Shown here: piece by piece, positions 1 through 64,000 of the stretch
Numbering within the stretch: position 1 is the stretch's first letter
How the letters are laid out: each line of letters opens with the position of its first letter
Assembly (NCBI RefSeq): GCF_028368995.1
Contig: NZ_JAQNDL010000001.1
Span: 2,976,001 to 3,040,000, forward strand
DNA length: 64,000 nucleotides
Reading direction: 5' to 3'
From: Nannocystis bainbridge
GTDB taxonomy: Bacteria > Myxococcota_A > Polyangia > Nannocystales > Nannocystaceae
The notes under the pieces: generated by a model
Database searches by the model: none
Told to the model about the DNA's origin: nothing
What the model saw: the letters and a program-made list of their open reading frames with translations, nothing else
Position numbers and translations under genes: made by a program

Positions 1-409
1 CGAGCGGGCGGACGCGCAGCTGCACCCCCGGCGCCGCCGCCGACACGCGGGCCAGCAGCGGCGGCAGCAGCACCGCCTCGATGTAGTCGGTGCTGGCGAG
101 CACGAACTCGCGGCGGCTGGTGCCCGGGTCGAAGCGGGCCGGCCCGCTCAGCAGCGCGCCGACGTCGCGCAGGGCGGCCCGCAGCGGGACCAGCAGCTGT
201 TCACCGCGGGCAGTCGGGATCATCCCGCCGCGGGTGCGGACCAGCAGCTCGTCGCCGAAGGTCGCGCGCAGGCGCGCCAGAGCGTGACTCGTGGCGGAGG
301 CGGTGAGCCCCAGCCGCGCGCCCGCCCGCGTCACGCTGCGCTCGCTGAGCAGGGCCTCGAGCGCGACCAGCAGGTTGAGGTCCACGCCCTGTAGTTGCAC
401 GCCATGCAT
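1..409 (-). CDS. LysR-family transcriptional regulator (N-terminal part; runs off the window)
   Basis: Manual translation from ATG 409: MHGVQLQGVDLNLLVALEALLSERSVTRAGARLGLTASATSHALARLRATFGDELLVR, a typical LysR HTH. Divergent from an SDR gene. Confidence 0.9.
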   Translation of the reverse strand, partial: MHGVQLQGVDLNLLVALEALLSERSVTRAGARLGLTASATSHALARLRATFGDELLVRTRGGMIPTARGEQLLVPLRAALRDVGALLSGPARFDPGTSRREFVLASTDYIEAVLLPPLLARVSAAAPGVQLRVRPL

Positions 410-477
410 CCTATCATGAAAACGATGCGCTTGCTGCAACTCCGGGCGAGGCGCACGATGTCGGCCGAGGACGAGAC

Positions 478-1206
478 ATGAGCAAGCGAATCATCCTGAT
501 CACCGGGGCGAACAAGGGCATCGGCTTGGAGACGGCGCGGCAGCTGGCGCGCGAGGGCCACACCGTGATCGTCGCGGCGCGCGACGGGGCCAAGGCCGAG
601 GGCGCGGTCGCCGAGCTCGCCCGCGACGGGCTCAAGGCCGAGGCCGTCACGCTCGACGTGACCGACGCGGCGTCGATCGCCCGCGCGGCCGAGCAGGTCG
701 GGAGCCGCCACGGCAAGCTCGACACGCTGATCAACAACGCCGGCGTCGTCAACGAGCCGTGGGGCACCACCACCAGCCAGACCACGCTCGCGCAGTGGCG
801 CGACACCTTCGAGGCCAACGTGTTCGGCCTGGTCGCGGTGACGCAGGCGTTCCTGCCGCTGGTCCGCAAGAGCGAGGCCGGCCGGATCGTCAACGTCAGC
901 AGCATCCTCGGCTCGCTGACCCTCCACGCCGAGCCGTCGTCGCCGATCTACGACATGAAGTCGGTGGCCTACGACTCCTCGAAGTCGGCCGTCAACCAGT
1001 ACACGATCCACCTGGCCCACGAGCTGCGCGACACCACCATCAAGGTCAACTCGGCCCACCCCGGGTGGGTCAAGACCGACCTCGGCGGGGAGCAGGCGCC
1101 GATGGAGGTCGAGGACGGCGCGAAGACCAGCGTGTGGCTGGCGACCCTGCCGGCCGACGGCCCGACCGGCGGCTTCTTCCACATGCACGACCGGCTGCCC
1201 TGGTAG
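478..1206 (+). CDS. Short-chain dehydrogenase/reductase (carbonyl reductase-like)
   Basis: TGANKGIG, NNAG, YDSSK catalytic motif and HPGWVKTD. Confidence 0.92.
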   Translation: MSKRIILITGANKGIGLETARQLAREGHTVIVAARDGAKAEGAVAELARDGLKAEAVTLDVTDAASIARAAEQVGSRHGKLDTLINNAGVVNEPWGTTTSQTTLAQWRDTFEANVFGLVAVTQAFLPLVRKSEAGRIVNVSSILGSLTLHAEPSSPIYDMKSVAYDSSKSAVNQYTIHLAHELRDTTIKVNSAHPGWVKTDLGGEQAPMEVEDGAKTSVWLATLPADGPTGGFFHMHDRLPW

Positions 1207-1208
1207 GC

Positions 1209-1264
1209 TGGCTATCGGGACATGCTTGAAGGGACATGCCCAGGCGGGCATGTCCCTTCGGCAA
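1209..1264. repeat. Four phased 14-bp TGTC-N6-GACA-type units; also folds as a hairpin (possible terminator)
   Basis: TGGC-TATCGG-GACA|TGCT-TGAAGG-GACA|TGCC-CAGGCG-GGCA|TGTC-CCTTCG-GCAA. Confidence 0.8.
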
Positions 1265-1408
1265 TTCCTGGACGGATGCTTGTGCGTGCTGCCGACCAGG
1301 GTCGCGAGCGCGATCCCGCTCGGCCGCGGTGAATGCGGTTTATCGCGAGGCGCGATAATTTTCTCGTGCTCCTCGGATCACGGGCCCTCGTCGAGGCACA
1401 CAACCTAC

Positions 1409-4400
1409 GTGACCCACCGCCCCGCCGAGCCTGACCGCGCTCCATCCACGTCGCTCTCCTCGGTGATGCGCGCGGCTCGGGACCGACTGCTCGACCGGCT
1501 CGACGCGCTCCCGCATGCCGCGGACGAGCCGGCTCCGGCAGCGTGGCAGGAGCACGAGGAACGCTACCAGTTCGGCGCGCCGTTCGCGGCCGGCGGGCTT
1601 GGCGTAATCCGCAGGGCTTACGATCGGCGACTCCGACGCGTCGTCGCTGTGAAAGAGCTGCGCAGCGGCGATCCCGCGGCCGCGCGTCGGTTCGAGCTCG
1701 AGGCAGCGATCACCGCCCGCCTCGAGCACCCGGCGATCGTACCGCTCTACGACGTCGGCCGGTCGGCCGACGGCGAGCCCTACTACTGCATGAAGCTGGT
1801 CGACGGTGATTCGCTTGAGCAGTTGCTCGGCGAACAGACGACGCTGGCCGGTCGTCTCGTGCTGCTCGAGCACCTGCTCACGGTCGCCGACGCGATCGCC
1901 TACGCGCACGACCACGGGGTGATTCACCGCGATCTCAAGCCTTCCAATATCCTGGTAGGAGCGCATGGTGAGACGGTGGTGATCGACTGGGGGCTGGCCA
2001 AGGATACCCGCGGCGAGGTGTCAGCCGAGCTCGTCGCCTCGCAGCAGACCGAAGCGCCGGAGGACGCCACGCTGACCGACGCTGGCACCATCGTCGGCAC
2101 GCCTCGTTACATGCCGCCGGAGCAGGCCCGCGGCGAGAAGGTCGACGCCCGCAGCGACGTGTTCTCGCTCGGAGCGGTGCTTTTCCACCTGCTCGTCGGT
2201 CGCCCGCCCTTCGCCGGACTCGAGCGGCAAGCGGTGCTGCACCGCCTGGCCGACGACGCGCTCGAAGACCCCCGCCCGCTCGCCGCCGCCGCGCCGCTCG
2301 AGCTGTTGGCGGTCGTACAAAAGGCCATGTCTCCGCGGCCAGGCGACCGCTACCCGGGGGCGCAGGCGTTCGCGGCCGACCTCCGCCGCTTTCTCACCGG
2401 TCGGTTGGTCGACGCGCACCATTACCGGACCGACGAATTGCTGCGCCTGTGGCTGCGTCGCCATAGCGGCGCGGCGACGGTGGCCGCCCTGGCGCTGATC
2501 ACCCTGGCCGCGACGACGCTGATGTACTTACGAGCGGTCGGCGAGCAGCGTGACCGGGCCGAACTGGCGCGCGCGGAGTCCGAACGTCGAGCCACCGGCG
2601 CCGCACTCGCGCAGGCCCGCGCGGCGCTCGGCGAAGATCTGGTGGAGTCGCTCGCGCTGCTGCGACCCCTCGACCTGGCCGCGCCGGCCGACCTCCGCAG
2701 CGCGCGTCTGATCGCCCTTGCCGCCGCGGCGCGAGGCGCTCCCGATCGCGTGCTGCGCGGGCACGTGCGATCGGTCGGGCACCTGGCCGCGCTCGCAGAC
2801 GGCGGGCTGGTCAGCATCGACGGCGGCGGGGCGGTATGGCGATGGAACTTCGGGACAGGTTCCGGAAGACAGATCGTCGACCTCGCTTCGCACTCGGGGA
2901 CCGTGATCGCAGCCGCCGAGGCGCCGGTGTGGGCGGCGCTGGCCGACGAGCGTGCGCTGGTGTTTCGCGGTGACGAGCCGCCGGAGCCGATCGAGCTCGC
3001 GCCGCTCGGGCAGATCAACTTCTCGAACCGGACGCACCGTTGGGAGCTTTCGCGCGGCGGCGAGACGCTGGCGGCCCTGCAGACCATCAACCGCGTCGAG
3101 GGGCGAGAGTTCGCGTCGGCATATCTGTGGGACCTGCGGCAGCAGCCCGCGCGTCGGGTCGAGCCGGCGCTCGCGGGCGTGTACGACGTGGTGATGAGCC
3201 CCGACGGGCAGACTCTAGCGCTCTTTGACCTCCTGCACGGTTCGCTGCTCCAGCGCGACGGTGCCACCACGCTGCTGCCCGAGCTCGGCGGCTGGCGGCG
3301 GTTCTCGCCGAAAGGCGACCTCCTGGTCGGCAGCAGCGGCTCGCTCGACCTCGCCTCCGGAACGCGCCGGGAGCACGAGGGCAGGCTGCTCGCGGTCACG
3401 CCTGACGACCGCGCCCTCGTGTTGCGGCCGTCCGGACGGACATGGGCCTCGCCGGAGGATCAGCGGCTCGCCCTGATCGACCTGCGGACCGGCACCGAAG
3501 TTTGGGAGACCGACTTGCAACCATCGCGCGAGCTCCGTGGTTCGCTGTGGGAACAGGGTGGCGGTCTCGTGACCACCCCGCGCGGTGATCGCTTCGCGCT
3601 GCGGTACCAACACAACTGGATCCTGGGGTCGATGACGACCGGCAAGGTGCTGCGGATCCTCGAGGTCGGCGACGCCACGCGCGCGACGTTCCTCGCCGAC
3701 GGCAGCTTCGTCGCGGTCCACCATCACGACTTGTGGCTGTGGGATCCCGAGCCATTGTCTGGACCGATAGGCAGCACGTGGATCGCCGCCGCGCCCGATG
3801 GTCAGCACATATTGGTGACAGCGAGGGACGACGAACCCCTGCACGTCCTCGCTCGCGCCGACGCGAGCACCCGACCGCTCGGTTGCCCGGTCGACCCCGA
3901 GGCATGGAAGCGCCGCGCCTGGTTGACTGCCGTCGTGCTCGATGAGCGCGGACGCGTGCTGGCGCGGACCGCCGAGGGCGGGGCGTGCCTGCAGGACGAG
4001 ACTGGCGCCACGCGCACCCTCGCGGTCGACGGCACGATCACGACGGTCGCTCTGTCGCGGCGCAGCGAAAGTTTCGCCGTCGGGCTCGAGGATGGGCGCG
4101 TCCTCCTCTACGGCCGTGCCGACGCCCCGCTGTCGCAATGGCAGCTCGTGGGGCCGCTGGAGCGGCTGTGGGCGCTGACGGGCGGCGCGGACCTCATCGC
4201 TGCGACCCGCGAGGGCCAGGTGTTCGCGCTGCGTTCAGGGCTGGCCGCGCCGCTGTCGCTGGGCACCCTGCGCGAGCCGCAGGAAGTCAGTGCGATCGCC
4301 GTCGCGTCGCACCCGACCAGCGCGACCGCGGTGCTCGGGCTACCGCGCGCCGATCGACTGCTGTTCTACGCCGGCGGCGAGATCACGTCCCGCCCGGCCG

Positions 4401-4822
4401 TCCTTCTGAAGCCGAACCTCGCGTACAGCCCGAGCGGCGCCCGGGCGGCGATCACCCTGGCCGACCGCCGCCTGCTGGTCGTGACCGGCGCGGACGATCC
4501 GGGCCGCGAGATCGCCCTGCCGGAAGGTCACGACATCGACCCGTGGCCGGCGAGGCTCTCCGGGACTCGCGCGCTGCAATTCGTCGACGAGGACACGATC
4601 GAGGCGTTCAGCGACTCGTCGTGGCGGGTCCGGGTCGACCTCGAGCTCGGCGAGGCCTTCGTGATCGAGCACGAGACCTCGCTCGGCTCGCTCGGCCTCG
4701 GGCTGCGAGCGCCCGATGCTGCCGAGCTGTTGCGCGAGCTAGGTGCCCGTTATGAAGTGATCGACCCTGTCCCGAGGGACAGGCTTGAATTCGCGGCGTG
4801 GCTCGCCGCGCGTACCCGCTGA
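1409..4822 (+). CDS. Ser/Thr protein kinase with a TM segment and C-terminal WD40/beta-propeller repeats
   Basis: VAVK, HRDLKPSN, DWGLAK, GTPRYMPPEQ and SDVFSLG; hydrophobic helix; LRGH...W repeats. GTG start at 1409 is an estimate. Confidence 0.88.
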   Translation: MTHRPAEPDRAPSTSLSSVMRAARDRLLDRLDALPHAADEPAPAAWQEHEERYQFGAPFAAGGLGVIRRAYDRRLRRVVAVKELRSGDPAAARRFELEAAITARLEHPAIVPLYDVGRSADGEPYYCMKLVDGDSLEQLLGEQTTLAGRLVLLEHLLTVADAIAYAHDHGVIHRDLKPSNILVGAHGETVVIDWGLAKDTRGEVSAELVASQQTEAPEDATLTDAGTIVGTPRYMPPEQARGEKVDARSDVFSLGAVLFHLLVGRPPFAGLERQAVLHRLADDALEDPRPLAAAAPLELLAVVQKAMSPRPGDRYPGAQAFAADLRRFLTGRLVDAHHYRTDELLRLWLRRHSGAATVAALALITLAATTLMYLRAVGEQRDRAELARAESERRATGAALAQARAALGEDLVESLALLRPLDLAAPADLRSARLIALAAAARGAPDRVLRGHVRSVGHLAALADGGLVSIDGGGAVWRWNFGTGSGRQIVDLASHSGTVIAAAEAPVWAALADERALVFRGDEPPEPIELAPLGQINFSNRTHRWELSRGGETLAALQTINRVEGREFASAYLWDLRQQPARRVEPALAGVYDVVMSPDGQTLALFDLLHGSLLQRDGATTLLPELGGWRRFSPKGDLLVGSSGSLDLASGTRREHEGRLLAVTPDDRALVLRPSGRTWASPEDQRLALIDLRTGTEVWETDLQPSRELRGSLWEQGGGLVTTPRGDRFALRYQHNWILGSMTTGKVLRILEVGDATRATFLADGSFVAVHHHDLWLWDPEPLSGPIGSTWIAAAPDGQHILVTARDDEPLHVLARADASTRPLGCPVDPEAWKRRAWLTAVVLDERGRVLARTAEGGACLQDETGATRTLAVDGTITTVALSRRSESFAVGLEDGRVLLYGRADAPLSQWQLVGPLERLWALTGGADLIAATREGQVFALRSGLAAPLSLGTLREPQEVSAIAVASHPTSATAVLGLPRADRLLFYAGGEITSRPAVLLKPNLAYSPSGARAAITLADRRLLVVTGADDPGREIALPEGHDIDPWPARLSGTRALQFVDEDTIEAFSDSSWRVRVDLELGEAFVIEHETSLGSLGLGLRAPDAAELLRELGARYEVIDPVPRDRLEFAAWLAARTR

Positions 4823-4910
4823 GATCGAGCTCCTCGACAGCGCACGTGCGACCGCCAAGTCGCGCGCGGGCAGCCGTGGGCCGAGCGAGGATGAAAAGGA
4901 GTTGAATGAC

Positions 4911-6281
4911 ATGCAGCGAATGAATGGAGCATTGATGGTGTGGCTCATATCGGCGTGCGTCGATCGACCGATCGATCAGACCACGGAGACAGGCTCTTCA
5001 GGACAGGGCGGTTCGTCGAGCACGACGCACTCGACCGGTACGGGCGATCCACCGGTGCCGACGACCGGCGAGACGCCGCCTGTCGATCCGACGACCTCGA
5101 GCTCGGGCGAACCGCTCACGAGCTCGTCCACCGGCGACCCAGAACCGGCCTGCGGCGACGGTCACACGGACGCAGGGGAGATCTGCGACGACGGCAACGC
5201 GGTCGACGGCGACGGCTGCAACGTCGACTGCGACATCTCGGGACGACTCTTGTGGGAGCGGTTGTCGGGCGCGACCGGGCGCGACACCTACCACGACGTG
5301 GCCGCGCTCGCTGACGGCCGGATCTTCCTCGGTGGCGCCGTGCATCCGGCGGGCGGTACGCAAGATCGCTGGCTGCTCGGCCTCGACGCTTCGGGGACGC
5401 CGCAGTGGGAGCGCCGCCTCGACGCCGGCGACGCGATCGAGCGGATCCTGGCGGTCGCCGCCGACGAGGACGGAGTATACGCAGCCGGCTCGTTCACCGA
5501 CGACGACGGCCACGACCTGTGGATCGGCCGCTTCACGCTCGAGGGCGGGGCTCTGTGGGAAGCGACGGTTAGCTCGGGCTTCGGCCCCGATCACGCGAGC
5601 GACCTGACACTGCTGCCGTCTGGCGGCGTGATCGCGGCCGGTCTCCTCGCCACTGACGAAGGGCCGTCGCTGTGGCTGCGCAGCTACTCGCCAGCGGGGC
5701 AAGTGCAGTGGACGCAGACCCTGACGCCCACGTCGACCGTCGAATACCCGCTCGGGCCAGGCCTTGTGGCCTCTCACGAGCAGATCGTCGCCGGCTTCGG
5801 CGACGCCGACGGCACTGCCCTCTTGATCGGCGCGTCACTCGTCGACGGCAAGCCCTCGTGGGTGCACACCGCGGCGAGCAATACCGCGATCTTCGGCGTC
5901 GCGCTCCTGGCCGACAGTGACGTCGCCACGACCGGCCGCCGGCTCGGCGAGGAGCTGTTCGTCGGTCGCCACGTCGTCGGCGGGGCGCAGACGTGGACCT
6001 CCAGCGCTTGTCTCGGATCGATGGGCCACGCGGTCGCCGTCGACGCACACGACGACATCGTGGTCGTCGGCGTCACCCACGCCGAACCAGACCGCGATGT
6101 GCGGCTCTGCAAGTTCTCGTCAGTCGGCGAACTCCGGTGGTCGCAAGCGATCGCAAGCGCGTTCGGCGACGACTCCGGGCACGCGCTGACGATCGTCGAG
6201 GGCGAGCAGATCCTCGTCGCTGGCGAGCGCGACATCGGCGGCGGACAGACCGACGGCTGGCTGGCTATGTTCGCGCCGTGA
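4911..6281 (+). CDS. Putative lipoprotein with Thr/Ser linker, myxobacterial Cys-rich repeat and beta-propeller-like C-terminus
   Basis: LISAC lipobox-like motif, CGDGHTDAGEICDDGNAVDGDGCNVDC repeat, repeated G..LW motifs. Confidence 0.8.
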   Translation: MQRMNGALMVWLISACVDRPIDQTTETGSSGQGGSSSTTHSTGTGDPPVPTTGETPPVDPTTSSSGEPLTSSSTGDPEPACGDGHTDAGEICDDGNAVDGDGCNVDCDISGRLLWERLSGATGRDTYHDVAALADGRIFLGGAVHPAGGTQDRWLLGLDASGTPQWERRLDAGDAIERILAVAADEDGVYAAGSFTDDDGHDLWIGRFTLEGGALWEATVSSGFGPDHASDLTLLPSGGVIAAGLLATDEGPSLWLRSYSPAGQVQWTQTLTPTSTVEYPLGPGLVASHEQIVAGFGDADGTALLIGASLVDGKPSWVHTAASNTAIFGVALLADSDVATTGRRLGEELFVGRHVVGGAQTWTSSACLGSMGHAVAVDAHDDIVVVGVTHAEPDRDVRLCKFSSVGELRWSQAIASAFGDDSGHALTIVEGEQILVAGERDIGGGQTDGWLAMFAP

Positions 6282-6293
6282 CGACTCGCCGAA

Positions 6294-6392
6294 TGCACCG
6301 AAGGACATGCTCCAAGGAGCATGTCCTTCGCGCCAGGCCCCGTGACAGCCCGCGAAACGCGAAAAGGGACATGCCCCAAAGAGCATGTCCCT
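6294..6392. repeat. TGTC-N6-GACA-type unit cluster (two hairpins) between convergent genes
   Basis: TGCA-CCGAAG-GACA|TGCT-CCAAGG-AGCA|TGTC-CTTCGC-GCCA, then GACA|TGCC-CCAAAG-AGCA|TGTC. Confidence 0.75.
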
Positions 6393-6412
6393 CACCTCAG
6401 GCGCCGGGTGCT

Positions 6413-7864
6413 TCAGCGGATGAAGCCGTTCTCGTCGCGGCGGCGCAGGAACGCCGGGATCTCGCTCGGGTCGCTGCCGACGGCCGGGGGCTCGAGGCGC
6501 TGCGACTGGCGCAGGCCCTGCTGCTGCTGCGGGTGCACCGGCTGCTGCTGCTGCGGGTGAACCTGCTGCTGCGGGTGCACCTGCTGCTGCGGGTGCGCCT
6601 GCGGGGCGCTCGGCTGGCCGATCACGCCCGAGCGGCTCATGCTCGACGAGCTGGCCGAAGGGACAGGCACCGAGGTGGCGCGCTCGTGGATGCCGAGGCG
6701 GTCGGCCATCGACTGGCGCAGGCTGCTGGAGCTCTGCTGCGGCTGCGGCGCAGGCTGCTGCTGGACGGCCGCGAACATCGGGTTCTGCTGCAGGGGCTGC
6801 GCGCTCGGCATGCCGAACGGGACCTGGACCTGCGAGCGCCGCTTGCCCGGCGGGCTGGTCATGGTCGAGCGGATGACCTGCTCGAGCTCGTCCTCGGCCG
6901 GCGCGTGGCGGTCGAAGCCGGTGGCGATGACGGTGATGCGCAGCGCGTCGCCCATGTTGTGGTCGATGACGGCGCCGAAGATGATGTTGCAGTCCTCGTG
7001 GGCGGCCTCTTGAATGAGAGAGGCGGCCTCCTCGACCTCGTGGAGCTTGAGGTCGGGACCGGCGGTGATGTTGATGAGGATGCCCTGGGCGCCGTGGATC
7101 GTGACGTCCTCGAGCAGCGGCGAGCTGATCGCCTGCTGGGCGGCCGCGAGGGCGCGACCCTCGTCGTGGCCGATGCCCATGCCCATCAGCGCGCGGCCCT
7201 GGCCGGACATGATGGTGCGCACGTCGGCGAAGTCGACGTTGATGATGCCCGGCACGGTGATGAGGTCCGACACGCCCTGGGTGGCGTGCTGCAGCACCTC
7301 GTCGGCCAGACGGAAGCTGTCGAGCAGGCTGGTGTTCGAGCTGGTGACCTGCAGCAGGCGGTCGTTCGGGATCGTGATGAGGGTGTCGACGGCCTGCTCG
7401 AGCTTGTCGATGCCGGCGTCGGCGAACCGCAGGCGGCGCTTGCCCTCGAAGCGGAACGGCTTGGTGACGACGCCGACGGTCAGCGCGCCCATCTCACGGG
7501 CGATCTGCGCGATGATCGGCGCAGCTCCGGTGCCGGTCCCGCCGCCCATGCCCGCCGTCACGAACACCATGTCGGCGCCTCGCAGCGCCTCGGCGATCTC
7601 TTCGACGCTCTCGAGCGCGGCCTCGCGGCCCTTCTCCGGGTTGGCGCCCGCCCCGAGCCCGCGCGTGACGTCCTTGCCGAGCTGGATCACGGTCGGGGCC
7701 ATGCTCTTCTCGAGCGCCTGCACGTCGGTGTTCGCCGTGTAGAACTCGACGCCCTCGACCTTGTTCGTGATCATCGTGTTGACGGCGTTGCCTCCTGCCC
7801 CGCCGACGCCGATGACCTTGATCTTCGCCTGTTGAACGATTTCCTCGAGTTCGAACTGCGCCAT
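6413..7864 (-). CDS. ftsZ: Cell division protein FtsZ
   Basis: [30 protein letters not shown] tubulin signature, NVDFADV and C-terminal EIPAFLRR peptide. Confidence 0.97.
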
Positions 7865-8742
7865 ACTGCCTGCCCACTTTCCCGCCAGCCTGCTGGCCTG
7901 ACGGTCATGTGCTTCGCTTCGCACTACGCAGTTATCCGAGCCGATCGCTCATTGCAAAAAATTTGTGTTCTTCACGAGGGCATGTAGTCGGGTGTAGGTC
8001 CGACTCACACTCTCGCAAACCGGGCCCTGGCAGCCGAGCGGCGGCGAATCCACGGCGACGATCCTCCCGCAGGGCGTACGGCCACCCTCGCGGGTCCGCG
8101 GCCGGTATGTCTCATGGGACAGGTTTTCCCTTCGAATCGTGCAGCCGGGCCCGCCGCCCGCGTGCCCGGCTCGAGGCCCTCGATCACATCGGATCGTCGC
8201 GGATCGTTTTTCAGGGAGATCGGACGCGCCCCCCGCTCGCGACCGACGAAGTCGGCTGTCCTCGCGGACAGGACCGGTGCTCAGGCTTTCAGGTCCCGAT
8301 CACAGCACTCCGATCGATCGGCCAGGGCCGGGAGCGCAGCAGGCGCGACGACCATGCCCGAGCCCGATCGACGGAGCAAATTTCGGGCCTGAAGACCCCG
8401 ATCCGCCAAATTGTCGCGGTCCGGCGATCCACACATGCGGATCGGGGCACCAGTCCCCGGGGACAGCTCGGCGATTGGCCGCGAAGGCCCGGAAAGCGCC
8501 CCTGAGGGCCACCAGGAGCCCGTTGCGCGTCGATTCGGGAGGGCCCAGAGGCCGCAGGCCGACCAGGCGGTCTCCGCGAGCGATCGGCGATGGGCCGGGA
8601 GAGCGATCGATGATTCGCCCGCGTGCGGCGGAGGACCGATCGGCGAATGGCCCGGGCGCCCGCGATCGGTCCCGAAGGACAGATCGGCGATTGGCGGGCA
8701 CGCGGCCGCTGCCCGATCGGCGATTCGCGCCGCGGCCACGAA

Positions 8743-9594
8743 TCAGCGCAGGGCAGCCCGCATGGCGGCGACGACTTCGGGAGCGAGCGAGCGGCCGAGC
8801 CACAGCGCCTCGGCGAACACGCCCTGCCACAGCAACATCTCGAGGCCGTCCTGGACCCGGGCGCCGGCCGCCTCGGCGCGGTCGAGCAGGCCGCCCGCCG
8901 GCCGCGGGTAGACGATGTCGACGACGCGAGCGCCAGGGGCGAGACCGGCGACCAGGGCGGTCGCGGGCGCCGGGTAGTCGGTCGGGCCGTGGGCCATGCC
9001 GACGGTGGTGCAGTTGACGAGGAGGTCGACCGCCGCGCCGCCGCCGATGGCGTCCCAGCCGACGGCGACGACAGGCCCGCCCGCCGGCAGACCGGCCGCC
9101 AGCGCGGCAGGATCGCGGCTGACCCATCGGACATGTCCTCCGGGACCGAGCAGCTCGCCGGCGATGGCGTCGACGACGGCCCGCGCGGCGCCACCTGACC
9201 CGAGGACCATGGCCTGCTGGACATGTCCCGAAGACATCTCGCGGACGGCGGCCGCGAAGCCGCGCCCGTCGGTGTTGTGGCCGACGATCGCGCCGCCTGT
9301 GAAGACGAGGGTGTTGACGGCGCCGATCCGCCGCGCCTCGGGGCCGAGGCGGTCGCACAGGGCCAGGGCGGCCTGCTTGTGCGGGACCGTGAGGTTGAGC
9401 CCGCCGAAGCCGAGCGCCCGGGCGCCGTTCACGGCCTCGGCCAGGCGCTCGGGCGCGACGTGAAAGGCGAGGTAGCGGTGCGGCAGGCCGAGCGCCGCGA
9501 ACGCGGCGGCGTGCATGGCCGGCGAGCGCGAGTGCGCGACCGGATCGCCGAGCACGCCGAAGCACTTCGTTAGCTCACCGCCGTCGGTCGTCAT
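8743..9594 (-). CDS. aroE: Shikimate dehydrogenase
   Basis: GDPVAHSRSPAMH, NLTVPHK, GAVNT, GHNTDG, GSGGAARA and DGLEMLLWQG. Confidence 0.93.
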   Translation of the reverse strand: MTTDGGELTKCFGVLGDPVAHSRSPAMHAAAFAALGLPHRYLAFHVAPERLAEAVNGARALGFGGLNLTVPHKQAALALCDRLGPEARRIGAVNTLVFTGGAIVGHNTDGRGFAAAVREMSSGHVQQAMVLGSGGAARAVVDAIAGELLGPGGHVRWVSRDPAALAAGLPAGGPVVAVGWDAIGGGAAVDLLVNCTTVGMAHGPTDYPAPATALVAGLAPGARVVDIVYPRPAGGLLDRAEAAGARVQDGLEMLLWQGVFAEALWLGRSLAPEVVAAMRAALR

Positions 9595-9706
9595 CACCGC
9601 GCAGGATACCGCGAACGCACGCGACCGGCCGCCGCTGCGCGGACGCTCGCAAGGGACGCCACGCCCCTCGCGGCGCTCGCGCCCGCAGCATCCTGTAGGA
9701 TGACGC

Positions 9707-10432
9707 ATGAGCACGATCCGGGTCACCTTCGTCGACGCCGCCGACAACTCCGTGTTCGGGGAGGCCGACGTGCCGGCGGAGCACCTGCCGGAGTCGTTCA
9801 CCACGGCGACGACGATGCGCCTGGGCGACGGCGAGTGGCAGGTGGAGCAGGCCGACCCGGCCGAGCGCCACGAGTTCTTGGCCAGCGGCCGGCTGCGGCT
9901 GGTGTTGCACGAGATCCAGTGGGTCGACCCCAAGACGATCCTGTTCACCCTGCCGACGCTCGAGGACACGATGCCGCGGCTGCTCGACGAGCCGGCCGAC
10001 GGCTTCAGCATGCACGAGGACGACTGGCGCCAGCGCGAGCTGGTGTCGATCGCGTTCATGCCGGAGATCGAGGCCGAGCTGGCGGCGATCCGGGCGGTGC
10101 TCGCGGCTCCCACGGGCGGCGGGTTCGCCAACCTGCACGTGCGCGAGCGGATCGCCGAACCTCTGCGCGATACGGGCCTCGTGCTGGCAGAATTGCAGCT
10201 CGCGTTCGGTCAGCCGCCGCGGCGCGACCTGGGACTCGGCGGCCTGCGCGTGGCCGACGGGTTCGTGTTCCTGCCCATGGAAGCGCCGGTCTACGGCCAC
10301 GAGCACGAGGGCCGGGTGGCGGCGCTCGGGATCGTCGACGAGCTGCCACCAGCGCTGGCCGAGCTGGCGCGGCGACGCGAGCTCGTGCTGGTCGACTGGT
10401 GCGCAGCGACGGTCACCGAGCCAGGCCAGTGA
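9707..10432 (+). CDS. Hypothetical protein
   Basis: Clean GC3-biased ORF with globular composition (LPESF, MHEDDWRQ motifs). Confidence 0.75.
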   Translation: MSTIRVTFVDAADNSVFGEADVPAEHLPESFTTATTMRLGDGEWQVEQADPAERHEFLASGRLRLVLHEIQWVDPKTILFTLPTLEDTMPRLLDEPADGFSMHEDDWRQRELVSIAFMPEIEAELAAIRAVLAAPTGGGFANLHVRERIAEPLRDTGLVLAELQLAFGQPPRRDLGLGGLRVADGFVFLPMEAPVYGHEHEGRVAALGIVDELPPALAELARRRELVLVDWCAATVTEPGQ

Positions 10433-10551
10433 GGCGTGAGCCGTGAGGGCGCTGGCCCGCCCGGGCGCCTCCGCGATCGCGCATCCACGTGCCGCCTCGC
10501 GAGTCGTCCGCGGACATCACGATCAGCGTGACTGGCCACCTCGGCGTGGCC

Positions 10552-10646
10552 CGAACGAGCACGACGCGTCATCGTGACGCGCTGGCGATCGCGAACGAGC
10601 ACGACGCTTCATCGTGACGCGCTGGCGATCGCGAACGAGGACGACG
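10552..10646. repeat. 40-bp tandem repeat, about 2.4 copies, intergenic
   Basis: CGAACGAGCACGACGC(G/T)TCATCGTGACGCGCTGGCGATCG at 10552 and 10592, partial at 10632. Confidence 0.85.
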
Positions 10647-10687
10647 GCCGGCGGGCCACGTCCTCGTCCCCTCGTGGAAACCGCCGT

Positions 10688-10933
10688 TCAGCGCGAGCGG
10701 CCGCCGAGGCGCGGCGCGATCAGGTCCGCGATCTCGCCGCGCTTGGGGAAGCGCTGCAGCTGATCTTTGGAAAAAATCCGCTCGCCGTCGACGAGGATGT
10801 CGAACACGCCTCGATCGCCGCGGTGGATCTTGCACGCGATCTTGTCGCCGAAACGGGCCTGCAGGTCGGCCACCAGACCGGTGGCTTGGGGCATGTAGTT
10901 TCAGCGCACGCAGTAGTAGATGTCGATCTGCAT
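10688..10933 (-). CDS. Rdx/SelW-family selenoprotein (CxxU), 81 aa
   Basis: ATG 10933 gives MQIDIYYCVR-TGA-NYMPQATGLV...GVFDILVDGERIFSK...RFP..GEI. The in-frame TGA at 10903-10901 sits in the CxxU position. Confidence 0.88.
10869..10885 (-). promoter_or_regulatory. Candidate bacterial SECIS hairpin
   Basis: mRNA GCCACC-GGUCU-GGUGGC begins 15 nt after the UGA and has a G-containing apical loop. Confidence 0.65.
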
Positions 10934-10950
10934 GCGCCGATCCTAGCACG

Positions 10951-12153
10951 TCACTTCGCGGCGGCTGACGTCGGCTCGGCCGGCGCGGCGGGCTGAGCCG
11001 GGCTCGTGATGCCCGGGACGCTCTGGTCGCCGATCGTCGCCAGCGAGCCCGGGCAGTCGAGCGCGCCGAGGAAGGCCACGAGGTCGTCGATCTCGGCGTC
11101 GCTGAGGTTGCGGTCGGCGTAGTTCGGGTCGAGGTCGGGGCGCTTCGGGCCCCCGGCCATCGTCTTCACCGCGGCGCGCAGGTCGGTCACGCTGCCGTCG
11201 TGGAAGTACGGCGCAGTCCGCGTCACGTTGCGCAGGGTCGGCGTGCGGAACTTGTAGAGGTCGGCCGGATCCTTCGTCGCGTCCATGCGGCCCTTGTCGG
11301 GCCCCTCGCCGGCGTCGGACAGGCCGATGCCCATCTTGTGGTAGAGGTCGTCGCTGAAGTTGTCGCCGCTGTGGCAGGTGGTGCACGAGCCCTTGCCGCG
11401 GAACAGCTCCCAGCCGCGCTGCTGGGCCTCGTTCATGCTGTTCTTGTCCCACGCGGTCGCGCCGCACAGGAGCGTGCGCTCGTAGGCCGACAGCGCCTTG
11501 GCGACGTGCTCGGGCAGCACCGGCTCGCCGGCCTCGAGCCCGAACTCGCGGGCGAACGCCGGCGCGTACTCGGGCAGCGCGCCGATCTCCGCCGCCTTGG
11601 CCGCCAGCTTGTCCTCGCCGACCGCCATGTTGCCGCCCTTCCACGCGCCGATCGCCTGCTTCTCGAGCGAGGCCGCGCGGCCGTCCCAGTAGTGGGCGGT
11701 GTGATAGGCGACGTTCCAGATCGTCGGGGTGTTGCGCGCGAGCAGCTTGTCACCGGGGCCGAGCGCCTTGGCCCGCCCGTCGGCGTTGCCGAGCTCGTTC
11801 TGGTGGCAGCTGTAACAGCTGCGCGTGCCGTCGACGCTGAGCCGCTTGTCCATGAAGAGCTGGTGCCCGAGCTCGACCTTGGCCGCCGTCATCGGGTTGT
11901 CGGCCGGCACCTCCGGGGCGCGCATGCCCTGCGGCAGCTCCCACGCGTACTCCTCGACCGGCGCGGGCTCCGGCGCCGGTTCGGCCGGCCTGGCGTCGCT
12001 CGCCTTGTCGCCCCTGTCGCCCTTGTCGGCCTTGTCGGCCCCGGCGGCCTTCGGCGCGTCGGGCTCACCGCAGGCGAGCAGCGTGCAGAGCCCGCCCGCG
12101 AGCGCGGTGCGGAGGCGAGGCGAGGATGCCAGGTGGAGGTTGCGCGCGTCCAT
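10951..12153 (-). CDS. Di-haem cytochrome c peroxidase/MauG-family lipoprotein
   Basis: Two CxxCH motifs (CYSCH, CTTCH), RNTPTIWN, WDGRA, FRTPTLRNV, APYFHDGS and LLAC lipobox. Confidence 0.92.
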   Translation of the reverse strand: MDARNLHLASSPRLRTALAGGLCTLLACGEPDAPKAAGADKADKGDRGDKASDARPAEPAPEPAPVEEYAWELPQGMRAPEVPADNPMTAAKVELGHQLFMDKRLSVDGTRSCYSCHQNELGNADGRAKALGPGDKLLARNTPTIWNVAYHTAHYWDGRAASLEKQAIGAWKGGNMAVGEDKLAAKAAEIGALPEYAPAFAREFGLEAGEPVLPEHVAKALSAYERTLLCGATAWDKNSMNEAQQRGWELFRGKGSCTTCHSGDNFSDDLYHKMGIGLSDAGEGPDKGRMDATKDPADLYKFRTPTLRNVTRTAPYFHDGSVTDLRAAVKTMAGGPKRPDLDPNYADRNLSDAEIDDLVAFLGALDCPGSLATIGDQSVPGITSPAQPAAPAEPTSAAAK

Positions 12154-12247
12154 GCGCGGCACCCTACACCAGTTCCAATGCGGCCCCAAGCACGCCGCAG
12201 CCGGACGACTCGCCCGCGCGCCGGGGCTCGAGTATCCTGCGTCGGCG

Positions 12248-12640
12248 ATGAAGCCGGAAGAGCTCGGGCCCATGCGGACGCTCCTCTTGCAACGCCGCAC
12301 CGAGCTGCTCAAGGGCGGCGACGTGCCGGTGGAGTTCGAGCAGCAAGAGGTGGTGACCAGGCCCGACGAAGACGCGGCGCCGCTGGTCGAGATGACGCAG
12401 GTCATCGCCTCCAACCGCAACCGCGCCCGCACCGAGGCCCTGGCCGCGATCGAGGACGCCCTGCGCCGCATGGTCGACGACCCGGAGGAGTTCGGCCTGT
12501 GCGAGGCCTGCGACGAGCCGATCGCCCAGCGCCGCCTGGTGCTGGTGCCGACCGCGACCCTGTGCGCGACCTGCCAGCGCGAGGACGAGGCCAACAGCTC
12601 CCGCGGCCGCAGCCGCCGCCACCTCACCGACTACCGCTGA
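12248..12640 (+). CDS. TraR/DksA-family C4 zinc-finger protein
   Basis: ALRRM...FGLCEACDEPIAQRRLVLVPTATLCATCQ. Confidence 0.88.
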   Translation: MKPEELGPMRTLLLQRRTELLKGGDVPVEFEQQEVVTRPDEDAAPLVEMTQVIASNRNRARTEALAAIEDALRRMVDDPEEFGLCEACDEPIAQRRLVLVPTATLCATCQREDEANSSRGRSRRHLTDYR

Positions 12641-12644
12641 AGGC

Positions 12645-12728
12645 TGGCCGCAAAGACATGCCCGATCGGGCATGTCTGCCCGGACATGCCTGTGTGAGCA
12701 TGTCCATGGGGACATGTCGGTTCAAGCA
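12645..12728. repeat. Six phased 14-bp TGTC-N6-GACA-type units
   Basis: TGGC-CGCAAA-GACA|TGCC-CGATCG-GGCA|TGTC-TGCCCG-GACA|TGCC-TGTGTG-AGCA|TGTC-CATGGG-GACA|TGTC-GGTTCA-AGCA. Confidence 0.9.
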
Positions 12729-13038
12729 GACCGCGAGCACGAGCCCGGCCGGTCTGCGCGCCCCGATGCCGGCGTCGGCGAGCGATCCGGGCGGGGTCCG
12801 GCGCGACGCGATCCACGCGCGAGGAGCCCAGGACGCCTGAGCGACCCGGGCATGGCCCGGCGACCGAGACCCGCGACCGAGGTGGGTGGCGCCTGGGCCG
12901 AGGACGGACGCCGTGCTGCGCACGCGAGCGCGACGTCACCGAGGCGCTGAGTCGAGCGCGCCCGTGCCGCGCACGCGAGGCCTCTCCGAGGCGCCGGGTC
13001 GAGCGCGCGGCGGGCGGGCGCCTCTCGCGCTCCGCGGA

Positions 13039-14106
13039 TCACGCGAGCGGGTAGTCGGTGTAGCCGCGCTCGCCGGGCGTGTAGAAGGTCGAGGGGTCGC
13101 CCTGGGCCAGCGGCAGGCCGGCGCGCAGGCGCGAGACCAGGCGCGGGTTGGCGATGAACGGGCGGCCGAACGCGATCAGGTCGCCCCGGCCTGCGGCGAG
13201 GTCGGCCTCCGCGCGGGTCGCGTCGTATTCGCCGGAGAGGATCAGCCGACCGCCGAAGTGCTTGCGGATCTGCGCCTGCAGATCGGCAGGCACGACCTTG
13301 CCGCCGAAATCGACCAGGTGGACGTACGCGAGCCCGAGCTCCGAGAGCCCACGCACCAGGTGGACGAACACCGCGTCGAGCTCGGGGTCGACCGCCATGC
13401 CGTTGAACACCCCGTGCGGCGACAGACGGATCCCCACTCGCCCGGCGCCGATCCGCGCCGCCGTCGCGCGCGCCACCTCGAGGGCGAAGCGCGCCCGACC
13501 CTCGACCGTCCCGCCCCAGCCGTCGCTGCGGTGGTTGCTGGCGGTGTTGAGGAACTGATCGATCAAGTAGCCGTTGGCCCCGTGCAGCTCGACGCCGTCG
13601 AAGCCGGCCTCGCGCGCGAGCGCGGCCGAGCCGGCGAAGCCCTCGATCACGGCGGCGATGTCGGCCTCGCTCAGCTCGCGCGGCACCGGGTGCGGCTGCG
13701 GGCCCTCCTGGTCGGTGTACATCGCCCCGCCGAGCGCGACGGCCGACGGCCCGCGCACTTCAGCCCCGGGCGGCAGGTTGAGCGGATGCCCGACACGCCC
13801 GGTGTGCATGAGCTGGACGAAGATCTTGGCGCCGCCGGCGTGCACGGCGTCGGTGGCGTCGCGCCAGCCGCGAGCGTGCTCGGCGTTGAAGAGGCCGGGG
13901 ATCCGCGCATAACCGAGGCCGTCGGCGGCGGGCGAGGTGCCCTCGGTGACGATCAGCCCGGCCTCGCTGCGCTGGCCGTAGTAGGTGGCCATCAGCGCGT
14001 TGGGGAGGTTGCCGGGCGCGCGGCTGCGCGTCATCGGGGCCATGACGACGCGGTTCTTCAACTCGAGGTCGCCGAGCACGATCGGGGTATAGAGGAGCTC
14101 GCTCAT
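13039..14106 (-). CDS. Old yellow enzyme family alkene reductase (NemA-like)
   Basis: NRVVMAPMTRSRA, QLMHTGR, GFDGVELHGANGYLIDQF, FGRPFIANP and GYTDYP. Confidence 0.93.
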   Translation of the reverse strand: MSELLYTPIVLGDLELKNRVVMAPMTRSRAPGNLPNALMATYYGQRSEAGLIVTEGTSPAADGLGYARIPGLFNAEHARGWRDATDAVHAGGAKIFVQLMHTGRVGHPLNLPPGAEVRGPSAVALGGAMYTDQEGPQPHPVPRELSEADIAAVIEGFAGSAALAREAGFDGVELHGANGYLIDQFLNTASNHRSDGWGGTVEGRARFALEVARATAARIGAGRVGIRLSPHGVFNGMAVDPELDAVFVHLVRGLSELGLAYVHLVDFGGKVVPADLQAQIRKHFGGRLILSGEYDATRAEADLAAGRGDLIAFGRPFIANPRLVSRLRAGLPLAQGDPSTFYTPGERGYTDYPLA

Positions 14107-14154
14107 GGGCTTCAACATAGTGACGGCCGTGCGAGCAAAGTAGATGCTCCGCCC

Positions 14155-14169
14155 GCAACACATTGTTGC
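14155..14169. promoter_or_regulatory. Inverted repeat in divergent promoter (possible operator)
   Basis: GCAACA-CAT-TGTTGC between the reductase and a small gene. Confidence 0.4.
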
Positions 14170-14202
14170 TCCCAGCGGGCCAATCGACGCCATCATGAGC
14201 CG

Positions 14203-14520
14203 ATGGCACCCCGCCCGCTCGAGCCGCTCGACGCCTTCATCGCCCGCCTCCGCGGCTCCGCCGCGACGATCGCGGCCCAGCCGGTGCGCTTCGGCGGGCA
14301 CCACTTCAGCCACGCGGTGACGCTCGAGCAGGGCCGCTGGCGGGTGCGCCCGCTGGTCCTCGACCGCGCCAAGGCCGACGCTTTTTTAAAGGAGCGCGGC
14401 CACTTCATGCCGGAGAACGCGGAGGCGCTCAGCGAGCCCGGCGACCCGGTGCGGCTCGAGGCGGACAGCCTCGAGGCGCTGATCGAGCTGATCGAGCGCG
14501 AAGCGTGGCCGATGTGGTAG
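14203..14520 (+). CDS. Small hypothetical protein
   Basis: MAPRPLEPLDAFIARL...EAWPMW; coding-like codon use. Confidence 0.65.
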   Translation: MAPRPLEPLDAFIARLRGSAATIAAQPVRFGGHHFSHAVTLEQGRWRVRPLVLDRAKADAFLKERGHFMPENAEALSEPGDPVRLEADSLEALIELIEREAWPMW

Positions 14521-14532
14521 CGCTTCGGGGCC

Positions 14533-14588
14533 TGTCTTCATCGACATGACTTGAAGGACATGTTCGCATGGACATGTCCTTCAGAGCT
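14533..14588. repeat. Four phased TGTC-N6-GACA-type units between convergent genes
   Basis: TGTC-TTCATC-GACA|TGAC-TTGAAG-GACA|TGTT-CGCATG-GACA|TGTC-CTTCAG-AGCT. Confidence 0.88.
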
Positions 14589-14600
14589 ATGCGCGAGCGC

Positions 14601-16406
14601 TCACTGCGAGCGGGCGATCGCCACCCGCTCGAGCGCGGTGTTGCTGACGATCGTCGGCGCGAACCAGCTGCCGCCGACGCGCCGGGTGTGCCGGGGCGTG
14701 TGGGCCTGGCCGTCGAGGTAGACCAGCTCGAGGTCGGCCTCGCCGAGGCCGGCCGCCAGCGCGGGCGCGCCGTAGATCGCGGGGCTCGGCTGCAGCACGA
14801 CGGCGGCGGGCTGCCAGGCGCCGCCGGTGAACAGGGCGACGTAGAGCTGGCCGTCGAGGCCGCGGAAGGCCAGCGCCGCGGCGCCGCCGGGCAGCGGGGC
14901 GAGGGCCGGCGGCGCCGAGGTCTGCGCCCCGGGGACCTGAGCGGCCGCTGACCACGCTCCGGCGCTGTAACGGCTGAAGCGGAGCTGCCCGCCGCCGTTG
15001 ACGGCCTGCACGGCGAGGACCTGATCGTCGCTCAAGGTGACGACGGCCGGCTGGCGATCGAAGGCCTGGGTCTCGCCGTCGACGAGCTGCTGCGCTTGCC
15101 AGGCGCCGGTACGCCGGCGCGAGGACAGCTGGTTGCTCTGCGCGCCGTCGTGAAACACCAGCAGCGCATCGCCGGCGAGCGTGGCGACGCTGCCCGGCCC
15201 GGGGCCGAAGCTGCCGACCATCTCGGCCGCCGGGTTCCACGAACCAGCGGTGAAGCGCGCGTAGTAGTGCTGGAAGTTGTCGCCGTGGAACACCGCGTGC
15301 GCGCCGGCCCCGGCGGCGCTGATCGTCGGCGCGGCGCGGGTGGTGCCGGCGCCGATCTGCGCCGGCGCGGACCAGGTGCCGGCCTGCCAGGTGACGTAGC
15401 GCAGCTGATTGTCGGCAGGGTCGCCGAGCTTGGTGTGGCGGAACACGCCGACGCCGACGCCGTCGCTGGTGATCGCGAGGTCGAGGCCGTCGACCGTCGG
15501 CGCGGCGATGTCGGCCACCGTCCACGCGGCGCCGTCGAACCTGCCGCCGAGCATCGCCGAGGCGTTGCCGCCGAGCAGCAGCGCGAACTCGCAGGCGTCG
15601 CAGTCGGGCCCGCCGCAGTCGACGCCGGTCTCGTCGCCGTTCTCCTGGCCGTCGTCGCAGGTGGCGACGGTGCAGTCGTTGGCGCAGGCGTCGTCGTCGA
15701 TCGGGTTGCCGTCGTCGCACGCCTCCATGCCGGCCCACAGCAGGCCGTCGCCGCACTTGGCGGCCTTGCACGCGAGCGTGCAGGCGGCGTCGTCGGCGTT
15801 GAACATGCCGTCGTCGCAGACCTCGCCGACGTCGGCCTGGACGATGCCGTCGCCGCACAGCGGCGACTGACAGTCGTTGCTGCAGTCGTCGTCGTCGACT
15901 TCGTTGCCGTCGTCGCAGGCCTCGTTGGGGCCGACCAGGCCGTCGCCGCACGCGTGGAGGCTGCAGTCGGCCTTGCAGTTGTCGGCGTCGTCGTCGTTGC
16001 CGTCGTCGCAGGCCTCGCCCGGGTCGAGCTGGCCGTCGCCGCACACGCCACCGCCGGTGCTGGTGTCGGTCGTGGTGTCGGTCGTATCGGTCGTCGTGGT
16101 GTCGGTGGTCGTGGTGTCGCTCGTCGTGGTGTCGCTCGTCGTGGTGTCGCTCGTCGTGGTCGTCGTCGAATCACTCGTCGTCGTCGAATCAGTCGTCGTC
16201 GACGTGGTCGTCGGGTCGCTCGTCGTCGAGGCCGTCGTCGAGGTCGTCGGTGCGTCGGTCGTCGTCGGGCCGGTCGTCGCGCTGACGAACGAGGTGCTCG
16301 GGTCGTCGGTGGTGCTGCCGCCCGTGCTGCCGGTGCTGGCGGTGCCGTCGTCGCCGCAGGCGGGCACGAGGAGGGCGAGGACCAGCGCGGGGACGTATCT
16401 CGACAT
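14601..16406 (-). CDS. Lipoprotein with Thr-rich linker, several myxobacterial Cys-rich (CGDG..E.CDDG) repeats and propeller-like C-terminus
   Basis: LVPAC lipobox, TTTSD repeats, four CGDG..E.CDDG units and ETGVDCGG. Confidence 0.88.
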   Translation of the reverse strand: MSRYVPALVLALLVPACGDDGTASTGSTGGSTTDDPSTSFVSATTGPTTTDAPTTSTTASTTSDPTTTSTTTDSTTTSDSTTTTTSDTTTSDTTTSDTTTTDTTTTDTTDTTTDTSTGGGVCGDGQLDPGEACDDGNDDDADNCKADCSLHACGDGLVGPNEACDDGNEVDDDDCSNDCQSPLCGDGIVQADVGEVCDDGMFNADDAACTLACKAAKCGDGLLWAGMEACDDGNPIDDDACANDCTVATCDDGQENGDETGVDCGGPDCDACEFALLLGGNASAMLGGRFDGAAWTVADIAAPTVDGLDLAITSDGVGVGVFRHTKLGDPADNQLRYVTWQAGTWSAPAQIGAGTTRAAPTISAAGAGAHAVFHGDNFQHYYARFTAGSWNPAAEMVGSFGPGPGSVATLAGDALLVFHDGAQSNQLSSRRRTGAWQAQQLVDGETQAFDRQPAVVTLSDDQVLAVQAVNGGGQLRFSRYSAGAWSAAAQVPGAQTSAPPALAPLPGGAAALAFRGLDGQLYVALFTGGAWQPAAVVLQPSPAIYGAPALAAGLGEADLELVYLDGQAHTPRHTRRVGGSWFAPTIVSNTALERVAIARSQ

Positions 16407-16673
16407 GCCGGCAGAATAGCGGCTGGGCCGGCCGCACCGCGGACAAATCACGCCGAGGCCCCGCCCGCAGAGGCCGGCGTCGCGCCGCGACGAAGGCGCA
16501 GCTCACGGCGAGCGAACGCCGACCGTCCATGCTCACGATCGCCGCACCCGTGCCCGACGATGGATGGCTAGCGCCGATCCGCGGGGCCAGACGATTACGA
16601 GCGCCGCAACCGCGCCCGGCGATGGATCGCTAGCGCCGACCCGCAGCGCGCGGACGATGGCGATCGCCGGCGG

Positions 16674-18952
16674 CTATACCTTGAGGGTCCGCGCGATCGG
16701 CAGGTTGCGCACGCGCTGGCCGGTGAGGGCGAAGATCGCGTTCGTCAGCGCCGGCGCCACGGGGGGCACGCCCGGCTCGCCGACGCCGCACGACGGACCG
16801 TCGTCGGCGACGATCTCGACGTGGATCGCCCGCGGCGCCTCGGGGAAGCGCATCAGGCGGAAATCGCGGAAGTTGCTCTGCACGGTCGCGCCCTGCTGCA
16901 TCGTGATCTCGCCGTAGAGCGCGTGGCTGAGGGCGAAGATCACGGCGCCCTCGAACTGCGAGCGCACGCGTTCGCGATTGACGAGGGTGCCGGCGTCGAG
17001 GCAGGTCCAGACCTCGTCGACGGCGATCTTGCCCTCGGGCCCGTGGACCACGCTGACGACCACGGCGACGTAGGTCAGGAAGCTGCGGTGGACCGCGAGG
17101 CCGAGCGCGCGGCCCTGCTGCTTGCGCTGGTCCCAGTCGGCCAGCTCTGTCACCCGCTCGATCACCCGGCGGTGGCGCGCCGTGTCGATCGGGTGCTCGG
17201 TCAGCGATTGACCGTAGTTGGGCAGCATCTCGACCCCGAGCTCCTCCGGCGTGACGATGCGCGGCGGGCCGATGATCTCGAGCAGCGTCTCGCGCGGGTC
17301 GCTGCCGCGGGCCTCGGCGATCTCGGCGATGAAGCTCTGGACCGCGAACGCGTGATAGATGTTGGCGACCGAGCGCAGCCAGCCGATCCGCGTATAGGCC
17401 CGCGCTTCGCAGTTCTCGGCGCGCACGTTGGCGATCGCCAGCGGGACGTCGAGCACGCCCTGTTGCAGCTCGCCCGGGGCCGACAAAGCGGTGTCGCTGA
17501 AGGTCGAGCCGATCGGCGGGAAGGCGGTGCGGTGCTCCCACGCGACCACCTTGCCGTCGCCGTCGAGCCCGGCCACCAGCCGCTGGGTGCTGACCGTATG
17601 ATAGTAGTCGTGCTGGATGTCGTCCTCGCGGGTCCACTGGATCCGCACCGGCGCGCCGGTCGCCTTGGCCAGCAGCGCCGCCTCGACCACGAAGTCCGGC
17701 TTGGATTTGCGACCGAAGCCGCCGCCGAGCATCGTCACGTGGATGGTGACGTTCTCCTCGTCGAGCCCGAGCGCCTGGGCCACCGAGCTGCGCGAGGCCT
17801 GCGGGTTCTGCGTCGCGGCCCACACCTCGCAGCTCTGGCCGTCGAACGTGGCGACCGCGGCTGGCGGCTCCATCGTCGCGTGGGCCAGGTGCGGCACGTG
17901 GTACACGGCCTCGACCTGCCGCGCCGCGCCCGTCAGCGCCGGCCCGACGTCGCCGACCTCGCGGACCACCACGCCCGGCAGGCCGACGGCGGCCAGCAGC
18001 GTCTTGCGGTAGGTCTCGGAGTCGTACTCGCCGTTGGCGCCGGCGGCCCAGGTGATCTCGAGCTGGGCCCGGCCTCGCATCGCCGACCACGTGTCGTCGG
18101 CGACCACCGCGATCCCGCCGAGCGGCTGGAACGCGAACGGGGGCGTCGGCGCCGGCAACGGCACCACCGCGCGCACGCCCGGGATCGCCAGCGCCTTGGT
18201 GGCGTCGTGCGCCGTGGCCTTGCCGCCGACCACCGGCGGGCGGGCGATCACCGCCGTCCGCATCCCCGGCAGCACCACATCGGCGCCGTAGAGCGCCTGC
18301 CCGGTGACCATCGCCGGCCCGTCGAGCAGCGGCAGCTCCTTGCCGACGTGCAGCAGCTCGGCCTTGGGCCGGAGTAAAATGTCCTTCGGGACAGGCAGCT
18401 TCGCGGCCGCCAGCGCCAGCTCGCCGAACCCGAGCGAGCGCCCGCTGGCCTCGTGCCAGACCGCGTGGTCGTGGGCCGTGCAGGTGCTCGGCGCCACCTT
18501 CCACTGCTTGGCCGCCGCCGCGATCAACATCATCCGCGCGCACGCCCCCAGCTTGCGCAGCGCGTCGTAGAAGCCGCGCACGCTGTGCGACCCGTCGGTG
18601 TTCTGATCGCCGTACGCCTTGTCGCCGGGCGCTTGCACGATCTCCACCCGGCCCATGTCCGCCCCCAGCTCGTCCGCGATCAGCACCGGCAGCGAGCTGC
18701 GCACGCCCTGGCCCATCTCCGAGCGCGCGCACACGATCTGCACCGCGCCGTTCGGCGTCACGTGGACGAACAGGTTGGGCCGCAGGCCCGCGCCCTCGGC
18801 CTCCGCCGCCGCTTTGGCCGCGGGGTCGGTGGCCGGCGGCAGCTCCGGCGCGGCGCTGGCGAACGAGCCGAGCGCGAGGCCCGACAGCGCGCCGCCGAGG
18901 CCGGCCAGGAAGTGGCGGCGGAGCAGGCGGATCGGCGGGCCCGACATCGCGC

Positions 18953-18956
<4 letters not shown>
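16674..18956 (-). CDS. Xanthine dehydrogenase family molybdopterin-binding subunit (IorB-like), Tat signal
   Basis: [26 protein letters not shown] and GVGEPGVPP; GTGA overlap with the upstream 2Fe-2S gene. Confidence 0.92.
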
Positions 18957-19416
<460 letters not shown>

Positions 19417-19420
<4 letters not shown>

Positions 19421-20082
19421 GGCTGCTTCTCCGCGACCGGACAGGCCGCCCCGTCCGCGACCCACGCGGCCATCAGCGCCCCGAACTGTTCTTGCGTGCC
19501 GGGGGCCGGCGTGCGCCCGTGGCCGGGCGTCCAGCCCCACGCCACCAGCTCGTCGTGCGCCGAGTGCTCGACGATCTCGGCCAGCGTCTTGCCGCCGTTG
19601 CGCTTGGGATCCTTGATCTGCTCGCACAGCGCCGCCGGCGTCAGCCCGACCCACGCCATCTCGATCGGCGCGAGGTGCCACTTCGGCGCCCCGGGCACGC
19701 GCGCCAGCTCGAGGTTCGCGTCCTGATGGCACGACGTGCACATCAGCCCGGCCACGCCCTCGTTGCTCGGGCCGCGCACCACCGGCGGATCGTGGATGCG
19801 CGCGTCGTCGCCCTGCAGCGGCGAATCACCGGCCGGGTGACAGTTGCTGCAGCGCGGGTGGAGCATCACCTTGGCCGCCTCGAGGAACAGCGCCCGCGAG
19901 CGCGCTTCCCTGTCGGCGATCGGCGCGAACTGCTCGGGTGGGCGCAGCACGTCCGGCTCGCCCTGCCCGATCGTCTGCGCCTGCTGCTCGTGCTGCTTCG
20001 CCGGCTCCTGCGCGCCGCGACAGGCGACCAACATCGCCGCCGCGAGGCACGCCAGGGGCACGGAGCATGCGGGCAGGCGCAT
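19417..20082 (-). CDS. Di-haem cytochrome c lipoprotein, isoquinoline-oxidoreductase-associated subunit
   Basis: [23 protein letters not shown]; LVAC lipobox; ATGA overlap with the 2Fe-2S gene. Confidence 0.87.
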
Positions 20083-20147
20083 CGCTCACCGGGTGTGATC
20101 GATCTCGGCCGGCGCGCAACCGGCGAGCTCGCCGCGAGCCCCTGGCG

Positions 20148-22175
20148 TCACTTCGCGGGCACCTTGGCCGGCTTCTTCGCCGCCGGCTTCTTGCCCTTCT
20201 TCTTGCCGCCCGCCGGCACCACCACCACCGAGCCGTCTTCGGGCTCGGCGCCGAGAGTCGGATCCTGGTTGAACAGCTTGAGGGCCGCGTCGCGCAGGGT
20301 GGTGTTGCCGCCGGACGCGGCGGGCGCGGTGTAGCCGAGCCAGGCCTGGCGCAGGACCATCTGTTCGTAGGTCGCGCCGGGGTCGAGGGCGATCTTGTAG
20401 GTCGTGGGCCCGCCGCTGGCGGCCACCGCGGTGCGCTCGATCATCCGCGCCCCGCGCTGGAGCGTCAGCTGGTGGCGCGAGTTGCCGGCCATCGCCTTGA
20501 TCTGCCGCTTGGCCTCGGCCGCGCCGCCGACCTTGAGGCCGTCGATCGCCAGCAGCACGTCGCCGTTGGCCAGCCCGGCCTTGTCGCCGGCCCCGCCCTG
20601 GCGCACCAGCTCGATCGTCGCGCCCTTGTCGGCCTGCTCGGCGAACACCAGCTCGAGGTCCCCACCTGTCTCTCGGACCATGTCCAGCTTGTAGCCGGCC
20701 TGGCGCAGGTGCTTGCCGTACTCGATCTCGTCGAAGCCGTGCACGTACTTGCGGAACAGCTCGCTGACCTCGGCGCCCGCGGCCCCGCCGGCGGCGACGA
20801 AGGTGGCCTCGAGCTCGGTCGGCGAGATGCCGGCGCCGGTGTTCTTCCACCGGCCGTAGAGCTCGCGCATGACCGAGTCGAGGCTGCGCTGGCCGCCGGA
20901 GATCCGCCGGAGCTCGATGTCGAGGGCGAGGGCGATCAGCATGCCCTTGTTGTAGTAATCGACGTAGCTGTTGCCGCCGTCTTCGGGCCGCAGCCACGCC
21001 TCCCACGAGGCCTGCTCGACCGTCATCTGCTTGCGCCCCGGCGACTCCTGCAGGCGCCGGATCTGCTCGCCGAGCGCCTCCATCGACTCGGACTCGCTCG
21101 CCAGCCCGGCGCGGGCCAGGATCACCCACGCGTAGTAGCTGGTGAAGCCCTCGGAGAACCACAGCATGCTGGTGTGGACCTCGCGCTCGTAGGCGAACGG
21201 CCCGAGCACGCCGGGGCGGATGCGCTTGACGTTCCACGCGTGGAAGAACTCGTGGGCGGCCGTGCTGAGGAACTTGCGGTAGGCCGCCGGGTCGCCGAAG
21301 ATCCACGGCTCGAGCCCGATCACGGTGCTGTTGCGGTGCTCGAGCCCGGCGCGACCGCCCGGGCGGAGGTGCAGGATGTACGTGTAGTCGGTGAACGGCA
21401 CGCCCTCGTCGCCGCCGAAGATCGCGTAGGTCGCGTCGGCGATCTTCGTCAGGTCGGCGGCCAGCTTCTTGTCGCTGTAGTTGCCGATGCCCTGCAGGGC
21501 CACGTGGAACTGGACCTTGCCGGCCTTGAAGTTGATGGTGTCGACCTTGCCGACGTGGACCGGCGCGTCGACCAGCATGTCGTAGTCGTTGGCCTTGAAC
21601 GCCTTGCCGCTGCCGCCCGCGCGCGGCAGCGCACACACCACCTGCGCCCCCGGCAGGCCCTCGATGCGCAGCTCGATCGGGCGCTCCTTGTGGCCGACGG
21701 CGTAGGGGAACAGATACACGCCGTTGAAGAAGCCGAACTCGTCGTCGAGGAAGGCCCCGGCGATCCCGCTGTAGGCGCCGCGATAGACGCGGTAGCGCAG
21801 CTTGAACGGCTGACCCCCGTGGGTCACGCGCCAGGTGATCTCGTCGACCTTGACGACCGGGATCGGCTTGCCGCCGGCGGTCTCGGCGACCATGCCGCGG
21901 ATGTTGCGGTGGGCCTCGGTGACGCGGTAGGCGCCCGGGTTCCAGCGCGGCAGCTGCAGGTCGGTGACCTCGCCCGGCAGGTCGGAGAAGCTCAGCTCGA
22001 CCTGGAATTCGTGGCGATGCGGGTCGTCCATCGCGACCTTGTAGACGAACGCATCGAGCTTCTTGGCCGCCGCCTCGGCGCCCGGAGCCGCCGACGTGGT
22101 CGCCGGGTCGACCAGCAAGAGACCGAGCGCCAGCGCCGCGGCGAACCGGCGCTTCGAGAGCAAGCGAGACAGCAT
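20148..22175 (-). CDS. M61 glycyl aminopeptidase family metallopeptidase with PDZ domain
   Basis: LPRWNPGAY, GLEHRNST, HEFFHAWNVKRIRP, WFSEGFTSYY, YYNKG and PDZ AGLANGDVLLAIDG. Confidence 0.92.
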   Translation of the reverse strand: MLSRLLSKRRFAAALALGLLLVDPATTSAAPGAEAAAKKLDAFVYKVAMDDPHRHEFQVELSFSDLPGEVTDLQLPRWNPGAYRVTEAHRNIRGMVAETAGGKPIPVVKVDEITWRVTHGGQPFKLRYRVYRGAYSGIAGAFLDDEFGFFNGVYLFPYAVGHKERPIELRIEGLPGAQVVCALPRAGGSGKAFKANDYDMLVDAPVHVGKVDTINFKAGKVQFHVALQGIGNYSDKKLAADLTKIADATYAIFGGDEGVPFTDYTYILHLRPGGRAGLEHRNSTVIGLEPWIFGDPAAYRKFLSTAAHEFFHAWNVKRIRPGVLGPFAYEREVHTSMLWFSEGFTSYYAWVILARAGLASESESMEALGEQIRRLQESPGRKQMTVEQASWEAWLRPEDGGNSYVDYYNKGMLIALALDIELRRISGGQRSLDSVMRELYGRWKNTGAGISPTELEATFVAAGGAAGAEVSELFRKYVHGFDEIEYGKHLRQAGYKLDMVRETGGDLELVFAEQADKGATIELVRQGGAGDKAGLANGDVLLAIDGLKVGGAAEAKRQIKAMAGNSRHQLTLQRGARMIERTAVAASGGPTTYKIALDPGATYEQMVLRQAWLGYTAPAASGGNTTLRDAALKLFNQDPTLGAEPEDGSVVVVPAGGKKKGKKPAAKKPAKVPAK

Positions 22176-22268
22176 GGCCGGAGGATACTCGAACTGCCCC
22201 CCGGGGCGCCCGTGGCGGGGCGCCTGCGGCCCGCGGAGCCGCGGAGAAAACGAGTACACTCCGGCGCC

Positions 22269-24764
22269 TTGTCCCTCGCACCGCCAGCGCGCCCGCCCGC
22301 GCGACCCGCCGCCGGCCCCGGTCCGTGGCCGCTCGGGCTGGCCGCCGCCGCGGTCGCGGGCCTGGTGCTGATCCCCGGCCACGGCGCGCACGGCCTGTGG
22401 TCGCAGGGCGAGATCGGGGCGCTGCAGCGCGCCCAGGCGGCCCTCGGCGCCGCGCTCTCGGGCCTGGAGCGCAGCCCGTGGCTGCCCGACGCCCTGCGGA
22501 CGCAGGCGCTCGCGCTCGTCGGCGACCCGGCGGCGATCCGCCTGCCCGGCGCGCTCGCCACCTGTGCCCTCGTGGCGCTGGCCGCCGGCCTGGCTCGCGC
22601 GCTCGGCCTGTCGGCGACGATCTCCGCGCTGGCCGGCATGTTCGCCCTGGCCTTCCCGCTGTCGCTCACTCAGGGCCGCCTGGCCCTCGGCGATCCGATC
22701 GGCGAGCTGGCCGGGACCGTCGCCGCGCTGCTGCTCGCCGCCGCCCTGGCCAGCCCGCGCCTCGCCCGCGGCCTGGGCCTCGCCGCAGCCGGCAGCCTGG
22801 CCCTGGCCCTCGCCGCCACCGCCTCGGGCCTGTGGCTCGGCGTGGTCCTCCCGCTGGCCGCCGCCGCGCTGTGGGGACCTGTCCCCGCGAGCATGTCCTC
22901 AGGAACATCTCTAAAAAGGCATGTTCCAGGGGACATGTCCGATGGATTATGCTCTGAAGCACATGCCCATTCAGACATGTCCGCCCGGACATCTCCGGAT
23001 GACGTCACCGCGAACCTGACCGCCGCGCCGTCCGGCCTCGGCACCGCGAGCCTGGCCGCCGCGCCGTCAGCTTCGTCCGGCCTCGGCGACGCTCCCGCGA
23101 GCCTGGCTGTCGGACCGGCGGACGTCTCGTCCCGCCGCGGCCCGGCCCCCGCCTCACCTGTCTCTTCGGACCTGTCCTCGCGGCCATCTCGATTGCAGAC
23201 CCCGCTGCGGCTGGTGCTGGTCGCCGGCGCCGTCGCGGCCGCCGGCGTGGCCGGCTGGCTCGCCTACAATCAGGGCGACGGCTACATCCCCGCGCTCGGG
23301 GCCGCCAAGGACATGGTCCTGCGCGAGCGGCCGCACGTGCGGGGCTTCCACGCCGCGCTCGAGGACTGCGGCTACCAGCTGTTCCCGTGGCTGCCGCTGG
23401 TGCTGCTCGGGCTGCTGCAGCCGGGGCGGGCCCGCTGGCCCGCGCTGTGGTTCGCCGTCGGCCTGGCGCTGGCCAGCGCCTCGTCGCTGCTGTACGGCGC
23501 GCGCGCGGTGCCGCTGACGGTGCCCGCCGCCGTGCTCGCCGCCGCCGCCTTCGCCCGCCTCGTCTCCCCGCGCACGCCCGCGGCCGCGCGTCGGCTGGCC
23601 CTCGTGCTCGCCCTCGCCGGCTGCTGGATCTTCGCCAAGGACGCCCGCCGCACCCCCAGCCGGATCGGCGCCGCCCTGGCGCCCACGCGCGGCGAGCACA
23701 ACTACCCCGCCGCCGACCTCGGCGCCGCCGACCTGCTGTCCGGCCTCGCCGGCGGGGCCGCCGTCGCGCTTGTCCTTTCGGCCATGTTCTCCGCGCCAGG
23801 TCCCGGAGGACAGGGCTCTTCGCGCATGTCGAGAAAGCTCTACGCGCTGCGGACCCGCCTGCCCGGCTGGCTGCCGGCCGCGATCATGGTCGCCTGCCTC
23901 GGCCGGCAGGCGTGGAGCTACGGCCGCGACCTGCTGCCGCGGACCAGCGAGCAGTTCTCGCTGCTGCGCCCGCTGACGCGCTGGGCCGCGTGGACCGAGG
24001 CTGGCGCGCTGCCGCCGACCCTCGGCGTCCACCGCGTGTCCGACCCCGGCCTCGAGCTCTACGGCCCGGCCCCGGACCTGCGGGTCCCGCTGGCCACCCG
24101 CGAGGCGCTGGCCAACGTGCTGCGCCAGCCGGCCCCGGCGGCCGCGCTGATCCGCACCAGCGAGCTGGCGGCGCTGCACCAGACCGCCCGCGCCGGCGGC
24201 TTCTCGTTGCACGTGCTCGACGCCAGCAACCGCGACGTCCTCCTGATCGCCAACACCCTGCCGCCGGGCGCGGACGACATGAACCCGATCCGCCGGGTCC
24301 TGTTCGACGAGCCGCCGGCGCTGGCCCACCCGACGCTGCTGCGCTTCGACGACTTCGTCGAGGTGATCGCGTGGGAGTGGGACGAGCCGGTGGTGCGCGG
24401 CCGCGAGGTCGAGCTGCGCGTGGTCCTGCGCCCGCTCAAGGCCATGCCGAGCGGCAGCAAGATCACCGTGCGGCTGCAGCAGGGCCGGCTGTCGCGCGTC
24501 AACCCGATGCCGCACGACCTGGTCGAGAACATCTACCCCCCGCAGTACTGGCGCCCCGGCGACTACCTGCTGCACCGCTTCCGCGTCCACGTGCCGACGC
24601 TCGAGATCGTGCCCGGCCCGCACGAGGTGGTGATCGGCATGCGCCGGACCGAGTCCAGCAACTACAAGATCACCGTCCCCGAGGGCGAGACCGGCGAGCA
24701 CGGCGTGCGCGTGTTCGCCGGCCCGCACGAGTTCGCCGTCGTCGGCGAGCTGCAGGTCTGGTAG
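22269..24764 (+). CDS. Polytopic membrane protein, ArnT/PMT-like glycosyltransferase fold likely, with an in-frame repeat insert
   Basis: Many hydrophobic helices, GLWSQGE, RLPGAL, FPWLP and a soluble C-terminal domain (YWRPGDY). TTG start estimated. Confidence 0.7.
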   Translation: MSLAPPARPPARPAAGPGPWPLGLAAAAVAGLVLIPGHGAHGLWSQGEIGALQRAQAALGAALSGLERSPWLPDALRTQALALVGDPAAIRLPGALATCALVALAAGLARALGLSATISALAGMFALAFPLSLTQGRLALGDPIGELAGTVAALLLAAALASPRLARGLGLAAAGSLALALAATASGLWLGVVLPLAAAALWGPVPASMSSGTSLKRHVPGDMSDGLCSEAHAHSDMSARTSPDDVTANLTAAPSGLGTASLAAAPSASSGLGDAPASLAVGPADVSSRRGPAPASPVSSDLSSRPSRLQTPLRLVLVAGAVAAAGVAGWLAYNQGDGYIPALGAAKDMVLRERPHVRGFHAALEDCGYQLFPWLPLVLLGLLQPGRARWPALWFAVGLALASASSLLYGARAVPLTVPAAVLAAAAFARLVSPRTPAAARRLALVLALAGCWIFAKDARRTPSRIGAALAPTRGEHNYPAADLGAADLLSGLAGGAAVALVLSAMFSAPGPGGQGSSRMSRKLYALRTRLPGWLPAAIMVACLGRQAWSYGRDLLPRTSEQFSLLRPLTRWAAWTEAGALPPTLGVHRVSDPGLELYGPAPDLRVPLATREALANVLRQPAPAAALIRTSELAALHQTARAGGFSLHVLDASNRDVLLIANTLPPGADDMNPIRRVLFDEPPALAHPTLLRFDDFVEVIAWEWDEPVVRGREVELRVVLRPLKAMPSGSKITVRLQQGRLSRVNPMPHDLVENIYPPQYWRPGDYLLHRFRVHVPTLEIVPGPHEVVIGMRRTESSNYKITVPEGETGEHGVRVFAGPHEFAVVGELQVW
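22880..23005. repeat. Eight to nine phased 14-bp TGTC-N6-GACA-type units inside a CDS
   Basis: TGTC-CCCGCG-AGCA|TGTC-CTCAGG-AACA|TCTC-TAAAAA-GGCA|TGTT-CCAGGG-GACA|TGTC-CGATGG-ATTA|TGCT-CTGAAG-CACA|TGCC-CATTCA-GACA|TGTC-CGCCCG-GACA|TCTC-CGGATG-ACGT. Confidence 0.9.
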
Positions 24765-24782
24765 ACCTGTCCTTCGGGACAT

Positions 24783-25640
24783 CTACGTCGATACCACCCG
24801 CGAGGTCGTGCGCACGAACGTGGCGATGTGCTGCGCGCTGGCCTCGGGGTGCTGGTGGTGCGGGCCGTGGCCGGCCGACGGGTACGTCAGCAGCTGCACC
24901 GTCGGCAGCGTCTGGTTCAGCGCGTACCAATTCTCGACGGGAAAGACGATGTCGTGGTCGCCGGCGATGTGGAGGATCGGCAGCGTCGTCGCTCGCAGCG
25001 CCGCCAGCACCGGCAGCGCCGGGAAGATCGGCGCGGACGGGTCGCCGGACAGGTTGGCGCGGGCGAACTCGGCCGGCACCGGCGGGCTGCGGTCCGTCGT
25101 GCGCGCGGCGATGCGGTCGGCCGAGCGCCGGGCCGCCGCGCGGCTCTCGGGCGAGCGCGGCTCGAAGAACAGGATCACCTCGTCCTCGAAATCGTTGACC
25201 TCGCGCCCCGCCGTGGCGAAAAACAGCGCCTCCGCCGGCTTGACGTTCGGCCCCGGCGGCGTGGTCCCCAGCAGCACCGCGTGGCTCAGGTGCGTCGGGT
25301 GCAGGGCCACGAGCACCTGGGCGACCAGGCCGCCGAGCGACCAGCCGCCGATCACCACCTCGCGCAGCCCCAGCGCCTCGATGAGGTCGCGCGGGTCGTT
25401 CACCATCACGAACGGATCGTAGCTCGCGGTCCCGGTCGACAGCCCGAGGCCGCTGTAGTCGAACGTGATCACGCGGAAGCCAGCTGCCACCAGCGCGTCG
25501 AGGAAGGCCGGGTCCCAGCAATCCAGGTTGCCGCGGAAGCGGGTGCAGAGGACGATCGGCTGGCCGTCGCCGATCGCTCGATACGCCAGACGGCGGCCGT
25601 GGATGTCGATGAACTGATTCGCTGCGTCGATGGCGGACAT
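24783..25640 (-). CDS. Alpha/beta fold hydrolase
   Basis: RFRGNLDCWDP, FDYSGLGLS, GWSLGG nucleophile elbow and YPSAGHGPHHQHP. Confidence 0.9.
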   Translation of the reverse strand: MSAIDAANQFIDIHGRRLAYRAIGDGQPIVLCTRFRGNLDCWDPAFLDALVAAGFRVITFDYSGLGLSTGTASYDPFVMVNDPRDLIEALGLREVVIGGWSLGGLVAQVLVALHPTHLSHAVLLGTTPPGPNVKPAEALFFATAGREVNDFEDEVILFFEPRSPESRAAARRSADRIAARTTDRSPPVPAEFARANLSGDPSAPIFPALPVLAALRATTLPILHIAGDHDIVFPVENWYALNQTLPTVQLLTYPSAGHGPHHQHPEASAQHIATFVRTTSRVVST

Positions 25641-26094
25641 GCTGCCGGTGTAGCCCCGGCGACGGCGCGGCAAAACCCGACCAAGGTCGGATGCGGCGTC
25701 CGGGCGACAAGCGCGAGAACTCGCGGTCCTGTGAATCGCGGGCGCGATCGATACGACGAGCGTGTTGCGACGAAGCCGCGGTGCCATCAATGCTGCGTCG
25801 TTCCAGGCACCGCCGAATCGAATCACCACAGTCGCAGCGACGATTCGCCCCGGGCCTGACGCCGTGACGCCTGGCGCTGCGATCGCTCGAGGAGGGCGGG
25901 GTCGGGTCCGCTGTCCGGCCTCGCCCGACCCCCCGACTGCGCGATCTCCTCACCCGGCGCCGCGCCGGACCGGCGTTCCGGCGCCCGGCGGCCGCGGCCT
26001 GCGGAGATCGCGCGATGCCACCAGCGGCCGGCCCGGGCAGAAACGTGACAGCCGAGACGGATCGCGCGGCTGGCGGCCACCGCCTCGCCCAAAC

Positions 26095-26174
26095 TGTCCG
26101 AAAAGACATGCTGTCTCCGCTTCGAAGTCACGACCATCGCAATGCATGTTTCTTCGGACATGTCCTCGGAGACA
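26095..26174. repeat. TGTC-N6-GACA units in a divergent intergenic region
   Basis: TGTC-CGAAAA-GACA at 26095; TGTT-TCTTCG-GACA|TGTC-CTCGGA-GACA at 26147-26174. Confidence 0.8.
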
Positions 26175-26307
26175 TCTATCTGCGCTGCGACTGGTGCCAA
26201 TTGTGATGATTCGGCGGCCACCCGGGCAGTCACCGAGGAGGCTTCCTGAACACAACGCGGCGAACACGCAGCATTCGCGCGTTCTGCGTCGTGATAGCTT
26301 CCGGCCA

Positions 26308-27231
26308 ATGCGTAACCCTCGTTTCGCCTCTCCTGCCTTCTTCTTCTTGCTCGCGGCTGCTGGCTGCTCCGATCCGTCAGCGCTCACCGACACGTTGGCC
26401 ACCGACACTGGCACGACGACCGGTACCGGCACCGACACCACGACCGGCGTGTTGCCGACGACCACGGACAAGCCGACCTCGACCACCGACGAGACGACCT
26501 CGACTTCGACCACCGAGCCGGGCACCTCGACGACGCCGGACCCGATCACCAGCACCACCGTCGATCCGAGCACCACCACGACCACCACGGATACGACGGC
26601 GACCACCGATACCACCACCACGACGGACGCGACCACCGACACCACCACGGACGCGACCACCGACACCACCACGGACGCGACCACCGAGACGACGACGGAC
26701 GCGACCACCGACACGTCCACGACCACGGACGCGACCACGGACGCGACCACCGAGACCGGCACCACCGAGACCACCACCGAGACCACCACCGAGACCGGCA
26801 CCACCGAGACCACCACCACCACCGAGACCGGCACCACCGAGACCGGCACCACCGAGACCAGCACCACCGAGACCGGCACCACCGGTGAGCCCGCGTGCAC
26901 CCCGGGCGAACCCCTGTGCGCCTGCATCGAGAACGAGTGCAACAACGGCGCCCCGTGCGTCCTCGGCGAGTGCCCCCAGGCCTCCGACCTGTGTCCGTGG
27001 GAGTTCGACGGCGAGTGCGACGAGGGCACCTTCTGCGACGAGGGCACCGACCCGTTCGACTGCTGCGCCTCCCCGGAGAACGGCGTGTGCGAGGAGCACA
27101 CCGCCCCCGGCGGCACCTGCTCCAAGGGCACCGACTTCTGGGACTGCGGCTACTGCCCGTGGGTCGACGACGGCGAGTGCGACGACGGCATCTACTGCCC
27201 CGAGGGCTCGGACGTGAACGACTGCGCGTGA
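26308..27231 (+). CDS. Thr-rich lipoprotein with Cys/Asp-rich C-terminal repeats (DGECD)
   Basis: AAGC lipobox, long TTTDAT/TETGT repeats and CPW..DGECD..C..G.D..DC units. Confidence 0.82.
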   Translation: MRNPRFASPAFFFLLAAAGCSDPSALTDTLATDTGTTTGTGTDTTTGVLPTTTDKPTSTTDETTSTSTTEPGTSTTPDPITSTTVDPSTTTTTTDTTATTDTTTTTDATTDTTTDATTDTTTDATTETTTDATTDTSTTTDATTDATTETGTTETTTETTTETGTTETTTTTETGTTETGTTETSTTETGTTGEPACTPGEPLCACIENECNNGAPCVLGECPQASDLCPWEFDGECDEGTFCDEGTDPFDCCASPENGVCEEHTAPGGTCSKGTDFWDCGYCPWVDDGECDDGIYCPEGSDVNDCA

Positions 27232-27272
27232 CGCCGCCCGCGCGGACGGGGCTCTGCTAGCCTCGTCCGCGC

Positions 27273-28622
27273 ATGGCCCCCGTCGCCCCGCAGGTGTTCG
27301 CCGTCAGCGAGCTGGTCAATCGCGCCCACCGCAGCATCGAGCAGCAGTTCCCGCCGCTGTGGGTCGAGGGCGAGATCACCAACCTGCGGCTCGTCAACAG
27401 CGGCCACGCCTACTTCACCCTGCGCGACAGCCACGCCGTCCTGCCGGTGGCGATGTGGCGCAGCGCCCTCTCGCGCCTGCGCCACCGCCTCGCTGACGGC
27501 CAGCTGTTCCGCGTCTACGGCCGCCTCGGCATCTACGCCCAGCAGGGCAAGTTCCAGCTGTACGCCGAGCGGGCCGAGCCGGCCGGCCTCGGCGCGCGCA
27601 TGCAGCAGCTCGAGCAGCTCAAGGCCAAGCTGGCCGCCGAGGGCCTGTTCGCGCGCGAGCGCAAGCGACCGATCCCCGCCTGGCCGCGCACCGTCGGCGT
27701 CGTCACCTCTGCCAGCGGCGCCGCGATCCACGACATCCTCAAGGTCGCCCGCAGCCGCTGCCCGGTGCGCATCCTCCTGTCGCCCGCGCAGGTCCAGGGC
27801 GACGACGCCGCCTTCAGCATGGTGCGCGCGCTGCAGCGGCTGCAGCGGCGGCCGGGCGTCGACGTGATCATCCTCGGCCGCGGCGGCGGGGCCCAGGAGG
27901 ACCTGTGGGCCTTCAACGACGAGGGCCTCGCGCGGGCTGTCGCCGCCTGTCCGGTGCCCGTCGTGTCCGCCGTCGGTCACGAGGTCGACATCACGATCTG
28001 CGACTTCGTCGCCGACCTCCGCGCCGCCACCCCCTCGCACGCCGCCGAGCTGGTGGTGCCCGACCGCGACGGCTACCTCGCGCGCCTCCACCACGTCGAG
28101 CGCCGGCTCGTCCTCGCCACCAAGCGGCGCGTCCTCGACGAGCGCGCCCGCCTCGAGCTGATCGATCGCCGCCTCGCCGCCATCGGCCATCGCCTCGTGC
28201 TCGCGCCGCGGCGCCGCCTCGACGCCTTGCTCGCGCGCCTCGGCAACCAGCACCCGCGCGCTCGCCTGGCCCGCGACCGTCGCCTGCTCGTCGCCTTGCA
28301 GGCGCGCCTGATGGCCCAGCACCCGCGCCACCGGCTCGACCGCGCCCGCCGGCGCCTGCTCGCCGCCGAGCTCGCCCTGCGTGAGCGCGCCCGGGTGCTC
28401 GCCCAGCCCGCGCGCCTGCGCCTCGCTCGCGCTGCCGCGGCCCTGAACGCCCTCAGCCCGCTCGCCGTGCTGCAGCGCGGCTTCGCCGTCGTCTCCGCCG
28501 AAGCGGGCGTCGTCACCGACGTCGCTCAGGTCGCGGCCGGTGACGCCGTGCGCGTGGAGCTCGCGCGCGGGGCCTTCTCGGCGCAGGTCACCGCTGTCGA
28601 GCCGGTGAAACTACCTTCATGA
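27273..28622 (+). CDS. xseA: Exodeoxyribonuclease VII large subunit
   Basis: WVEGEITN, SGHAYFTLRD, GVVTSASGAAIHD, GRGGG..EDLWAFNDE, SAVGHEVD and RAATPS. Confidence 0.95.
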   Translation: MAPVAPQVFAVSELVNRAHRSIEQQFPPLWVEGEITNLRLVNSGHAYFTLRDSHAVLPVAMWRSALSRLRHRLADGQLFRVYGRLGIYAQQGKFQLYAERAEPAGLGARMQQLEQLKAKLAAEGLFARERKRPIPAWPRTVGVVTSASGAAIHDILKVARSRCPVRILLSPAQVQGDDAAFSMVRALQRLQRRPGVDVIILGRGGGAQEDLWAFNDEGLARAVAACPVPVVSAVGHEVDITICDFVADLRAATPSHAAELVVPDRDGYLARLHHVERRLVLATKRRVLDERARLELIDRRLAAIGHRLVLAPRRRLDALLARLGNQHPRARLARDRRLLVALQARLMAQHPRHRLDRARRRLLAAELALRERARVLAQPARLRLARAAAALNALSPLAVLQRGFAVVSAEAGVVTDVAQVAAGDAVRVELARGAFSAQVTAVEPVKLPS

Positions 28623-28830
28623 TGAAGCGCGGTTCATCGCCGTTTGCCAGCTGGGGCCTCCGAGCCGCGAGTTGGCCGCTGTCGCCCCGCGCGGGCGGAT
28701 GAATCCTGTCTCGGCTCTCTTGAACCGCGCTTCTCCCCTCGACTAGGCTGAGCCTCGTTCCCGCCGGCCGGCGCGCCCCGCCGCCTGTCTCGAGGGACAT
28801 GGCTCCAAGGACAGCATTCGAGGCTTCGCA

Positions 28831-30447
28831 ATGAGCAACCGCAACGTCCCCGCCGACGGGCTCGCCGGCCTGCGTCAGAACCTGCAGTCGGACCTGGTGG
28901 CCGGCTTCCTCGTCTTCTTGATCGCGCTCCCGTTGTCGCTGGGGATCTCGATGGCCAGCGGGTTCCCGCCGGTCGCCGGCATCTTCACCGCGATCATCGG
29001 CGGCCTGGTCGTCAGCCTGTTCATGGGCGCGCGGGTCACGATCAAGGGCCCGGCCGCGGGCCTCATCGTCATCGCGCTCGGCTGCATCGAGGAGCTGTCG
29101 CGCGGCGTCACCCCGGTGCTCGGCTACCAGTACGCGCTGGCGGTGATCGTCGCCGCCGGCGTGGTCCAGATCGTGTTCGGCCTGATCCGCGCCGGCGTCA
29201 TGGCCGATTTCTTCCCGTCGGCGGCGGTCCACGGGATGCTGGCCGCGATCGGCATCATCATCGCCTCGAAGCAGATGCACGTCATGGTCGGCGTCGACCC
29301 GGCGGCCAAGACCCCGCTCGGCCAGATCGCCGAGCTGCCGCAGCGGATCCTCGACAACAACCCCGAGATCGCGCTGATCGGCCTGCTGAGCCTCACCATC
29401 CTCGTCCTCATGCCGCGCCTGCGGCACCCGATCGTGCGCAAGATCCCCGCGCCGCTGGTCGTCCTGCTGCTCAGCATCCCGCTCGGCATCTACTTCGACC
29501 TCGACCACGAGCACAACTACCGCTTCGCCGGCCACGAGTATCACCTCGCCCCGAGCATGTTGGTCAACCGGCTCGACAACCTGGTCGGGATGATCACCCT
29601 CCCCGACTTCTCCAACCTCGCCAACTGGACCTCGATCAAGTGGATCATCGCCTTCGCGCTGGTCGGCAGCATCGAGTCGGTGGCCAGCGCCAAGGCGGTC
29701 GACACCCTCGACCCGCACAAGCGCAAGTCGGACTTCAACCGCGACCTCCTGGCTGTCGGCGTCGGCAACACCGCGGCCGGCATGATCGGCGGTCTGCCGA
29801 TGATCTCGGAGATCGTGCGTTCGTCGGCCAACATCAACAACGGCGCCAAGACCCGCTGGGCCAACTTCTTCCACGGCGCCTTCTTGCTCGGCTTCGTCGT
29901 GCTCGCGCCCGGGCTCATCCACATGATCCCCAAGGCCGCGCTGGCGGCGATGCTGGTGTTCACCGGGTTCCGCCTGGCGCACCCGCGCGAGTTCATCCAC
30001 ACCGCGCAGGTCGGCAAGGACCAGCTCCTGGTGTTCCTCGTCACCATCGCCGTCACCGTCGGCGAGGACCTGCTGCTCGGCATCTTCGCCGGCATCGCCA
30101 CCAAGCTGCTGCTGCACATCATGCGCGGCGCCCCGGTGAGCGCGCTGTTCAAGCCCGACCTCGAGGTGCGCGACATCGACGGCGGCACCACTCGCATCAC
30201 CGCGCGCAAGGCCGCGATCTTCAGCAACTACATCGGCCTCAAGCGCGCCATCGATCGCGTGCCCGCGCCGCGCAACGTGGTCGTCGACCTGCATGCCACG
30301 CGGCTCGTCGACCACACGGTGATGGAGCGTCTGCAGGAGCTCGCGCGCGACATGGAACACGAGGGACGTGAACTGACAGTCGTGGGTCTCGAAGGCCACA
30401 AGCCAGTGTCAGGAAATACGCTCGCTGCGCGAACCCGTGCCGCCTGA
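28831..30447 (+). CDS. SulP-family anion (bicarbonate/sulfate) transporter with STAS-like tail
   Basis: DLVAGFLVFLIALPLSLGI, KGPAAGL, GGLPMISEIVRSSAN and many TM helices. Confidence 0.93.
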   Translation: MSNRNVPADGLAGLRQNLQSDLVAGFLVFLIALPLSLGISMASGFPPVAGIFTAIIGGLVVSLFMGARVTIKGPAAGLIVIALGCIEELSRGVTPVLGYQYALAVIVAAGVVQIVFGLIRAGVMADFFPSAAVHGMLAAIGIIIASKQMHVMVGVDPAAKTPLGQIAELPQRILDNNPEIALIGLLSLTILVLMPRLRHPIVRKIPAPLVVLLLSIPLGIYFDLDHEHNYRFAGHEYHLAPSMLVNRLDNLVGMITLPDFSNLANWTSIKWIIAFALVGSIESVASAKAVDTLDPHKRKSDFNRDLLAVGVGNTAAGMIGGLPMISEIVRSSANINNGAKTRWANFFHGAFLLGFVVLAPGLIHMIPKAALAAMLVFTGFRLAHPREFIHTAQVGKDQLLVFLVTIAVTVGEDLLLGIFAGIATKLLLHIMRGAPVSALFKPDLEVRDIDGGTTRITARKAAIFSNYIGLKRAIDRVPAPRNVVVDLHATRLVDHTVMERLQELARDMEHEGRELTVVGLEGHKPVSGNTLAARTRAA

Positions 30448-30591
30448 AATCCATTTCGCGGATCGGCGGGCGCGCCGTCCGCCGAAAACTTGATTTGCGT
30501 CTCGTCGAGGGGTTGCGCCCCCCGCTGATTCCTCCATAGACTGCCAACTCCCCGCAGCAGCCTCTGCGGGGAACTGCAGGGAGGAACATCG

Positions 30592-31671
30592 ATGCGAGAC
30601 GCGGCGAATGAGCACTCTCCACGACCCCTGGCCCAGCGCCTCGCGCTGTACGCCACCCTCGGCGCCGGCCTCGGTCTCGTCACCTGCGTGGCCGTACCGG
30701 CCAAAGAGAATGCGCCGTCGCCAATGCAATCGGTGCTGGCCGCGGGGGGGGCCGATCTCCCCGATACATCAATCCCACCGGCGCGCGCGCCGGCCGACCA
30801 TATCCCACTCGCGATTCCGGTCTCGGCGGATTCCGCGGACTCCCCGAATGCACAATCGGGGTCGTCGCCCCCCGCGCTCGCGGATGCAGCGGCCGACGAG
30901 CCGCTGCACGAGGTGTTCTGGACCGCGCACGAGAAACTGTCGCTCGACGCGCTCGCCATCGCCTGGGGCGTCAAAGCCGCGCAGCTCAGCGAGCTCAACC
31001 CCGAGCTCGACCGCGGCGCGCCGGTCACCGAGGGCACCAAGCTCCTGGTCTACCGCCACGACCCCGAGCACCCGCCGCAGTCGATCGGCTCGCCCAACCG
31101 CGGCAAGCTGCGCAACGGCATGCCCCTGCCCGAAGGGCCAGGTTGGCGCCTGCGCACCCACCGGCCGCGCACCTACGGCACCGTCAACACCATCCGCGCG
31201 CTGGTCGACGCCTTCGAGGACTTCGGCGAGCGCTTCCCCGACGGCCCGAAGATCCGCGTCGGCGAGCTGGCCCGCCGCAGCGGCGGCCGCGTGCCCCCGC
31301 ACCGCTCGCACCGCTCCGGCCGCGACATCGACATCGGCTACATCTTCCACGGCATCGACGACGGCGAGCACCGCTGGAAGTACATGAACGTCCGCAACTT
31401 CGACGCCGAGAAGAACTGGGCCCTGGTCCAGGAGCTGCTCGACACCGACCAGGTGCAGACGATCTACATCGCCAAGAAGCTGCAGAAGCTGCTGCACAAG
31501 GAGGCCCAGAAGCACCTCCCGCCCGAGCAGCTGGCCGCGCTGTTCGAGTACCCGAAGACCTCCGAGAGCCCGCACGCCAAGATCCAGCACTGGCGCGGCC
31601 ACTCCAACCACATGCACGTCCGCTTCCAGTGCGAGTCCGGCAACCGCCGCTGCAGCGCCCGCAGCAAGTGA
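30592..31671 (+). CDS. Penicillin-insensitive murein endopeptidase (MepA-like) with LysM-like domain
   Basis: SIGSPNRGKLRNG, HRSHRSGRDIDI and HSNHMHVRF; LysM-like LAIAWGV...LSELNP. Confidence 0.85.
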   Translation: MRDAANEHSPRPLAQRLALYATLGAGLGLVTCVAVPAKENAPSPMQSVLAAGGADLPDTSIPPARAPADHIPLAIPVSADSADSPNAQSGSSPPALADAAADEPLHEVFWTAHEKLSLDALAIAWGVKAAQLSELNPELDRGAPVTEGTKLLVYRHDPEHPPQSIGSPNRGKLRNGMPLPEGPGWRLRTHRPRTYGTVNTIRALVDAFEDFGERFPDGPKIRVGELARRSGGRVPPHRSHRSGRDIDIGYIFHGIDDGEHRWKYMNVRNFDAEKNWALVQELLDTDQVQTIYIAKKLQKLLHKEAQKHLPPEQLAALFEYPKTSESPHAKIQHWRGHSNHMHVRFQCESGNRRCSARSK

Positions 31672-31682
31672 GGCGCGGCACC

Positions 31683-31724
31683 GGTCCTCGAGGACATGTC
31701 GTAATCGACATGTCCTAACGAGCC
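31683..31724. repeat. Three phased TGTC-N6-GACA-type units between convergent genes
   Basis: GGTC-CTCGAG-GACA|TGTC-GTAATC-GACA|TGTC-CTAACG-AGCC. Confidence 0.85.
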
Positions 31725-32980
31725 GCTCGCTTGCCGCCCCGCGCCCGCCCGCCCGTCCGGGCGGGCTTGTCGTCGATGCCGGCCTGCCGCCGCAGGAACC
31801 CGCCGAACAGCGGCACGGCGAACGAGTAGGCGCCGCGGCGATTCTTGTAGACCAGGCCGATCTCGCACAGCGCCGCCAGCATCTGCGTCAGGCCGCTGCT
31901 GCTGAACGGCTTGCCCGGGCCGGCGCGTGAGCTCTCGACCAGCTCCGCGGGCGTGAACTCCTCGACCTCCGCGCGCTCGAGCCGGGCCGCCAGCAGCAGC
32001 AGCTCGCGCTGGCGGTCAGTCGCCCGCGACCAGCGGGCGGCGAAGAAGTCGTGGTCGAGCTTACGGATGATGTCGCGGGCCGGGACGACGAAGCGCCGGC
32101 CGCCCTGCTCCTGCGCGATCATGGCGAACGCCTCGTGGCAGATGAACTGGATGAAGTACGGGTAGCCACGCGACGCCTCCACGATCGCCGCGACCGCGGC
32201 GGCGTCGAAGCGAAGGGGCGAGCGTGTCACCTCGGGGGGCCGCACGATCGCCTCGCGGCTGCTCGCCTCGTCGAGCCGCTCGATCTGCAGCACCCGGAAC
32301 ATCCGCTCTGCGTACGTCCGCGAGTCGACCAGCCGCGAGAACAACATCGGCAGCCCGGACAGAACGAGCATGAAACGGACCTCGCGGCGCTGGATCGACT
32401 GGAACACGTCCAGCAGCAGCGCCAGCGGGTACTCCTTCGCGGATGCGTGATCGGAGAGGTTCTGCGCCTCGTCGTAAGCGAACACGATCCCACGCGGCTC
32501 GACCACCTCGGCCGCGAGCGTGAGCACCTGCTTGAGCTTGTCGCTCGGCAGCCCCGGCGCACCTTCGTAGACCCGGGTCAGCAGCTCGTAGTCCAGCGTC
32601 TGCTCCCGCCGCGAGCTGGTCGAGCCAAACCCGATCCTGGACAGGCTCTGCCGGCTCGACACCACGAAGCGGCTGGTCGCCAGGGCCAGGTCGGTGATGA
32701 GCCGGGCCGCGATCCGCTCTTCTGACAGGCTGTTCGCCTCGGACAGGTCGGTACCGACCCACAGCCATCCGGCGTCGACGGCGATCTCGCGGAACCGCTC
32801 GAGCAGGACGGTCTTGCCGACCCCGCGCATGCCGGTGACCACCGCATTGCTGAGGATGACCTCCTGGCCCAGCAGCTTGCGAAACTCGGTTTGCTCCGGC
32901 TCCCGGCCCGCGACATGCAACGGCATGTGCCCGGCACCCGGCCGGTAGGGGTTGGCGATCCAATTCATGTCCTCAACCAT
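31715..32980 (-). CDS. P-loop ATPase (AAA_16/archaeal-type) with probable C-terminal winged helix
   Basis: NPYRPGAG..P..AGRE, Walker A GMRGVGKT, Walker B FAYDEAQ, GYPYFIQ and L.EIGLVY. Confidence 0.87.
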   Translation of the reverse strand: MVEDMNWIANPYRPGAGHMPLHVAGREPEQTEFRKLLGQEVILSNAVVTGMRGVGKTVLLERFREIAVDAGWLWVGTDLSEANSLSEERIAARLITDLALATSRFVVSSRQSLSRIGFGSTSSRREQTLDYELLTRVYEGAPGLPSDKLKQVLTLAAEVVEPRGIVFAYDEAQNLSDHASAKEYPLALLLDVFQSIQRREVRFMLVLSGLPMLFSRLVDSRTYAERMFRVLQIERLDEASSREAIVRPPEVTRSPLRFDAAAVAAIVEASRGYPYFIQFICHEAFAMIAQEQGGRRFVVPARDIIRKLDHDFFAARWSRATDRQRELLLLAARLERAEVEEFTPAELVESSRAGPGKPFSSSGLTQMLAALCEIGLVYKNRRGAYSFAVPLFGGFLRRQAGIDDKPARTGGRARGGKRAAR

Positions 32981-32985
32981 AGGTG

Positions 32986-33017
32986 ACTAAATTTAGCTCG
33001 CCAACTAAATTTAGCTC
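32986..33017. promoter_or_regulatory. Tandem AT-rich palindromic operator-like sites
   Basis: ACTAAATTTAGCTC at 32986 and 33004 (18-bp period); the core CTAAATTTAG is a perfect palindrome. Confidence 0.65.
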
Positions 33018-33099
33018 CTCGCCGAACAACCCTGTACGTCCGACCTCACGCCCTCGCGGCTTGCCCGCGCGGCCCGGCGTTTGCGACGCTGCGGGCGTC

Positions 33100-33879
33100 A
33101 TGTTCGGCAAGCCCATCATCGATCTCAGCGACAAGGTAGCGATCGTCACCGGCTCGAGCCGCGGGATCGGGCGGGCGATCGCCGAGCACCTGGCGCGGGC
33201 CGGCGCGCGCGTCGTCATCTCGAGCCGCAAGCCGACCCCGTGCGACGAGGTCGCCGAGGCGATCCGCGGCGCCGGCGGGCAGGCGATCGCGGCCGCGTGC
33301 AACATCTCCGAGCGCGGCCAGGTCGACGCCCTCGTCGACCGCGCCCTCGCCGAGTGGGGCAAGGTCGACATCCTCGTCTGCAACGCCGCCACCAACCCGT
33401 ACTTCGGCTCGCTCGACGGCCTCGGCGACGAGGTCTTCCACAAGATCATGCACAACAACGTGCTCTCGAACCTGTGGCTGGCCAAGCGCGTGGCCCCCGG
33501 GATGATCGAGCGGCGCGACGGCGCGATCCTCATGATCTCGAGCATCGGCGGCCTGCGCGGCGACCCGCTGATCGGCGCCTACAACATGTCCAAGGCCGCC
33601 GACATGCAGCTCGTGCGCAGCCTCGCCGTCGAGTACGGCCCGCACAACGTCCGCGTCAACGCCATCGCCCCCGGCCTGGTCAAGACCGACTTCGCCCGCG
33701 CCCTGTGGCAGAACCCCGACCTCAAGCAGCTCGTCGAGCGCCGCACCCCGCTCGGGCGCATCGGCGACCCCGACGACATCGCCCCGGTCGCCGCCCTCCT
33801 GTGCTCCCCCGCCGGCTCGTTCATCACCGGCCAGGTGCTCGTCGCCGACGGCGGCGTCACCATCGCCGCCGCCTGGTGA
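33100..33879 (+). CDS. SDR family oxidoreductase
   Basis: TGSSRGIG, CNAA, YNMSK and APGLVKTDF. Confidence 0.93.
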   Translation: MFGKPIIDLSDKVAIVTGSSRGIGRAIAEHLARAGARVVISSRKPTPCDEVAEAIRGAGGQAIAAACNISERGQVDALVDRALAEWGKVDILVCNAATNPYFGSLDGLGDEVFHKIMHNNVLSNLWLAKRVAPGMIERRDGAILMISSIGGLRGDPLIGAYNMSKAADMQLVRSLAVEYGPHNVRVNAIAPGLVKTDFARALWQNPDLKQLVERRTPLGRIGDPDDIAPVAALLCSPAGSFITGQVLVADGGVTIAAAW

Positions 33880-33901
33880 TTTATTTCTCTATCCTCGCCG
33901 C

Positions 33902-34696
33902 ATGTCCGTCCGTATCGAGCGCAGCGGCCCCGTCACCACCGTCATCCTCGCCCGGCCCGAGCGGCGCAACGCGGTCGACGGGCCGACCGCCGCCGCGCTC
34001 GAGCGGGCCTTCCGTGAGTTCGACGCCGACCCCGACGCCCGCGTCGCCGTGCTGTGGGGCGAGGGCGGGCATTTCTGCGGCGGCGCCGACCTCAAGGCCC
34101 TGGCCAGCGGCGACGCCAGCAACCAGCTCCACCTCGACGCCCCGGCCGACGCGCTCGGCCGGCCGGCGCCGATGGGTCCCACGCGGCTGCTGCTGCGCAA
34201 GCCGGTGATCGCCGCCGTCAGCGGCTACGCGGTCGCGGGCGGCCTCGAGCTGGCGCTGTGGTGCGACCTGCGGGTCGCCGACGAGGACGCCGTGTTCGGC
34301 GTGTTCTGCCGCCGCTTCGGCGTGCCGCTGATCGACGGCGGCACCGTGCGTCTGCCCCGGCTCGTCGGCATGGGCCGCGCGCTCGACCTCATCCTCACCG
34401 GTCGCCCGGTCGCCGCCGCCGAGGCCCTGGCCATCGGCCTCGTCAATCGCCTCGTCCCGCCCGGCCAGGCCCGCGCCGCCGCCGAGGCCCTGGCCGCCGA
34501 GATCGCCGCCTTCCCGCAGGCGTGCCTGCAGGCCGACCGCCGCTCCGCACATGTCCAGTGGGACATGTCCCTCGAGCAAGCCCTGCTCGCCGAGGCCCAC
34601 GGCGGCGCCGACGTGATCGCCCGCGAATCGATCGCCGGGGCCCAGCGCTTCGCCGCCGGCGAAGGCCGCCACGGCACGGGCTCGACGACAAAATAA
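33902..34696 (+). CDS. Enoyl-CoA hydratase/crotonase family protein
   Basis: RPERRNAVD, FCGGADLK, AGGLELALWCDLRVA and GVPLIDGG. Confidence 0.93.
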   Translation: MSVRIERSGPVTTVILARPERRNAVDGPTAAALERAFREFDADPDARVAVLWGEGGHFCGGADLKALASGDASNQLHLDAPADALGRPAPMGPTRLLLRKPVIAAVSGYAVAGGLELALWCDLRVADEDAVFGVFCRRFGVPLIDGGTVRLPRLVGMGRALDLILTGRPVAAAEALAIGLVNRLVPPGQARAAAEALAAEIAAFPQACLQADRRSAHVQWDMSLEQALLAEAHGGADVIARESIAGAQRFAAGEGRHGTGSTTK

Positions 34697-34977
34697 CCGG
34701 CCGAAGTCGCGACCGCAGCGCTCGCCTCCCGCAGGCTCCCGTCTCTGCGCCGGACCCGAAGATCATCGCCCACGATCGCGGCTCTTCGCCGGCGTGCTCC
34801 CTGCCTCCTGGCCCCGAGATCACGACCTCGCCGCCTGGCTCGCCTGACTCCGGCCTGCGCCTCGCGTCCTCCGACCTCGCTGCTGCCGAGCCCGCTCTGC
34901 TCACCGAACCGGGTTCTCCCGCCACGATGCCCGCGCCGTTGCCCGCGACGCGCGATCGCCCCTATAGTCGCGCCCGC

Positions 34978-35514
34978 ATGCAACGCCGCGAATTCGTCCT
35001 CGGGTCCCCTGCCGTCCTCGCCACCACCGCCTGCAGCAGCGCGCCCGACGAGCTGCCGCCGCCCCCGGCCAAGACGCCCGGCAAGCCCACCGCCCCGCCG
35101 GCGGCCCCGACCGCCGCGCCCACCGCGGTCGCCGACCCGCACGCCGGCCACGGCGACCACGGCGACCACGCTGGCCATCACGCTGGCGACGACGCCACCC
35201 TCACCGTCGCCACCGACTGCCTCAAGACCGGCGAGGTCTGCGTCCAGCACTGCTTCGTCCTGCTCGGCCAGGGCGACACCAGCATGGCCGCCTGCGCCCG
35301 CTCGGCCCACGAGATGCTCGCTGTCACCCGCGCCCTGCTCGTGCTCGCGGCCGGCCCCTCCGAGCACCTGCCCGCCCAGGCCAAGGTCGCCCTCGCCGTC
35401 GGCGAGCGCTGCGAGGCCGAGTGCCGCAAGCACGAGGCCAAGCACCCCGCCTGTAAGGCCTGCGCCGAGGCCTGCAAGGCCGCCGTCACCCGCTACCGCA
35501 CCCTCGCCGGTTGA
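34978..35514 (+). CDS. Csp1-like four-helix-bundle copper storage protein, Tat/lipoprotein signal
   Basis: MQRREF...TTAC, His-rich linker and C..TGEVC..HC...C...C...CRKH...H..CKACAEAC. Confidence 0.83.
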   Translation: MQRREFVLGSPAVLATTACSSAPDELPPPPAKTPGKPTAPPAAPTAAPTAVADPHAGHGDHGDHAGHHAGDDATLTVATDCLKTGEVCVQHCFVLLGQGDTSMAACARSAHEMLAVTRALLVLAAGPSEHLPAQAKVALAVGERCEAECRKHEAKHPACKACAEACKAAVTRYRTLAG

Positions 35515-35546
35515 GCCCGCGGCCGCGGCCGCGATACATTGCGAGC

Positions 35547-36605
35547 GTGGTTCACCGCGCCGTCGTCACGCTCGCCCTGGTCCTCGCCCTGTCCGCCTGC
35601 AGCGACGCCGGTGGTGGCTCCACCGGCAACCTGACCTCGGGGACAGGTACGAGCGGCACCACCGACGAGGCGACCACCACCACCGGCGGCACCACCTCGA
35701 CCACCACCGACGCGCCGACCAGCGAGCCCGCCACCACCGGCGAGCCCGACCCCACCACCTCGACCACCACGACCTCGACCACCGGCGTGATCGAGTGTGA
35801 CGGCGGCGGGCTCGGTCCTGGCGATCACACCTTGATGCTCGACCACGACGGCGCCGCGCGGACCGCCCTCGTCCACATCCCGCCCGGTTACGACCAACTC
35901 GCGCCGGTGCCCGTGGTCCTCAACTTCCACGGCTTCACCCAGGACAGCGACGGCCAGCTCGCGCTCTCGGCCATGAACCCCGTCGCCGACGCCCATGATT
36001 TCGTCGTCGTCTATCCCCAGGGCCTCGACTACTCGTGGAACGCCGGCGAGTGCTGCGGCCTGTCGGTCGTCAACGAAGTCGACGACATCGGCTTCGTCCG
36101 CGCCCTCGTCGCTCGCCTGCAGGACGAGCTGTGCGTCGACCCCCGGCGCGTCTACGCCACCGGCATGTCGAACGGCGGCTACCTCTCCCACCGGCTCGCC
36201 TGCGAGGCCACCGACCTGATCGCCGCCATCGCCCCCGTCTCTGCCACCATCGTCATCGACCCCTGCGAGCCTGCTCGCCCGATCCCCGTCATGATGTTCA
36301 ACGGCACCACCGACATCCTCGTGCCTTATGGCGGCGGCCTCTATCAGAGCGCCCCGCAATCGTTCGCCGACTGGGCCGGCCACAATCACTGCAATGGCGC
36401 CCCCGCGGTCACCCAGCAGGCCGGCGGCGCCACCTGCGAGGCCTACGACGATTGCGACGACGACGTCACCGTCACCCTCTGCACCCTCGAGGGCATGGGC
36501 CACTGCTGGCCTGGCAACCCGGAGTGCCCGTTCGGCACGCCCAGCGTCGACCTCGACGCAAGCGCGCTCATCTGGGAGTTCTTCAGCGGCTACGCGCTGC
36601 CGTGA
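35547..36605 (+). CDS. PHB-depolymerase/LpqC-type esterase lipoprotein
   Basis: LSAC lipobox, VLNFHG, WNAGECCG, DDIGF, GMSNGG and GHCWPG. Confidence 0.9.
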   Translation: MVHRAVVTLALVLALSACSDAGGGSTGNLTSGTGTSGTTDEATTTTGGTTSTTTDAPTSEPATTGEPDPTTSTTTTSTTGVIECDGGGLGPGDHTLMLDHDGAARTALVHIPPGYDQLAPVPVVLNFHGFTQDSDGQLALSAMNPVADAHDFVVVYPQGLDYSWNAGECCGLSVVNEVDDIGFVRALVARLQDELCVDPRRVYATGMSNGGYLSHRLACEATDLIAAIAPVSATIVIDPCEPARPIPVMMFNGTTDILVPYGGGLYQSAPQSFADWAGHNHCNGAPAVTQQAGGATCEAYDDCDDDVTVTLCTLEGMGHCWPGNPECPFGTPSVDLDASALIWEFFSGYALP

Positions 36606-37100
36606 TCAGCCGCGGCGGCACAGCTGATCGACCAGGCGCAGCAGCGTCGGCACGCGGTGCGGCCCGTGCATCGCCCTCACGTGCGCGGCGGCCTCGTCGT
36701 CGTCCATACCGATGGCCGTGACGAACAGGGGCCGGCGGCTGTCGCCGCGCAGCACCTCGCGGGCTGGCGCGCCGCGGAACGGATTCTTGGCCACCCCGAC
36801 CACCGGCGTCGTCTCGCCGAGCGCGTGATAGAGGTGCGCCCCGAGGCCCGGCCGGTCGGGCCCGAGCCACACGTGGCCATCGACCACCACCACCGAGGGA
36901 GGCGCCGGGCAGCGGGCCAGCGCCGCCAGCAGGCACGGCAGCTCACGCGTATAAAACGCCCCGGGCGCGTACTCGGCCGCGGCCGGGCTCGTCACCGTAT
37001 AGCTCTGAAGGACATGTTCTTCGGACCATGTCTCGAAGAGCACACAGGCAGTCACCGCCGCGTCCGGGCGGTAGTCGACGTCGAGCGCGGCGATCGCCAC
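36606..37100 (-). CDS. nfi: Endonuclease V family protein
   Basis: ALDVDY, YAPGAFYTRELP, VVVDGHVWL, GVAK and RVPTLLRLVD. Confidence 0.85.
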   Translation of the reverse strand: MAIAALDVDYRPDAAVTACVLFETWSEEHVLQSYTVTSPAAAEYAPGAFYTRELPCLLAALARCPAPPSVVVVDGHVWLGPDRPGLGAHLYHALGETTPVVGVAKNPFRGAPAREVLRGDSRRPLFVTAIGMDDDEAAAHVRAMHGPHRVPTLLRLVDQLCRRG

Positions 37101-37355
37101 CCCTCGTCGATACCAGCTCGGGCCCGCGTGCGCGAGGGCCAAGCCGCAGCGTCTCAGGCGCGATCTTGCGCCACCCGTCGCCCGCCCGGTCCGCGCCGAC
37201 GCTCCGGCGAGCGGTGCGACCCGCCCGGCTGGACGGCGAGCAGGGCGACCCCGGCGAGCGCGCTCGACTTTCATCAAACATGACCTCCGGGACATGTCCC
37301 GAAGCACCTGCTCGAGTGATTGTCGCCGACGCGCGGACAAGATACTTCCTTCGGG

Positions 37356-39326
37356 GTGACGACGACGTCGAAGCCACGCAGCCCCTCGAGCCGACCCTCC
37401 GCCGAGCGGCCCGTGAAGACCCCGGCCAAGGCCGCAAAGACCAAGTCGACCGCCGCGAAGAGCAAGCCGACCGCCGCCGCGAAACCGGCGAGCCGCGCTG
37501 CGACTACTGCCGCTGCGAAGCCCGCGAATCGCACTCCGACCACCGCGAAACCCGCGAGCCGCACCCCGACGAAACCCAAGCCGACCGCCGCGGCCAGGCC
37601 CGCGAGCCGCACCGCGACGGAGAAGCCCGCGAGCCGCAAGGCCGTCGCCACGCTGACCCCGCGAGCGCTGCGCTCGCCTGCCCAGGCAACGCCGGTCCCC
37701 GTGCCCTCGCGTCACGTTGAGTTCGCCGCCGGGGCGCCCGTGTCGGCCTGGGCCGACGCCAAACGGGCGGTCACGATCGCCGGCGACGGCCCGCCGCAAC
37801 CCGTCGCCCTCAAGCTCCCGAAGGGCGCCGAGATCACCGGCCTGGCCCTCGCCGACGACGGCGCCCGCCTCGGCGTGCGCGTGACCACGCCCGGCCAGGG
37901 CTCGCACATCGTCGTGATCGCGGGAGACGGCACCAGCGTCGCCCACGACGGCTGCGTGGCCGTCGGCTTCGGCGACGCCGGCGAGCTCCACCTCGCGCGC
38001 CCGAAAGAGCTCGTGCACCTGTCGCGCACCGGCGAGCCGATCGGCCAGCCGCGCCTGACCGGCGGCTATCTGGCGGCCCAGCTCCGCAGCGACGGCGCGG
38101 CCTGCTTCCCCAGCTACGGCCAGGTCCGCGTGGTCCTGCCCGACGGCCGCGTGCATGCCCTCGAAGCCGGCACGGGCGCGGTCGCGGCGACGCGCATGCA
38201 CCCCACGCTGCCGCTGGTCGCCGGCCAGTGGGTCGACGAGGGCGTGTTCCGCGTGTTCGGATGGGACGACGGCCGCGTGCTGCTCGAGGTCGCCGCGCCG
38301 TGGTGTCGCGGCGTGCTGAGCTTCGCGTTCGCCCCCGACGGCGGGGCGGTCGCGGCGATCGGCCCCGGCGCGCACGTCTACTCCCTGACGACCGGCGCCG
38401 AGGTGCTGACCTTGCCGGGCGGCCGCGAGATGACCGGCGGCTTCGTCGACGCGACCACGCTGCAAATCGGCGCCGGCCTGCGCACGACCCACCCGCTCGG
38501 CGCCCCGGCGACGATCCAGGCGCCGGTGTTCTCGCTGGCGGTCGCGGCGGACGGGCGGCTCGCGCTCGAGCGCGACGGCGGCGTCGAGCTGCGATCGCTC
38601 ACCACCGGCGAGACGGCGGCCACGCTGCCGGTGACGGGCGCCCAGCGCATCGCGTTCGCCCGCGGCGGCGCGATCGTGATCGTCGCCACCGGCGAGAGCA
38701 CGCTCGCGCTCGACGCGACGACCGGCGCCGAGCTGTTCCGCCGCCCGCACCTCGGCGAGCTGGGGGCGGATCTCGCCGTCGCGCCCGACGGCGCGAGCTT
38801 CGTCGTCGCCGACGCGACGCTGACGCGCGTCGACCTCGACGGCTGGCACCTCACCATCCTCGCCGCCGCCGACACGGGCTTCGCGGCGGTCGCCTGGAGC
38901 GGGGCGACGATCACCGCCCGCCGCGGCGAGGCCATCGTCGCCGTCGACGCAAACTCGGGCGCGCTCACAGCCGAGATGACCGTGAGCCCGGGCGCCGGCC
39001 CGATCGTCGCCACCGCCGTGTTCGGCGGCTCCTTGCTCGCCGCCACCGACGCGGCCCTGTTCGCCGCCACACTCGCGGGCCCGTCACTGCGCGGCAAGCT
39101 GGTCCAGGCCGATCTCGCGGGCCCGGTGGTGGCGAGCCGCGACGGCCAGCGCCTGTTCGTCGCCGTCACCGTCGCCGACGCGAACGAGGCGCGGATCCTC
39201 GACCCTTCCTTCGCGCCGCTCGCCCGCTTCCTCGTCGGCGACGTCACGGCCGCCGCCTTCGACGCCGACAGCACCCGGCTGGTCTTCAGCTGCGACGGTC
39301 AGCTCGAGCTCGTCGATGTTCCCTGA
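37356..39326 (+). CDS. WD40/beta-propeller-like protein with K/A/P/T-rich histone-like N-terminus
   Basis: AAKPASR repeats followed by beta-rich repeats (FAPDG, VAPDG, SRDG). Start estimated. Confidence 0.7.
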   Translation: MTTTSKPRSPSSRPSAERPVKTPAKAAKTKSTAAKSKPTAAAKPASRAATTAAAKPANRTPTTAKPASRTPTKPKPTAAARPASRTATEKPASRKAVATLTPRALRSPAQATPVPVPSRHVEFAAGAPVSAWADAKRAVTIAGDGPPQPVALKLPKGAEITGLALADDGARLGVRVTTPGQGSHIVVIAGDGTSVAHDGCVAVGFGDAGELHLARPKELVHLSRTGEPIGQPRLTGGYLAAQLRSDGAACFPSYGQVRVVLPDGRVHALEAGTGAVAATRMHPTLPLVAGQWVDEGVFRVFGWDDGRVLLEVAAPWCRGVLSFAFAPDGGAVAAIGPGAHVYSLTTGAEVLTLPGGREMTGGFVDATTLQIGAGLRTTHPLGAPATIQAPVFSLAVAADGRLALERDGGVELRSLTTGETAATLPVTGAQRIAFARGGAIVIVATGESTLALDATTGAELFRRPHLGELGADLAVAPDGASFVVADATLTRVDLDGWHLTILAAADTGFAAVAWSGATITARRGEAIVAVDANSGALTAEMTVSPGAGPIVATAVFGGSLLAATDAALFAATLAGPSLRGKLVQADLAGPVVASRDGQRLFVAVTVADANEARILDPSFAPLARFLVGDVTAAAFDADSTRLVFSCDGQLELVDVP

Positions 39327-39393
39327 CCCTCATGACATGTCCATGAGAGCATGTTCTCTACGACATGTTCTATTCGACATGTCTTGAAGAAAA
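39324..39393. repeat. Five phased TGTC-N6-GACA-type units filling a convergent gap
   Basis: TGAC-CCTCAT-GACA|TGTC-CATGAG-AGCA|TGTT-CTCTAC-GACA|TGTT-CTATTC-GACA|TGTC-TTGAAG-AAAA; the first TGA is the upstream stop codon. Confidence 0.88.
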
Positions 39394-39398
39394 CATCA

Positions 39399-40334
39399 TC
39401 AAGGCTGCGCGCGCCCGGGCTCGACCACGTGGACCCGCCGGCCGACCAGGTGCTCCCCCTTATTGAATCCGCGGATCCGGTAGACCGAGCGCACCTTCGG
39501 GTTGTGCGCCCACGCCTGGAAATCGGCGCCCTGCTGCAGGATGTACTCGAACCCCGCGGGCCGGCCCGGCAGCGTGCGCAGCACCTGCCCGCCCGCCAGC
39601 GGCAGCCCCTGCACGTTCGCCCGGAACTCCGGCGTGTACAAAAAGTATTGCTCGATGTTCGACAGGTACAGCAGCCCCACGCGCAGCCCCGCGGCCCGCA
39701 GCGCCTCGCCGACCGCGTGTACCGTGCCCGCGCGGGTGAAGTCGCCGCGCAGCGCGATCACCCGGCCCGCGCGCACCAGCCCCGCCACCCGCTCGTACAG
39801 GCGCGGGTCCGACAGCAGCCATGCGCGGCCCTGGCTCGCCATGTGGCGCTCGAGCTCGGCCAGGCGGCGGGCCACCGCCGGGCGCGCCTCCGTGAAGATC
39901 TCGGCCAGCGCCTCGCCGCCGGCCGCCTCGACCAGCGCCCGCGCCTCCGCCTCGCCTGCGGGCGTCCACAGCCGCGAGAACTCGGCCGGCCCTGGCGCCG
40001 CCGCGAAGAAGGCGGCGTAGATCCGGTGCAGCGCCACGATCGCCGGGTCGAGATCGATCAACACCAGCGCGCGCGCGTCGGCCCAGGCCGCGAGGATGTA
40101 GCCGGGATCGGCCGCCACCGCCACGACCACCTCGCCGACGTCCTGCACCGTGTCGGCGACGAGGTCGAGGTCGCGCTCGTTCGAGGCGAAGTAGTGCAGC
40201 CCGTTCGTCAGCGGCCCGGTGTCGCGGTCGGCCGCCAGCGCTCGCGCGGCCGCGGCGAACGCGTCGAAGTCGGCGCGCGCCGGCGCGGGCAACAGCGCGA
40301 GGACGAACAGGACCGACGATACGAAGCGACGCAC
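39399..40334 (-). CDS. Secreted hypothetical protein
   Basis: Signal peptide (MRRFVSSVLFVLALLPAPARA), YFASNE and LYLSNIEQY motifs. Confidence 0.75.
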   Translation of the reverse strand: MRRFVSSVLFVLALLPAPARADFDAFAAAARALAADRDTGPLTNGLHYFASNERDLDLVADTVQDVGEVVVAVAADPGYILAAWADARALVLIDLDPAIVALHRIYAAFFAAAPGPAEFSRLWTPAGEAEARALVEAAGGEALAEIFTEARPAVARRLAELERHMASQGRAWLLSDPRLYERVAGLVRAGRVIALRGDFTRAGTVHAVGEALRAAGLRVGLLYLSNIEQYFLYTPEFRANVQGLPLAGGQVLRTLPGRPAGFEYILQQGADFQAWAHNPKVRSVYRIRGFNKGEHLVGRRVHVVEPGRAQP

Positions 40335-40371
40335 CGCGGCCTTACGCCCCGGCGCTCGCCGTCATTCCGGC

Positions 40372-40644
40372 TCAGCCGTGGAAGCCGGAGCCGTCCCAGT
40401 GGTGCGCCGGATCGGGGTAGAACAGCGCGCCGCCGGTGTCGCGGTACTCCTGGCAGATCAGCACCAGCCACCCGCCGGGCACGCGGGTTCGATACGTCTC
40501 GATGTTGTTGCTCGCCGTGAGGCGCTCCCACACCACCTGGGGGCGCTTCATCCCGCGCTCGGTCCAGTAGGTCTCGCTGTTGGGGTCGCCTTCGGACTCG
40601 TAGCCGCCCTCGTCATCGCCCCGCATCATGTTGCTGATCGCCAT
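40372..40644 (-). CDS. Small hypothetical protein
   Basis: RTRVPGGWLV...FYPDPAHHWDG; coding-like codon bias. Confidence 0.65.
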   Translation of the reverse strand: MAISNMMRGDDEGGYESEGDPNSETYWTERGMKRPQVVWERLTASNNIETYRTRVPGGWLVLICQEYRDTGGALFYPDPAHHWDGSGFHG

Positions 40645-40736
40645 GGCAAGGGCGATGGTGACATAGCCCCGGGGACGCGACCAGGGGGCGCCCACCATTG
40701 TCGCGTGCGCCCGGCTTTGGCATCTTCGAGGGCCCC

Positions 40737-43700
40737 GTGCACAAGGATGCTCCGGCGGACGCCCCCGATGGCGACTCCTTCGCCGCGCAGTTCGCCGCGG
40801 CCGAGCCTCCGCGCCCGCGCGAGGCGCCCGCCGAGCACGCGCGCGCCCGCCTGGCGGCCCAGTTGTTCGGCGCCGCCTCGCCGGTCCAGCCCCTCGGGCC
40901 CTACGCCGTGCTCCGCGAGCTCGGCCACGGCGCGATGGGCGTGGTGCACGAGGGTCGCGGCCCCGGCGACCAGCAGGTCGCGCTCAAGACCCTGCGCCGG
41001 CCCGACCCCGCGGCGATCGCCCGGCTCAAGCGAGAGTTCCGCAACGTCGTCGACGTCGGCCACGCCAACCTCGTCGCCGTCTACGAGCTCGCCCTCGATC
41101 CGGCGCGCGGCGAGTGGTACATCGCCATGGAATATGTCCCCGGGGACAGCTGGCTCGCGCACCTGCGCCCCGCCGGCGGTCGCGCCCCCGAGGCCGTCAT
41201 CCGCGCTGCGCTCGCCCAGCTGTGCTCCGGCGTCTACGCGCTGCACCGCGCCGGCCTGCTGCACCGCGACCTCAAGCCGTCGAACGTGCTCGTCAGCGGC
41301 GAGGGTCGGCTCAAGATCGTCGATTTCGGGCTGGCGCAGCTGGCCGACGGCGGCTACGAGGGCCTGGCCGGGACCGCCGGCTACCTCGCACCCGAGCTGC
41401 TGGCCGGCGCCCCGCCGTCGCCCGCCAGCGACTGGTTCGCCGTCGGCGTGATGCTCTACGAGGCCCTGTCCGGCCGGCGCCCGCGCGTGCCGCCGGGGCC
41501 GACCCCGATCGACGGCGCCCCGGCCGACCTGCTCGCGCTCTGCCGCGACCTCCTGGCCGAGAACCCGGCCGCGCGCCCGAGCGGCCGCGACCTGCTGCTG
41601 CGCCTCGGCCTCGACGCCCCGCCGACGCCCTCGCCGGTGTTCGTCGGCCGCGCCGGCGAGCTCGCCACCTGCGTCCGCGCCCTCGAACGCCCCCCGGCGC
41701 TGCTCCTCCTGGTCGGCCCCTCCGGCGCCGGCAAGTCGGCCCTGCTGGCCCACCTCGCCGCCGACCTCCGCGACCGCCGCGGCGCCCTCGTCCTCCACGG
41801 CCGCTGCTACGCCGGCGAGTCCGTCCCCTACAAAGCGCTCGACGGCGTGGTCGAGGCGCTCGCCAAGCACCTCGAGACATGTCCTGAAAAACATGTCCTA
41901 TCCACCATGCCCGAAGAGTCAGCCGATCTGCGGCGCGTGTTCCCGGCGCTGCAGCGGGCGGTCGGGGCCACCGGCGGCGCCCTGGCGGCCGGCGCCGTCC
42001 CGCGCGAGACCCGGCGGCGCGCCGTCGCGGCGCTGCGGCGGCTCCTGACCGAGCTGGCGCGCGCGCGGCCGATCGTGCTGGCGATCGACGACCTCCAGTG
42101 GGGCGACGCCGACTCCGCGCGGCTGCTCGGCGAGCTGCTGGCCCCGCCCGACTCGCCGGCGATCGTCGTCGCCGCCAGCGTGCGCAGCGACGTGCGCCCC
42201 ACCTCCGCCTTCTTCGCCGAGCTCGACGCCGCCCCGCTCGCCTGCCCGATCCACGAGGTCGCGCTCGCCCCGCTGGGGCCCGCCGACGCCGAGCAGCTGG
42301 CCGCCACCATCCTGGCCGAAAGGCCAGGTCGCGGCGACGACCCCGGCCTGCGCCAGCGCCTGGCCGCCGCGATCGCCCGCGAGTCGCAGGGCAGCCCGCT
42401 GTTCATCGAGGCCATCGCCCAGCGCCGGGGCGACGCCGCCGCTGACGTCGCTACCTCGCTCGACGGCGCCCTGCAGGCCGAGGTCGCCGCGCTCGAGCCT
42501 GGCGAGCGGCACGCGCTCGAGCGCCTGGCCGTCGCCGGTCGGCCGCTGCGCCGCGACCTCGCGCTGCGGCAGGGCCCCGGCGCCGCCGCCCGCGTGCTCG
42601 ACGGCGCCGCATTGGCGGTCCTCGGCGCGCGCCGGCTGGTCCGCCCGAGCGGCGAGGGCGACAGCGTCGAGACCTACCACGACCGCGTGCGCGAGGTCGT
42701 GCTGCTCCGCCTCGGCGCCGCCGAGCGGCGGGCCCACCACCGCGTCCTCGCCCTCGCCCTCGCCGCCGCCCGCGACCCCGACCCTGACGAGCTGGTGCTC
42801 CATTTCCACGGCGCCGACGAGCGCGAGCTGGCCTGCGCCTGGGCCCTGCGCGCCGCCGAGCGGGCCGCCGCCGCCCTCGCGTTCGCCCGGGCCGCCGCCC
42901 TCTACGAGAAGGCCCTGTCCTGGGGGACATATCCCTCCGAACATGTCCTCAAGTACACTATCGCCCGCGCCGAGGCGCTCGTGCACGCCGGTCGCTGCGC
43001 CGAGGCGGCCCCCGTCTACCTCACCGCCGCCGCGCTGGCCCCGACCCGTTTGCAGGAGCTCGAGCTGCGCGGCCGCGCCGTCGAGCACTACCTCGTCTCG
43101 GGCCGCGTCGACGCCGGCCTGCGCGTGCTCGGCCCGCTGGCCCACGAGCTCGGCCTGCCGTTCCCGGCCTCCACCGCCGGCACCGTCCTGCGCCTCCTCA
43201 CCGAGCTCGCGCGCCTCGCCCTCGCCCGCCGCCGGGCCCCGCGCGAGCCGGTCGCCGCCGCCGACGTGCCCGCCGAGCTGCGCCTGCGCATCGACCTCTG
43301 CTGGTCCGCCGGCAAGGGCCTCGGCTTCATCGACCCCATCCGCGCCGCCGCGATCTCGGCCCAGGGCCTGCGCCTCGCCCTCGCCAGCGGCGAGCCGCGG
43401 CGGATCGCCCGGGCCGCCGCCTACCTCACCATCGTCGACATCAACGCCCCCGACCCGCGCCGGGCCAGCGCCGCCGCCCGCGAGCTGGCCCTCGCCCGCG
43501 GCCTCGCCACGCGCCTGTCCGATCCTCACCTCACCGGCCTCACCACCATCCTCACCGGCGTCGCCGCCCTCAACAACGGCCAGTGGCAGCGCGCCCTCGC
43601 CGGCGTCGAGGCCGGCGCCGACCTCCTGCGCGCCCGCTGCGTCGGCGTCCACTGGGAGCGGGCCATCGCCCACGCCATGGCGATGCACGCCCTCCTCATG

Positions 43701-44408
43701 CTCGGCGATTTCGCCGGCCTGCGCGCCCGCGCCGAGACCTGGCAGCACGAGGCCGAGGACATCGGCGACCGCTTCGCCCTCGTCGTCGCCATCCTCTACA
43801 CCGCCCACGCCGCCCTGGCCGCCGGCGAGCCCGAGCGCGCCCGCGCGGCTGTCCGCAAGGCCCTGTCCTTGTGGACATACGACGGCTTCTCGTTCCAGCA
43901 CTGGATCGCGCTCGGGATCGAGGTCGGCTGCGACCTCCACGACGGCCGCGGCCGCGACGCCTGGGCCCGGGTCGAGCGGGCCTGGCCGGCGCTGGTGCGC
44001 TCGCAGCTGATGCGCATGCAGATCCCCCGCATCGACGCCCGCCGCCTGCGCGCCTGCGCGGCCCTGGCCGCCGCGCGGGCCGGCCAGCCCCACCTGGTGC
44101 GCTTCGCCGCCGCCGACGCCGACGCCCTAGCCCGCGAGCGCATCGAGCTGGCCCACGCCAGCGAAGACCTCATCCGCTCCCAGCTCGCGGCCCTCGACGG
44201 GCGCCCCGCCGACGCCCTGCTGCGACGCGCCGCCGACCGCTTCGGCGCCGGCCACATGCCGGCCCTCGCCGCGGCCGTGCGCCACGGCGAGGCTCGCCTC
44301 GCCGGCCGCGACACTTTTGATGCCGAGCTCGCGCTGGGTCGCTGCGAGATCCGCGACCCGGCCCGCTGGGCCGCGACGGTCGCACCTGCCCTCTACGACA
44401 TGTTCTGA
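40737..44408 (+). CDS. Ser/Thr kinase fused to a STAND-like AAA ATPase and helical repeats
   Basis: LGHGAMGVV, VALK, HRDLKPSN, DFGLA, FVGRAGEL, GPSGAGKS, IDDLQWGD and GSPLFIE. Confidence 0.9.
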   Translation: MHKDAPADAPDGDSFAAQFAAAEPPRPREAPAEHARARLAAQLFGAASPVQPLGPYAVLRELGHGAMGVVHEGRGPGDQQVALKTLRRPDPAAIARLKREFRNVVDVGHANLVAVYELALDPARGEWYIAMEYVPGDSWLAHLRPAGGRAPEAVIRAALAQLCSGVYALHRAGLLHRDLKPSNVLVSGEGRLKIVDFGLAQLADGGYEGLAGTAGYLAPELLAGAPPSPASDWFAVGVMLYEALSGRRPRVPPGPTPIDGAPADLLALCRDLLAENPAARPSGRDLLLRLGLDAPPTPSPVFVGRAGELATCVRALERPPALLLLVGPSGAGKSALLAHLAADLRDRRGALVLHGRCYAGESVPYKALDGVVEALAKHLETCPEKHVLSTMPEESADLRRVFPALQRAVGATGGALAAGAVPRETRRRAVAALRRLLTELARARPIVLAIDDLQWGDADSARLLGELLAPPDSPAIVVAASVRSDVRPTSAFFAELDAAPLACPIHEVALAPLGPADAEQLAATILAERPGRGDDPGLRQRLAAAIARESQGSPLFIEAIAQRRGDAAADVATSLDGALQAEVAALEPGERHALERLAVAGRPLRRDLALRQGPGAAARVLDGAALAVLGARRLVRPSGEGDSVETYHDRVREVVLLRLGAAERRAHHRVLALALAAARDPDPDELVLHFHGADERELACAWALRAAERAAAALAFARAAALYEKALSWGTYPSEHVLKYTIARAEALVHAGRCAEAAPVYLTAAALAPTRLQELELRGRAVEHYLVSGRVDAGLRVLGPLAHELGLPFPASTAGTVLRLLTELARLALARRRAPREPVAAADVPAELRLRIDLCWSAGKGLGFIDPIRAAAISAQGLRLALASGEPRRIARAAAYLTIVDINAPDPRRASAAARELALARGLATRLSDPHLTGLTTILTGVAALNNGQWQRALAGVEAGADLLRARCVGVHWERAIAHAMAMHALLMLGDFAGLRARAETWQHEAEDIGDRFALVVAILYTAHAALAAGEPERARAAVRKALSLWTYDGFSFQHWIALGIEVGCDLHDGRGRDAWARVERAWPALVRSQLMRMQIPRIDARRLRACAALAAARAGQPHLVRFAAADADALARERIELAHASEDLIRSQLAALDGRPADALLRRAADRFGAGHMPALAAAVRHGEARLAGRDTFDAELALGRCEIRDPARWAATVAPALYDMF

Positions 44409-44456
44409 AGAACATTTCTTCAGAGACATGTCTACTTGAACATGTCTCGAAGTATC
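44387..44456. repeat. Five phased TGTC-N6-GACA-type units overlapping the kinase stop codon
   Basis: TGCC-CTCTAC-GACA|TGTT-CTGAAG-AACA|TTTC-TTCAGA-GACA|TGTC-TACTTG-AACA|TGTC-TCGAAG-TATC. Confidence 0.88.
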
Positions 44457-44523
44457 TCGGGCCGCACGCGGCCGTGACCGCGTCGCCCCGGGCTGAGCCA
44501 ATCTCGTCGACGACGCTCGTGCA

Positions 44524-44745
44524 GCGCCGCGTCGACCGACGCGCGGACCGGGACGCGCTCCAGAGCTCGGCACGCGACCGTCACCGCGTCGCCGAGCTAC
44601 CGCTCGCATCGAAGCTCGAGGCTGCGGGTGTCGACGAAGCTGCGCCGCGTCGACCGACGCGCTGACAGAGCCGTGCTCCAGAGCTCGGCACGCGACCGTC
44701 ACCGAGCTAACCGCTCGCATCGAAGCTCGCGCTGCGTCGACCGAT
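44524..44745. repeat. Imperfect ~118-bp intergenic tandem duplication
   Basis: GCGCCGCGTCGACCGACGCGC...GCTCCAGAGCTCGGCACGCGACCGTCACCG...CCGCTCGCATCGAAGCTCG at 44524 and 44642. Confidence 0.8.
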
Positions 44746-44904
44746 GCGCGAGCCGGCCGCCGTCGCAACCTCGGCGACTCGGACCATCCTCCATCTGCAG
44801 GCGGGCCCCTCACGGGCATCGACACGCTGTCTCGCCGATCGAGGTCGCGTGACCCCGACCAGCCCTCGCCACCTGTCCCTTGGGACCTGTCCTCTCGCTA
44901 TCCC

Positions 44905-45525
44905 TCAGTCCGCATTCGGCAGCGCAGCGACCCACCGGTCGAGGTCGAGGTCGACCTCCGGCAGCCCTGCGAGCGCGTCGCCCGCGGCGAGCTCCGCCAT
45001 GTGCCGACGCAGCTGCGCCTTGGCGCCCTGCAGCTTGCCCTTGACCGAGCCCAGGCTGACCCCGAGCGCCGCTGCCAGCTCGCTGTGGCTCATGTGCTCC
45101 CAGTAGTGGAGCTCGAGCAAGATCTGCAGGTCGAGTGGGATCCGCCGCAGCGCCGCCGCCAGCAGCCGCGCCGCCACGGCCTCGTCGACCAGCCTGCTGG
45201 GGCTCGGCCCGAGGTCTTCGAGTGACGTGTGGACCGCGTCGAAGCGCTCGTGCACGTGCTTGCGGTAGTGGGCGTAGAGGATGTTGCGCGCGGTGCCGAA
45301 GAGATACGCCCGCACGCTCGTGATCGACTCGCTGGCGATCCGGTCGCGGCCCTCGACGCACGCCAGCATCGTCTGCTGGATCAGGTCCTCGACGTCGCGC
45401 GACACCTTGCCGGCGAAGAAGCGGTAAAGGCCGTCGAAGTGGCGTTCGAACAATGCATTGCCGGCCGCGAGGTCCCCCTCTCGCCACCGCCTCAGCAGTT
45501 CGCGCTCGTCGTCCACCGCACGCAT
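44905..45525 (-). CDS. ECF RNA polymerase sigma factor
   Basis: ELLRRWREGD..AGNALFERH, VEDLIQQT, YLFGTARN and LELHYWEHMSHSELA..LGVSLGSVK. Confidence 0.92.
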   Translation of the reverse strand: MRAVDDERELLRRWREGDLAAGNALFERHFDGLYRFFAGKVSRDVEDLIQQTMLACVEGRDRIASESITSVRAYLFGTARNILYAHYRKHVHERFDAVHTSLEDLGPSPSRLVDEAVAARLLAAALRRIPLDLQILLELHYWEHMSHSELAAALGVSLGSVKGKLQGAKAQLRRHMAELAAGDALAGLPEVDLDLDRWVAALPNAD

Positions 45526-45768
45526 CGTAGCCGCGTCGCCGACCCGCGTGCCACATCCGAGGAGCCTGCAGGCGCAGGCGCGCAGAGCCCCCTGCTCGCG
45601 CACTGACCTGGCCGGAAGGCCAGGTGCGAAAGGCCTCGCGGGAAACCCGCTAGAGCTCGCTTCGCTGCGGATGTCCGCGCCGTTCTGCCGCGTGAACGCG
45701 ATTATTTGCAGAAAGACAGATCACCGAGCGCGTGGCCATCACTACCTATGTAAACGACAGGACGGCCC

Positions 45769-45996
45769 ATGCCCCCCACCAAGCCCCCGCGAACCTTTGC
45801 AGACGCCACACCTCCGCGCGAGGTGTCTGCACCGGAGCTGTCGTCACGGACCTCGCCACCCCCCGAGGTCGACCCTCTGCGCCAGCTCTTCCGTCGTCAC
45901 GCGAATCACTTTTCTGCCGTCCGCGCCCGGCAGATCCAGCACCGCCTGCGCGACCGCCTCTTCCGCGAAATTCCGGGCGACCCCGAGACCCCCTGA
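45769..45996 (+). CDS. Small hypothetical protein (75 aa), divergent from the ECF sigma
   Basis: ATG preceded by CAGGA; Pro-rich N-terminus then helical RARQIQHRLRDRLF. Confidence 0.4.
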   Translation: MPPTKPPRTFADATPPREVSAPELSSRTSPPPEVDPLRQLFRRHANHFSAVRARQIQHRLRDRLFREIPGDPETP

Positions 45997-46147
45997 GCAC
46001 GCCCCGAAGGCCGCGTCTGCGAGAAATCCCCCGCCGCAGCGCTCGTGTTCCCGGTCGTCGAAGTCGTGCGACTTCCGGTCGCGCTCACGATGCCACGCGC
46101 CGATATTTCTCCGTGACGCACCGGTGAGGCCTTCACGCCGCACGTCG

Positions 46148-46313
46148 CGAGCACGACGCGTTATCGCCGAGGCGCGCGCCTCAGCGCTGGCGGTCGCGGG
46201 CCGCCGTCGAAGTCGGCGGTCACGCGCCGCCGACACTCTCATGCTCACCTCGCGAGCAACGCGTCGCGCTCGCGCGAGCACGACGCGTTTGCGTCACCGC
46301 CGAAGCGCGCGCC

Positions 46314-46340
<27 letters not shown>
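46148..46340. repeat. Direct duplication including the 3' end of the kamA-like gene
   Basis: GCGCGCGCCTCAGCGCTGGCGGTCGCGGGCCGCCGT is identical at 46172 and 46305; GCGAGCACGACGCGTT precedes both copies. Confidence 0.8.
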
Positions 46341-47735
<1,395 letters not shown>

Positions 47736-47895
47736 AGCGGACAAGGTGTAGTCGAAAACCCCGCGCGCCGGCACAGAGGCGCGGATCTTCGCCGCAATCG
47801 CGCCCAACTCGCGGGCTCCGCTGCGAACCTCGCCACGCGCGAGGGGCCCGCACACCTGTCCACGAAGCGCAACGGCGCACACGCCGGGATCTACC

Positions 47896-49644
47896 TCACG
47901 AGTGCGCTGCGTGCGGAGAATCAGCAGCCTCTGCGCAAACACGCGGGCCGATGAAATCGACCTGCAGCCCACCTCCGGGCGGACTCTCGAACACCAGCCC
48001 TATGCCGTGCAGCGCGGCGACGCGGGCCGCGATGTGCAGCCCGAGCCCCTGCCCGTCGGGCGCCCGCGTGCGCGCGGCGTCGCTGCGAAACCCTCGCTCG
48101 ACCAGCCGCGTCAGCTCGTCCGCCGCCACGCCCGGGCCGTCGTCGACCACGCGCAAGCGGAACCTGTCACCGCCGACACGATCGAGCAGCACCGCCACGT
48201 GCCCGCCCGCGCGGTTGTGACGGATCGCGTTGTAGACGACGTTGCTCACCGCCTGCTCGAGCAATGTGACATCGCCTTCGACGTGCAGCGGCGACTCCGG
48301 CACCGCGCCGTCGAGCTCGACCTGCAGCCGCCGCGCGATCGGCCGGTGACGCGCCAGCACCCGCTCCACCAGCACGTCCATCGCCACCGGCTCGCGGTGC
48401 AGCCGCGGCGCGTCGGCGTCGATCTTGGCCATCACCGCCAGGTTGTGCACGATCGCCGCGATGTAGTGCGCCTCGCCCATCGCCGCCACCACAGCCGCGC
48501 GATCGATCGCCGCGCCCGCGCTCGCATTTTCGTTCAGCTCGCTGAGGTGGCCCTGCAGCACCGTCAGGGGGATCATCACGTCGTGCGTGGTGTTGGCCAG
48601 GAACTCGCGCAGCGCCGCCTCGCGGCGATCCTTTGCCGTCAGCTGGGCCCGCACCTCGCGGCCCGCGGCCTCGAAGGCGCGCGCGAGCTCACCGACCTCG
48701 TCGCTGCCGTCGATCGGCACCGCGCTCGCGTAGCCGGCCGACGCCGAGCGCCGCACCGCCTCGGTGAGCCGGCGGATCCGCCCGACGATCGGCCCCATCG
48801 CCAGCAGCACCGCGGCGAACAGCGCCACCAGCGGCGCCAGCCAGATCCGCGTCGGCGGCAGCACCGCGCCCAGCCAGCCCGGCACCGTGCTGCCCTGCGC
48901 CAGCACCCGCGCGCACGGCCCCGCCTCCCACGGCATGCGCACCAGCACCTCGACCTCCGCGCTCCACCACGACCGCGCCCACGAACGCGGCCACGTCGCG
49001 ACCTCCGGCGTCGCGACCTCCGGCGTCGCGACCTCCGAAATCGCGACCTCCGAAGTCGCGACCTCCGAGGTCGCGATCGCCTGCGCCAGCGGCTCCGCGA
49101 TCGCCGGCGCCGCCGGGTTGGCCGACCGCAGCGCCGCGTCATAAGCGAACAGCACCGCCGGCCGCCCCCGCGGCCGCCCATCGTCGAGCGGCGGCCCCAT
49201 CTTCGCCTCGCGACCTCGCGAGTCACTCGCCTCCGACTCACGACCTCGCGAGTCACTCGCCTCCGACTCACGACCTCGCGAGTCACTCGCCTCCGACTCA
49301 CGACCTCGCAAGTCACTCGCCCCCGACTCACGACCTCGCAAGTCACTCGCCCCCGCCGCACCCGACTCACGGCCGCGCGAATCACTCGCCGCGCGCCCTC
49401 GCGTTTCACTCGCCTCGCCCGCACCCGGCGGCCCGCGCCCTGGCCCCATCTCGCCGCCCCAGCGGCTCGGATCGGCCTCGCAGCGCTCGCGCCCGCCGGG
49501 CTCTTGCATGCGCGCCAGCGCGAAGCCGGCCAGCGCCTCCTCGGCCGCGCGGTGGCGGGCCACCGCGTCGAACAGCACCAGCACCACGATCATCGGGATC
49601 GTCACCGCGATCGTCGTCAGCGCCAGGCGCAATCGCAGCTTCAT
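47896..49644 (-). CDS. HAMP sensor histidine kinase with tandem-repeat inserts
   Basis: Two TM helices, [19 protein letters not shown]-box, [14 protein letters not shown] and GLGL; ATGA overlap with the response regulator. Confidence 0.9.
48995..49079. repeat. 15-bp in-frame tandem repeat (EVAT[S/P]), about 6 copies
   Basis: GTCGCGACCTCCG(GC/AA) repeated. Confidence 0.85.
49211..49420. repeat. 30-bp in-frame tandem repeat ([10 protein letters not shown]), five copies plus degenerate copies
   Basis: CGACCTCGC(G/A)AGTCACTCGCC(T/C)CCGACTCA at 49211, 49241, 49271 and 49301; the 49331 copy diverges at its 3' end. Confidence 0.9.
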
Positions 49645-50312
49645 GCGGCTGGCTCCGCGCGCAGGCGATAGCCGATGCCCCACACCGTCTCGATGCACTC
49701 CTCCGGCGCCAGCTTCTTGCGCAGCCGCGACGCGTGGACGTCGAGCGTGCGCTCGCTGCCCTCGCGCTCGGGCCCCAGCACCTGCTCCGCAAGCCACGCC
49801 CGCGTCACCGCCGCTCCCGGACGGCGGGCCAGCGCCGCCAGAAAATCGAACTCGACCCGCGTCAGCTCGACCGCCCGCCCGCGCACCTGCACCGCTCGCC
49901 GCGCCCGATCGATCGTCAGCGCCCCGATCGTCAGCGCATCGTCGCGCTGCAGCGTCGGCCGGCGCAGCCGCGCCCGCACCCGCTCGACCAGTTCCTCCGG
50001 CCAGAACGGCTTCGTCATGTAGTCGTCGGCCCCGAGCTTGAGCGCGCCGACCTTGTCCATCGTGTCGGCGCGGGCGCTCAGCACCAGCACCGGCACGTCG
50101 GCGCGGGCCCGCAGGTCGCGGAGGATGTCGAGCCCGTGGGCCCCCGGCAGCATCAGATCGAGGATCACCAGCGACAGCCCGGCCGCGTCCTCCGGCGCGA
50201 TCGTCTTGCCCTCCGTCCACCACGTCGGGTCGAAGCCCGCGCGGCGCAGGTGCAGCACGATCTGCCGCCCCAGCTCGCGGTCGTCCTCGATGACCAGCAC
50301 GCGCTCCGCCAC
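49641..50312 (-). CDS. OmpR-family response regulator
   Basis: [29 protein letters not shown] and IETVWGIGY. Confidence 0.95.
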
Positions 50313-50456
50313 GCGTCAGTGATTCTCGATCCGCCCGCCCCGCGCAACGCCGCCCCACGTGAGCCGCCTGCACGACGCCGCTTGGGGTTCGCCCGCGACC
50401 TGCAACATTTGCTTAAGATCCCTCGCCTATCCTTTGCGACGAGGGGGAGCAACACC

Positions 50457-51458
50457 ATGAAAGCGCATTCCATCAATCGACGGCCCACGCGGCGCGAATT
50501 CGCGCTCGGCGCTCTCGGCGGCGCCGCGGCCACCGTCCTGGTCGCCTGCGGCGACTCGAGCAGCGGCGACACCGACACCACCACCGGCACCACCGGCGAC
50601 GACACCACCGGCACCACCGGCACCACCGGCACCACCGACCCGACCTCGACCTCGACCCCGACCACCGGCACCACGGACGACACCACCGGCGACACCACCG
50701 GCACCGCGTGCGGCGAGGCCACCGCGTGGGCCACCGGCGGCACCGCGGCGATGACGATGAAGCACTGCTACCCCGACCCGTTCGCCGGTGGCGTCAAAGA
50801 GTGCGTGCTGATGTGCGAGACGACCCAGGGTCCGTGCACGGCCGACACGATCGAGCGCCAGGACGTGAGCGAGGGCTTCGCCGGCCTGCCGGTCCGCCTC
50901 GCGCTGCTGCTGGTGACGGCCGAGACGTGCGAGCCGATCGCCGACGCGAAGGTGGAGATCTGGCACACCCAGCGCACGGGCGTGTACTCGGGCGTGACGC
51001 CGAGCGGGGCGTTCTGCTACGGCGACGATCCCGACGCCGTGAACTACCTGTATTTCCGCGGCACGCAGACGACCGGGAGCGACGGCCGCGTCGACTTCGA
51101 TACCTGCTTCCCGGGCTGGTACAACGGCCGCGCGGTCCACATCCATTTCCGCGTGTACCTGGCCGCCGAGCTTTACATCACCTCGCAGCTGTTCTTCGGC
51201 GACGACCTCAACGCCGAGATCTTCGCCGACCACCCCGAGTACAGCGAGTTCGGCCAGCCCGACACCACCAACACCTCGGACAACATCATCGGCGGCGAGG
51301 ACGACAAGACCAATTATCTGTGCACCGTCGCCCGCATGCCCGACGGCGCCATGCTCGCGTCGAAGGTGATCGCCATCCGCTCGTCGCTCGACCAGGCCAC
51401 CTGCCAGACCCAGGGCGGCGGCATGGGCGGCATGATGCCGCCGCCGCCGATGCCTTGA
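50457..51458 (+). CDS. Intradiol ring-cleavage dioxygenase-like Tat lipoprotein
   Basis: TRREF...LVAC, Thr linker, TQGP, VEIWH..RTGVYS, RGTQ.T..DG.V.F.T.FPGWY.GRAVHIH. Confidence 0.87.
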
Positions 51459-51526
51459 GCGCGCGGTGATTTCGCCGAGCCGCGAGGGCACGCGCTGGCG
51501 AGGTCGACGCGAGCACGAGCTCGCGA

Positions 51527-51704
51527 CCTCGCCACCTCGCAGCTGACGCGCTCACGCTCTCGTGCGCTGCGAGAGCACGACCTCGCAACCTCGCGAAGTC
51601 ACCTCGCAACCCCGCGAAGTCACAGCCCTCGCCACCTCGCAGCCTCGACGCGCTCACGCTCTCGTGCGCTGCGAGATCACGCCCTCGCAACCCCGCGAAG
51701 TCAC
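51527..51704. repeat. Nested ~100-bp duplication with 21-bp sub-repeat upstream of the polymerase gene
   Basis: CCTCGCCACCTCGCAGC..GACGCGCTCACGCTCTCGTGCGCTGCGAGA twice; CTCGCAACC(T/C)CGCGAAGTCAC three times. Confidence 0.8.
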
Positions 51705-51877
51705 GGCCCGCGACCCTCGCCGAGATCACGGCCTCGCCGGTCTTGCGAGATCGCTACCTCGCCCGACGCGCAGTCCCTCCGCTCGCCCCAGCGCGATCGC
51801 CGACCCGCCCGCCTCCGCCGCCTCGCGGGCGCGTGCGCCGTCGAAGCTCGCGGCCGCTCGCGCTACACTGCCGGCTC

Positions 51878-53488
51878 GTGACCGCGAACCCCAGCGAGGA
51901 CGTGCTCGACGTCGCGGCCTTGCGCCGCGCCGCCGAGGCGCTCGCTGGCAGCCCGGTGCTCGGCGTCGCCGTCGTGCTCGCCGCCCCGCACCCCGACACC
52001 CCGCGCGAGGCCGCCGGCGATCCGCGGCGCGTCCGCGTCGACTTGCTCGCCCTCGCCGACGAGCGTCACACCTTCGTCGTCCACTGCAACTGCTTCTCGC
52101 CCGGCGACCTGCGCCTGCTCGCGCCGGTGCTGGCCGGCCCGTACGTCGTCTTCCCCGACGCCCAGTTTCATCTCACTGCCCTCGCCGGCCTCGGCCTGGC
52201 CGTCACGCGGGTCGGCTGCACGCGCACCGCCGCCACCTTGCTGGCCGAGGGGGTCATCGCCCGCCACGACGAGCTCGAGATCGCCGCCCTGGCCCGGCGT
52301 CACCTCGGCGGCCCCGGCCTGCCCGGCGAATGGCTCTCGGGACAGGTCCTCCCGGCCTGGTCGCGCCTCGAGGTCGTCGCCGCCGCCGCCGCCGCCGCGC
52401 CCGCCCTGCTGCGCGTCCTCACCCCCGAGCTGCGGGCCCGCGGCCTCTCGCGCGCCTACGAGCTCGAGTGCAAGCTGCTGCCCGCCGTGGTCGCCATGGA
52501 GGCCGCCGGGATCGCCGTCGACGGCCCGCGCTGGAACACCATCGCCGACGGCTGGCGCGCCGAGCTGCAGGTCACCGAGGCGCCCGAGCGCAAGGCCCAG
52601 CTCGAGAAGCTGGTCTCGACCTACGCCCACTGGCCGCGCGAGCACCTCGGCGACGACGGCCGCATGCGCACGCACCTGCACCCGCTGGCGACCGACTCGG
52701 GCCGGTTCGCCTGCAGCCAGCCCAACCTGCAGCAGGTGCCCTCCGAGCACACCGCCCCTGGCCTGCGCGCCTGCTTCCGCGCCGAGCCGGGCCACGTGCT
52801 GGTGGTCGCCGACTACGCGCAGATCGAGCTGCGCGTCGCGGCCCACCTGGCGCCGTGCCCGGCCATGCAGGCGGTCTTTCACGCCGGCCGCGACCCTCAC
52901 CGGGCGACCGCGGCCACGCTCGCACGCAAGCCCGAGGCCGAGGTCACCGCCCACGAGCGCAAGCTCGCCAAGGCCGTCAACTTCGGGTTCCTGTTCGGCA
53001 TGGGCGCGCGCCGCTTCCAGGACTATGCCGAGGCCAGCTACGGCCTCGCGCTCGACCTCGCCGCCGCCGAGCGCGCCCGCGAGGCCTTCTTCGCCACCTT
53101 CCCCGGGATCGCCGCCTGGCACCGCAAGGTCTCGGCCTTGCAGCCCCGCAGCGCCCGCGAGGACCAGACCGTGCGCACCGCCATGGGCCGGCGCAAGCGC
53201 TTTTTGGCCGGCAAGTTCAGCTTCAACGCCGCCCTCAACATCCCCGTGCAGGGCACCGCCGCCGAGGGCTTCAAGAAGGCCATGACCGCGCTCCACCCGG
53301 CCCTCGCCGAGCTGGGCGGGCGCGGCATCCTCTGCGTCCACGACGAATACCTGGCCGAGGTCCCCGAGGAGCACGGCGAGGCGGCCCGGGCGCTGGTCCA
53401 GCAGGTCATGCAGGACGCCATGGCCGAGGTCGTGACCTCGGTGCCGATCGTCGTCGACAGCCGGGTCGCGGCCAGCTGGGCCGAGTGA
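51878..53488 (+). CDS. Family A DNA polymerase (no 5'-nuclease; degenerate 3'-5' exonuclease)
   Basis: SGRFACSQPNLQQVP, motif A DYAQIELR, motif B RKLAKAVNFGFLFG, QGTAAE and motif C VHDE. GTG start estimated. Confidence 0.9.
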   Translation: MTANPSEDVLDVAALRRAAEALAGSPVLGVAVVLAAPHPDTPREAAGDPRRVRVDLLALADERHTFVVHCNCFSPGDLRLLAPVLAGPYVVFPDAQFHLTALAGLGLAVTRVGCTRTAATLLAEGVIARHDELEIAALARRHLGGPGLPGEWLSGQVLPAWSRLEVVAAAAAAAPALLRVLTPELRARGLSRAYELECKLLPAVVAMEAAGIAVDGPRWNTIADGWRAELQVTEAPERKAQLEKLVSTYAHWPREHLGDDGRMRTHLHPLATDSGRFACSQPNLQQVPSEHTAPGLRACFRAEPGHVLVVADYAQIELRVAAHLAPCPAMQAVFHAGRDPHRATAATLARKPEAEVTAHERKLAKAVNFGFLFGMGARRFQDYAEASYGLALDLAAAERAREAFFATFPGIAAWHRKVSALQPRSAREDQTVRTAMGRRKRFLAGKFSFNAALNIPVQGTAAEGFKKAMTALHPALAELGGRGILCVHDEYLAEVPEEHGEAARALVQQVMQDAMAEVVTSVPIVVDSRVAASWAE

Positions 53489-53590
53489 TTTTGCCGCGCG
53501 CTGCCCACCGGCCACATCCATTTTTGCGCGGCGAAACCTCACGCCCCTCCCCTGTTTCCAAGCACGCCAGCACCCACTCGGAGCCCCTTC

Positions 53591-55141
53591 ATGCAACAGA
53601 CCCTGTCCCGCCGCTCGTTCGCGGCTCTCTCGACCCTCGGCCTCGGGCTCCCGGGCTTGCTCGGCGGCTGCCGAGGGACCACAAAGGCCGGGAGCACCAC
53701 CATGATCCCCGGTGAACAAGCCCCCCTCGCCGACCACCTCGGGTGGTTCTCCGTCGACAAGCCCACGATCGCGCGCGTCATGACCGAGTTGACCGCGCGC
53801 GGCGCCGACGCTGCCGACCTCTACTTTCAGTACAGCCGCGACAACTCGATCACGATGGAGGACGGCATCATCAGCCGCGCCAGCTCGTCGGTCGACCAGG
53901 GCGTCGGCCTGCGCGTGGTCGTCGGCGACCAGACCGGCTACGCCTTCACCGAGGACCTCTCGCTCGAGGCGATGCTGGCGGCGGCGCGCACGGCGGCGGG
54001 CATCGCCCACAGCGGCGCGGCGCACGCCCCGGTCGAGTTCAAGCAGCGCTCGCGGCCCAGCTACTACACGCTGAGCCAGCCGTGGGCCGAGGTGCAGACG
54101 GTGCAGAAGCTGCCGCGCATCGAGCAGCTGGCCGCGCTGGCGCGCAAGGGCGACCCGTCGATCCACAAGGTCACGGTCAGCTGGGCCGACGGCGAGGAGC
54201 TGGTCCTCATCGCCGACATGCACGGCAACGTCCACACCGACATCCGGCCGATGACGCGCCTGTGGTGCATGTTGACCGCCAAGAAGGGCGACGTCACCCA
54301 GAGCAACAGCGCCAACCTGGCCGGGCGCCACGGGTTCGAGTGGTACACCGACGAGCGGCTCGAGTTCCTGGCCAAGGAGGCGGTGGCGCGCACGATGGTG
54401 CTGTTCGACGCCAAGCGCCCGCCGGCCGGCGAGATGCCGGTGGTGCTGGCGGCCGGCGCCAGCGGCATCCTCCTGCACGAGGCGATCGGCCACGGCATGG
54501 AGGCCGACTTCAACCGCAAGAACACCAGCATCTACGCCAGCATGATCGGCAAGAAGGTCGCGCCCGACTTCGTCACGATCGTCGACGACGCGACCCAGCC
54601 GGGCGAGCGCGGCGCGCTCAACGTCGACGACGAGGGCAACGCGGTCGAGAAGACCGTGCTCGTCGACCACGGCGTGATGGCGTCGTACCTGCACGACAGC
54701 ATCAGCGCCAAGCACTACAAGGTCAAGGCGACCGGCTCGGGCCGGCGCGAGTCGTTCCGCCACTCGCCGATGCCGCGCATGCGCAGCACGTACATGGAGA
54801 ACGGCCCGCACACGCGCGAAGAGATCATCGCCTCGGTCAAGAAGGGCATCATCGCCGAGACCTTCACCAACGGTCAGGTCCAGATCGGCGCCGGCGACTT
54901 CACCTTCTACATCAAGAACGGCTGGCTCATCGAGGACGGCAAGATCACCGCCCCGATCAAGGACATCAACATCATCGGCAACGGCCCCGAGGCGCTGCGC
55001 AACGTCACCATGGTGGCGAACGACTGCAAGCTCGACTTCGGCGGCTGGACCTGCGGCAAGGACGGCCAGAGCGTGCCGGTCTCGCAGGGCCTGCCCACCA
55101 CTCTGGTCTCGAAGATGACCGTCGGAGGCGAGAATGTCTGA
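53591..55141 (+). CDS. tldD: TldD-family metalloprotease with Tat/lipoprotein-like leader
   Basis: GVGLRV...GYA, LHEAIGHGMEAD, DDEG, GSGRRES, PRMRSTY and CGKDGQSVPV. Confidence 0.93.
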   Translation: MQQTLSRRSFAALSTLGLGLPGLLGGCRGTTKAGSTTMIPGEQAPLADHLGWFSVDKPTIARVMTELTARGADAADLYFQYSRDNSITMEDGIISRASSSVDQGVGLRVVVGDQTGYAFTEDLSLEAMLAAARTAAGIAHSGAAHAPVEFKQRSRPSYYTLSQPWAEVQTVQKLPRIEQLAALARKGDPSIHKVTVSWADGEELVLIADMHGNVHTDIRPMTRLWCMLTAKKGDVTQSNSANLAGRHGFEWYTDERLEFLAKEAVARTMVLFDAKRPPAGEMPVVLAAGASGILLHEAIGHGMEADFNRKNTSIYASMIGKKVAPDFVTIVDDATQPGERGALNVDDEGNAVEKTVLVDHGVMASYLHDSISAKHYKVKATGSGRRESFRHSPMPRMRSTYMENGPHTREEIIASVKKGIIAETFTNGQVQIGAGDFTFYIKNGWLIEDGKITAPIKDINIIGNGPEALRNVTMVANDCKLDFGGWTCGKDGQSVPVSQGLPTTLVSKMTVGGENV

Positions 55142-56447
55142 CCTGTTGCAGAGCGCCAAGACAGCCATCGACCTGGCCAAAAAGTCAGGTGCGCAGGACG
55201 CCTGGGCCGCGGTCTCGCGCGACCGCTCGGTGTCCCTGACCTACCGCGACGGCAAGGTCGAGAAGGTCGAGGAGAGCACCTCCCGCGGCCTCGGCATCAG
55301 CCTCTACGTCGACGGCCGCTACTCGTCGCACAGCACCACCGACCTCCGCCCCGACCGCCTGGCCGGCTTCATCAAGGAGGCGGTCGCGCTGACCCGCGTG
55401 CTGCAGCCCGACCCCTTCCGCGTGATCCCCGACCCCGCGCTGTTCAAGGACCGGCCCACCGCCAACCTCGAGCGCGTCGACCCGAGCGTCGCCAAGCTGA
55501 CCCGCGAGCAGCGCGAAGCCTGGGCCGCCGAGATGGACGCCAAGGCCCACTCCGACAAGCGCGTCATCTCGGCCGAGAGCAACCTGTTCAGCGGCGAGTC
55601 GCAGGGCGCGGCCGCCAGCAGCAACGGCTTCGACGGCACCTGGGACGGCAGCTACGTCGGCTACTCGTGCACCGCGACGGTCCGCGAGGGCGAGGACAAG
55701 CGCCCCGAGGGCTCGGGGCACGCGGTCGGCCGGTTCCTGGCCGGCCTGCCCGAGCCGGCGGCCGTGGCCGCGCTGGCGCTGCAGCGGGCGATCGACCGCC
55801 TCGGCAGCGCCAAGGGCCCGACGGTGCGCACGACGATGGTGGTCGACCCGGAGGCGGCGGTCTCGCTGATCTCGCGCGCGCTCGGGCCGATGTCGGCGGC
55901 GTCGATCCAGCAGGGCCGCTCCTACCTGGCCGGCAAGCAGGGCCAGAAGGTGTTCGGCGACAAGCTGACCGTCACCGACGACCCGCTGGTGCCGCGCGGC
56001 CTGAGCTCGCGTCACTTCGACGGCGAGGGCATCTCGGCCAAGCGCATGCCGCTCGTCGAGGCCGGCGTGGTCCGCAACTACTACGTCGACACCTACTACG
56101 GCCGGAAGCTCGGCATGGCGCCGACCACCGGCTCGGCCAGCAACCGCGTGGTCGGCCTCGGCGACAAGTCGCTCGCCGCCCTCATCGGCGACGTCCAGGA
56201 CGGCATCTACGTGACCTCCTGGCTCGGCGGCAACAGCGACGCGACCACCGGCGACTTCTCGCTCGGCCTCCGCGGCCACCAGATCAAGGGCGGCAAGATC
56301 GGCGCGCCCATCGGCGAGATGAACGTCACCGGCAACCTCGCCGCCCTGTTCGCCAAGCTCGCCCTGGTCGGCAACGACCCCTACCCGTACTCGAGCCTGC
56401 GCGCCCCGACCCTCGTGTTCGAGGACGTGCAGTTCAGCGGGACCTGA
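55134..56447 (+). CDS. TldE/PmbA-family protein
   Basis: Overlaps tldD by 8 bp; DDP...GLSSRHFDGEG and TGDFSLG; lacks HExxxH. Confidence 0.9.
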   Translation: MSDLLQSAKTAIDLAKKSGAQDAWAAVSRDRSVSLTYRDGKVEKVEESTSRGLGISLYVDGRYSSHSTTDLRPDRLAGFIKEAVALTRVLQPDPFRVIPDPALFKDRPTANLERVDPSVAKLTREQREAWAAEMDAKAHSDKRVISAESNLFSGESQGAAASSNGFDGTWDGSYVGYSCTATVREGEDKRPEGSGHAVGRFLAGLPEPAAVAALALQRAIDRLGSAKGPTVRTTMVVDPEAAVSLISRALGPMSAASIQQGRSYLAGKQGQKVFGDKLTVTDDPLVPRGLSSRHFDGEGISAKRMPLVEAGVVRNYYVDTYYGRKLGMAPTTGSASNRVVGLGDKSLAALIGDVQDGIYVTSWLGGNSDATTGDFSLGLRGHQIKGGKIGAPIGEMNVTGNLAALFAKLALVGNDPYPYSSLRAPTLVFEDVQFSGT

Positions 56448-56532
56448 TCCGAAGGACCTGCCCGAAGGGGCCTGTCTGAAGGGGCCTGTCCGGATGGACA
56501 GGTCCCTTTCGTCATGCCCTGGAGGACATGTC
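56445..56532. repeat. Six phased TGTC-N6-GACA-type units in a convergent gap
   Basis: TGAT-CCGAAG-GACC|TGCC-CGAAGG-GGCC|TGTC-TGAAGG-GGCC|TGTC-CGGATG-GACA|GGTC-CCTTTC-GTCA|TGCC-CTGGAG-GACA|TGTC. Confidence 0.88.
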
Positions 56533-56546
56533 CTGCGACGCCGCGC

Positions 56547-57329
56547 TCAGCCGCCCGGGCAGCGCGGCTCGCCGGTGCGCATGTCGATCGCGGAGCCGAG
56601 CGGCTGCCAGCCCGGCTGGTCGGGGAAGCAGCCGCTGCGGAGCTGCCACATCACGCCGCGTGGGTCGCGGGCACGACTCATCGCGTCGGTGCACAGCTCG
56701 GCGCGCGTGCAGCCGGCGAGGGTCAGGGGCTCACGGCAGTTCGGATACCCGTGGACCTCGCCGCAGAACGCGTGCGCCTGGCACTGGTCGACCCGCAGGC
56801 GCCCGCAGTCGCAGAACTCGCGGTCGTCGTCGGCGCAGCTCACCGAGACCATGCGGACCTGCGGCAGCGCCATCGCCCCGCGCACCTGCGGATGGGTCGC
56901 CACCACCAGCACGCTCCACAGTGAAGACCTGGCGTAGATCTCCCGCGCCCCGTCGGCCCGCAGGCGGTCCATCACCCGCTCCCGCCGCTCCAGCTTCTCG
57001 GCCTCGGTGTAGGCGACCTGATCGCCGCGGTCGTCGGTCCAGTACTCGTCGAACACCAGGGTCCAGGCGAAGCGCACCTGCGGGTGCGCGCGCGCTTGCA
57101 GGCAGCGCGCGAGGTAGGTCGGCGCGTGGCACTTCGCCTCGACGTCGCCCGGCGCGAGCTCGGCGCTGACCAGCAGCGACGGGTCGACGCCGACCGGCTC
57201 GACGAGCTCCGGCTCGCCCGCCGGCGACGCCCCGGTCGGCGGCGCCTCGGTGCGCGAGGGCTCGCCCGTGCGCGCGCACGCCAGCGCGAGGCCCAGCCAG
57301 CCGACCACCGCCCGCACCTCCGGCCTCAC
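56547..57329 (-). CDS. Cys-rich hypothetical lipoprotein
   Basis: LALAC lipobox and Cys-rich C-terminus. Start estimated. Confidence 0.6.
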   Translation of the reverse strand: MRPEVRAVVGWLGLALACARTGEPSRTEAPPTGASPAGEPELVEPVGVDPSLLVSAELAPGDVEAKCHAPTYLARCLQARAHPQVRFAWTLVFDEYWTDDRGDQVAYTEAEKLERRERVMDRLRADGAREIYARSSLWSVLVVATHPQVRGAMALPQVRMVSVSCADDDREFCDCGRLRVDQCQAHAFCGEVHGYPNCREPLTLAGCTRAELCTDAMSRARDPRGVMWQLRSGCFPDQPGWQPLGSAIDMRTGEPRCPGG

Positions 57330-57537
57330 GAGCGCTCTCCCATACCGACGACCGTACCACCGAACCCCGCGGCCCGCGTCGGACGCGGATCGGCGGCGCT
57401 CCCGACCGCTCCGGGCACCTCTCCTCGACGCCACCGGTCTCCAGCGCCTGACAGCCGAACAGCGACCGATCGAACTCGAAGTCCCCCGGATGTCTCGAAG
57501 GACATGCCCCAACGTGCATGTCTCATTCGCAGTCGAG

Positions 57538-58719
57538 TCACTTCTCGGCGATCGTGACGAGCCCGGTGTCGACGTAGCGCTGCTGCGCCTCGGCGCCGGT
57601 CAGGTAGGTGTCGTAGCCGGGAGCGTCGCGCAGCCATCGCCCGAAGTAGGCGACCACGTAGGCGCGCGCGAGGTCGTTGACGACCGCGTTGGCGAGGGTC
57701 GGCTGCTGGCAGAACGAGCAGGTGATCCCACACGAGGCGACGTCGTCGAGGAAGCTCATGTGATTGGCGCCGTTGACGGTCACCTGCAGGGCCGGGGCGT
57801 TGGCCTCGGCGTAGAAGGTCGTGAAGTTCTCGGCCGCCGGGGCGCAGGCCATGAAGCCGGCGGTGTCGAGGGTCTCGCCGAGGAAGCCGAGCGGGATGGC
57901 GATCGGCAGCATCGCGCTGGCGTCGGGGCACGCCTGCATGTTCGGGCACATGTTGGCGCCGTCGACGGGATCGAGGGTGAGCGAGGCCTTGACGCGGGCG
58001 TCGTACATGGCAGCGAGCACGGAGATCTTGCCGCCGAGAGAGTGCCCGGTGGTGCCGACGTTGTTGAGGTCGGAGATGTCCCCGAGGACAGGATGCTCGC
58101 CGGCCCAGTCGAGCGCGGCCAGCACCTGCTTGGCGTTGGCGACGTGGTCGACGGTGCCGAAGATGTAGCCGGCGTGGTCGACGTTGAGGACCACGTAGCC
58201 GTGCGACGCGAGCCGCGTGGCGTAGCCGGTGTACTGCGTCGGCGGCAGGTTGAAGCCGTGGGCGATCGTCACCACCGGGTACGGTCCGGCCTCGGGCCCC
58301 GACGTCGGGTAGTGCGCGGTGACGCCGATCATCTCACCGTCGACGTCGATCTCGCCCGCGAGCTCGTCGAACTGCCACGGCCCGTCCTGGTCCGGATCGT
58401 GGACCTCGCCGTCCGGCTCGCCAGTGGTGCCGTCGGTCGTGGTCGAACCAGTCGTATCGGGACCGGTCGTGGCCGCGGTCGTCGAGGTCGGTCCGCTCTC
58501 GGTGGTCGGCCCGTCGGTCGTCGTCGTCGTCGTCGTCGTGCCACTCGTCCCGGTCGGGCTCGTCGTCGCAGTGGTCGGCTCGTCCCCGGTGGTGCTGCCG
58601 GTACCGACCCCGGTGCTCGTGCCGGTGCTCGAACCAGGGTCGGAGTCCGTGCCCGACGACGTCCCGCCGCCGTTGCACGCGATTGTGAGGACAAGGAGAG
58701 TGAGGACGGACCGCTGCAT
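57538..58719 (-). CDS. Alpha/beta hydrolase lipoprotein (chlorophyllase/cutinase-like)
   Basis: TIAC lipobox, Thr linker, AHGF, LASHGYVV, GHSLGG, LDPVD and ANHMSFLD. Confidence 0.88.
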   Translation of the reverse strand: MQRSVLTLLVLTIACNGGGTSSGTDSDPGSSTGTSTGVGTGSTTGDEPTTATTSPTGTSGTTTTTTTTDGPTTESGPTSTTAATTGPDTTGSTTTDGTTGEPDGEVHDPDQDGPWQFDELAGEIDVDGEMIGVTAHYPTSGPEAGPYPVVTIAHGFNLPPTQYTGYATRLASHGYVVLNVDHAGYIFGTVDHVANAKQVLAALDWAGEHPVLGDISDLNNVGTTGHSLGGKISVLAAMYDARVKASLTLDPVDGANMCPNMQACPDASAMLPIAIPLGFLGETLDTAGFMACAPAAENFTTFYAEANAPALQVTVNGANHMSFLDDVASCGITCSFCQQPTLANAVVNDLARAYVVAYFGRWLRDAPGYDTYLTGAEAQQRYVDTGLVTIAEK

Positions 58720-58997
58720 GACGCCACGTCTAGCGGCCGCCCCCCTGGCGAGCAATCGCGCAACGCTCACGAAAGGCCGCCAAATCCCCGGTACAGCGCC
58801 GTTTCGCCGGCCCCCCGGCGTGGCCTTTGGGCGGCACCGCGTTCATCGTCCCGGCCGCGCCGCCGGGCCAATCGCCGCACCGGCGAGCGCGCGCGAGGTC
58901 TGGACGCCACGTCGATCGAGTTTCGCGTAGATTCGCCGGTCACCCCCGCGAACTGCCGTGCACGGTCCGGTCGCGGGCGGCCCGGTCGAACCTAATG

Positions 58998-59086
58998 GGC
59001 TCTCGAGGACATGTCCGAAGAGACATGTCATCGCCCGCCGCGCCGACCGGGAGAGGCTCGATCTCACATGTCCCTGAGGACATGTC
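58998..59086. repeat. Two short TGTC-N6-GACA arrays
   Basis: GGCT-CTCGAG-GACA|TGTC-CGAAGA-GACA|TGTC, and CACA|TGTC-CCTGAG-GACA|TGTC. Confidence 0.85.
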
Positions 59087-59089
59087 GCC

Positions 59090-60370
59090 TCAGCGGTAGC
59101 GCCGGATGTACATCTTCATCAAGAACCGGCGGAACCAGATGTTCACCGCCGCGAAGTCGACCACCAGCCGGCCGTACACCACCAGCGACGCGTCGCCGAT
59201 GCTGACCCCATGCGGAAAATCCTCGCGCAGCGTGTGCGGGCGCAGCGGCGGCACCCCGTGCGGGTAGCCCGGCGCCTCGCGGGCCAGCCGCGTCAGGTTG
59301 TCCGTGGTCAGCCACGCCTGCCACAGGCACTCGATCGCCCGCTGCATCGTCGGCCACTCGCCGGTCGCGCTCTGCACCCGCGCCGCGTCGCCGATGGCGA
59401 AGATGTCCGGCCGGGTCGGCTTCGGCGTGGCGAAGCACTGCAGCGTCGGCCCGACCGCCAGCCAGCCGTCGGCGGTGCGCGGCAGCGACAGGCCCGCCAG
59501 CGCCGGCGCCGGCCGGACGCCACCGGTCCAAAAGGCCATGTCGCAAGGGACATCCGTCGCGTCGGCCCCGGGCGGCCGCAGCGTGGCGGTGCCGGCGGCC
59601 AAACGCGTCAGCCGGGTGTTCAGCCGCAGCTCGACGCCCTGGGCCCGCAGGTGCTGCTCGGCCTTGTGACCGGCGCGCTGGCACAGGTGCGGCAGCAGGC
59701 GCGGGCCCGAGTGGACGAGGACGACCCTGGGGGCGCGCCAGCCGGCCGGCCGCACGCGCGCGAGGCGGCCGAGGTCGCCGGCGAGCTCGACGCCGGAGAT
59801 CCCGCCGCCGGCGACGACGATGGTGGGCCGCTCGCCGGCGAGCCCGCGGGCCTCGCCCTCGCGGTAAGGGCCGTCGCCGCTGCTGACCCGCCGCGTCGTC
59901 TCGCCGTCCGGCCCGAGCAGCGCCGCCAGTTGCTCGGCCGCGCTGGCGAACTCGCCCTCGAACTTGTAGCCGACGAACCGCTCGGCCCCCTCGATCGCGG
60001 CCGGCGGCGCCAGCACCGAGCCGAGCGCGACGACGATGAAGCGCCCGCGCAGCCGCTCGCCCGAGGCCAGGGTGACCTCCTTGCGGTCGGGGTCGAGGCC
60101 GATCACGTCGCCGATCACGTAGCGGGCCTCGGGCCGCTTCTCGACGCTGCGCCGGGTCGGCAGCACCGAGGTGCCCGGATCGATGCGCCCGACCAGCCGC
60201 TCCTGCACCAGCGGGATGTACGGGTGCTCGGCCTGGCGATCGACCACGACGATCTTCAGCCCGCGCCCGCGGGCGCTGCGACGCAGCTGGTGGACCAGCT
60301 CGATCCCCGCGAAGCTGGCCCCGAGGATCAGGACGTCGGCCGTCGCGGCGTCATGTGTCTCTTCGGACAT
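59090..60370 (-). CDS. FAD-dependent oxidoreductase (type II NADH dehydrogenase-like)
   Basis: ILGASFAG, VVALGS, VAGGGISGVELAG and IFAIGDAA. Confidence 0.87.
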   Translation of the reverse strand: MSEETHDAATADVLILGASFAGIELVHQLRRSARGRGLKIVVVDRQAEHPYIPLVQERLVGRIDPGTSVLPTRRSVEKRPEARYVIGDVIGLDPDRKEVTLASGERLRGRFIVVALGSVLAPPAAIEGAERFVGYKFEGEFASAAEQLAALLGPDGETTRRVSSGDGPYREGEARGLAGERPTIVVAGGGISGVELAGDLGRLARVRPAGWRAPRVVLVHSGPRLLPHLCQRAGHKAEQHLRAQGVELRLNTRLTRLAAGTATLRPPGADATDVPCDMAFWTGGVRPAPALAGLSLPRTADGWLAVGPTLQCFATPKPTRPDIFAIGDAARVQSATGEWPTMQRAIECLWQAWLTTDNLTRLAREAPGYPHGVPPLRPHTLREDFPHGVSIGDASLVVYGRLVVDFAAVNIWFRRFLMKMYIRRYR

Positions 60371-60408
60371 GTCTCTTGCTCGCTGTCCCTCGGACCATGT
60401 CCTAAAAG

Positions 60409-61263
60409 TCAGTTTCCGAACACGTGCACGCGGTCGCGCACGCCCGCCGGGAACCGCTCGCGCGCCAGCCGCTCGGCCTGGGCCCGGCTGTGGCGCATGC
60501 TGCGGTGGACCAGCACCAGCGCCTCGCCGGTGAACCGCTCCGACTCGGCGACCAGCTCGTCGAGGTGGGTGTGGCCCCACTGGCGGGTCTGGGCCACGTC
60601 GCGCTCGTCCGTCCAGCTGGTGACCTCGTGGACCAGCACGCGGCAGCGGCGGGCCAGCTCGTGCTGCTGGAAGAACTCGATCTGGGTGTCACCGGTGACG
60701 CAGATCAGCGGCTCGGTGTGGCTGTCGAGCACGTCGGTGCCGGCCTTGCGCAGCGCGGCGATCTCCGGCCCCGGCAGGCCGACGTACTCCGGCTTCAGGC
60801 GGCTGGTGGTGCGCTCGACGATCCACGCGAGCGACGGCACCCGGTGCGTGGTCCGCAGGCAGTGCGCCGCGCACCCGCGGGACAGCCCGCCGCCGAGGGG
60901 GAAGCGGTCGCCGGGCGCGTGCCCGTGCAGCTGCCACTGCAGGTCGAAGCCCTCGATCTCGGCCCAGCCGCGGAGGATCCGCGTCAGCGGCTCGTGGACC
61001 TCCTGCGGCACGTGGATCGCCGGCGGCCCCGCGCGCATCAGCTGGCGCTGCGACACCAGGTAGCCGACGCCGCCGAGGTGGTCGGCGTGCCCGTGCGAGA
61101 CCAGGACCGTGTCGTACTTGAGCGCGCCGGGCGGGCACATGCCGACGTCGAACATGACCCCGAGCTCAGGGACCATGAGACAGGTCTCGACCCCGCCGCG
61201 GGTGACGCCGCGCAGGGTGAGACCGCCGACCTTGAGCTCGTCGAGGACCGCGGCGTCGTGCAT
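60409..61263 (-). CDS. MBL-fold metallohydrolase (RNase Z-like)
   Basis: FDVG.CP, SHGHADHLGG, THRVPS, VTGDT, GHTH and VHRSMRH. Confidence 0.85.
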   Translation of the reverse strand: MHDAAVLDELKVGGLTLRGVTRGGVETCLMVPELGVMFDVGMCPPGALKYDTVLVSHGHADHLGGVGYLVSQRQLMRAGPPAIHVPQEVHEPLTRILRGWAEIEGFDLQWQLHGHAPGDRFPLGGGLSRGCAAHCLRTTHRVPSLAWIVERTTSRLKPEYVGLPGPEIAALRKAGTDVLDSHTEPLICVTGDTQIEFFQQHELARRCRVLVHEVTSWTDERDVAQTRQWGHTHLDELVAESERFTGEALVLVHRSMRHSRAQAERLARERFPAGVRDRVHVFGN

Positions 61264-63560
61264 CAGGTGACCGAGTTGCGGCTCGGTGTCCACAAGATCT
61301 GCGGGCGCGCGAACACGTCGGCGACGCCGCGCGCAGGCCGGACCGGCGCCGCCGCGTCTGCGGCCGGCTTGGCCTTGCGCACCGCCATGACCTCGAGGAC
61401 CGCCGCGTGGACCTTCTCGGGGCTGACCACGATCTGCTCCTCGATCTCGATCGGCGACGGGATGCCGGGGCTGGGGTCCTGGCCGAGCACGCGGGTGATC
61501 ACGTTCTCGCCGATCATCGCCTCCTGCACCGCCCCCTGGATCTCGCGGCCGAGGCTGGCGAACACGCGGTCCTCGTGGACGACCAGCAGGCGGCCGGTCT
61601 TGCGCACGCTGGCGAGCACGGCCTCGCTGTCGTAGGGCACGATGGTGCGCAGGTCGAGCAGCTCGACGTCGACGCCCTCGGCCGCCAGCTTCTGCACGGC
61701 CTCGTTGCAGAACAGGGTGCAGCGGCCCCACGTGACGACGGTGATGTCCTTGCCCGGGCGGCGCAGCGCGGCCTTGCCGAGCGGCACGCGGAAATCGTCG
61801 GGCAGGTCGGGGATGTGGCCGCCGAAGCCGATGCTGCGCTTGAGCGCCGCGATCTCCTTGGCGTCGGTCGGCTCGCCGGGGAACGCGTCGCCCAGCGTCA
61901 TGCGGTAGAGCCCCTTGGACTCGAACACCAGCACCGGGCCCGGGTACTCGGCGGCGCTGCGGAGCAGGCCGTACATGTCGCGCGAGGTCGTCGGCGCGAC
62001 GATCGTGATGCCGGGGATGGAGGCGTAGAAGCCCTCCATGCACATCGAGTGATAGACCGAGCCGCCGTGCAGCGGCTCGACCGGCAGGCGCAAGATGACG
62101 TTGACGTCGACCGTGCCCGCCGACTGCCAGCGCTGATTGCCGAGCAGCACCAGCCAGTGCAGCGTGTTGAGCGAGTAGTCGGAGAACTGGATCTCCGGGA
62201 TCGCGGTCGCGCCCTTGTGCAGGGCGAACCCGAACGCGGTGCCGAGGATCAGCGGCTCGTTGATCGGCGCGTCGCGGACCTGGTCGGGGAAGCGCTCGTG
62301 CAGGCCCTTGGTGGCCACCATCACGCCGCCCTTCTTGCCGACGTCCTGGCCGTACACCCACGACATCGGGTTGGCCTTGAGGATCGCCTGCAGCGCCGAG
62401 CGGATCGCCCCGTTGATCGAGATCGCCGTCGGCCGGTGCTCCGGCGGCGCCTCCTCGACCGCCGGGAACGGCGCGCGCACGTCGGTGAGGATCGACTCGT
62501 AGGTCGGCTCCGGCTCGGTGGCGCAGATCGCCATCGTCTCGACCACGTAGTCGTCGGCGGCCTTGGCCAGGCTGCCCCAGTCGTGGCGACGGAAGTAGTC
62601 CTTGCCCTCCGTGACCCCGTTGCGGCGCAGGATCTCGTGCGGCGCCAGCACGCCCGCCTGCACCAGCGCCTCGCCGAACTCGACCAGCGGATCGAAGCTG
62701 TCGAACTCGAACGTGAAGTCGGCCGCCGAGCTGTGGTTGTTGAGGCGCGACAGGTTCTTGACCCACATCAGCGCCGGCGCCTGCTGCTCCTTGCAGTACT
62801 CCGCGGCCGCGCGGGCGGTCTCGTAGCAGCCGAGGAAATCGTTGCCGTCACACTCGAAGTAGGCGAACCCGAAGGCGGCGGCGTAGTGCTCGAAGCTGCG
62901 GATCCCGCGGCCGTCCTCGGGCCGCACGCTGATGGCGACGTTGTTGTCGGTGACCGTCAGCAGCACCGGCAGGCGCAAGATCGAGGCGCCGGTCATGCCC
63001 TCGTGCATGTCGCTCTCGGCGGTGGTGCCGTCGCCGACCACGGCGACCACGAGGCCGTCGTCGTAGCCCTTGCGCCGCAAGCCCTGGGCGTAGCCGACGG
63101 CCTTGCCGAACTGCATGCCGAGCGCGCTCTGCACCGGCAAGGTGTTGAACCGCAGGTCGTTGAAGTGCGCCGTCATCAGCCGCCCGCCGGTCCACGGGTC
63201 GGTCGACTTGCAGAGCTGCTGGCGCATGTGGTCGAGGTGGAAGTCCGGGTAGCCGCGCAGCCGCGACCACATGGCCAAAAGGCCCGCCGAGCGGTAGTGG
63301 GCGCAGATGCCGAACGCGTTCGGGTTGACGACGTCGGCGAACGCCAGCGCCTCGGCCGCCCCGTGCAGCTCCTCGCCCGAGCCCCAGATGGCGAACTTGA
63401 TGGTGCCCTTGGCGCACTCCTGGACCACCCGCTCGACGTGACAGCGAGCGAGCAGCATCTCCTGGTAGGCCAGCCGCAACAGCTCCGGGGTCAGGCTCGG
63501 GAACCGCGCGAGGTCGCGGAGATCGAAGCGGAGAGTCTTGCTGGGCATCGGCAGGTCCAT
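61263..63560 (-). CDS. Fused 2-oxoacid dehydrogenase E1 alpha+beta
   Basis: TPP-binding GDG...NN, GQDVGKKGGV, DAPINE, EIQFSDY, DLRTIVPYD and KTGRLLVVHED. Confidence 0.92.
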   Translation of the reverse strand: MDLPMPSKTLRFDLRDLARFPSLTPELLRLAYQEMLLARCHVERVVQECAKGTIKFAIWGSGEELHGAAEALAFADVVNPNAFGICAHYRSAGLLAMWSRLRGYPDFHLDHMRQQLCKSTDPWTGGRLMTAHFNDLRFNTLPVQSALGMQFGKAVGYAQGLRRKGYDDGLVVAVVGDGTTAESDMHEGMTGASILRLPVLLTVTDNNVAISVRPEDGRGIRSFEHYAAAFGFAYFECDGNDFLGCYETARAAAEYCKEQQAPALMWVKNLSRLNNHSSAADFTFEFDSFDPLVEFGEALVQAGVLAPHEILRRNGVTEGKDYFRRHDWGSLAKAADDYVVETMAICATEPEPTYESILTDVRAPFPAVEEAPPEHRPTAISINGAIRSALQAILKANPMSWVYGQDVGKKGGVMVATKGLHERFPDQVRDAPINEPLILGTAFGFALHKGATAIPEIQFSDYSLNTLHWLVLLGNQRWQSAGTVDVNVILRLPVEPLHGGSVYHSMCMEGFYASIPGITIVAPTTSRDMYGLLRSAAEYPGPVLVFESKGLYRMTLGDAFPGEPTDAKEIAALKRSIGFGGHIPDLPDDFRVPLGKAALRRPGKDITVVTWGRCTLFCNEAVQKLAAEGVDVELLDLRTIVPYDSEAVLASVRKTGRLLVVHEDRVFASLGREIQGAVQEAMIGENVITRVLGQDPSPGIPSPIEIEEQIVVSPEKVHAAVLEVMAVRKAKPAADAAAPVRPARGVADVFARPQILWTPSRNSVT

Positions 63561-63766
63561 GCGCGAGGCAAGCCTAGGCGAGATCGCCGCTGCGGTAAAC
63601 CGACCGCAGACGAGCGCTACGTCGCAGCGCAGCGGGCGCGAACGGCCTGCGTGACGTGGCGCATGCGCGACCGATCACGCGATGCAGGCGGCGCGCAAAC
63701 GAAATGGCACCTGGCGGAAAGGCCAGGTGCCACTCGGGCTCGCCGTCACGCCGGCGACGCGCAGGC

Positions 63767-64000
63767 TCACGCGCTCGGGAGAGCGCCAGCAGCCCCGTCG
63801 AGCCGCCCGCGCGCTTCGCCCTCGGGGTCGCCGCCCTCGTGCTTGCGCCGGACCCAAAAGTACAGCCACACGCTCAGCGCCGAGGCGAAGGCGACGATGA
63901 AGGCCGTCACGCCGTTGATGACGATGCTGGTCAAGATGCCGCCGAGCGGCAGCAGGCCGAGGATGACGCCGACGATCGTCATGGCGATGGCGACCGCGAG
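63767..64000 (-). CDS. Membrane protein, C-terminal part (starts beyond the window)
   Basis: Hydrophobic helices ending LYFWVRRKHEG. Confidence 0.6.
   Translation of the reverse strand, partial: LAVAIAMTIVGVILGLLPLGGILTSIVINGVTAFIVAFASALSVWLYFWVRRKHEGGDPEGEARGRLDGAAGALPSA

Follow-up and report, generated by a model that had tools for sequence, protein, structure and literature searches.

The window (the whole 64-kb stretch of Nannocystis DNA that was analyzed) contains 25 perfect copies of the palindrome TGTC-N6-GACA, as compared to 0.59 expected from 100 dinucleotide shuffles, of which none had more than 3. A preliminary description had listed 24 of these copies and put the expectation at under one per 64 kb: every listed start is indeed a perfect copy, and the shuffles agree with the estimate. 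The 25th copy, at 48165-48178 within a predicted coding sequence (CDS), is the weakest case, as its half-sites lack the adjoining C/G and its core is kept at 7 of 8 positions in other species.

Abutted units form GGACATGTCC junctions, and the phased arrays in the window span 2-7 unit slots. Three phased CATGs at 1216-1257 lie downstream of a plus-strand gene (478-1206) and have an orthologous array in genome G001. Five phased CATGs at 12652-12721 directly follow the stop codon of a gene of the DksA/TraR type (12152-12640, plus strand); all four other species have 2-5 phased CATGs at the same place, with different spacers. Two 2-unit arrays (59005-59089) are downstream of a minus-strand gene (59090-60370). 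Convergent intergenic regions contain two 2-unit arrays (6301-6392), three phased CATGs with one end unit (14533-14581), a 2-unit array that fills a 43-bp region (31690-31717), four phased CATGs (39331-39386), and a composite array (56452-56535) in which CCTG/CAGG-variant units are followed by two CATG units. The composite array has a counterpart after the orthologous stop codon in a Nannocystaceae-labelled MAG (the query protein is 74% identical). A 2-unit array at 37274-37301 is also intergenic, and a degenerate array with two CATGs in three slots (60356-60404) lies at a 38-bp intergenic region. Five CATGs in seven slots are found at 22887-22991, with arrays at the same place in 4/4 species. 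Finally, there are 2-unit arrays with an end unit at 57491-57525 and at 26140-26174, the latter near an isolated unit at 26095 (the pair spans 26095-26174).

Other sites are single or lie within genes. Isolated perfect units are found in intergenic DNA at 8108-8121 (core 8/8 and spacer 6/6 in 4/4 species, with flank identity of 0.70-0.81), 8257-8270 and 28786-28799 (both with core 8/8 in 4/4 species); between convergent genes at 24768-24781; near a gene's 3' end at 4768-4781 (CTGTCC-N4-GGACAG, core 8/8 in G001); and within CDSs at 18380-18393, 58077-58090, and 59539-59552 (the last with core 8/8 in 4/4 species). CDSs also contain 2-unit arrays at 9203-9230, 34545-34572, and 37008-37035, the last of which is kept in 4/4 species. 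A STAND Ser/Thr kinase gene (40698-44408, plus strand) contains isolated perfect units at 41135-41148, 42916-42929, and 43864-43877, as well as an in-frame 3-unit array at 41873-41914; another array, with three CATGs in four slots (44394-44449), overlaps its stop codon. The CATGs of the in-frame array occupy all three codon phases and are retained although amino acids change: G005, G001, and G007 retain 3/3, and G010 retains 2/3, with variable spacers.

Across the 11-Mb genome, TGTC-Nk-GACA occurs 3663 times at k = 6 but just 29-175 times at any other k within 0-19. This is the spike that the preliminary description had predicted, and the excess holds against a codon-preserving null as well: predicted CDSs contain 1380 k = 6 sites, versus 96-105 in three synonymous-codon shuffles. 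Intergenic DNA (1.66 Mb) contains 2238 k = 6 sites and 13-33 at other k within 3-9. The consensus of the unit is MTGTCC-N4-GGACAK, which is dyad symmetric, with 10 conserved bp and 4 variable bp. A YYNNRR bias in the spacer is real, and the 3663 sites use 854 distinct spacer sequences. Autocorrelation of CATG peaks at 14 bp (3736 pairs), 28 bp (2073), and 42 bp (1586), as anticipated, and the ladder extends to 56 bp (751) and 70 bp (383); checked lags other than multiples of 3 gave 66-179 pairs. The GACATGTC junction occurs 2237 times. An abutting half-site is missing from 1171 of the 3663 perfect units, compared to a baseline of 29-120; these isolated units favor C/G over A/T at the outer position, and their hypothetical stem is just 5-6 bp.

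Chaining CATGs at 14 or 28 bp gave 2074 arrays of 2-20 units. This definition replaced a looser one that also chained CATGs at 42 bp, a lag divisible by 3 at which chance CATG pairs arise in coding DNA. The looser set underlies the window arrays and the statistics on stop and start distances, folding, T-runs, stem-position pairs, the 20-unit array, covariation, mirrored positions, array ends, spacer complementarity, likeness of neighboring units, tRNAs, genes flanked on both sides, and 250-kb bins. Arrays of 2-9 units had been claimed: phasing is confirmed, with 2-7 slots in the window and a genome-wide maximum of 20. The 20-unit array mainly retains one half-site (GACATG) per 14 bp, with little capacity for pairing.

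Most units within an array differ, as the preliminary description had held in arguing against simple slippage, but a minority resemble slippage products. Identical inter-CATG 10-mers make up 1.2% of neighboring units, versus 0.07% of random pairs, and at least 8 of the 10 bases are identical in 5.5% of neighbors versus 2.1% of random units. Because neighboring units are barely more alike than random ones, the arrays are not young tandem duplications, and with just 1.2% identical neighbors we rejected simple tandem duplication as their origin; some units are recent 14-bp duplications. A MITE, which has a fixed length, terminal inverted repeats, and a target-site duplication, was also rejected, given the length of 2-20 units, 2371 distinct 10-mers among 3736, and no flanking duplication signal. 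CRISPRs have repeats of 23-50 bp and unique spacers of similar length; a CRISPR array was rejected as the core is 10 bp, the variable part is 4 bp, and arrays are found at ~2000 dispersed loci.

The arrays are concentrated at the 3' ends of genes. By our own gene calls the genome is 85% coding, yet 1502 of the 2074 arrays are intergenic. Density is 2.84 per kb in convergent regions versus 0.28 per kb in divergent regions, and 613 of the 1160 convergent intergenic regions have an array. The median array lies 35 bp past the upstream stop and 174 bp ahead of the next start. Isolated units follow the same rule (0.68 per kb in convergent regions, 0.31-0.32 in tandem regions, and 0.12 in divergent regions). 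About 300 arrays are in frame within genes. There was no pattern with respect to ori or ter: every one of 43 bins of 250 kb contains 27-78 arrays.

The position at gene 3' ends, together with a capacity to form hairpins, might suggest canonical intrinsic (Rho-independent) terminators, but we consider this very improbable. There is no T-run: at least 4 T in 10 nt are found downstream of 8.9% of arrays and upstream of 6.5%. Textbook hairpins with a T-run follow 5S rRNA in 3/3 rRNA operons, without arrays; just 5 of the 104 tRNA and tmRNA genes have an array downstream; and a terminator would not be expected in the ~300 arrays within genes. Rfam 15 gave no matches at the gathering score in the 64-kb window. 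A search for RNA evidence yielded assembled contigs with shares of the window of at most 0.20 and no raw reads, and contigs are uninformative on transcript ends.

Five species share array positions and half-sites but differ in the spacers and unit numbers of intergenic arrays; CATG phase is retained across species and the spacers differ. In 65 alignable site-by-genome comparisons for the window, half-sites had an identity of 0.904, spacers 0.803, and flanks 0.794. By intergenic region, 17 had arrays both in the window and in the other species, 12 in the window only, 6 in the other species only, and 68 in neither. The organism analyzed here is a Nannocystis, as judged by the similarity of its flanking genes. 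The motif is abundant in this genus alone; a few sister genera have sparse copies, and copy number differs widely between lineages. The preliminary description had overlooked this restricted distribution, as well as the REP-like placement and the in-frame copies within genes.

The main rival to recognition by a protein, discussed below, is a family of extragenic palindromes like REPs or BIMEs, whose core-core hairpins would stabilize 3' ends or act as terminators without U-tracts, or which would be tolerated selfish DNA spread by a trans-acting enzyme. We think that this is a real possibility but an unlikely one. Placement at gene 3' ends and in convergent regions is typical of REPs, and a genus-restricted family whose copy number is highly variable between lineages would fit, as would the recent 14-bp duplications. 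Rickettsia palindromic elements have in-frame copies within genes, which the genic copies in Nannocystis resemble. Arrays also fold strongly in silico: the 767 arrays in tandem regions average -21.6 kcal/mol, with examples down to -70, and convergent regions that lack arrays contain other GC-rich hairpins that are about as stable (-0.466 vs. -0.477 kcal/mol per nt).

However, the sites do not look like hairpins kept by selection: they show no covariation, strand asymmetry, or U-tract. Mirrored positions vary independently (mutual information of 0.00-0.02 bit), and Watson-Crick pairs are about as frequent as predicted by chance (observed/expected 0.484/0.433, 0.630/0.595, 0.569/0.564, 0.312/0.280, and 0.268/0.265), so in these data stem-preserving covariation was not found. 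The sole dependencies are between adjacent spacer bases (0.16-0.25 bit), as expected if the shape of the DNA is read. In tandem regions, where one strand is transcribed, five of seven mirrored positions do not differ (p = 0.26-0.99) and two do (-1 vs. +4, p = 2e-5; -2 vs. +5, p = 0.013). The sense strand has the better folding energy in 389 arrays, versus 372 for the antisense strand (p = 0.11). Tetraloops show no asymmetry (UUCG 46 vs. CGAA 57; GNRA 46 vs. complement 34). At one stem position T..G pairs outnumber C..A (247 vs. 148), and when spacers two units apart are compared, 3-5% are fully complementary, versus 1%. Both small excesses, of pairs compatible with G-U on the sense strand and of complementary spacers, are on the side of REP-like elements. 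We rejected tetraloop or G-U asymmetry as proof of a role in RNA, as the counts are essentially symmetric, and long perfect hairpins as the rule, as just 3-5% of spacers two units apart are fully complementary.

Other evidence also speaks against REP-like elements. The 1171 isolated units are too short to fold usefully, and still they are overrepresented and conserved; the ~300 arrays deep within genes are a poor fit to a terminator role; and the spacers, with 2371 distinct inter-CATG 10-mers among 3736, vary far too much to have been copied from one master element. The RAYT transposase family (PF01797) had no matches in the genome (90% complete), whereas the same search was positive in 6/14 control genomes, and the 125 genes that have an array on each side included at most four members of any one family. 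We therefore rejected a RAYT/REP system, which would involve a Y1 transposase gene between two inverted REPs or a recurrent flanking gene. A profile of 2 x 1689 array ends contains a half-core (TGyCC) alone with background beyond it: there are no linker motifs, GT(A/G)G head, or target duplications. In Nunvar et al. 2010 (PMC2817692), REPs and BIMEs of gamma-proteobacteria are short, high-copy, mostly extragenic palindromes, specific to a genus or species, which occur in regularly spaced clusters at the 3' ends of genes and where two genes converge. As described there, they share with the Nannocystis repeat its high copy number, mostly extragenic location, lineage specificity, placement at gene 3' ends, and regular spacing. 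They differ from it in having units of about 35 bp rather than 14 bp, a GT(A/G)G head, an associated RAYT gene, and stem-preserving covariation; Nannocystis also has over 1100 single units and ~300 in-frame genic copies. In contrast to BIMEs as portrayed in the same text, its units abut without a linker at exactly 14 bp, and as each unit is its own inverse, orientation is undefined and cannot alternate.

Alternatively, the sites might be a side effect of some biased process and have no binding role in the chromosome biology of the cell itself: preferential DNA uptake and recombination, enrichment of RCATGY by methylation or repair, or ectopic gene conversion. This seems quite unlikely. Neisseria DUS and Haemophilus USS, likewise specific to their lineages and conserved in sequence, are short and number in the thousands, both within genes and in spacers, and they frequently come in pairs where genes end. 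An even spread along the chromosome (27-78 arrays per 250 kb), a core that includes the 4-bp palindrome CATG, and arrays at three breakpoints of a gene-order swap would also be consistent with such a process. But to our knowledge, uptake sequences are asymmetric, not palindromic, and not phase-locked, while the Nannocystis arrays are dyad symmetric and phase-locked. CATG itself is not unusual (39,940 copies vs. ~28,700 expected from base composition), and an exact 14-bp register for up to 20 units is left unexplained, by methylation or repair as well.

We tentatively favor another explanation, to which we give slightly less than an even chance on the basis of the DNA sequence: the arrays would be close-packed recognition sites for a putative dyad-symmetric DNA-binding protein. 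That half-sites are conserved while intergenic spacers drift, and that hairpins do not covary, points to direct recognition of the sequence. A homodimeric, sequence-specific protein of the Nannocystis lineage would read MTGTCC-N4-GGACAK as double-stranded DNA, that is, a dyad-symmetric site of 14-16 bp with two 5-bp half-sites 9-10 bp apart. Sites are single or close-packed, with the end of one unit against the start of the next, and this abutment gives the GGACA/TGTCC junction and the strict 14-bp register. There would be one dimer per 14 bp, with successive dimers rotated by ~120 degrees, so that 42 bp would be four helical turns. Arrays would occasionally lengthen by duplication of 14-bp units; selection would hold the half-sites, and the spacers of intergenic arrays would drift. 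Sites would build up where they are least harmful or useful, at the ends of transcription units and chiefly between convergent genes; in promoter regions they are rare. The preliminary description had proposed a dimeric protein that packs cooperatively in 14-bp steps: dyad symmetry, independent positions, strand symmetry, and conserved isolated units favor it, but no protein was found.

Several observations count against recognition by a protein. Thousands of sites and expansion in one lineage are typical of selfish repeats, tolerance alone can account for placement at 3' ends, the sense strand has a small pairing signal (the T..G excess, unequal mirrored positions, and complementary spacers), and the arrays fold stably in silico.

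Head-to-tail operators bound by cooperative dimers include MetJ met-boxes (8 bp) and omega-repressor heptads (7 bp), and the centromere iterons of plasmid partition systems and Fur hexamer arrays are further examples. In arrays of the MetJ, omega, or ParR type, each unit is bound by a dimeric protein that also contacts the adjacent one. The Nannocystis arrays share with these systems short dyad or oriented sites, a fixed register without gaps, variable length, and independently conserved positions. Those systems have just a few sites per replicon, at promoters or centromeres, whereas the ~2000 Nannocystis arrays are chromosome-wide, avoid promoter regions, and are known here from their DNA side. 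Noc NBS, SlmA SBS, MatP matS, and ParB parS are dispersed palindromes of 12-16 bp that are read by dimers; they are of similar size and are also scattered over the chromosome. However, they number in the tens and have a regional bias and no phased arrays, while the Nannocystis copies number in the thousands and are evenly spread, phased, and tied to gene ends.

We also looked for the protein itself. In PMC4517056, the operator consensus of the PadR family is given as ATGT-N8-ACAT. This spacing has 2000 copies in the genome, versus 16-63 at other spacings, and internal array units, which read cATGTcc-N4-ggACATg, contain the consensus as it appears there; isolated Nannocystis units differ, as they prefer C/G over A/T at the outer position. 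Although the consensus fits, we rejected PadR as the binder: the PadR domain (PF03551) had no matches in this genome (90% complete), and the same search was positive in 14/14 control genomes. An autoregulated binder encoded beside the longest arrays was rejected because the neighbors are ordinary genes: those next to the two longest arrays encode a YbjQ-family protein, a PLP enzyme, a DUF2330 protein, and one protein without a Pfam match. Because the cognate protein was not found, we infer binding from the sites.

If such a protein packs cooperatively on these sites, it may have a boundary or nucleoid role at 3' ends. A more specific proposal, which we consider doubtful, is that operator arrays mark the ends of about one-fifth of genes and half of convergent pairs, and that a putative filament of dimers, one per 14 bp, is a boundary that insulates against read-through, collisions, or supercoiling, in place of the U-tract terminators that are mostly missing from protein-coding genes.

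We found no published description in the literature on the motif, Nannocystis repeats, or myxobacterial REPs. REP, BIME, DUS, and HIP1 are known short dispersed repeats, and the force that maintains them is mostly unclear. The Nannocystis family is unusually clean, with a 14-bp dyad unit, an exact register, and thousands of copies, and the array unit is a simple bait for finding the putative protein. Should that protein exist, this group of natural-product producers with large genomes would have a novel DNA-binding system that acts chromosome-wide and is linked to the ends of genes. The arrays should be taken into account in annotation, MAG assembly, and genetic engineering in Nannocystis: they break alignments, ~300 of them are in frame within genes, and they coincide with the gene-order swap, where they are present at all three breakpoints. 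As for the sparse sister genera, 20 loci of G011 and G013 had mixed contexts and no shared neighbor gene; the only recurrent item at these loci was a pair of near-identical tyrosine recombinases.

Perfect copies of the palindrome TGTC-N6-GACA are far too numerous to be explained by base composition. The preliminary description had listed 24 of them in the window, and all 24 are there, together with a 25th at 48165; 100 dinucleotide-preserving shuffles of the window (C1:2976001-3040000, with a G+C content of 70-77%, in an assembly of 11.05 Mb and 5 contigs at 71.5%) gave a mean of 0.59 perfect sites and a maximum of 3. The same description anticipated a spike at a spacer of 6, an excess over a codon-preserving null, and a 14-bp autocorrelation, and all three were found. 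Across the Nannocystis bainbridge genome, TGTC-Nk-GACA occurs 3663 times at k = 6, versus 29-175 times at all other k from 0 to 19, with an echo at k = 20 (n = 984). Predicted genes contain 1380 perfect sites, versus 96-105 in three synonymous-codon shuffles, and the 1.66 Mb of intergenic DNA contains 2238, versus 13-33 for spacers of 3-9 other than 6. CATG pairs number 3736, 2073, 1586, 751, and 383 at lags of 14, 28, 42, 56, and 70 bp, respectively, and 66-179 at the tabulated lags that are not multiples of 3. GACA-Nk-TGTC also recurs in 14-bp steps (2237, 1305, and 645 copies at k = 0, 14, and 28). An unbiased scan of all 5-mers found that the 14-bp signal is carried by ACATG, GACAT, CATGT, ATGTC, TGTCC, and GGACA, with a minor variant in which CCTG/CAGG replaces CATG. 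Therefore, the initial observation is real and far stronger than a single window shows.

Within arrays, a conserved core of RRCATGYY (best form, GGACATGTCC) repeats each 14 bp, and the four bases between cores are A/T enriched, with a YYRR pattern. The same string can be parsed as TGTCC-N4-GGACA units laid end to end. If an abutting half-site is allowed at most 1 mismatch in 4, then 859 of the 3663 perfect units have one at each end, 1633 have one at a single end, and 1171 are isolated, which is about tenfold above the baseline of 29-120. Isolated units tend to be preceded by C and followed by G (CTGTCC-N4-GGACAG), and about 45% of array ends have a half-core that completes the terminal unit. 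Thus, the unit is a dyad of 14-16 bp with half-sites 9-10 bp apart, and CATG arises at the junction of two adjoining units. When CATGs spaced 14 or 28 bp apart are linked, 6213 of them fall into 2074 arrays genome-wide. Most are short: 1003 have two unit slots, 368 have three, 279 have four, 241 have five, 133 have six, 37 have seven, and 13 have 8-20, and there was no preference for multiples of three among the 2074 arrays. The 8-mer GATCGATC occurs 984 times in this genome, versus 2-247 times for control 8-mers of the same composition, mostly palindromes.

To place the arrays relative to genes, we used a self-trained hexamer model, which predicted 8325 genes (85% coding); Pfam matches on ten ORFs in the window agree with the model, and its predictions are least reliable for start codons. 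By these calls, 1502 of the 2074 arrays are intergenic, 182 lie across a gene border, and 390 are inside predicted genes. Convergent intergenic regions have 2.84 arrays per kb (613 of 1160 regions of at least 60 bp contain one), tandem regions have 0.81-0.84 (260 of 1484 and 313 of 1560), and divergent regions have 0.28 (127 of 1434). Isolated units follow the arrays' rule, at 0.68, 0.31-0.32, and 0.12 per kb, respectively. In tandem regions, arrays lie a median of 35 bp past the upstream stop and 174 bp ahead of the next start (n = 767, from a looser array set that also chains CATGs 42 bp apart). Similarly, of the 8325 genes, 1784 are followed by an array no more than 120 bp past the stop, and 408 are preceded by one no more than 120 bp from the start. 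For instance, a five-unit array begins no more than 15 bp past the stop of a DksA/TraR-type zinc-finger gene (window 12152-12640). An array follows only 5 of the 104 tRNA/tmRNA genes. The preliminary description also proposed mapping density relative to ori and ter; the spread is even (27-78 arrays per 250 kb), with no ori/ter pattern over the 43 full bins. Of the 382 arrays wholly within predicted genes, 301 lie over 150 nt inside both gene ends; for these, GC3 is 0.93 upstream, 0.65 inside the array, and 0.92 downstream, and it is at least 0.85 on both sides for 246 of them. One such case in the window is a three-unit array (41873-41914) that lies in frame within a Ser/Thr kinase-STAND gene.

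The arrays that we folded in silico reached energies down to about -70 kcal/mol, with adjacent cores forming 10-bp stems with 4-nt loops. Despite this stable folding, the array statistics do not show signs of selected structure. Mirrored positions share 0.00-0.02 bit of mutual information, and observed/expected Watson-Crick pairing is 0.484/0.433, 0.630/0.595, 0.569/0.564, 0.312/0.280, and 0.268/0.265. Tandem regions are transcribed on one strand only; there, 5 of the 7 mirrored positions in the motif are symmetric, and asymmetry is confined to -1 versus +4 (p = 2e-5) and -2 versus +5 (p = 0.013). By folding energy, the sense strand is the more stable one for 389 arrays and the antisense strand for 372 (p = 0.11). 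UUCG loops number 46, versus 57 for the complement, and GNRA loops number 46, versus 34. The 20-unit array consists mostly of one half-site (GACATG) per 14 bp and has little pairing potential. Two small signals do favor pairing: at one stem position, the sense strand has T..G 247 times versus C..A 148 times, and spacers two units apart, whose pairing any long hairpin would require, are fully complementary in 3-5% of arrays, versus 1% when permuted.

The location of arrays past stop codons raises the question of whether they are intrinsic terminators, which we consider very improbable. There is no T-run downstream of arrays (8.9% versus 6.5%). All three rRNA operons (C1:2062846, C1:4462953, and C5:64878) have the same textbook terminator, a GC hairpin and T-run right after the 5S gene, and no CATG array. 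Terminator-like sites number 17 in 60 kb of the window, versus 12.1 expected from shuffles, and convergent regions that lack arrays have other GC-rich hairpins of similar predicted stability.

We compared this single 64-kb region to four other Nannocystis genomes, in which the whole window is collinear. The aligned blocks are mostly 82-95% identical (one is 78%), and the breaks fall at intergenic regions. Among intergenic regions with both flanks mapped, 17 have arrays in both species, 12 in the window only, 6 in the other species only, and 68 in neither; in several of the 12 window-only cases, the other species have degenerate arrays, with CATG changed to GATG, CAGG, or ACAT. Over 65 alignable site-by-genome comparisons, identity was 0.904 for the eight defined bases, 0.803 for spacers, and 0.794 for 40-bp flanks. 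For several intergenic isolated units, all four species retain 8 of 8 bases, and flank identity is 0.70-0.84. Downstream of the DksA-type gene, each of the five species has 2-5 CATGs phased at exactly 14 bp, and the intervening bases differ among species at about half of the positions (by eye). Arrays inside genes are likewise retained: the three CATGs in the kinase gene occupy three different codon phases, yet all three are kept in three species and two in the fourth, while the spacers and amino acids vary. In a metagenome-assembled genome (MAG) labelled Nannocystaceae, whose protein is 74% identical to the query, arrays lie 27 and about 170 bp past the orthologous stop.

Neighboring units are at least 8/10 identical in 5.5% of cases, versus 2.1% for random pairs, and fully identical in 1.2%, versus 0.07%. 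In one other Nannocystis genome (G007), the orthologue of window 22260-22364 has an exact 14-bp tandem duplication around a lone CATG, which gives a phased CATG pair that is missing from the other species (the search was biased to that length). Therefore, duplication of units does occur. However, the 3736 inter-CATG 10-mers include 2371 distinct sequences, and the commonest has 23 copies, versus about 11 in a position-independent simulation. Most arrays are therefore old, and their units have diverged while the half-sites have not. That a biased process without any binding role produced the whole family seems unlikely to us.

Two further differences were seen in the same comparison. The adjacent gene blocks at window 56484-57399 and 57537-58961 are in reversed order in three of the other genomes (G005, G007, and G010), and arrays at 56513, 57503, and 59010/59067 sit at the three breakpoints, which suggests that arrays may act as recombination substrates. 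Also, in G007 and G001, the intergenic region orthologous to window 44409-44904 is filled by long tandem repeats of CCTGTCC-type units (the CAGG/CCTG variant), which the window lacks there.

The arrays are concentrated in Nannocystis. A TldD/PmbA-type protein from the window is 97% identical to proteins from Nannocystis punicea FL3 and N. exedens DSM 71, which places the genome in this genus. A strict two-core pattern occurs 393 times in the N. bainbridge genome and is present in 10 of 10 other Nannocystis genomes (2-238 copies); outside the genus, it was found in single genomes of two other genera (15 and 5 copies). In this sample, it was missing from another 11 genera of the family, each represented by one genome, and from the 16 genomes that represented other families of the class. 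Control patterns had 0 matches. We also counted triple-phased CATGs in 73 genomes of the family. There are 1670 in N. bainbridge, 1005-1162 in five other large Nannocystis genomes, and 2-62 in five small or incomplete ones; because repeats may be poorly assembled in incomplete MAGs, a low count in such a genome does not prove scarcity. Genus g4 has 2-107, g2 has 0-8, g15 has 0-17, and all other genera have 0-4, versus 0-2 for a reversed-pattern control; the count of 107 is from one genome (G061), and the remaining 56 other-genus genomes searched have 0-17. At least 7 of 8 genomes of genus g32 share a near-identical triple-phased CATG locus with A/T-rich spacers, and G022 has a similar form; a 9-base motif from the g32 locus was not found in that form in N. 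bainbridge.

A sequence-specific, twofold-symmetric reader of double-stranded DNA is the putative explanation that best fits these observations, and we hold it tentatively. It is favored by the dyad unit and its half-site spacing of one helical turn, the independent conservation of positions, dependencies only among neighboring spacer bases, symmetry whatever the direction of transcription, the excess and conservation of isolated units, and the gap-free packing at unit length. Binding, cooperativity, and any boundary function at the arrays are what we infer. By geometry, 14 bp per unit would give a rotation of about 120 degrees per unit, and three units would make four helical turns. The head-to-tail operator arrays of MetJ, omega, ParR, and Fur are the closest mechanistic analogues, but they differ from the Nannocystis arrays in number and location.

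Alternatively, the family might be a REP/BIME-like repeat, either structure-based or selfish. This would account well for the placement of the arrays and for their lineage-specific expansion but poorly for the lack of covariation, the presence of isolated units, and the variety of spacers, and we consider it possible but rather doubtful. As characterized in the available text of Nunvar et al. (2010, PMC2817692), REPs have a GT(A/G)G head, a palindrome maintained through complementary substitutions, and rayt genes with inverted REPs on either side, and BIMEs contain REPs at regular spacing and in alternating orientation. The Nannocystis arrays share the placement of REPs, but the three REP features were absent when we tested for them, so by that text the family is not a member of the REPs. 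We regard it as a dispersed short palindromic repeat, with a fair chance of being a new DNA-binding system. A literature search that covered a minority of subscription journals found no published description of the motif or of any Nannocystis or myxobacterial repeat family.

Returning to the putative reader of double-stranded DNA, we searched for a partner gene. We found no Y1/RAYT transposase in the genome, no Rfam family match within the window, and no recurrent gene family among the 125 genes that have an array on either side; the genes adjoining the two longest arrays are ordinary. The PadR-family consensus is ATGT-N8-ACAT in the available text of PMC4517056, and internal units match it: this pattern has 2000 copies in the genome, versus 16-63 at other spacings. 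PadR was rejected as the binder, as there is no PadR-domain match in the genome and the same search was positive in 14 of 14 control genomes. Across 20 loci of two sparse sister genera, the only shared neighbors were two near-identical tyrosine recombinases. These phage-integrase-like genes (L129:3434-4702 and L131:3530-4798, both in G011, from one of the sister genera) are about 400 bp from two-unit arrays, and the array at L129 and its flanks recur without change in L130.

Follow-up and report, generated by a model that had tools for sequence, protein, structure and literature searches.

What brings one palindromic DNA word into the reading frames of several enzymes? In the window, i.e. the whole 64,000-nucleotide stretch of the Nannocystis bainbridge genome analysed here, an earlier note had read this motif as overwriting codons within folded enzyme domains, through selection or directed mutation for the DNA site and without insertion. 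Our unit scan found units at every coordinate cited there, and the quoted peptides are right. The sites and the three main host genes are as follows (units and arrays carry no strand):

33902..34696, plus strand: crotonase (enoyl-CoA hydratase) gene, 264 aa; PF00378 at aa 9-250, orthologues
34552..34579: two-unit array, crotonase aa 217-226 (HVQWDMSLEQ); ungapped alignment
36606..37100, minus strand: endonuclease V (EndoV) gene, 164 aa; PF04493, PDB relatives, alignment-based structural model with pLDDT 89
37001..37042: three-unit array, EndoV aa 20-34, placed on that model at the end of strand 2, loop 23-31 and the start of strand 3
40737..44408, plus strand: Ser/Thr kinase-AAA ATPase-helical repeat protein; Pkinase, AAA_16; open frame from 40698, start by gene calling
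41135..41148: single unit, kinase domain, MEYVPGDS; codon choice alone, same DNA in 5/5 close genomes
41866..41921: four-unit array, AAA domain, aa 377-395; no gaps relative to G004 and paralogues
42916..42957: three-unit array, kinase-ATPase aa 727-741; in a helical part that no Pfam match covers
43850..43877: two-unit array, kinase-ATPase aa 1038-1047; outside Pfam matches
44387..44456: five-unit array spanning the kinase-ATPase stop codon; unit scan, gene calls
9120..9147: two-unit array, aroE aa 150-159; variable, indel-rich loop ahead of a conserved WVS
9196..9237: array, aroE aa 120-133; directly ahead of the conserved LG-x-GG motif
18380..18393: single unit, molybdopterin enzyme aa 185-190 (CCT GTC CCG AAG GAC ATT); retained in 4/4 relatives
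20667..20680: weak single unit, 10.2 bits, linker between M61 peptidase and PDZ domains; other codons in G003
58077..58090: single unit, alpha/beta hydrolase aa 210-215; intact in G000, G005 and G010, degraded in G001 and G003
59525..59552: two-unit array, FAD oxidoreductase aa 273-282; strong unit retained in 4/4 relatives
22880..22991: eight-unit array, length-variable linker of gene 22365-24764; a second, insertion-type mode
39324..39393: five-unit array, convergent gap; the commoner intergenic form

The third and fourth kinase-ATPase sites fall outside Pfam matches. The molybdopterin-enzyme unit is present just outside the MoCoBD_2 match, and the single M61 unit separates the match to the peptidase from that to PDZ.

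The basic word is a 14-bp palindromic unit, TGTCC-N4-GGACA, which repeats in arrays at a step of exactly 14 bp, ACATGT being the join between two adjoining units. Its spacing is strict (3663 copies of TGTC-N6-GACA, as against 78 with N5 and 120 with N7). Flanking bases outside single units also carry information, and the complete site would span about 20 bp, ACM-TGTCC-N4-GGACA-KGT. The motif is graded and degenerate: most of the information lies in TG, CC and GG, and TG...CA is retained in 74% of array units, while both TGTC and GACA are present in 19%. Spacers are diverse and not common between copies, with a slight identity at 42 bp. Neighbour dependence is confined to the central bases (MI 0.29), as expected for indirect readout, and complementary covariation between the arms is absent at the outer six pairs (MI <=0.011). 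Coding units occur in all three frames and encode different peptides accordingly (GHV, DMS, TC). No description of this motif (GACATGTC) was found in the literature covered on Nannocystis repeats or nucleoid and on myxobacterial palindromes, a coverage that takes in few subscription papers.

The motif amounts to thousands of copies limited to one lineage, and about one gene in nine carries the signal. Genome-wide, gene interiors hold 1519 units of at least 14 bits, compared with 73-79 after synonymous shuffling, an excess of roughly 20-fold; the 41 genes of the window hold 18 units of at least 12 bits versus 0-4 in 30 such shuffles. Counts of TGTC-N6-GACA among relatives form a gradient: motif-free genomes have 16-141, others 240-1444 and the richest 3004-3957. 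Of the family members covered, 13 bear the motif (G000-G011 and G013) and 12 are motif-free. Outside genes, arrays occupy 825/1402 convergent but only 269/1527 divergent gaps, promoter-side gaps being strongly avoided, and the edges of arrays are most frequent at 10 bp or less from a stop codon. Gaps of more than 20 kb are mostly lower in GC than the genome. Distances hinted at gap-filling by coding sites, a suggestion left unsupported once gene length was matched (internal density 0.183 and 0.184 per kb in genes without and with a flanking array). By eye, pair counts up to 100 kb show no long-range period, and the neighbour genes of eight sites in G013 and G004 have none in common.

To trace how coding sites arose we compared them with G019, a motif-free relative that is a cousin and not an ancestor. 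Alignments are ungapped at 42/54 sites, so that origin without insertion holds for most of them; the crotonase, EndoV and all four of the kinase-ATPase sites likewise show no gap in their alignments. It is not universal: 12/54 lie at indels (5.7% of control windows do), several genes contain in-frame array-bearing insertions, and large arrays also occupy inserted linkers or linkers with tandem duplicates. Two kinds of mobile palindrome would leave such traces. REP/BIME elements, spread by RAYT transposases, lie after stop codons and between convergent genes, and Rickettsia palindromic elements insert in frame, adding residues. The motif resembles the former in its concentration after stops and in convergent gaps, and both in its occasional in-frame insertions and tandem duplicates; the indel excess and the faint spacer identity at 42 bp point the same way. 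However, in-frame insertion is here the minority mode, spacers are unshared, and no Y1 transposase (PF01797) was found in G000, a genome 90% complete. The insertion reading is thus refuted for most sites, and we regard it as a highly improbable account of the coding copies.

At none of the 42 ungapped sites is the G019 peptide retained, and silent change alone could have sufficed at only six of them; amino acids have therefore been replaced, and the claim that protein sequence is altered toward the motif stands. No change was needed, however, at the kinase site at 41135, whose peptide MEYVPG also occurs in G004; there the peptide is ancestral and the unit purely silent. Identity among motif-free homologues is 0.23-0.48 at the sites versus 0.44-0.67 over whole proteins. 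Since the changes fall at positions already variable in these homologues, neither folded cores nor catalytic residues have been overwritten, which limits the earlier reading; coding sites occupy variable loops and helix ends rather than catalytic positions.

Single proteins illustrate this. In the crotonase, M222 is found in 9/11 motif-bearing and 0/13 motif-free genomes (L in ten of the latter), and H217-V218 (CAT GTC) in G000 only. The EndoV array contains no invariant column and keeps the near-invariant W25, and its ACA and CAT GTC are retained in all six motif-rich genomes. In aroE, eight of twelve motif-free homologues have P in place of H124, and across the array at 9196..9237 the query is less similar to its homologues (0.32) than these are to each other (0.48). 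In the AAA domain of the kinase-ATPase (41866-41921) spacer residues vary among relatives (CPEKHVLSTMP, CSPRHVFTLMS, CSNKHVLASIP) while the arm bases are constant, and at 43850-43877 a P-to-T replacement (CCA to ACA) completes an arm in G000 where G001, G003, G004, G005, G007 and G010 have P. Among the matches listed, soil-metagenome contigs show 0-2 differences per contig at three kinase sites and 6 at the fourth; these contigs may stem from the source sample, and we draw no inference from them. No RNA run was among the sequencing runs listed.

Sites arise where a partial fit pre-exists, the best synonymous score of the ancestral peptide being 7.0 versus -1.9. In a sample of every fourth gene, peptides able to encode an 18-bit unit number 312, as opposed to 164 after residue shuffling, and 177/312 are used; used sites diverge from G019 more (0.56-0.60) than unused ones (0.42-0.44). 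The tripeptide DMS is observed 357 times where 118 are expected, with 4 versus 12 in G019, and for EHV and TCP the two genomes do not clearly differ in favour of this one. The dipeptide excess expected by the earlier note is borne out for DM (1.03 versus 0.65 in G019) but hardly for HV (1.14 versus 1.04) or TC (1.25 versus 1.22).

What is conserved is the DNA word and not the peptide. Across 144 genes in four genomes, fourfold A/T sites vary at 6/39 arm positions versus 75/156 elsewhere (p 2e-4), and first codon positions at 15/220 arm versus 19/128 spacer positions; spacer A/T bases are conserved too (3/18). Where codon positions 1-2 mismatch the motif, changes go to the consensus base in 12/21 strong compared with 39/142 weak contexts, and site retention across species is 83-96%. 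In five genomes and 47 genes, single-lineage amino-acid changes improved strong sites in seven cases and worsened them in seven, so no present net gain is visible. That the peptides were selected for protein function, or that the sites are chance or assembly artefacts, would accommodate the ancestral peptide at 41135, the weak M61 unit and the partial ancestral fit; we regard it as refuted, given that the peptides differ by frame, that residues drift while arm bases stay, that the sites recur in five other assemblies, and that the 20-fold excess was obtained with the protein held fixed.

Could the word instead be written by a mutational route, either directed mutation or repair linked to methylation, without selection acting at the individual site, as has been suggested for HIP1? 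In cyanobacteria HIP1 is an 8-mer of exact sequence that is linked to methylases and has a 10-90 kb periodicity; whether it serves the nucleoid or uptake is debated (Xu et al. 2018, PMC5861425; PMC13756078). HIP1 and the present motif are both hyper-abundant palindromes conserved in genes, in all frames and beyond codon preference. Palindromy, lineage limitation, the use of three frames and the widespread TG...CA would fit such a process. However, HIP1 is an exact palindrome whereas the present motif is graded and two-armed, spanning 14-20 bp in short phased arrays with a preference for gene ends and no visible long-range period. Directed mutation is unsupported: with such varied spacers, and no covariation between arms, there is no template for it, and the sites are kept from one species to the next instead of being replenished. 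We consider this cause, one of the two offered by the earlier note, to have only a slim chance of being right.

A closer parallel is offered by the uptake sequences of Pasteurellaceae such as Haemophilus (USS) and of Neisseria (DUS), non-palindromic signals for which Findlay and Redfield (2009, PMC2817400) describe origin by substitution, poorly conserved residues, raised tripeptides and intergenic copies doubling as hairpins. On that account the present motif shares thousands of lineage-specific copies arising by substitution, about a third of them in genes, the placing of these where residues are little conserved, an excess of encoded tripeptides (here DMS), intergenic copies that double as hairpins, and few copies in foreign-looking DNA. 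The motif might then mark DNA as the cell's own for uptake or recombination, spreading by molecular drive as better-sited fragments are inherited more often, with sites accumulating where they harm little. The match to the published pattern extends to the low-GC gaps; usable sites are near saturation, and ComEC is present. Against this, ComEC is equally present in motif-free relatives (22/25 genomes), the avoidance of promoter sides suits a cytoplasmic binder at least equally, and USS and DUS are neither palindromic nor set on a fixed lattice, whereas the unit here is a gapped degenerate palindrome that tiles at exactly 14 bp and fills inserted linkers too. The likeness is one of sequence pattern, an uptake role here being putative, and on balance we judge this explanation unlikely, although on divergence data selected binding sites look the same as sites spread through biased uptake or recombination.

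The hairpins raise the further alternative of an RNA element that ends or protects transcripts, with coding copies as a by-product or as pause sites. Array edges near stops agree with it, as do the complementary spacers of units i and i+2 in convergent gaps (1.36 versus 1.09, sd 0.02) and a G-U-compatible bias that runs with transcript direction in 3'-proximal arrays. Much of this bias, however, tracks the G-rich replication strand, arm sequence is fixed with little compensatory change, U-tracts are rare (16/808), and no Rfam match was found in the window. In coding arrays the i/i+2 signal is marginal (1.23 versus 1.15, sd 0.04) and transcript-strand bias is absent (107 versus 132); UUCG is not strand-biased either (31 versus 23). 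Compensatory pairing, a U-tract and strand bias, the marks of terminators and hairpins, are thus seen in part in 3'-proximal arrays and are missing from coding ones. Some 3' arrays also act as RNA hairpins, but as a general explanation of the motif this is improbable.

We lean towards regarding the units as putative sites for a dimeric protein that binds double-stranded DNA, of which this lineage was selected to carry very many, wherever the protein tolerates them. A two-fold symmetric protein would bind the unit, and the self-complementary half-site core ACATGT would serve dimers on its left and right; a further core 14 bp on would create a further site, which would account for the exact phasing. 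There is a structural precedent: the operator of Bacillus subtilis PadR contains ACATGT-N8-ACATG, and in the crystal the native and bridge operators, each gripped by dimers, follow one another at 14 bp along a continuous duplex (Park et al. 2017, PMC5728393). The CATGT-N8-ACATG geometry and the 14-bp lattice are alike. PadR, however, represses locally and reads the outer C as its key base, unlike the present case, with its most informative bases at TG, CC and GG and its thousands of sites at gene ends.

None of the candidate families for the reader protein fits. Canonical PadR (PF03551) is found in 4/10 same-genus genomes and was not found in G000 or G001, weak matches resembling HxlR-type and other wHTH proteins. 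LacI is above cut-off in 0/41 genomes. The recognition helix of LexA is nearly identical in motif-free genomes, and the lexA promoter has a CGTTCAG-type box and no unit (best 5.5 bits). BlaI and MarR families occur whether or not a genome bears the motif, and their promoters lack a clear array, apart from one that lies 197 bp upstream of a gene for BlaI. No telling promoter array accompanies the 18 XRE matches, six strong CRP matches or single TIGR04563 protein, and the listed motif of MrpC (TGTYN8RAC) has a different spacing. No candidate reader emerged from the small basic proteins, from arrays on promoter sides or from a ranking of genes by codon bias.

Point mutation builds sites at low-cost places, first behind stops and in convergent gaps, away from promoters, and later within genes. 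There they start where the peptide already partly fits the motif and are finished by rare synonymous codons and by residue replacement at tolerant loop or helix-end positions, after which the arms are held; a minority arises with insertions or duplications in linkers. The likeliest role would be chromosome organisation or the limiting of read-through at gene ends. A bolder and rather doubtful possibility is a sequence-specific chromosome protein peculiar to this lineage that polymerises on the 14-bp lattice in thousands of places, its sites being selected so strongly as to recode about a tenth of genes, replace enzyme-loop residues and favour in-frame linker expansions, as in MutL-like and Lhr-like proteins. 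If true, this would be a bacterial chromatin code laid over the genetic one and read by a protein of a new class.

DNA signals that shape proteins are already known from uptake sequences and HIP1; the present motif is a further, independent example that is built differently, as a phased dimer-type lattice. With motif counts graded across relatives, the emergence of such a code can be followed. Its reader, once found, would be either an uptake receptor or a factor of the nucleoid or of termination, new in each case. Where these proteins carry unusual residues in loops or insertions in linkers, protein function need not be the reason.

The motif TGTCC-N4-GGACA, two fixed arms around a spacer, recurs at an exact 14-bp step in arrays of abutting units, ACATGT being the junction of two units. 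With transitions tolerated, the genome-wide consensus of the junction decamer, GGACATGTCC, matches the p53 half-site (RRRCWWGYYY), which we take as a coincidence. The Nannocystis bainbridge genome (11.05 Mb, ~72% GC) holds 3663 copies of TGTC-N6-GACA, versus 78 with N5 and 120 with N7, and 5500 arrays scoring at least 12 bits, versus 32 in the reversed genome; since the weight matrix behind the bit scores was trained on this same genome, a control is stated beside every count. ACATGT-N8-ACATGT occurs 557 times, and each of ten same-genus genomes (10/10) has 4-365 copies; two related genera have 30 and 10, and the remaining 28 relatives 0 or 1. In a set of 300 genomes taken from the phylum, no genome exceeded two copies. 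Our codon-model script gave 8251 genes (83% coding), some low-complexity genes being missed or truncated. Within genes lie 1947 of the 5498 classified arrays, and 902/8251 genes have an internal array scoring at least 15. Intergenic gaps with an array are 825/1402 convergent, 1131/3991 tandem and 269/1527 divergent, and coding sites were not seen to fill gaps left by intergenic sites in this genome. Several regions of its contigs C1, C2 and C3 stand out:

C3:1237890-1238183, the genome's longest array, 21 units with all spacers different, running from the stop codon of a small gene onward and followed by an enzyme gene
C1:306353-306483 and C3:590534-590785, two-unit arrays in a BIME-like tandem form, similarly flanked and recurring at intervals of 52-68 bp
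C2:2100549-2141424 and 36 other gaps >20 kb, where no array scores at least 15; they take in the ribosomal protein cluster and many regions of lower GC
C1 ~4.52-4.54 Mb and C2 ~3.02-3.03 Mb, contig ends that have identical proteins in common, some in three copies, which suggests assembly overlap or a duplicated segment

The earlier note held that the motif appears to overwrite codons within folded enzyme domains, and all sites and peptides that it cited are present in the window, among them:

34552-34579, crotonase
37001-37042, endonuclease V (EndoV)
9120-9147 and 9196-9237, aroE
41135-41148, 41866-41921 (AAA domain), 42916-42957 and 43850-43877, kinase-ATPase sites 1-4
18380-18393, Mo-enzyme
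20667-20680, M61 peptidase

The M61 unit is weak and sits in a linker, and no Pfam match covers the Mo-enzyme site or kinase-ATPase sites 3 and 4. Units of at least 12 bits inside the 41 window genes tested number 18, against 0-4 in 30 synonymous shuffles. The interiors of 6833 genes contain 1519 units of at least 14 bits; shuffling that preserves the protein leaves 73-79, and shuffling of codons 21-31. Strong unit pairs number 698, versus 7-8 in the control. Rare codons are indeed forced by the motif, Thr-Cys being written ACA TGT in 4.2% of cases (0.16% expected) and His-Val CAT GTC in 8.8% (5.1% expected). The proposed dipeptide excess was borne out for DM (1.03 versus 0.65 in the motif-free relative G019) and not for HV or TC; nor was any clear excess of EHV or TCP seen in the comparison with G019. 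The tripeptide DMS occurs 357 times against 118 expected, and 4 times against 12 expected in G019.

Even among themselves, motif-free homologues resemble one another little at the sites: identity is 0.23 at the EndoV site (0.44 overall), 0.35 at the crotonase site (0.67 overall), and 0.29 and 0.48 at the aroE sites (0.49 overall); at 2/4 sites the distance of N. bainbridge to these homologues exceeds their mutual distance. In a structural model of EndoV (pLDDT 89), the array runs from the end of one strand through loop 23-31 into the beginning of the following strand, with no invariant column inside and with W25 retained. Where residues are constrained (MEYVPG, VLG in aroE), the motif is achieved by codon choice.

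An origin without insertion, as had been claimed, applies to most coding units. Alignments are gapless at the EndoV site (18 sequences), at all four kinase-ATPase sites against the relative G004, and at the crotonase site (24 sequences) except for one additional residue in two homologues. Among 157 gene pairs from 800 kb of the 9.6 Mb of G019, pairs below 40% identity or 60% cover being left out, 42/54 units were ungapped and 12/54 touched an indel (5.7% in control windows), the gapped cases including genuine array-carrying insertions. Given this ungapped majority together with such insertions, coding copies arise by two modes, substitution being commoner than insertion. The window gene at 22365-24764 (+) encodes a membrane protein whose PMT-like match is weak; its linker, of variable length among close relatives, contains an array of eight units. 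Other proteins have low-complexity stretches dotted with GHVPEDMS- and TCPSGQ-type peptides; those with motif-studded stretches include, their likeness being our reading of the sequence:

C3:937510-940483, MutL-like protein
C1:2586755-2591432, Lhr-like protein
C1:960685-961831, QueA-like protein, the stretch being an insertion of ~45 residues relative to the relative G009

In a long stretch overlooked by the gene caller, C3:1094530-1098272, two-unit arrays (~13) follow one another in steps of 39-96 bp; the stretch is probably a repetitive protein made of duplicated motif-bearing segments.

At none of the 42 ungapped sites does G019 have the same peptide, and only 6/42 of its peptides would attain 12 bits under any choice of synonymous codons, while as a set they fit the motif better than random windows (7.0 versus -1.9 bits). 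G019 being a cousin and not an ancestor, used sites were set against unused windows matched for coding potential. The two differed from G019 in residues by 0.56-0.60 and 0.42-0.44, respectively, loss of coding potential was larger at used sites (p 0.01), and identical peptides amounted to 0/33 versus 30/293 (p 0.056). In a sample of every fourth gene, 312 peptides could encode 18 bits, of which 177 are used; with residues shuffled, the number of capable peptides falls to 164. Individual replacements include crotonase M222, present in 9/11 motif-bearing and 0/13 motif-free genomes (L in 10 of the latter), aroE H124 (P in 8/12 homologues), EndoV V30 (P in 5/8 homologues), and a P-to-T change found in N. 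bainbridge alone that completes the last kinase-ATPase unit. Changes at mismatched codon positions 1 and 2 reach the consensus base in 12/21 strong and 39/142 weak contexts, most being specific to this genome and their direction set by majority rule. No net gain by replacement is visible at present, with 7 improving versus 7 worsening changes (five genomes, 47 genes).

Once in place, units persist. With units defined in N. bainbridge and differences scored between two other genomes (six non-independent pairs, 6-40 sites each), A/T at fourfold arm sites differ in 3-17% versus 68-81% elsewhere, and 83-96% of ungapped units still score at least 10 bits in relatives of 86-91% identity. When context was judged without the tested base (144 genes, four genomes), fourfold A/T varied at 6/39 arm sites versus 75/156 elsewhere (p 2e-4), and first codon positions at 15/220 in arms and 19/128 in spacers (background 7.4%); against this, spacer A/T bases were fairly conserved too (3/18 variable). 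The AAA-domain array reads CPEKHVLSTMP, CSPRHVFTLMS, CSPKHVFTCIS and CSNKHVLASIP in four genomes, with ACA TGT and CAT GTC in all.

Complementary covariation between the arms is almost absent, adjacent units have little spacer sequence in common, and the sole strong dependence is between neighbouring central bases (AA/TT, GA/TC and CG steps favoured; TA, AC/GT and GC avoided). This pattern would fit a protein dimer reading duplex DNA, and not a hairpin, template or duplicated element. The flanks of single units carry information as well, which extends the site to ~20 bp with a self-complementary half-site core; one more core 14 bp off would create a new site, and sharing it could set the 14-bp phasing with no need for cooperativity. 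B. subtilis PadR (PMC5728393) is a structural precedent: its operator is ACATGT-N8-ACATG, and in the crystal native and bridge operators, 14 bp from each other, are gripped by dimers. A secondary RNA role is likely: in convergent gaps the spacers of units i and i+2 complement each other (1.36 versus 1.09), and G-U bias tracks the direction of transcription up to 60 bp from stops and not beyond. Much of this bias follows the G-rich strand, and the transcript-direction bias is absent from coding arrays.

No protein reading the motif was found among the DNA-binding families examined: LexA, LacI, canonical PadR and the Y1 transposase each fail, and BlaI, MarR, XRE and CRP proteins yielded no candidate. 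A drive from DNA uptake may lie behind motif accumulation; ComEC is present yet not specific. The lexA promoter (C1:3164750-3164920) has a stretch, TATACACCCGTTCAG, common to the relatives G001, G002, G005, G006, G008, G009 and G013, a likely SOS box of this family. A small lysine-rich protein of 138 aa without assigned family (C1:3209003-3209420) is a possible nucleoid protein.

No description of the motif was found in the literature searched. DNA signals that shape a proteome are already known: USS/DUS about double their tripeptides and are located at poorly conserved residues (PMC2817400), and HIP1 is conserved within genes (PMC5861425). The Nannocystis motif resembles these systems in its working yet belongs to neither, its palindrome being gapped and laid out on a 14-bp lattice. 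The second code that the earlier note proposed does overlay genes, yet it yields to the protein at the positions where residues matter.
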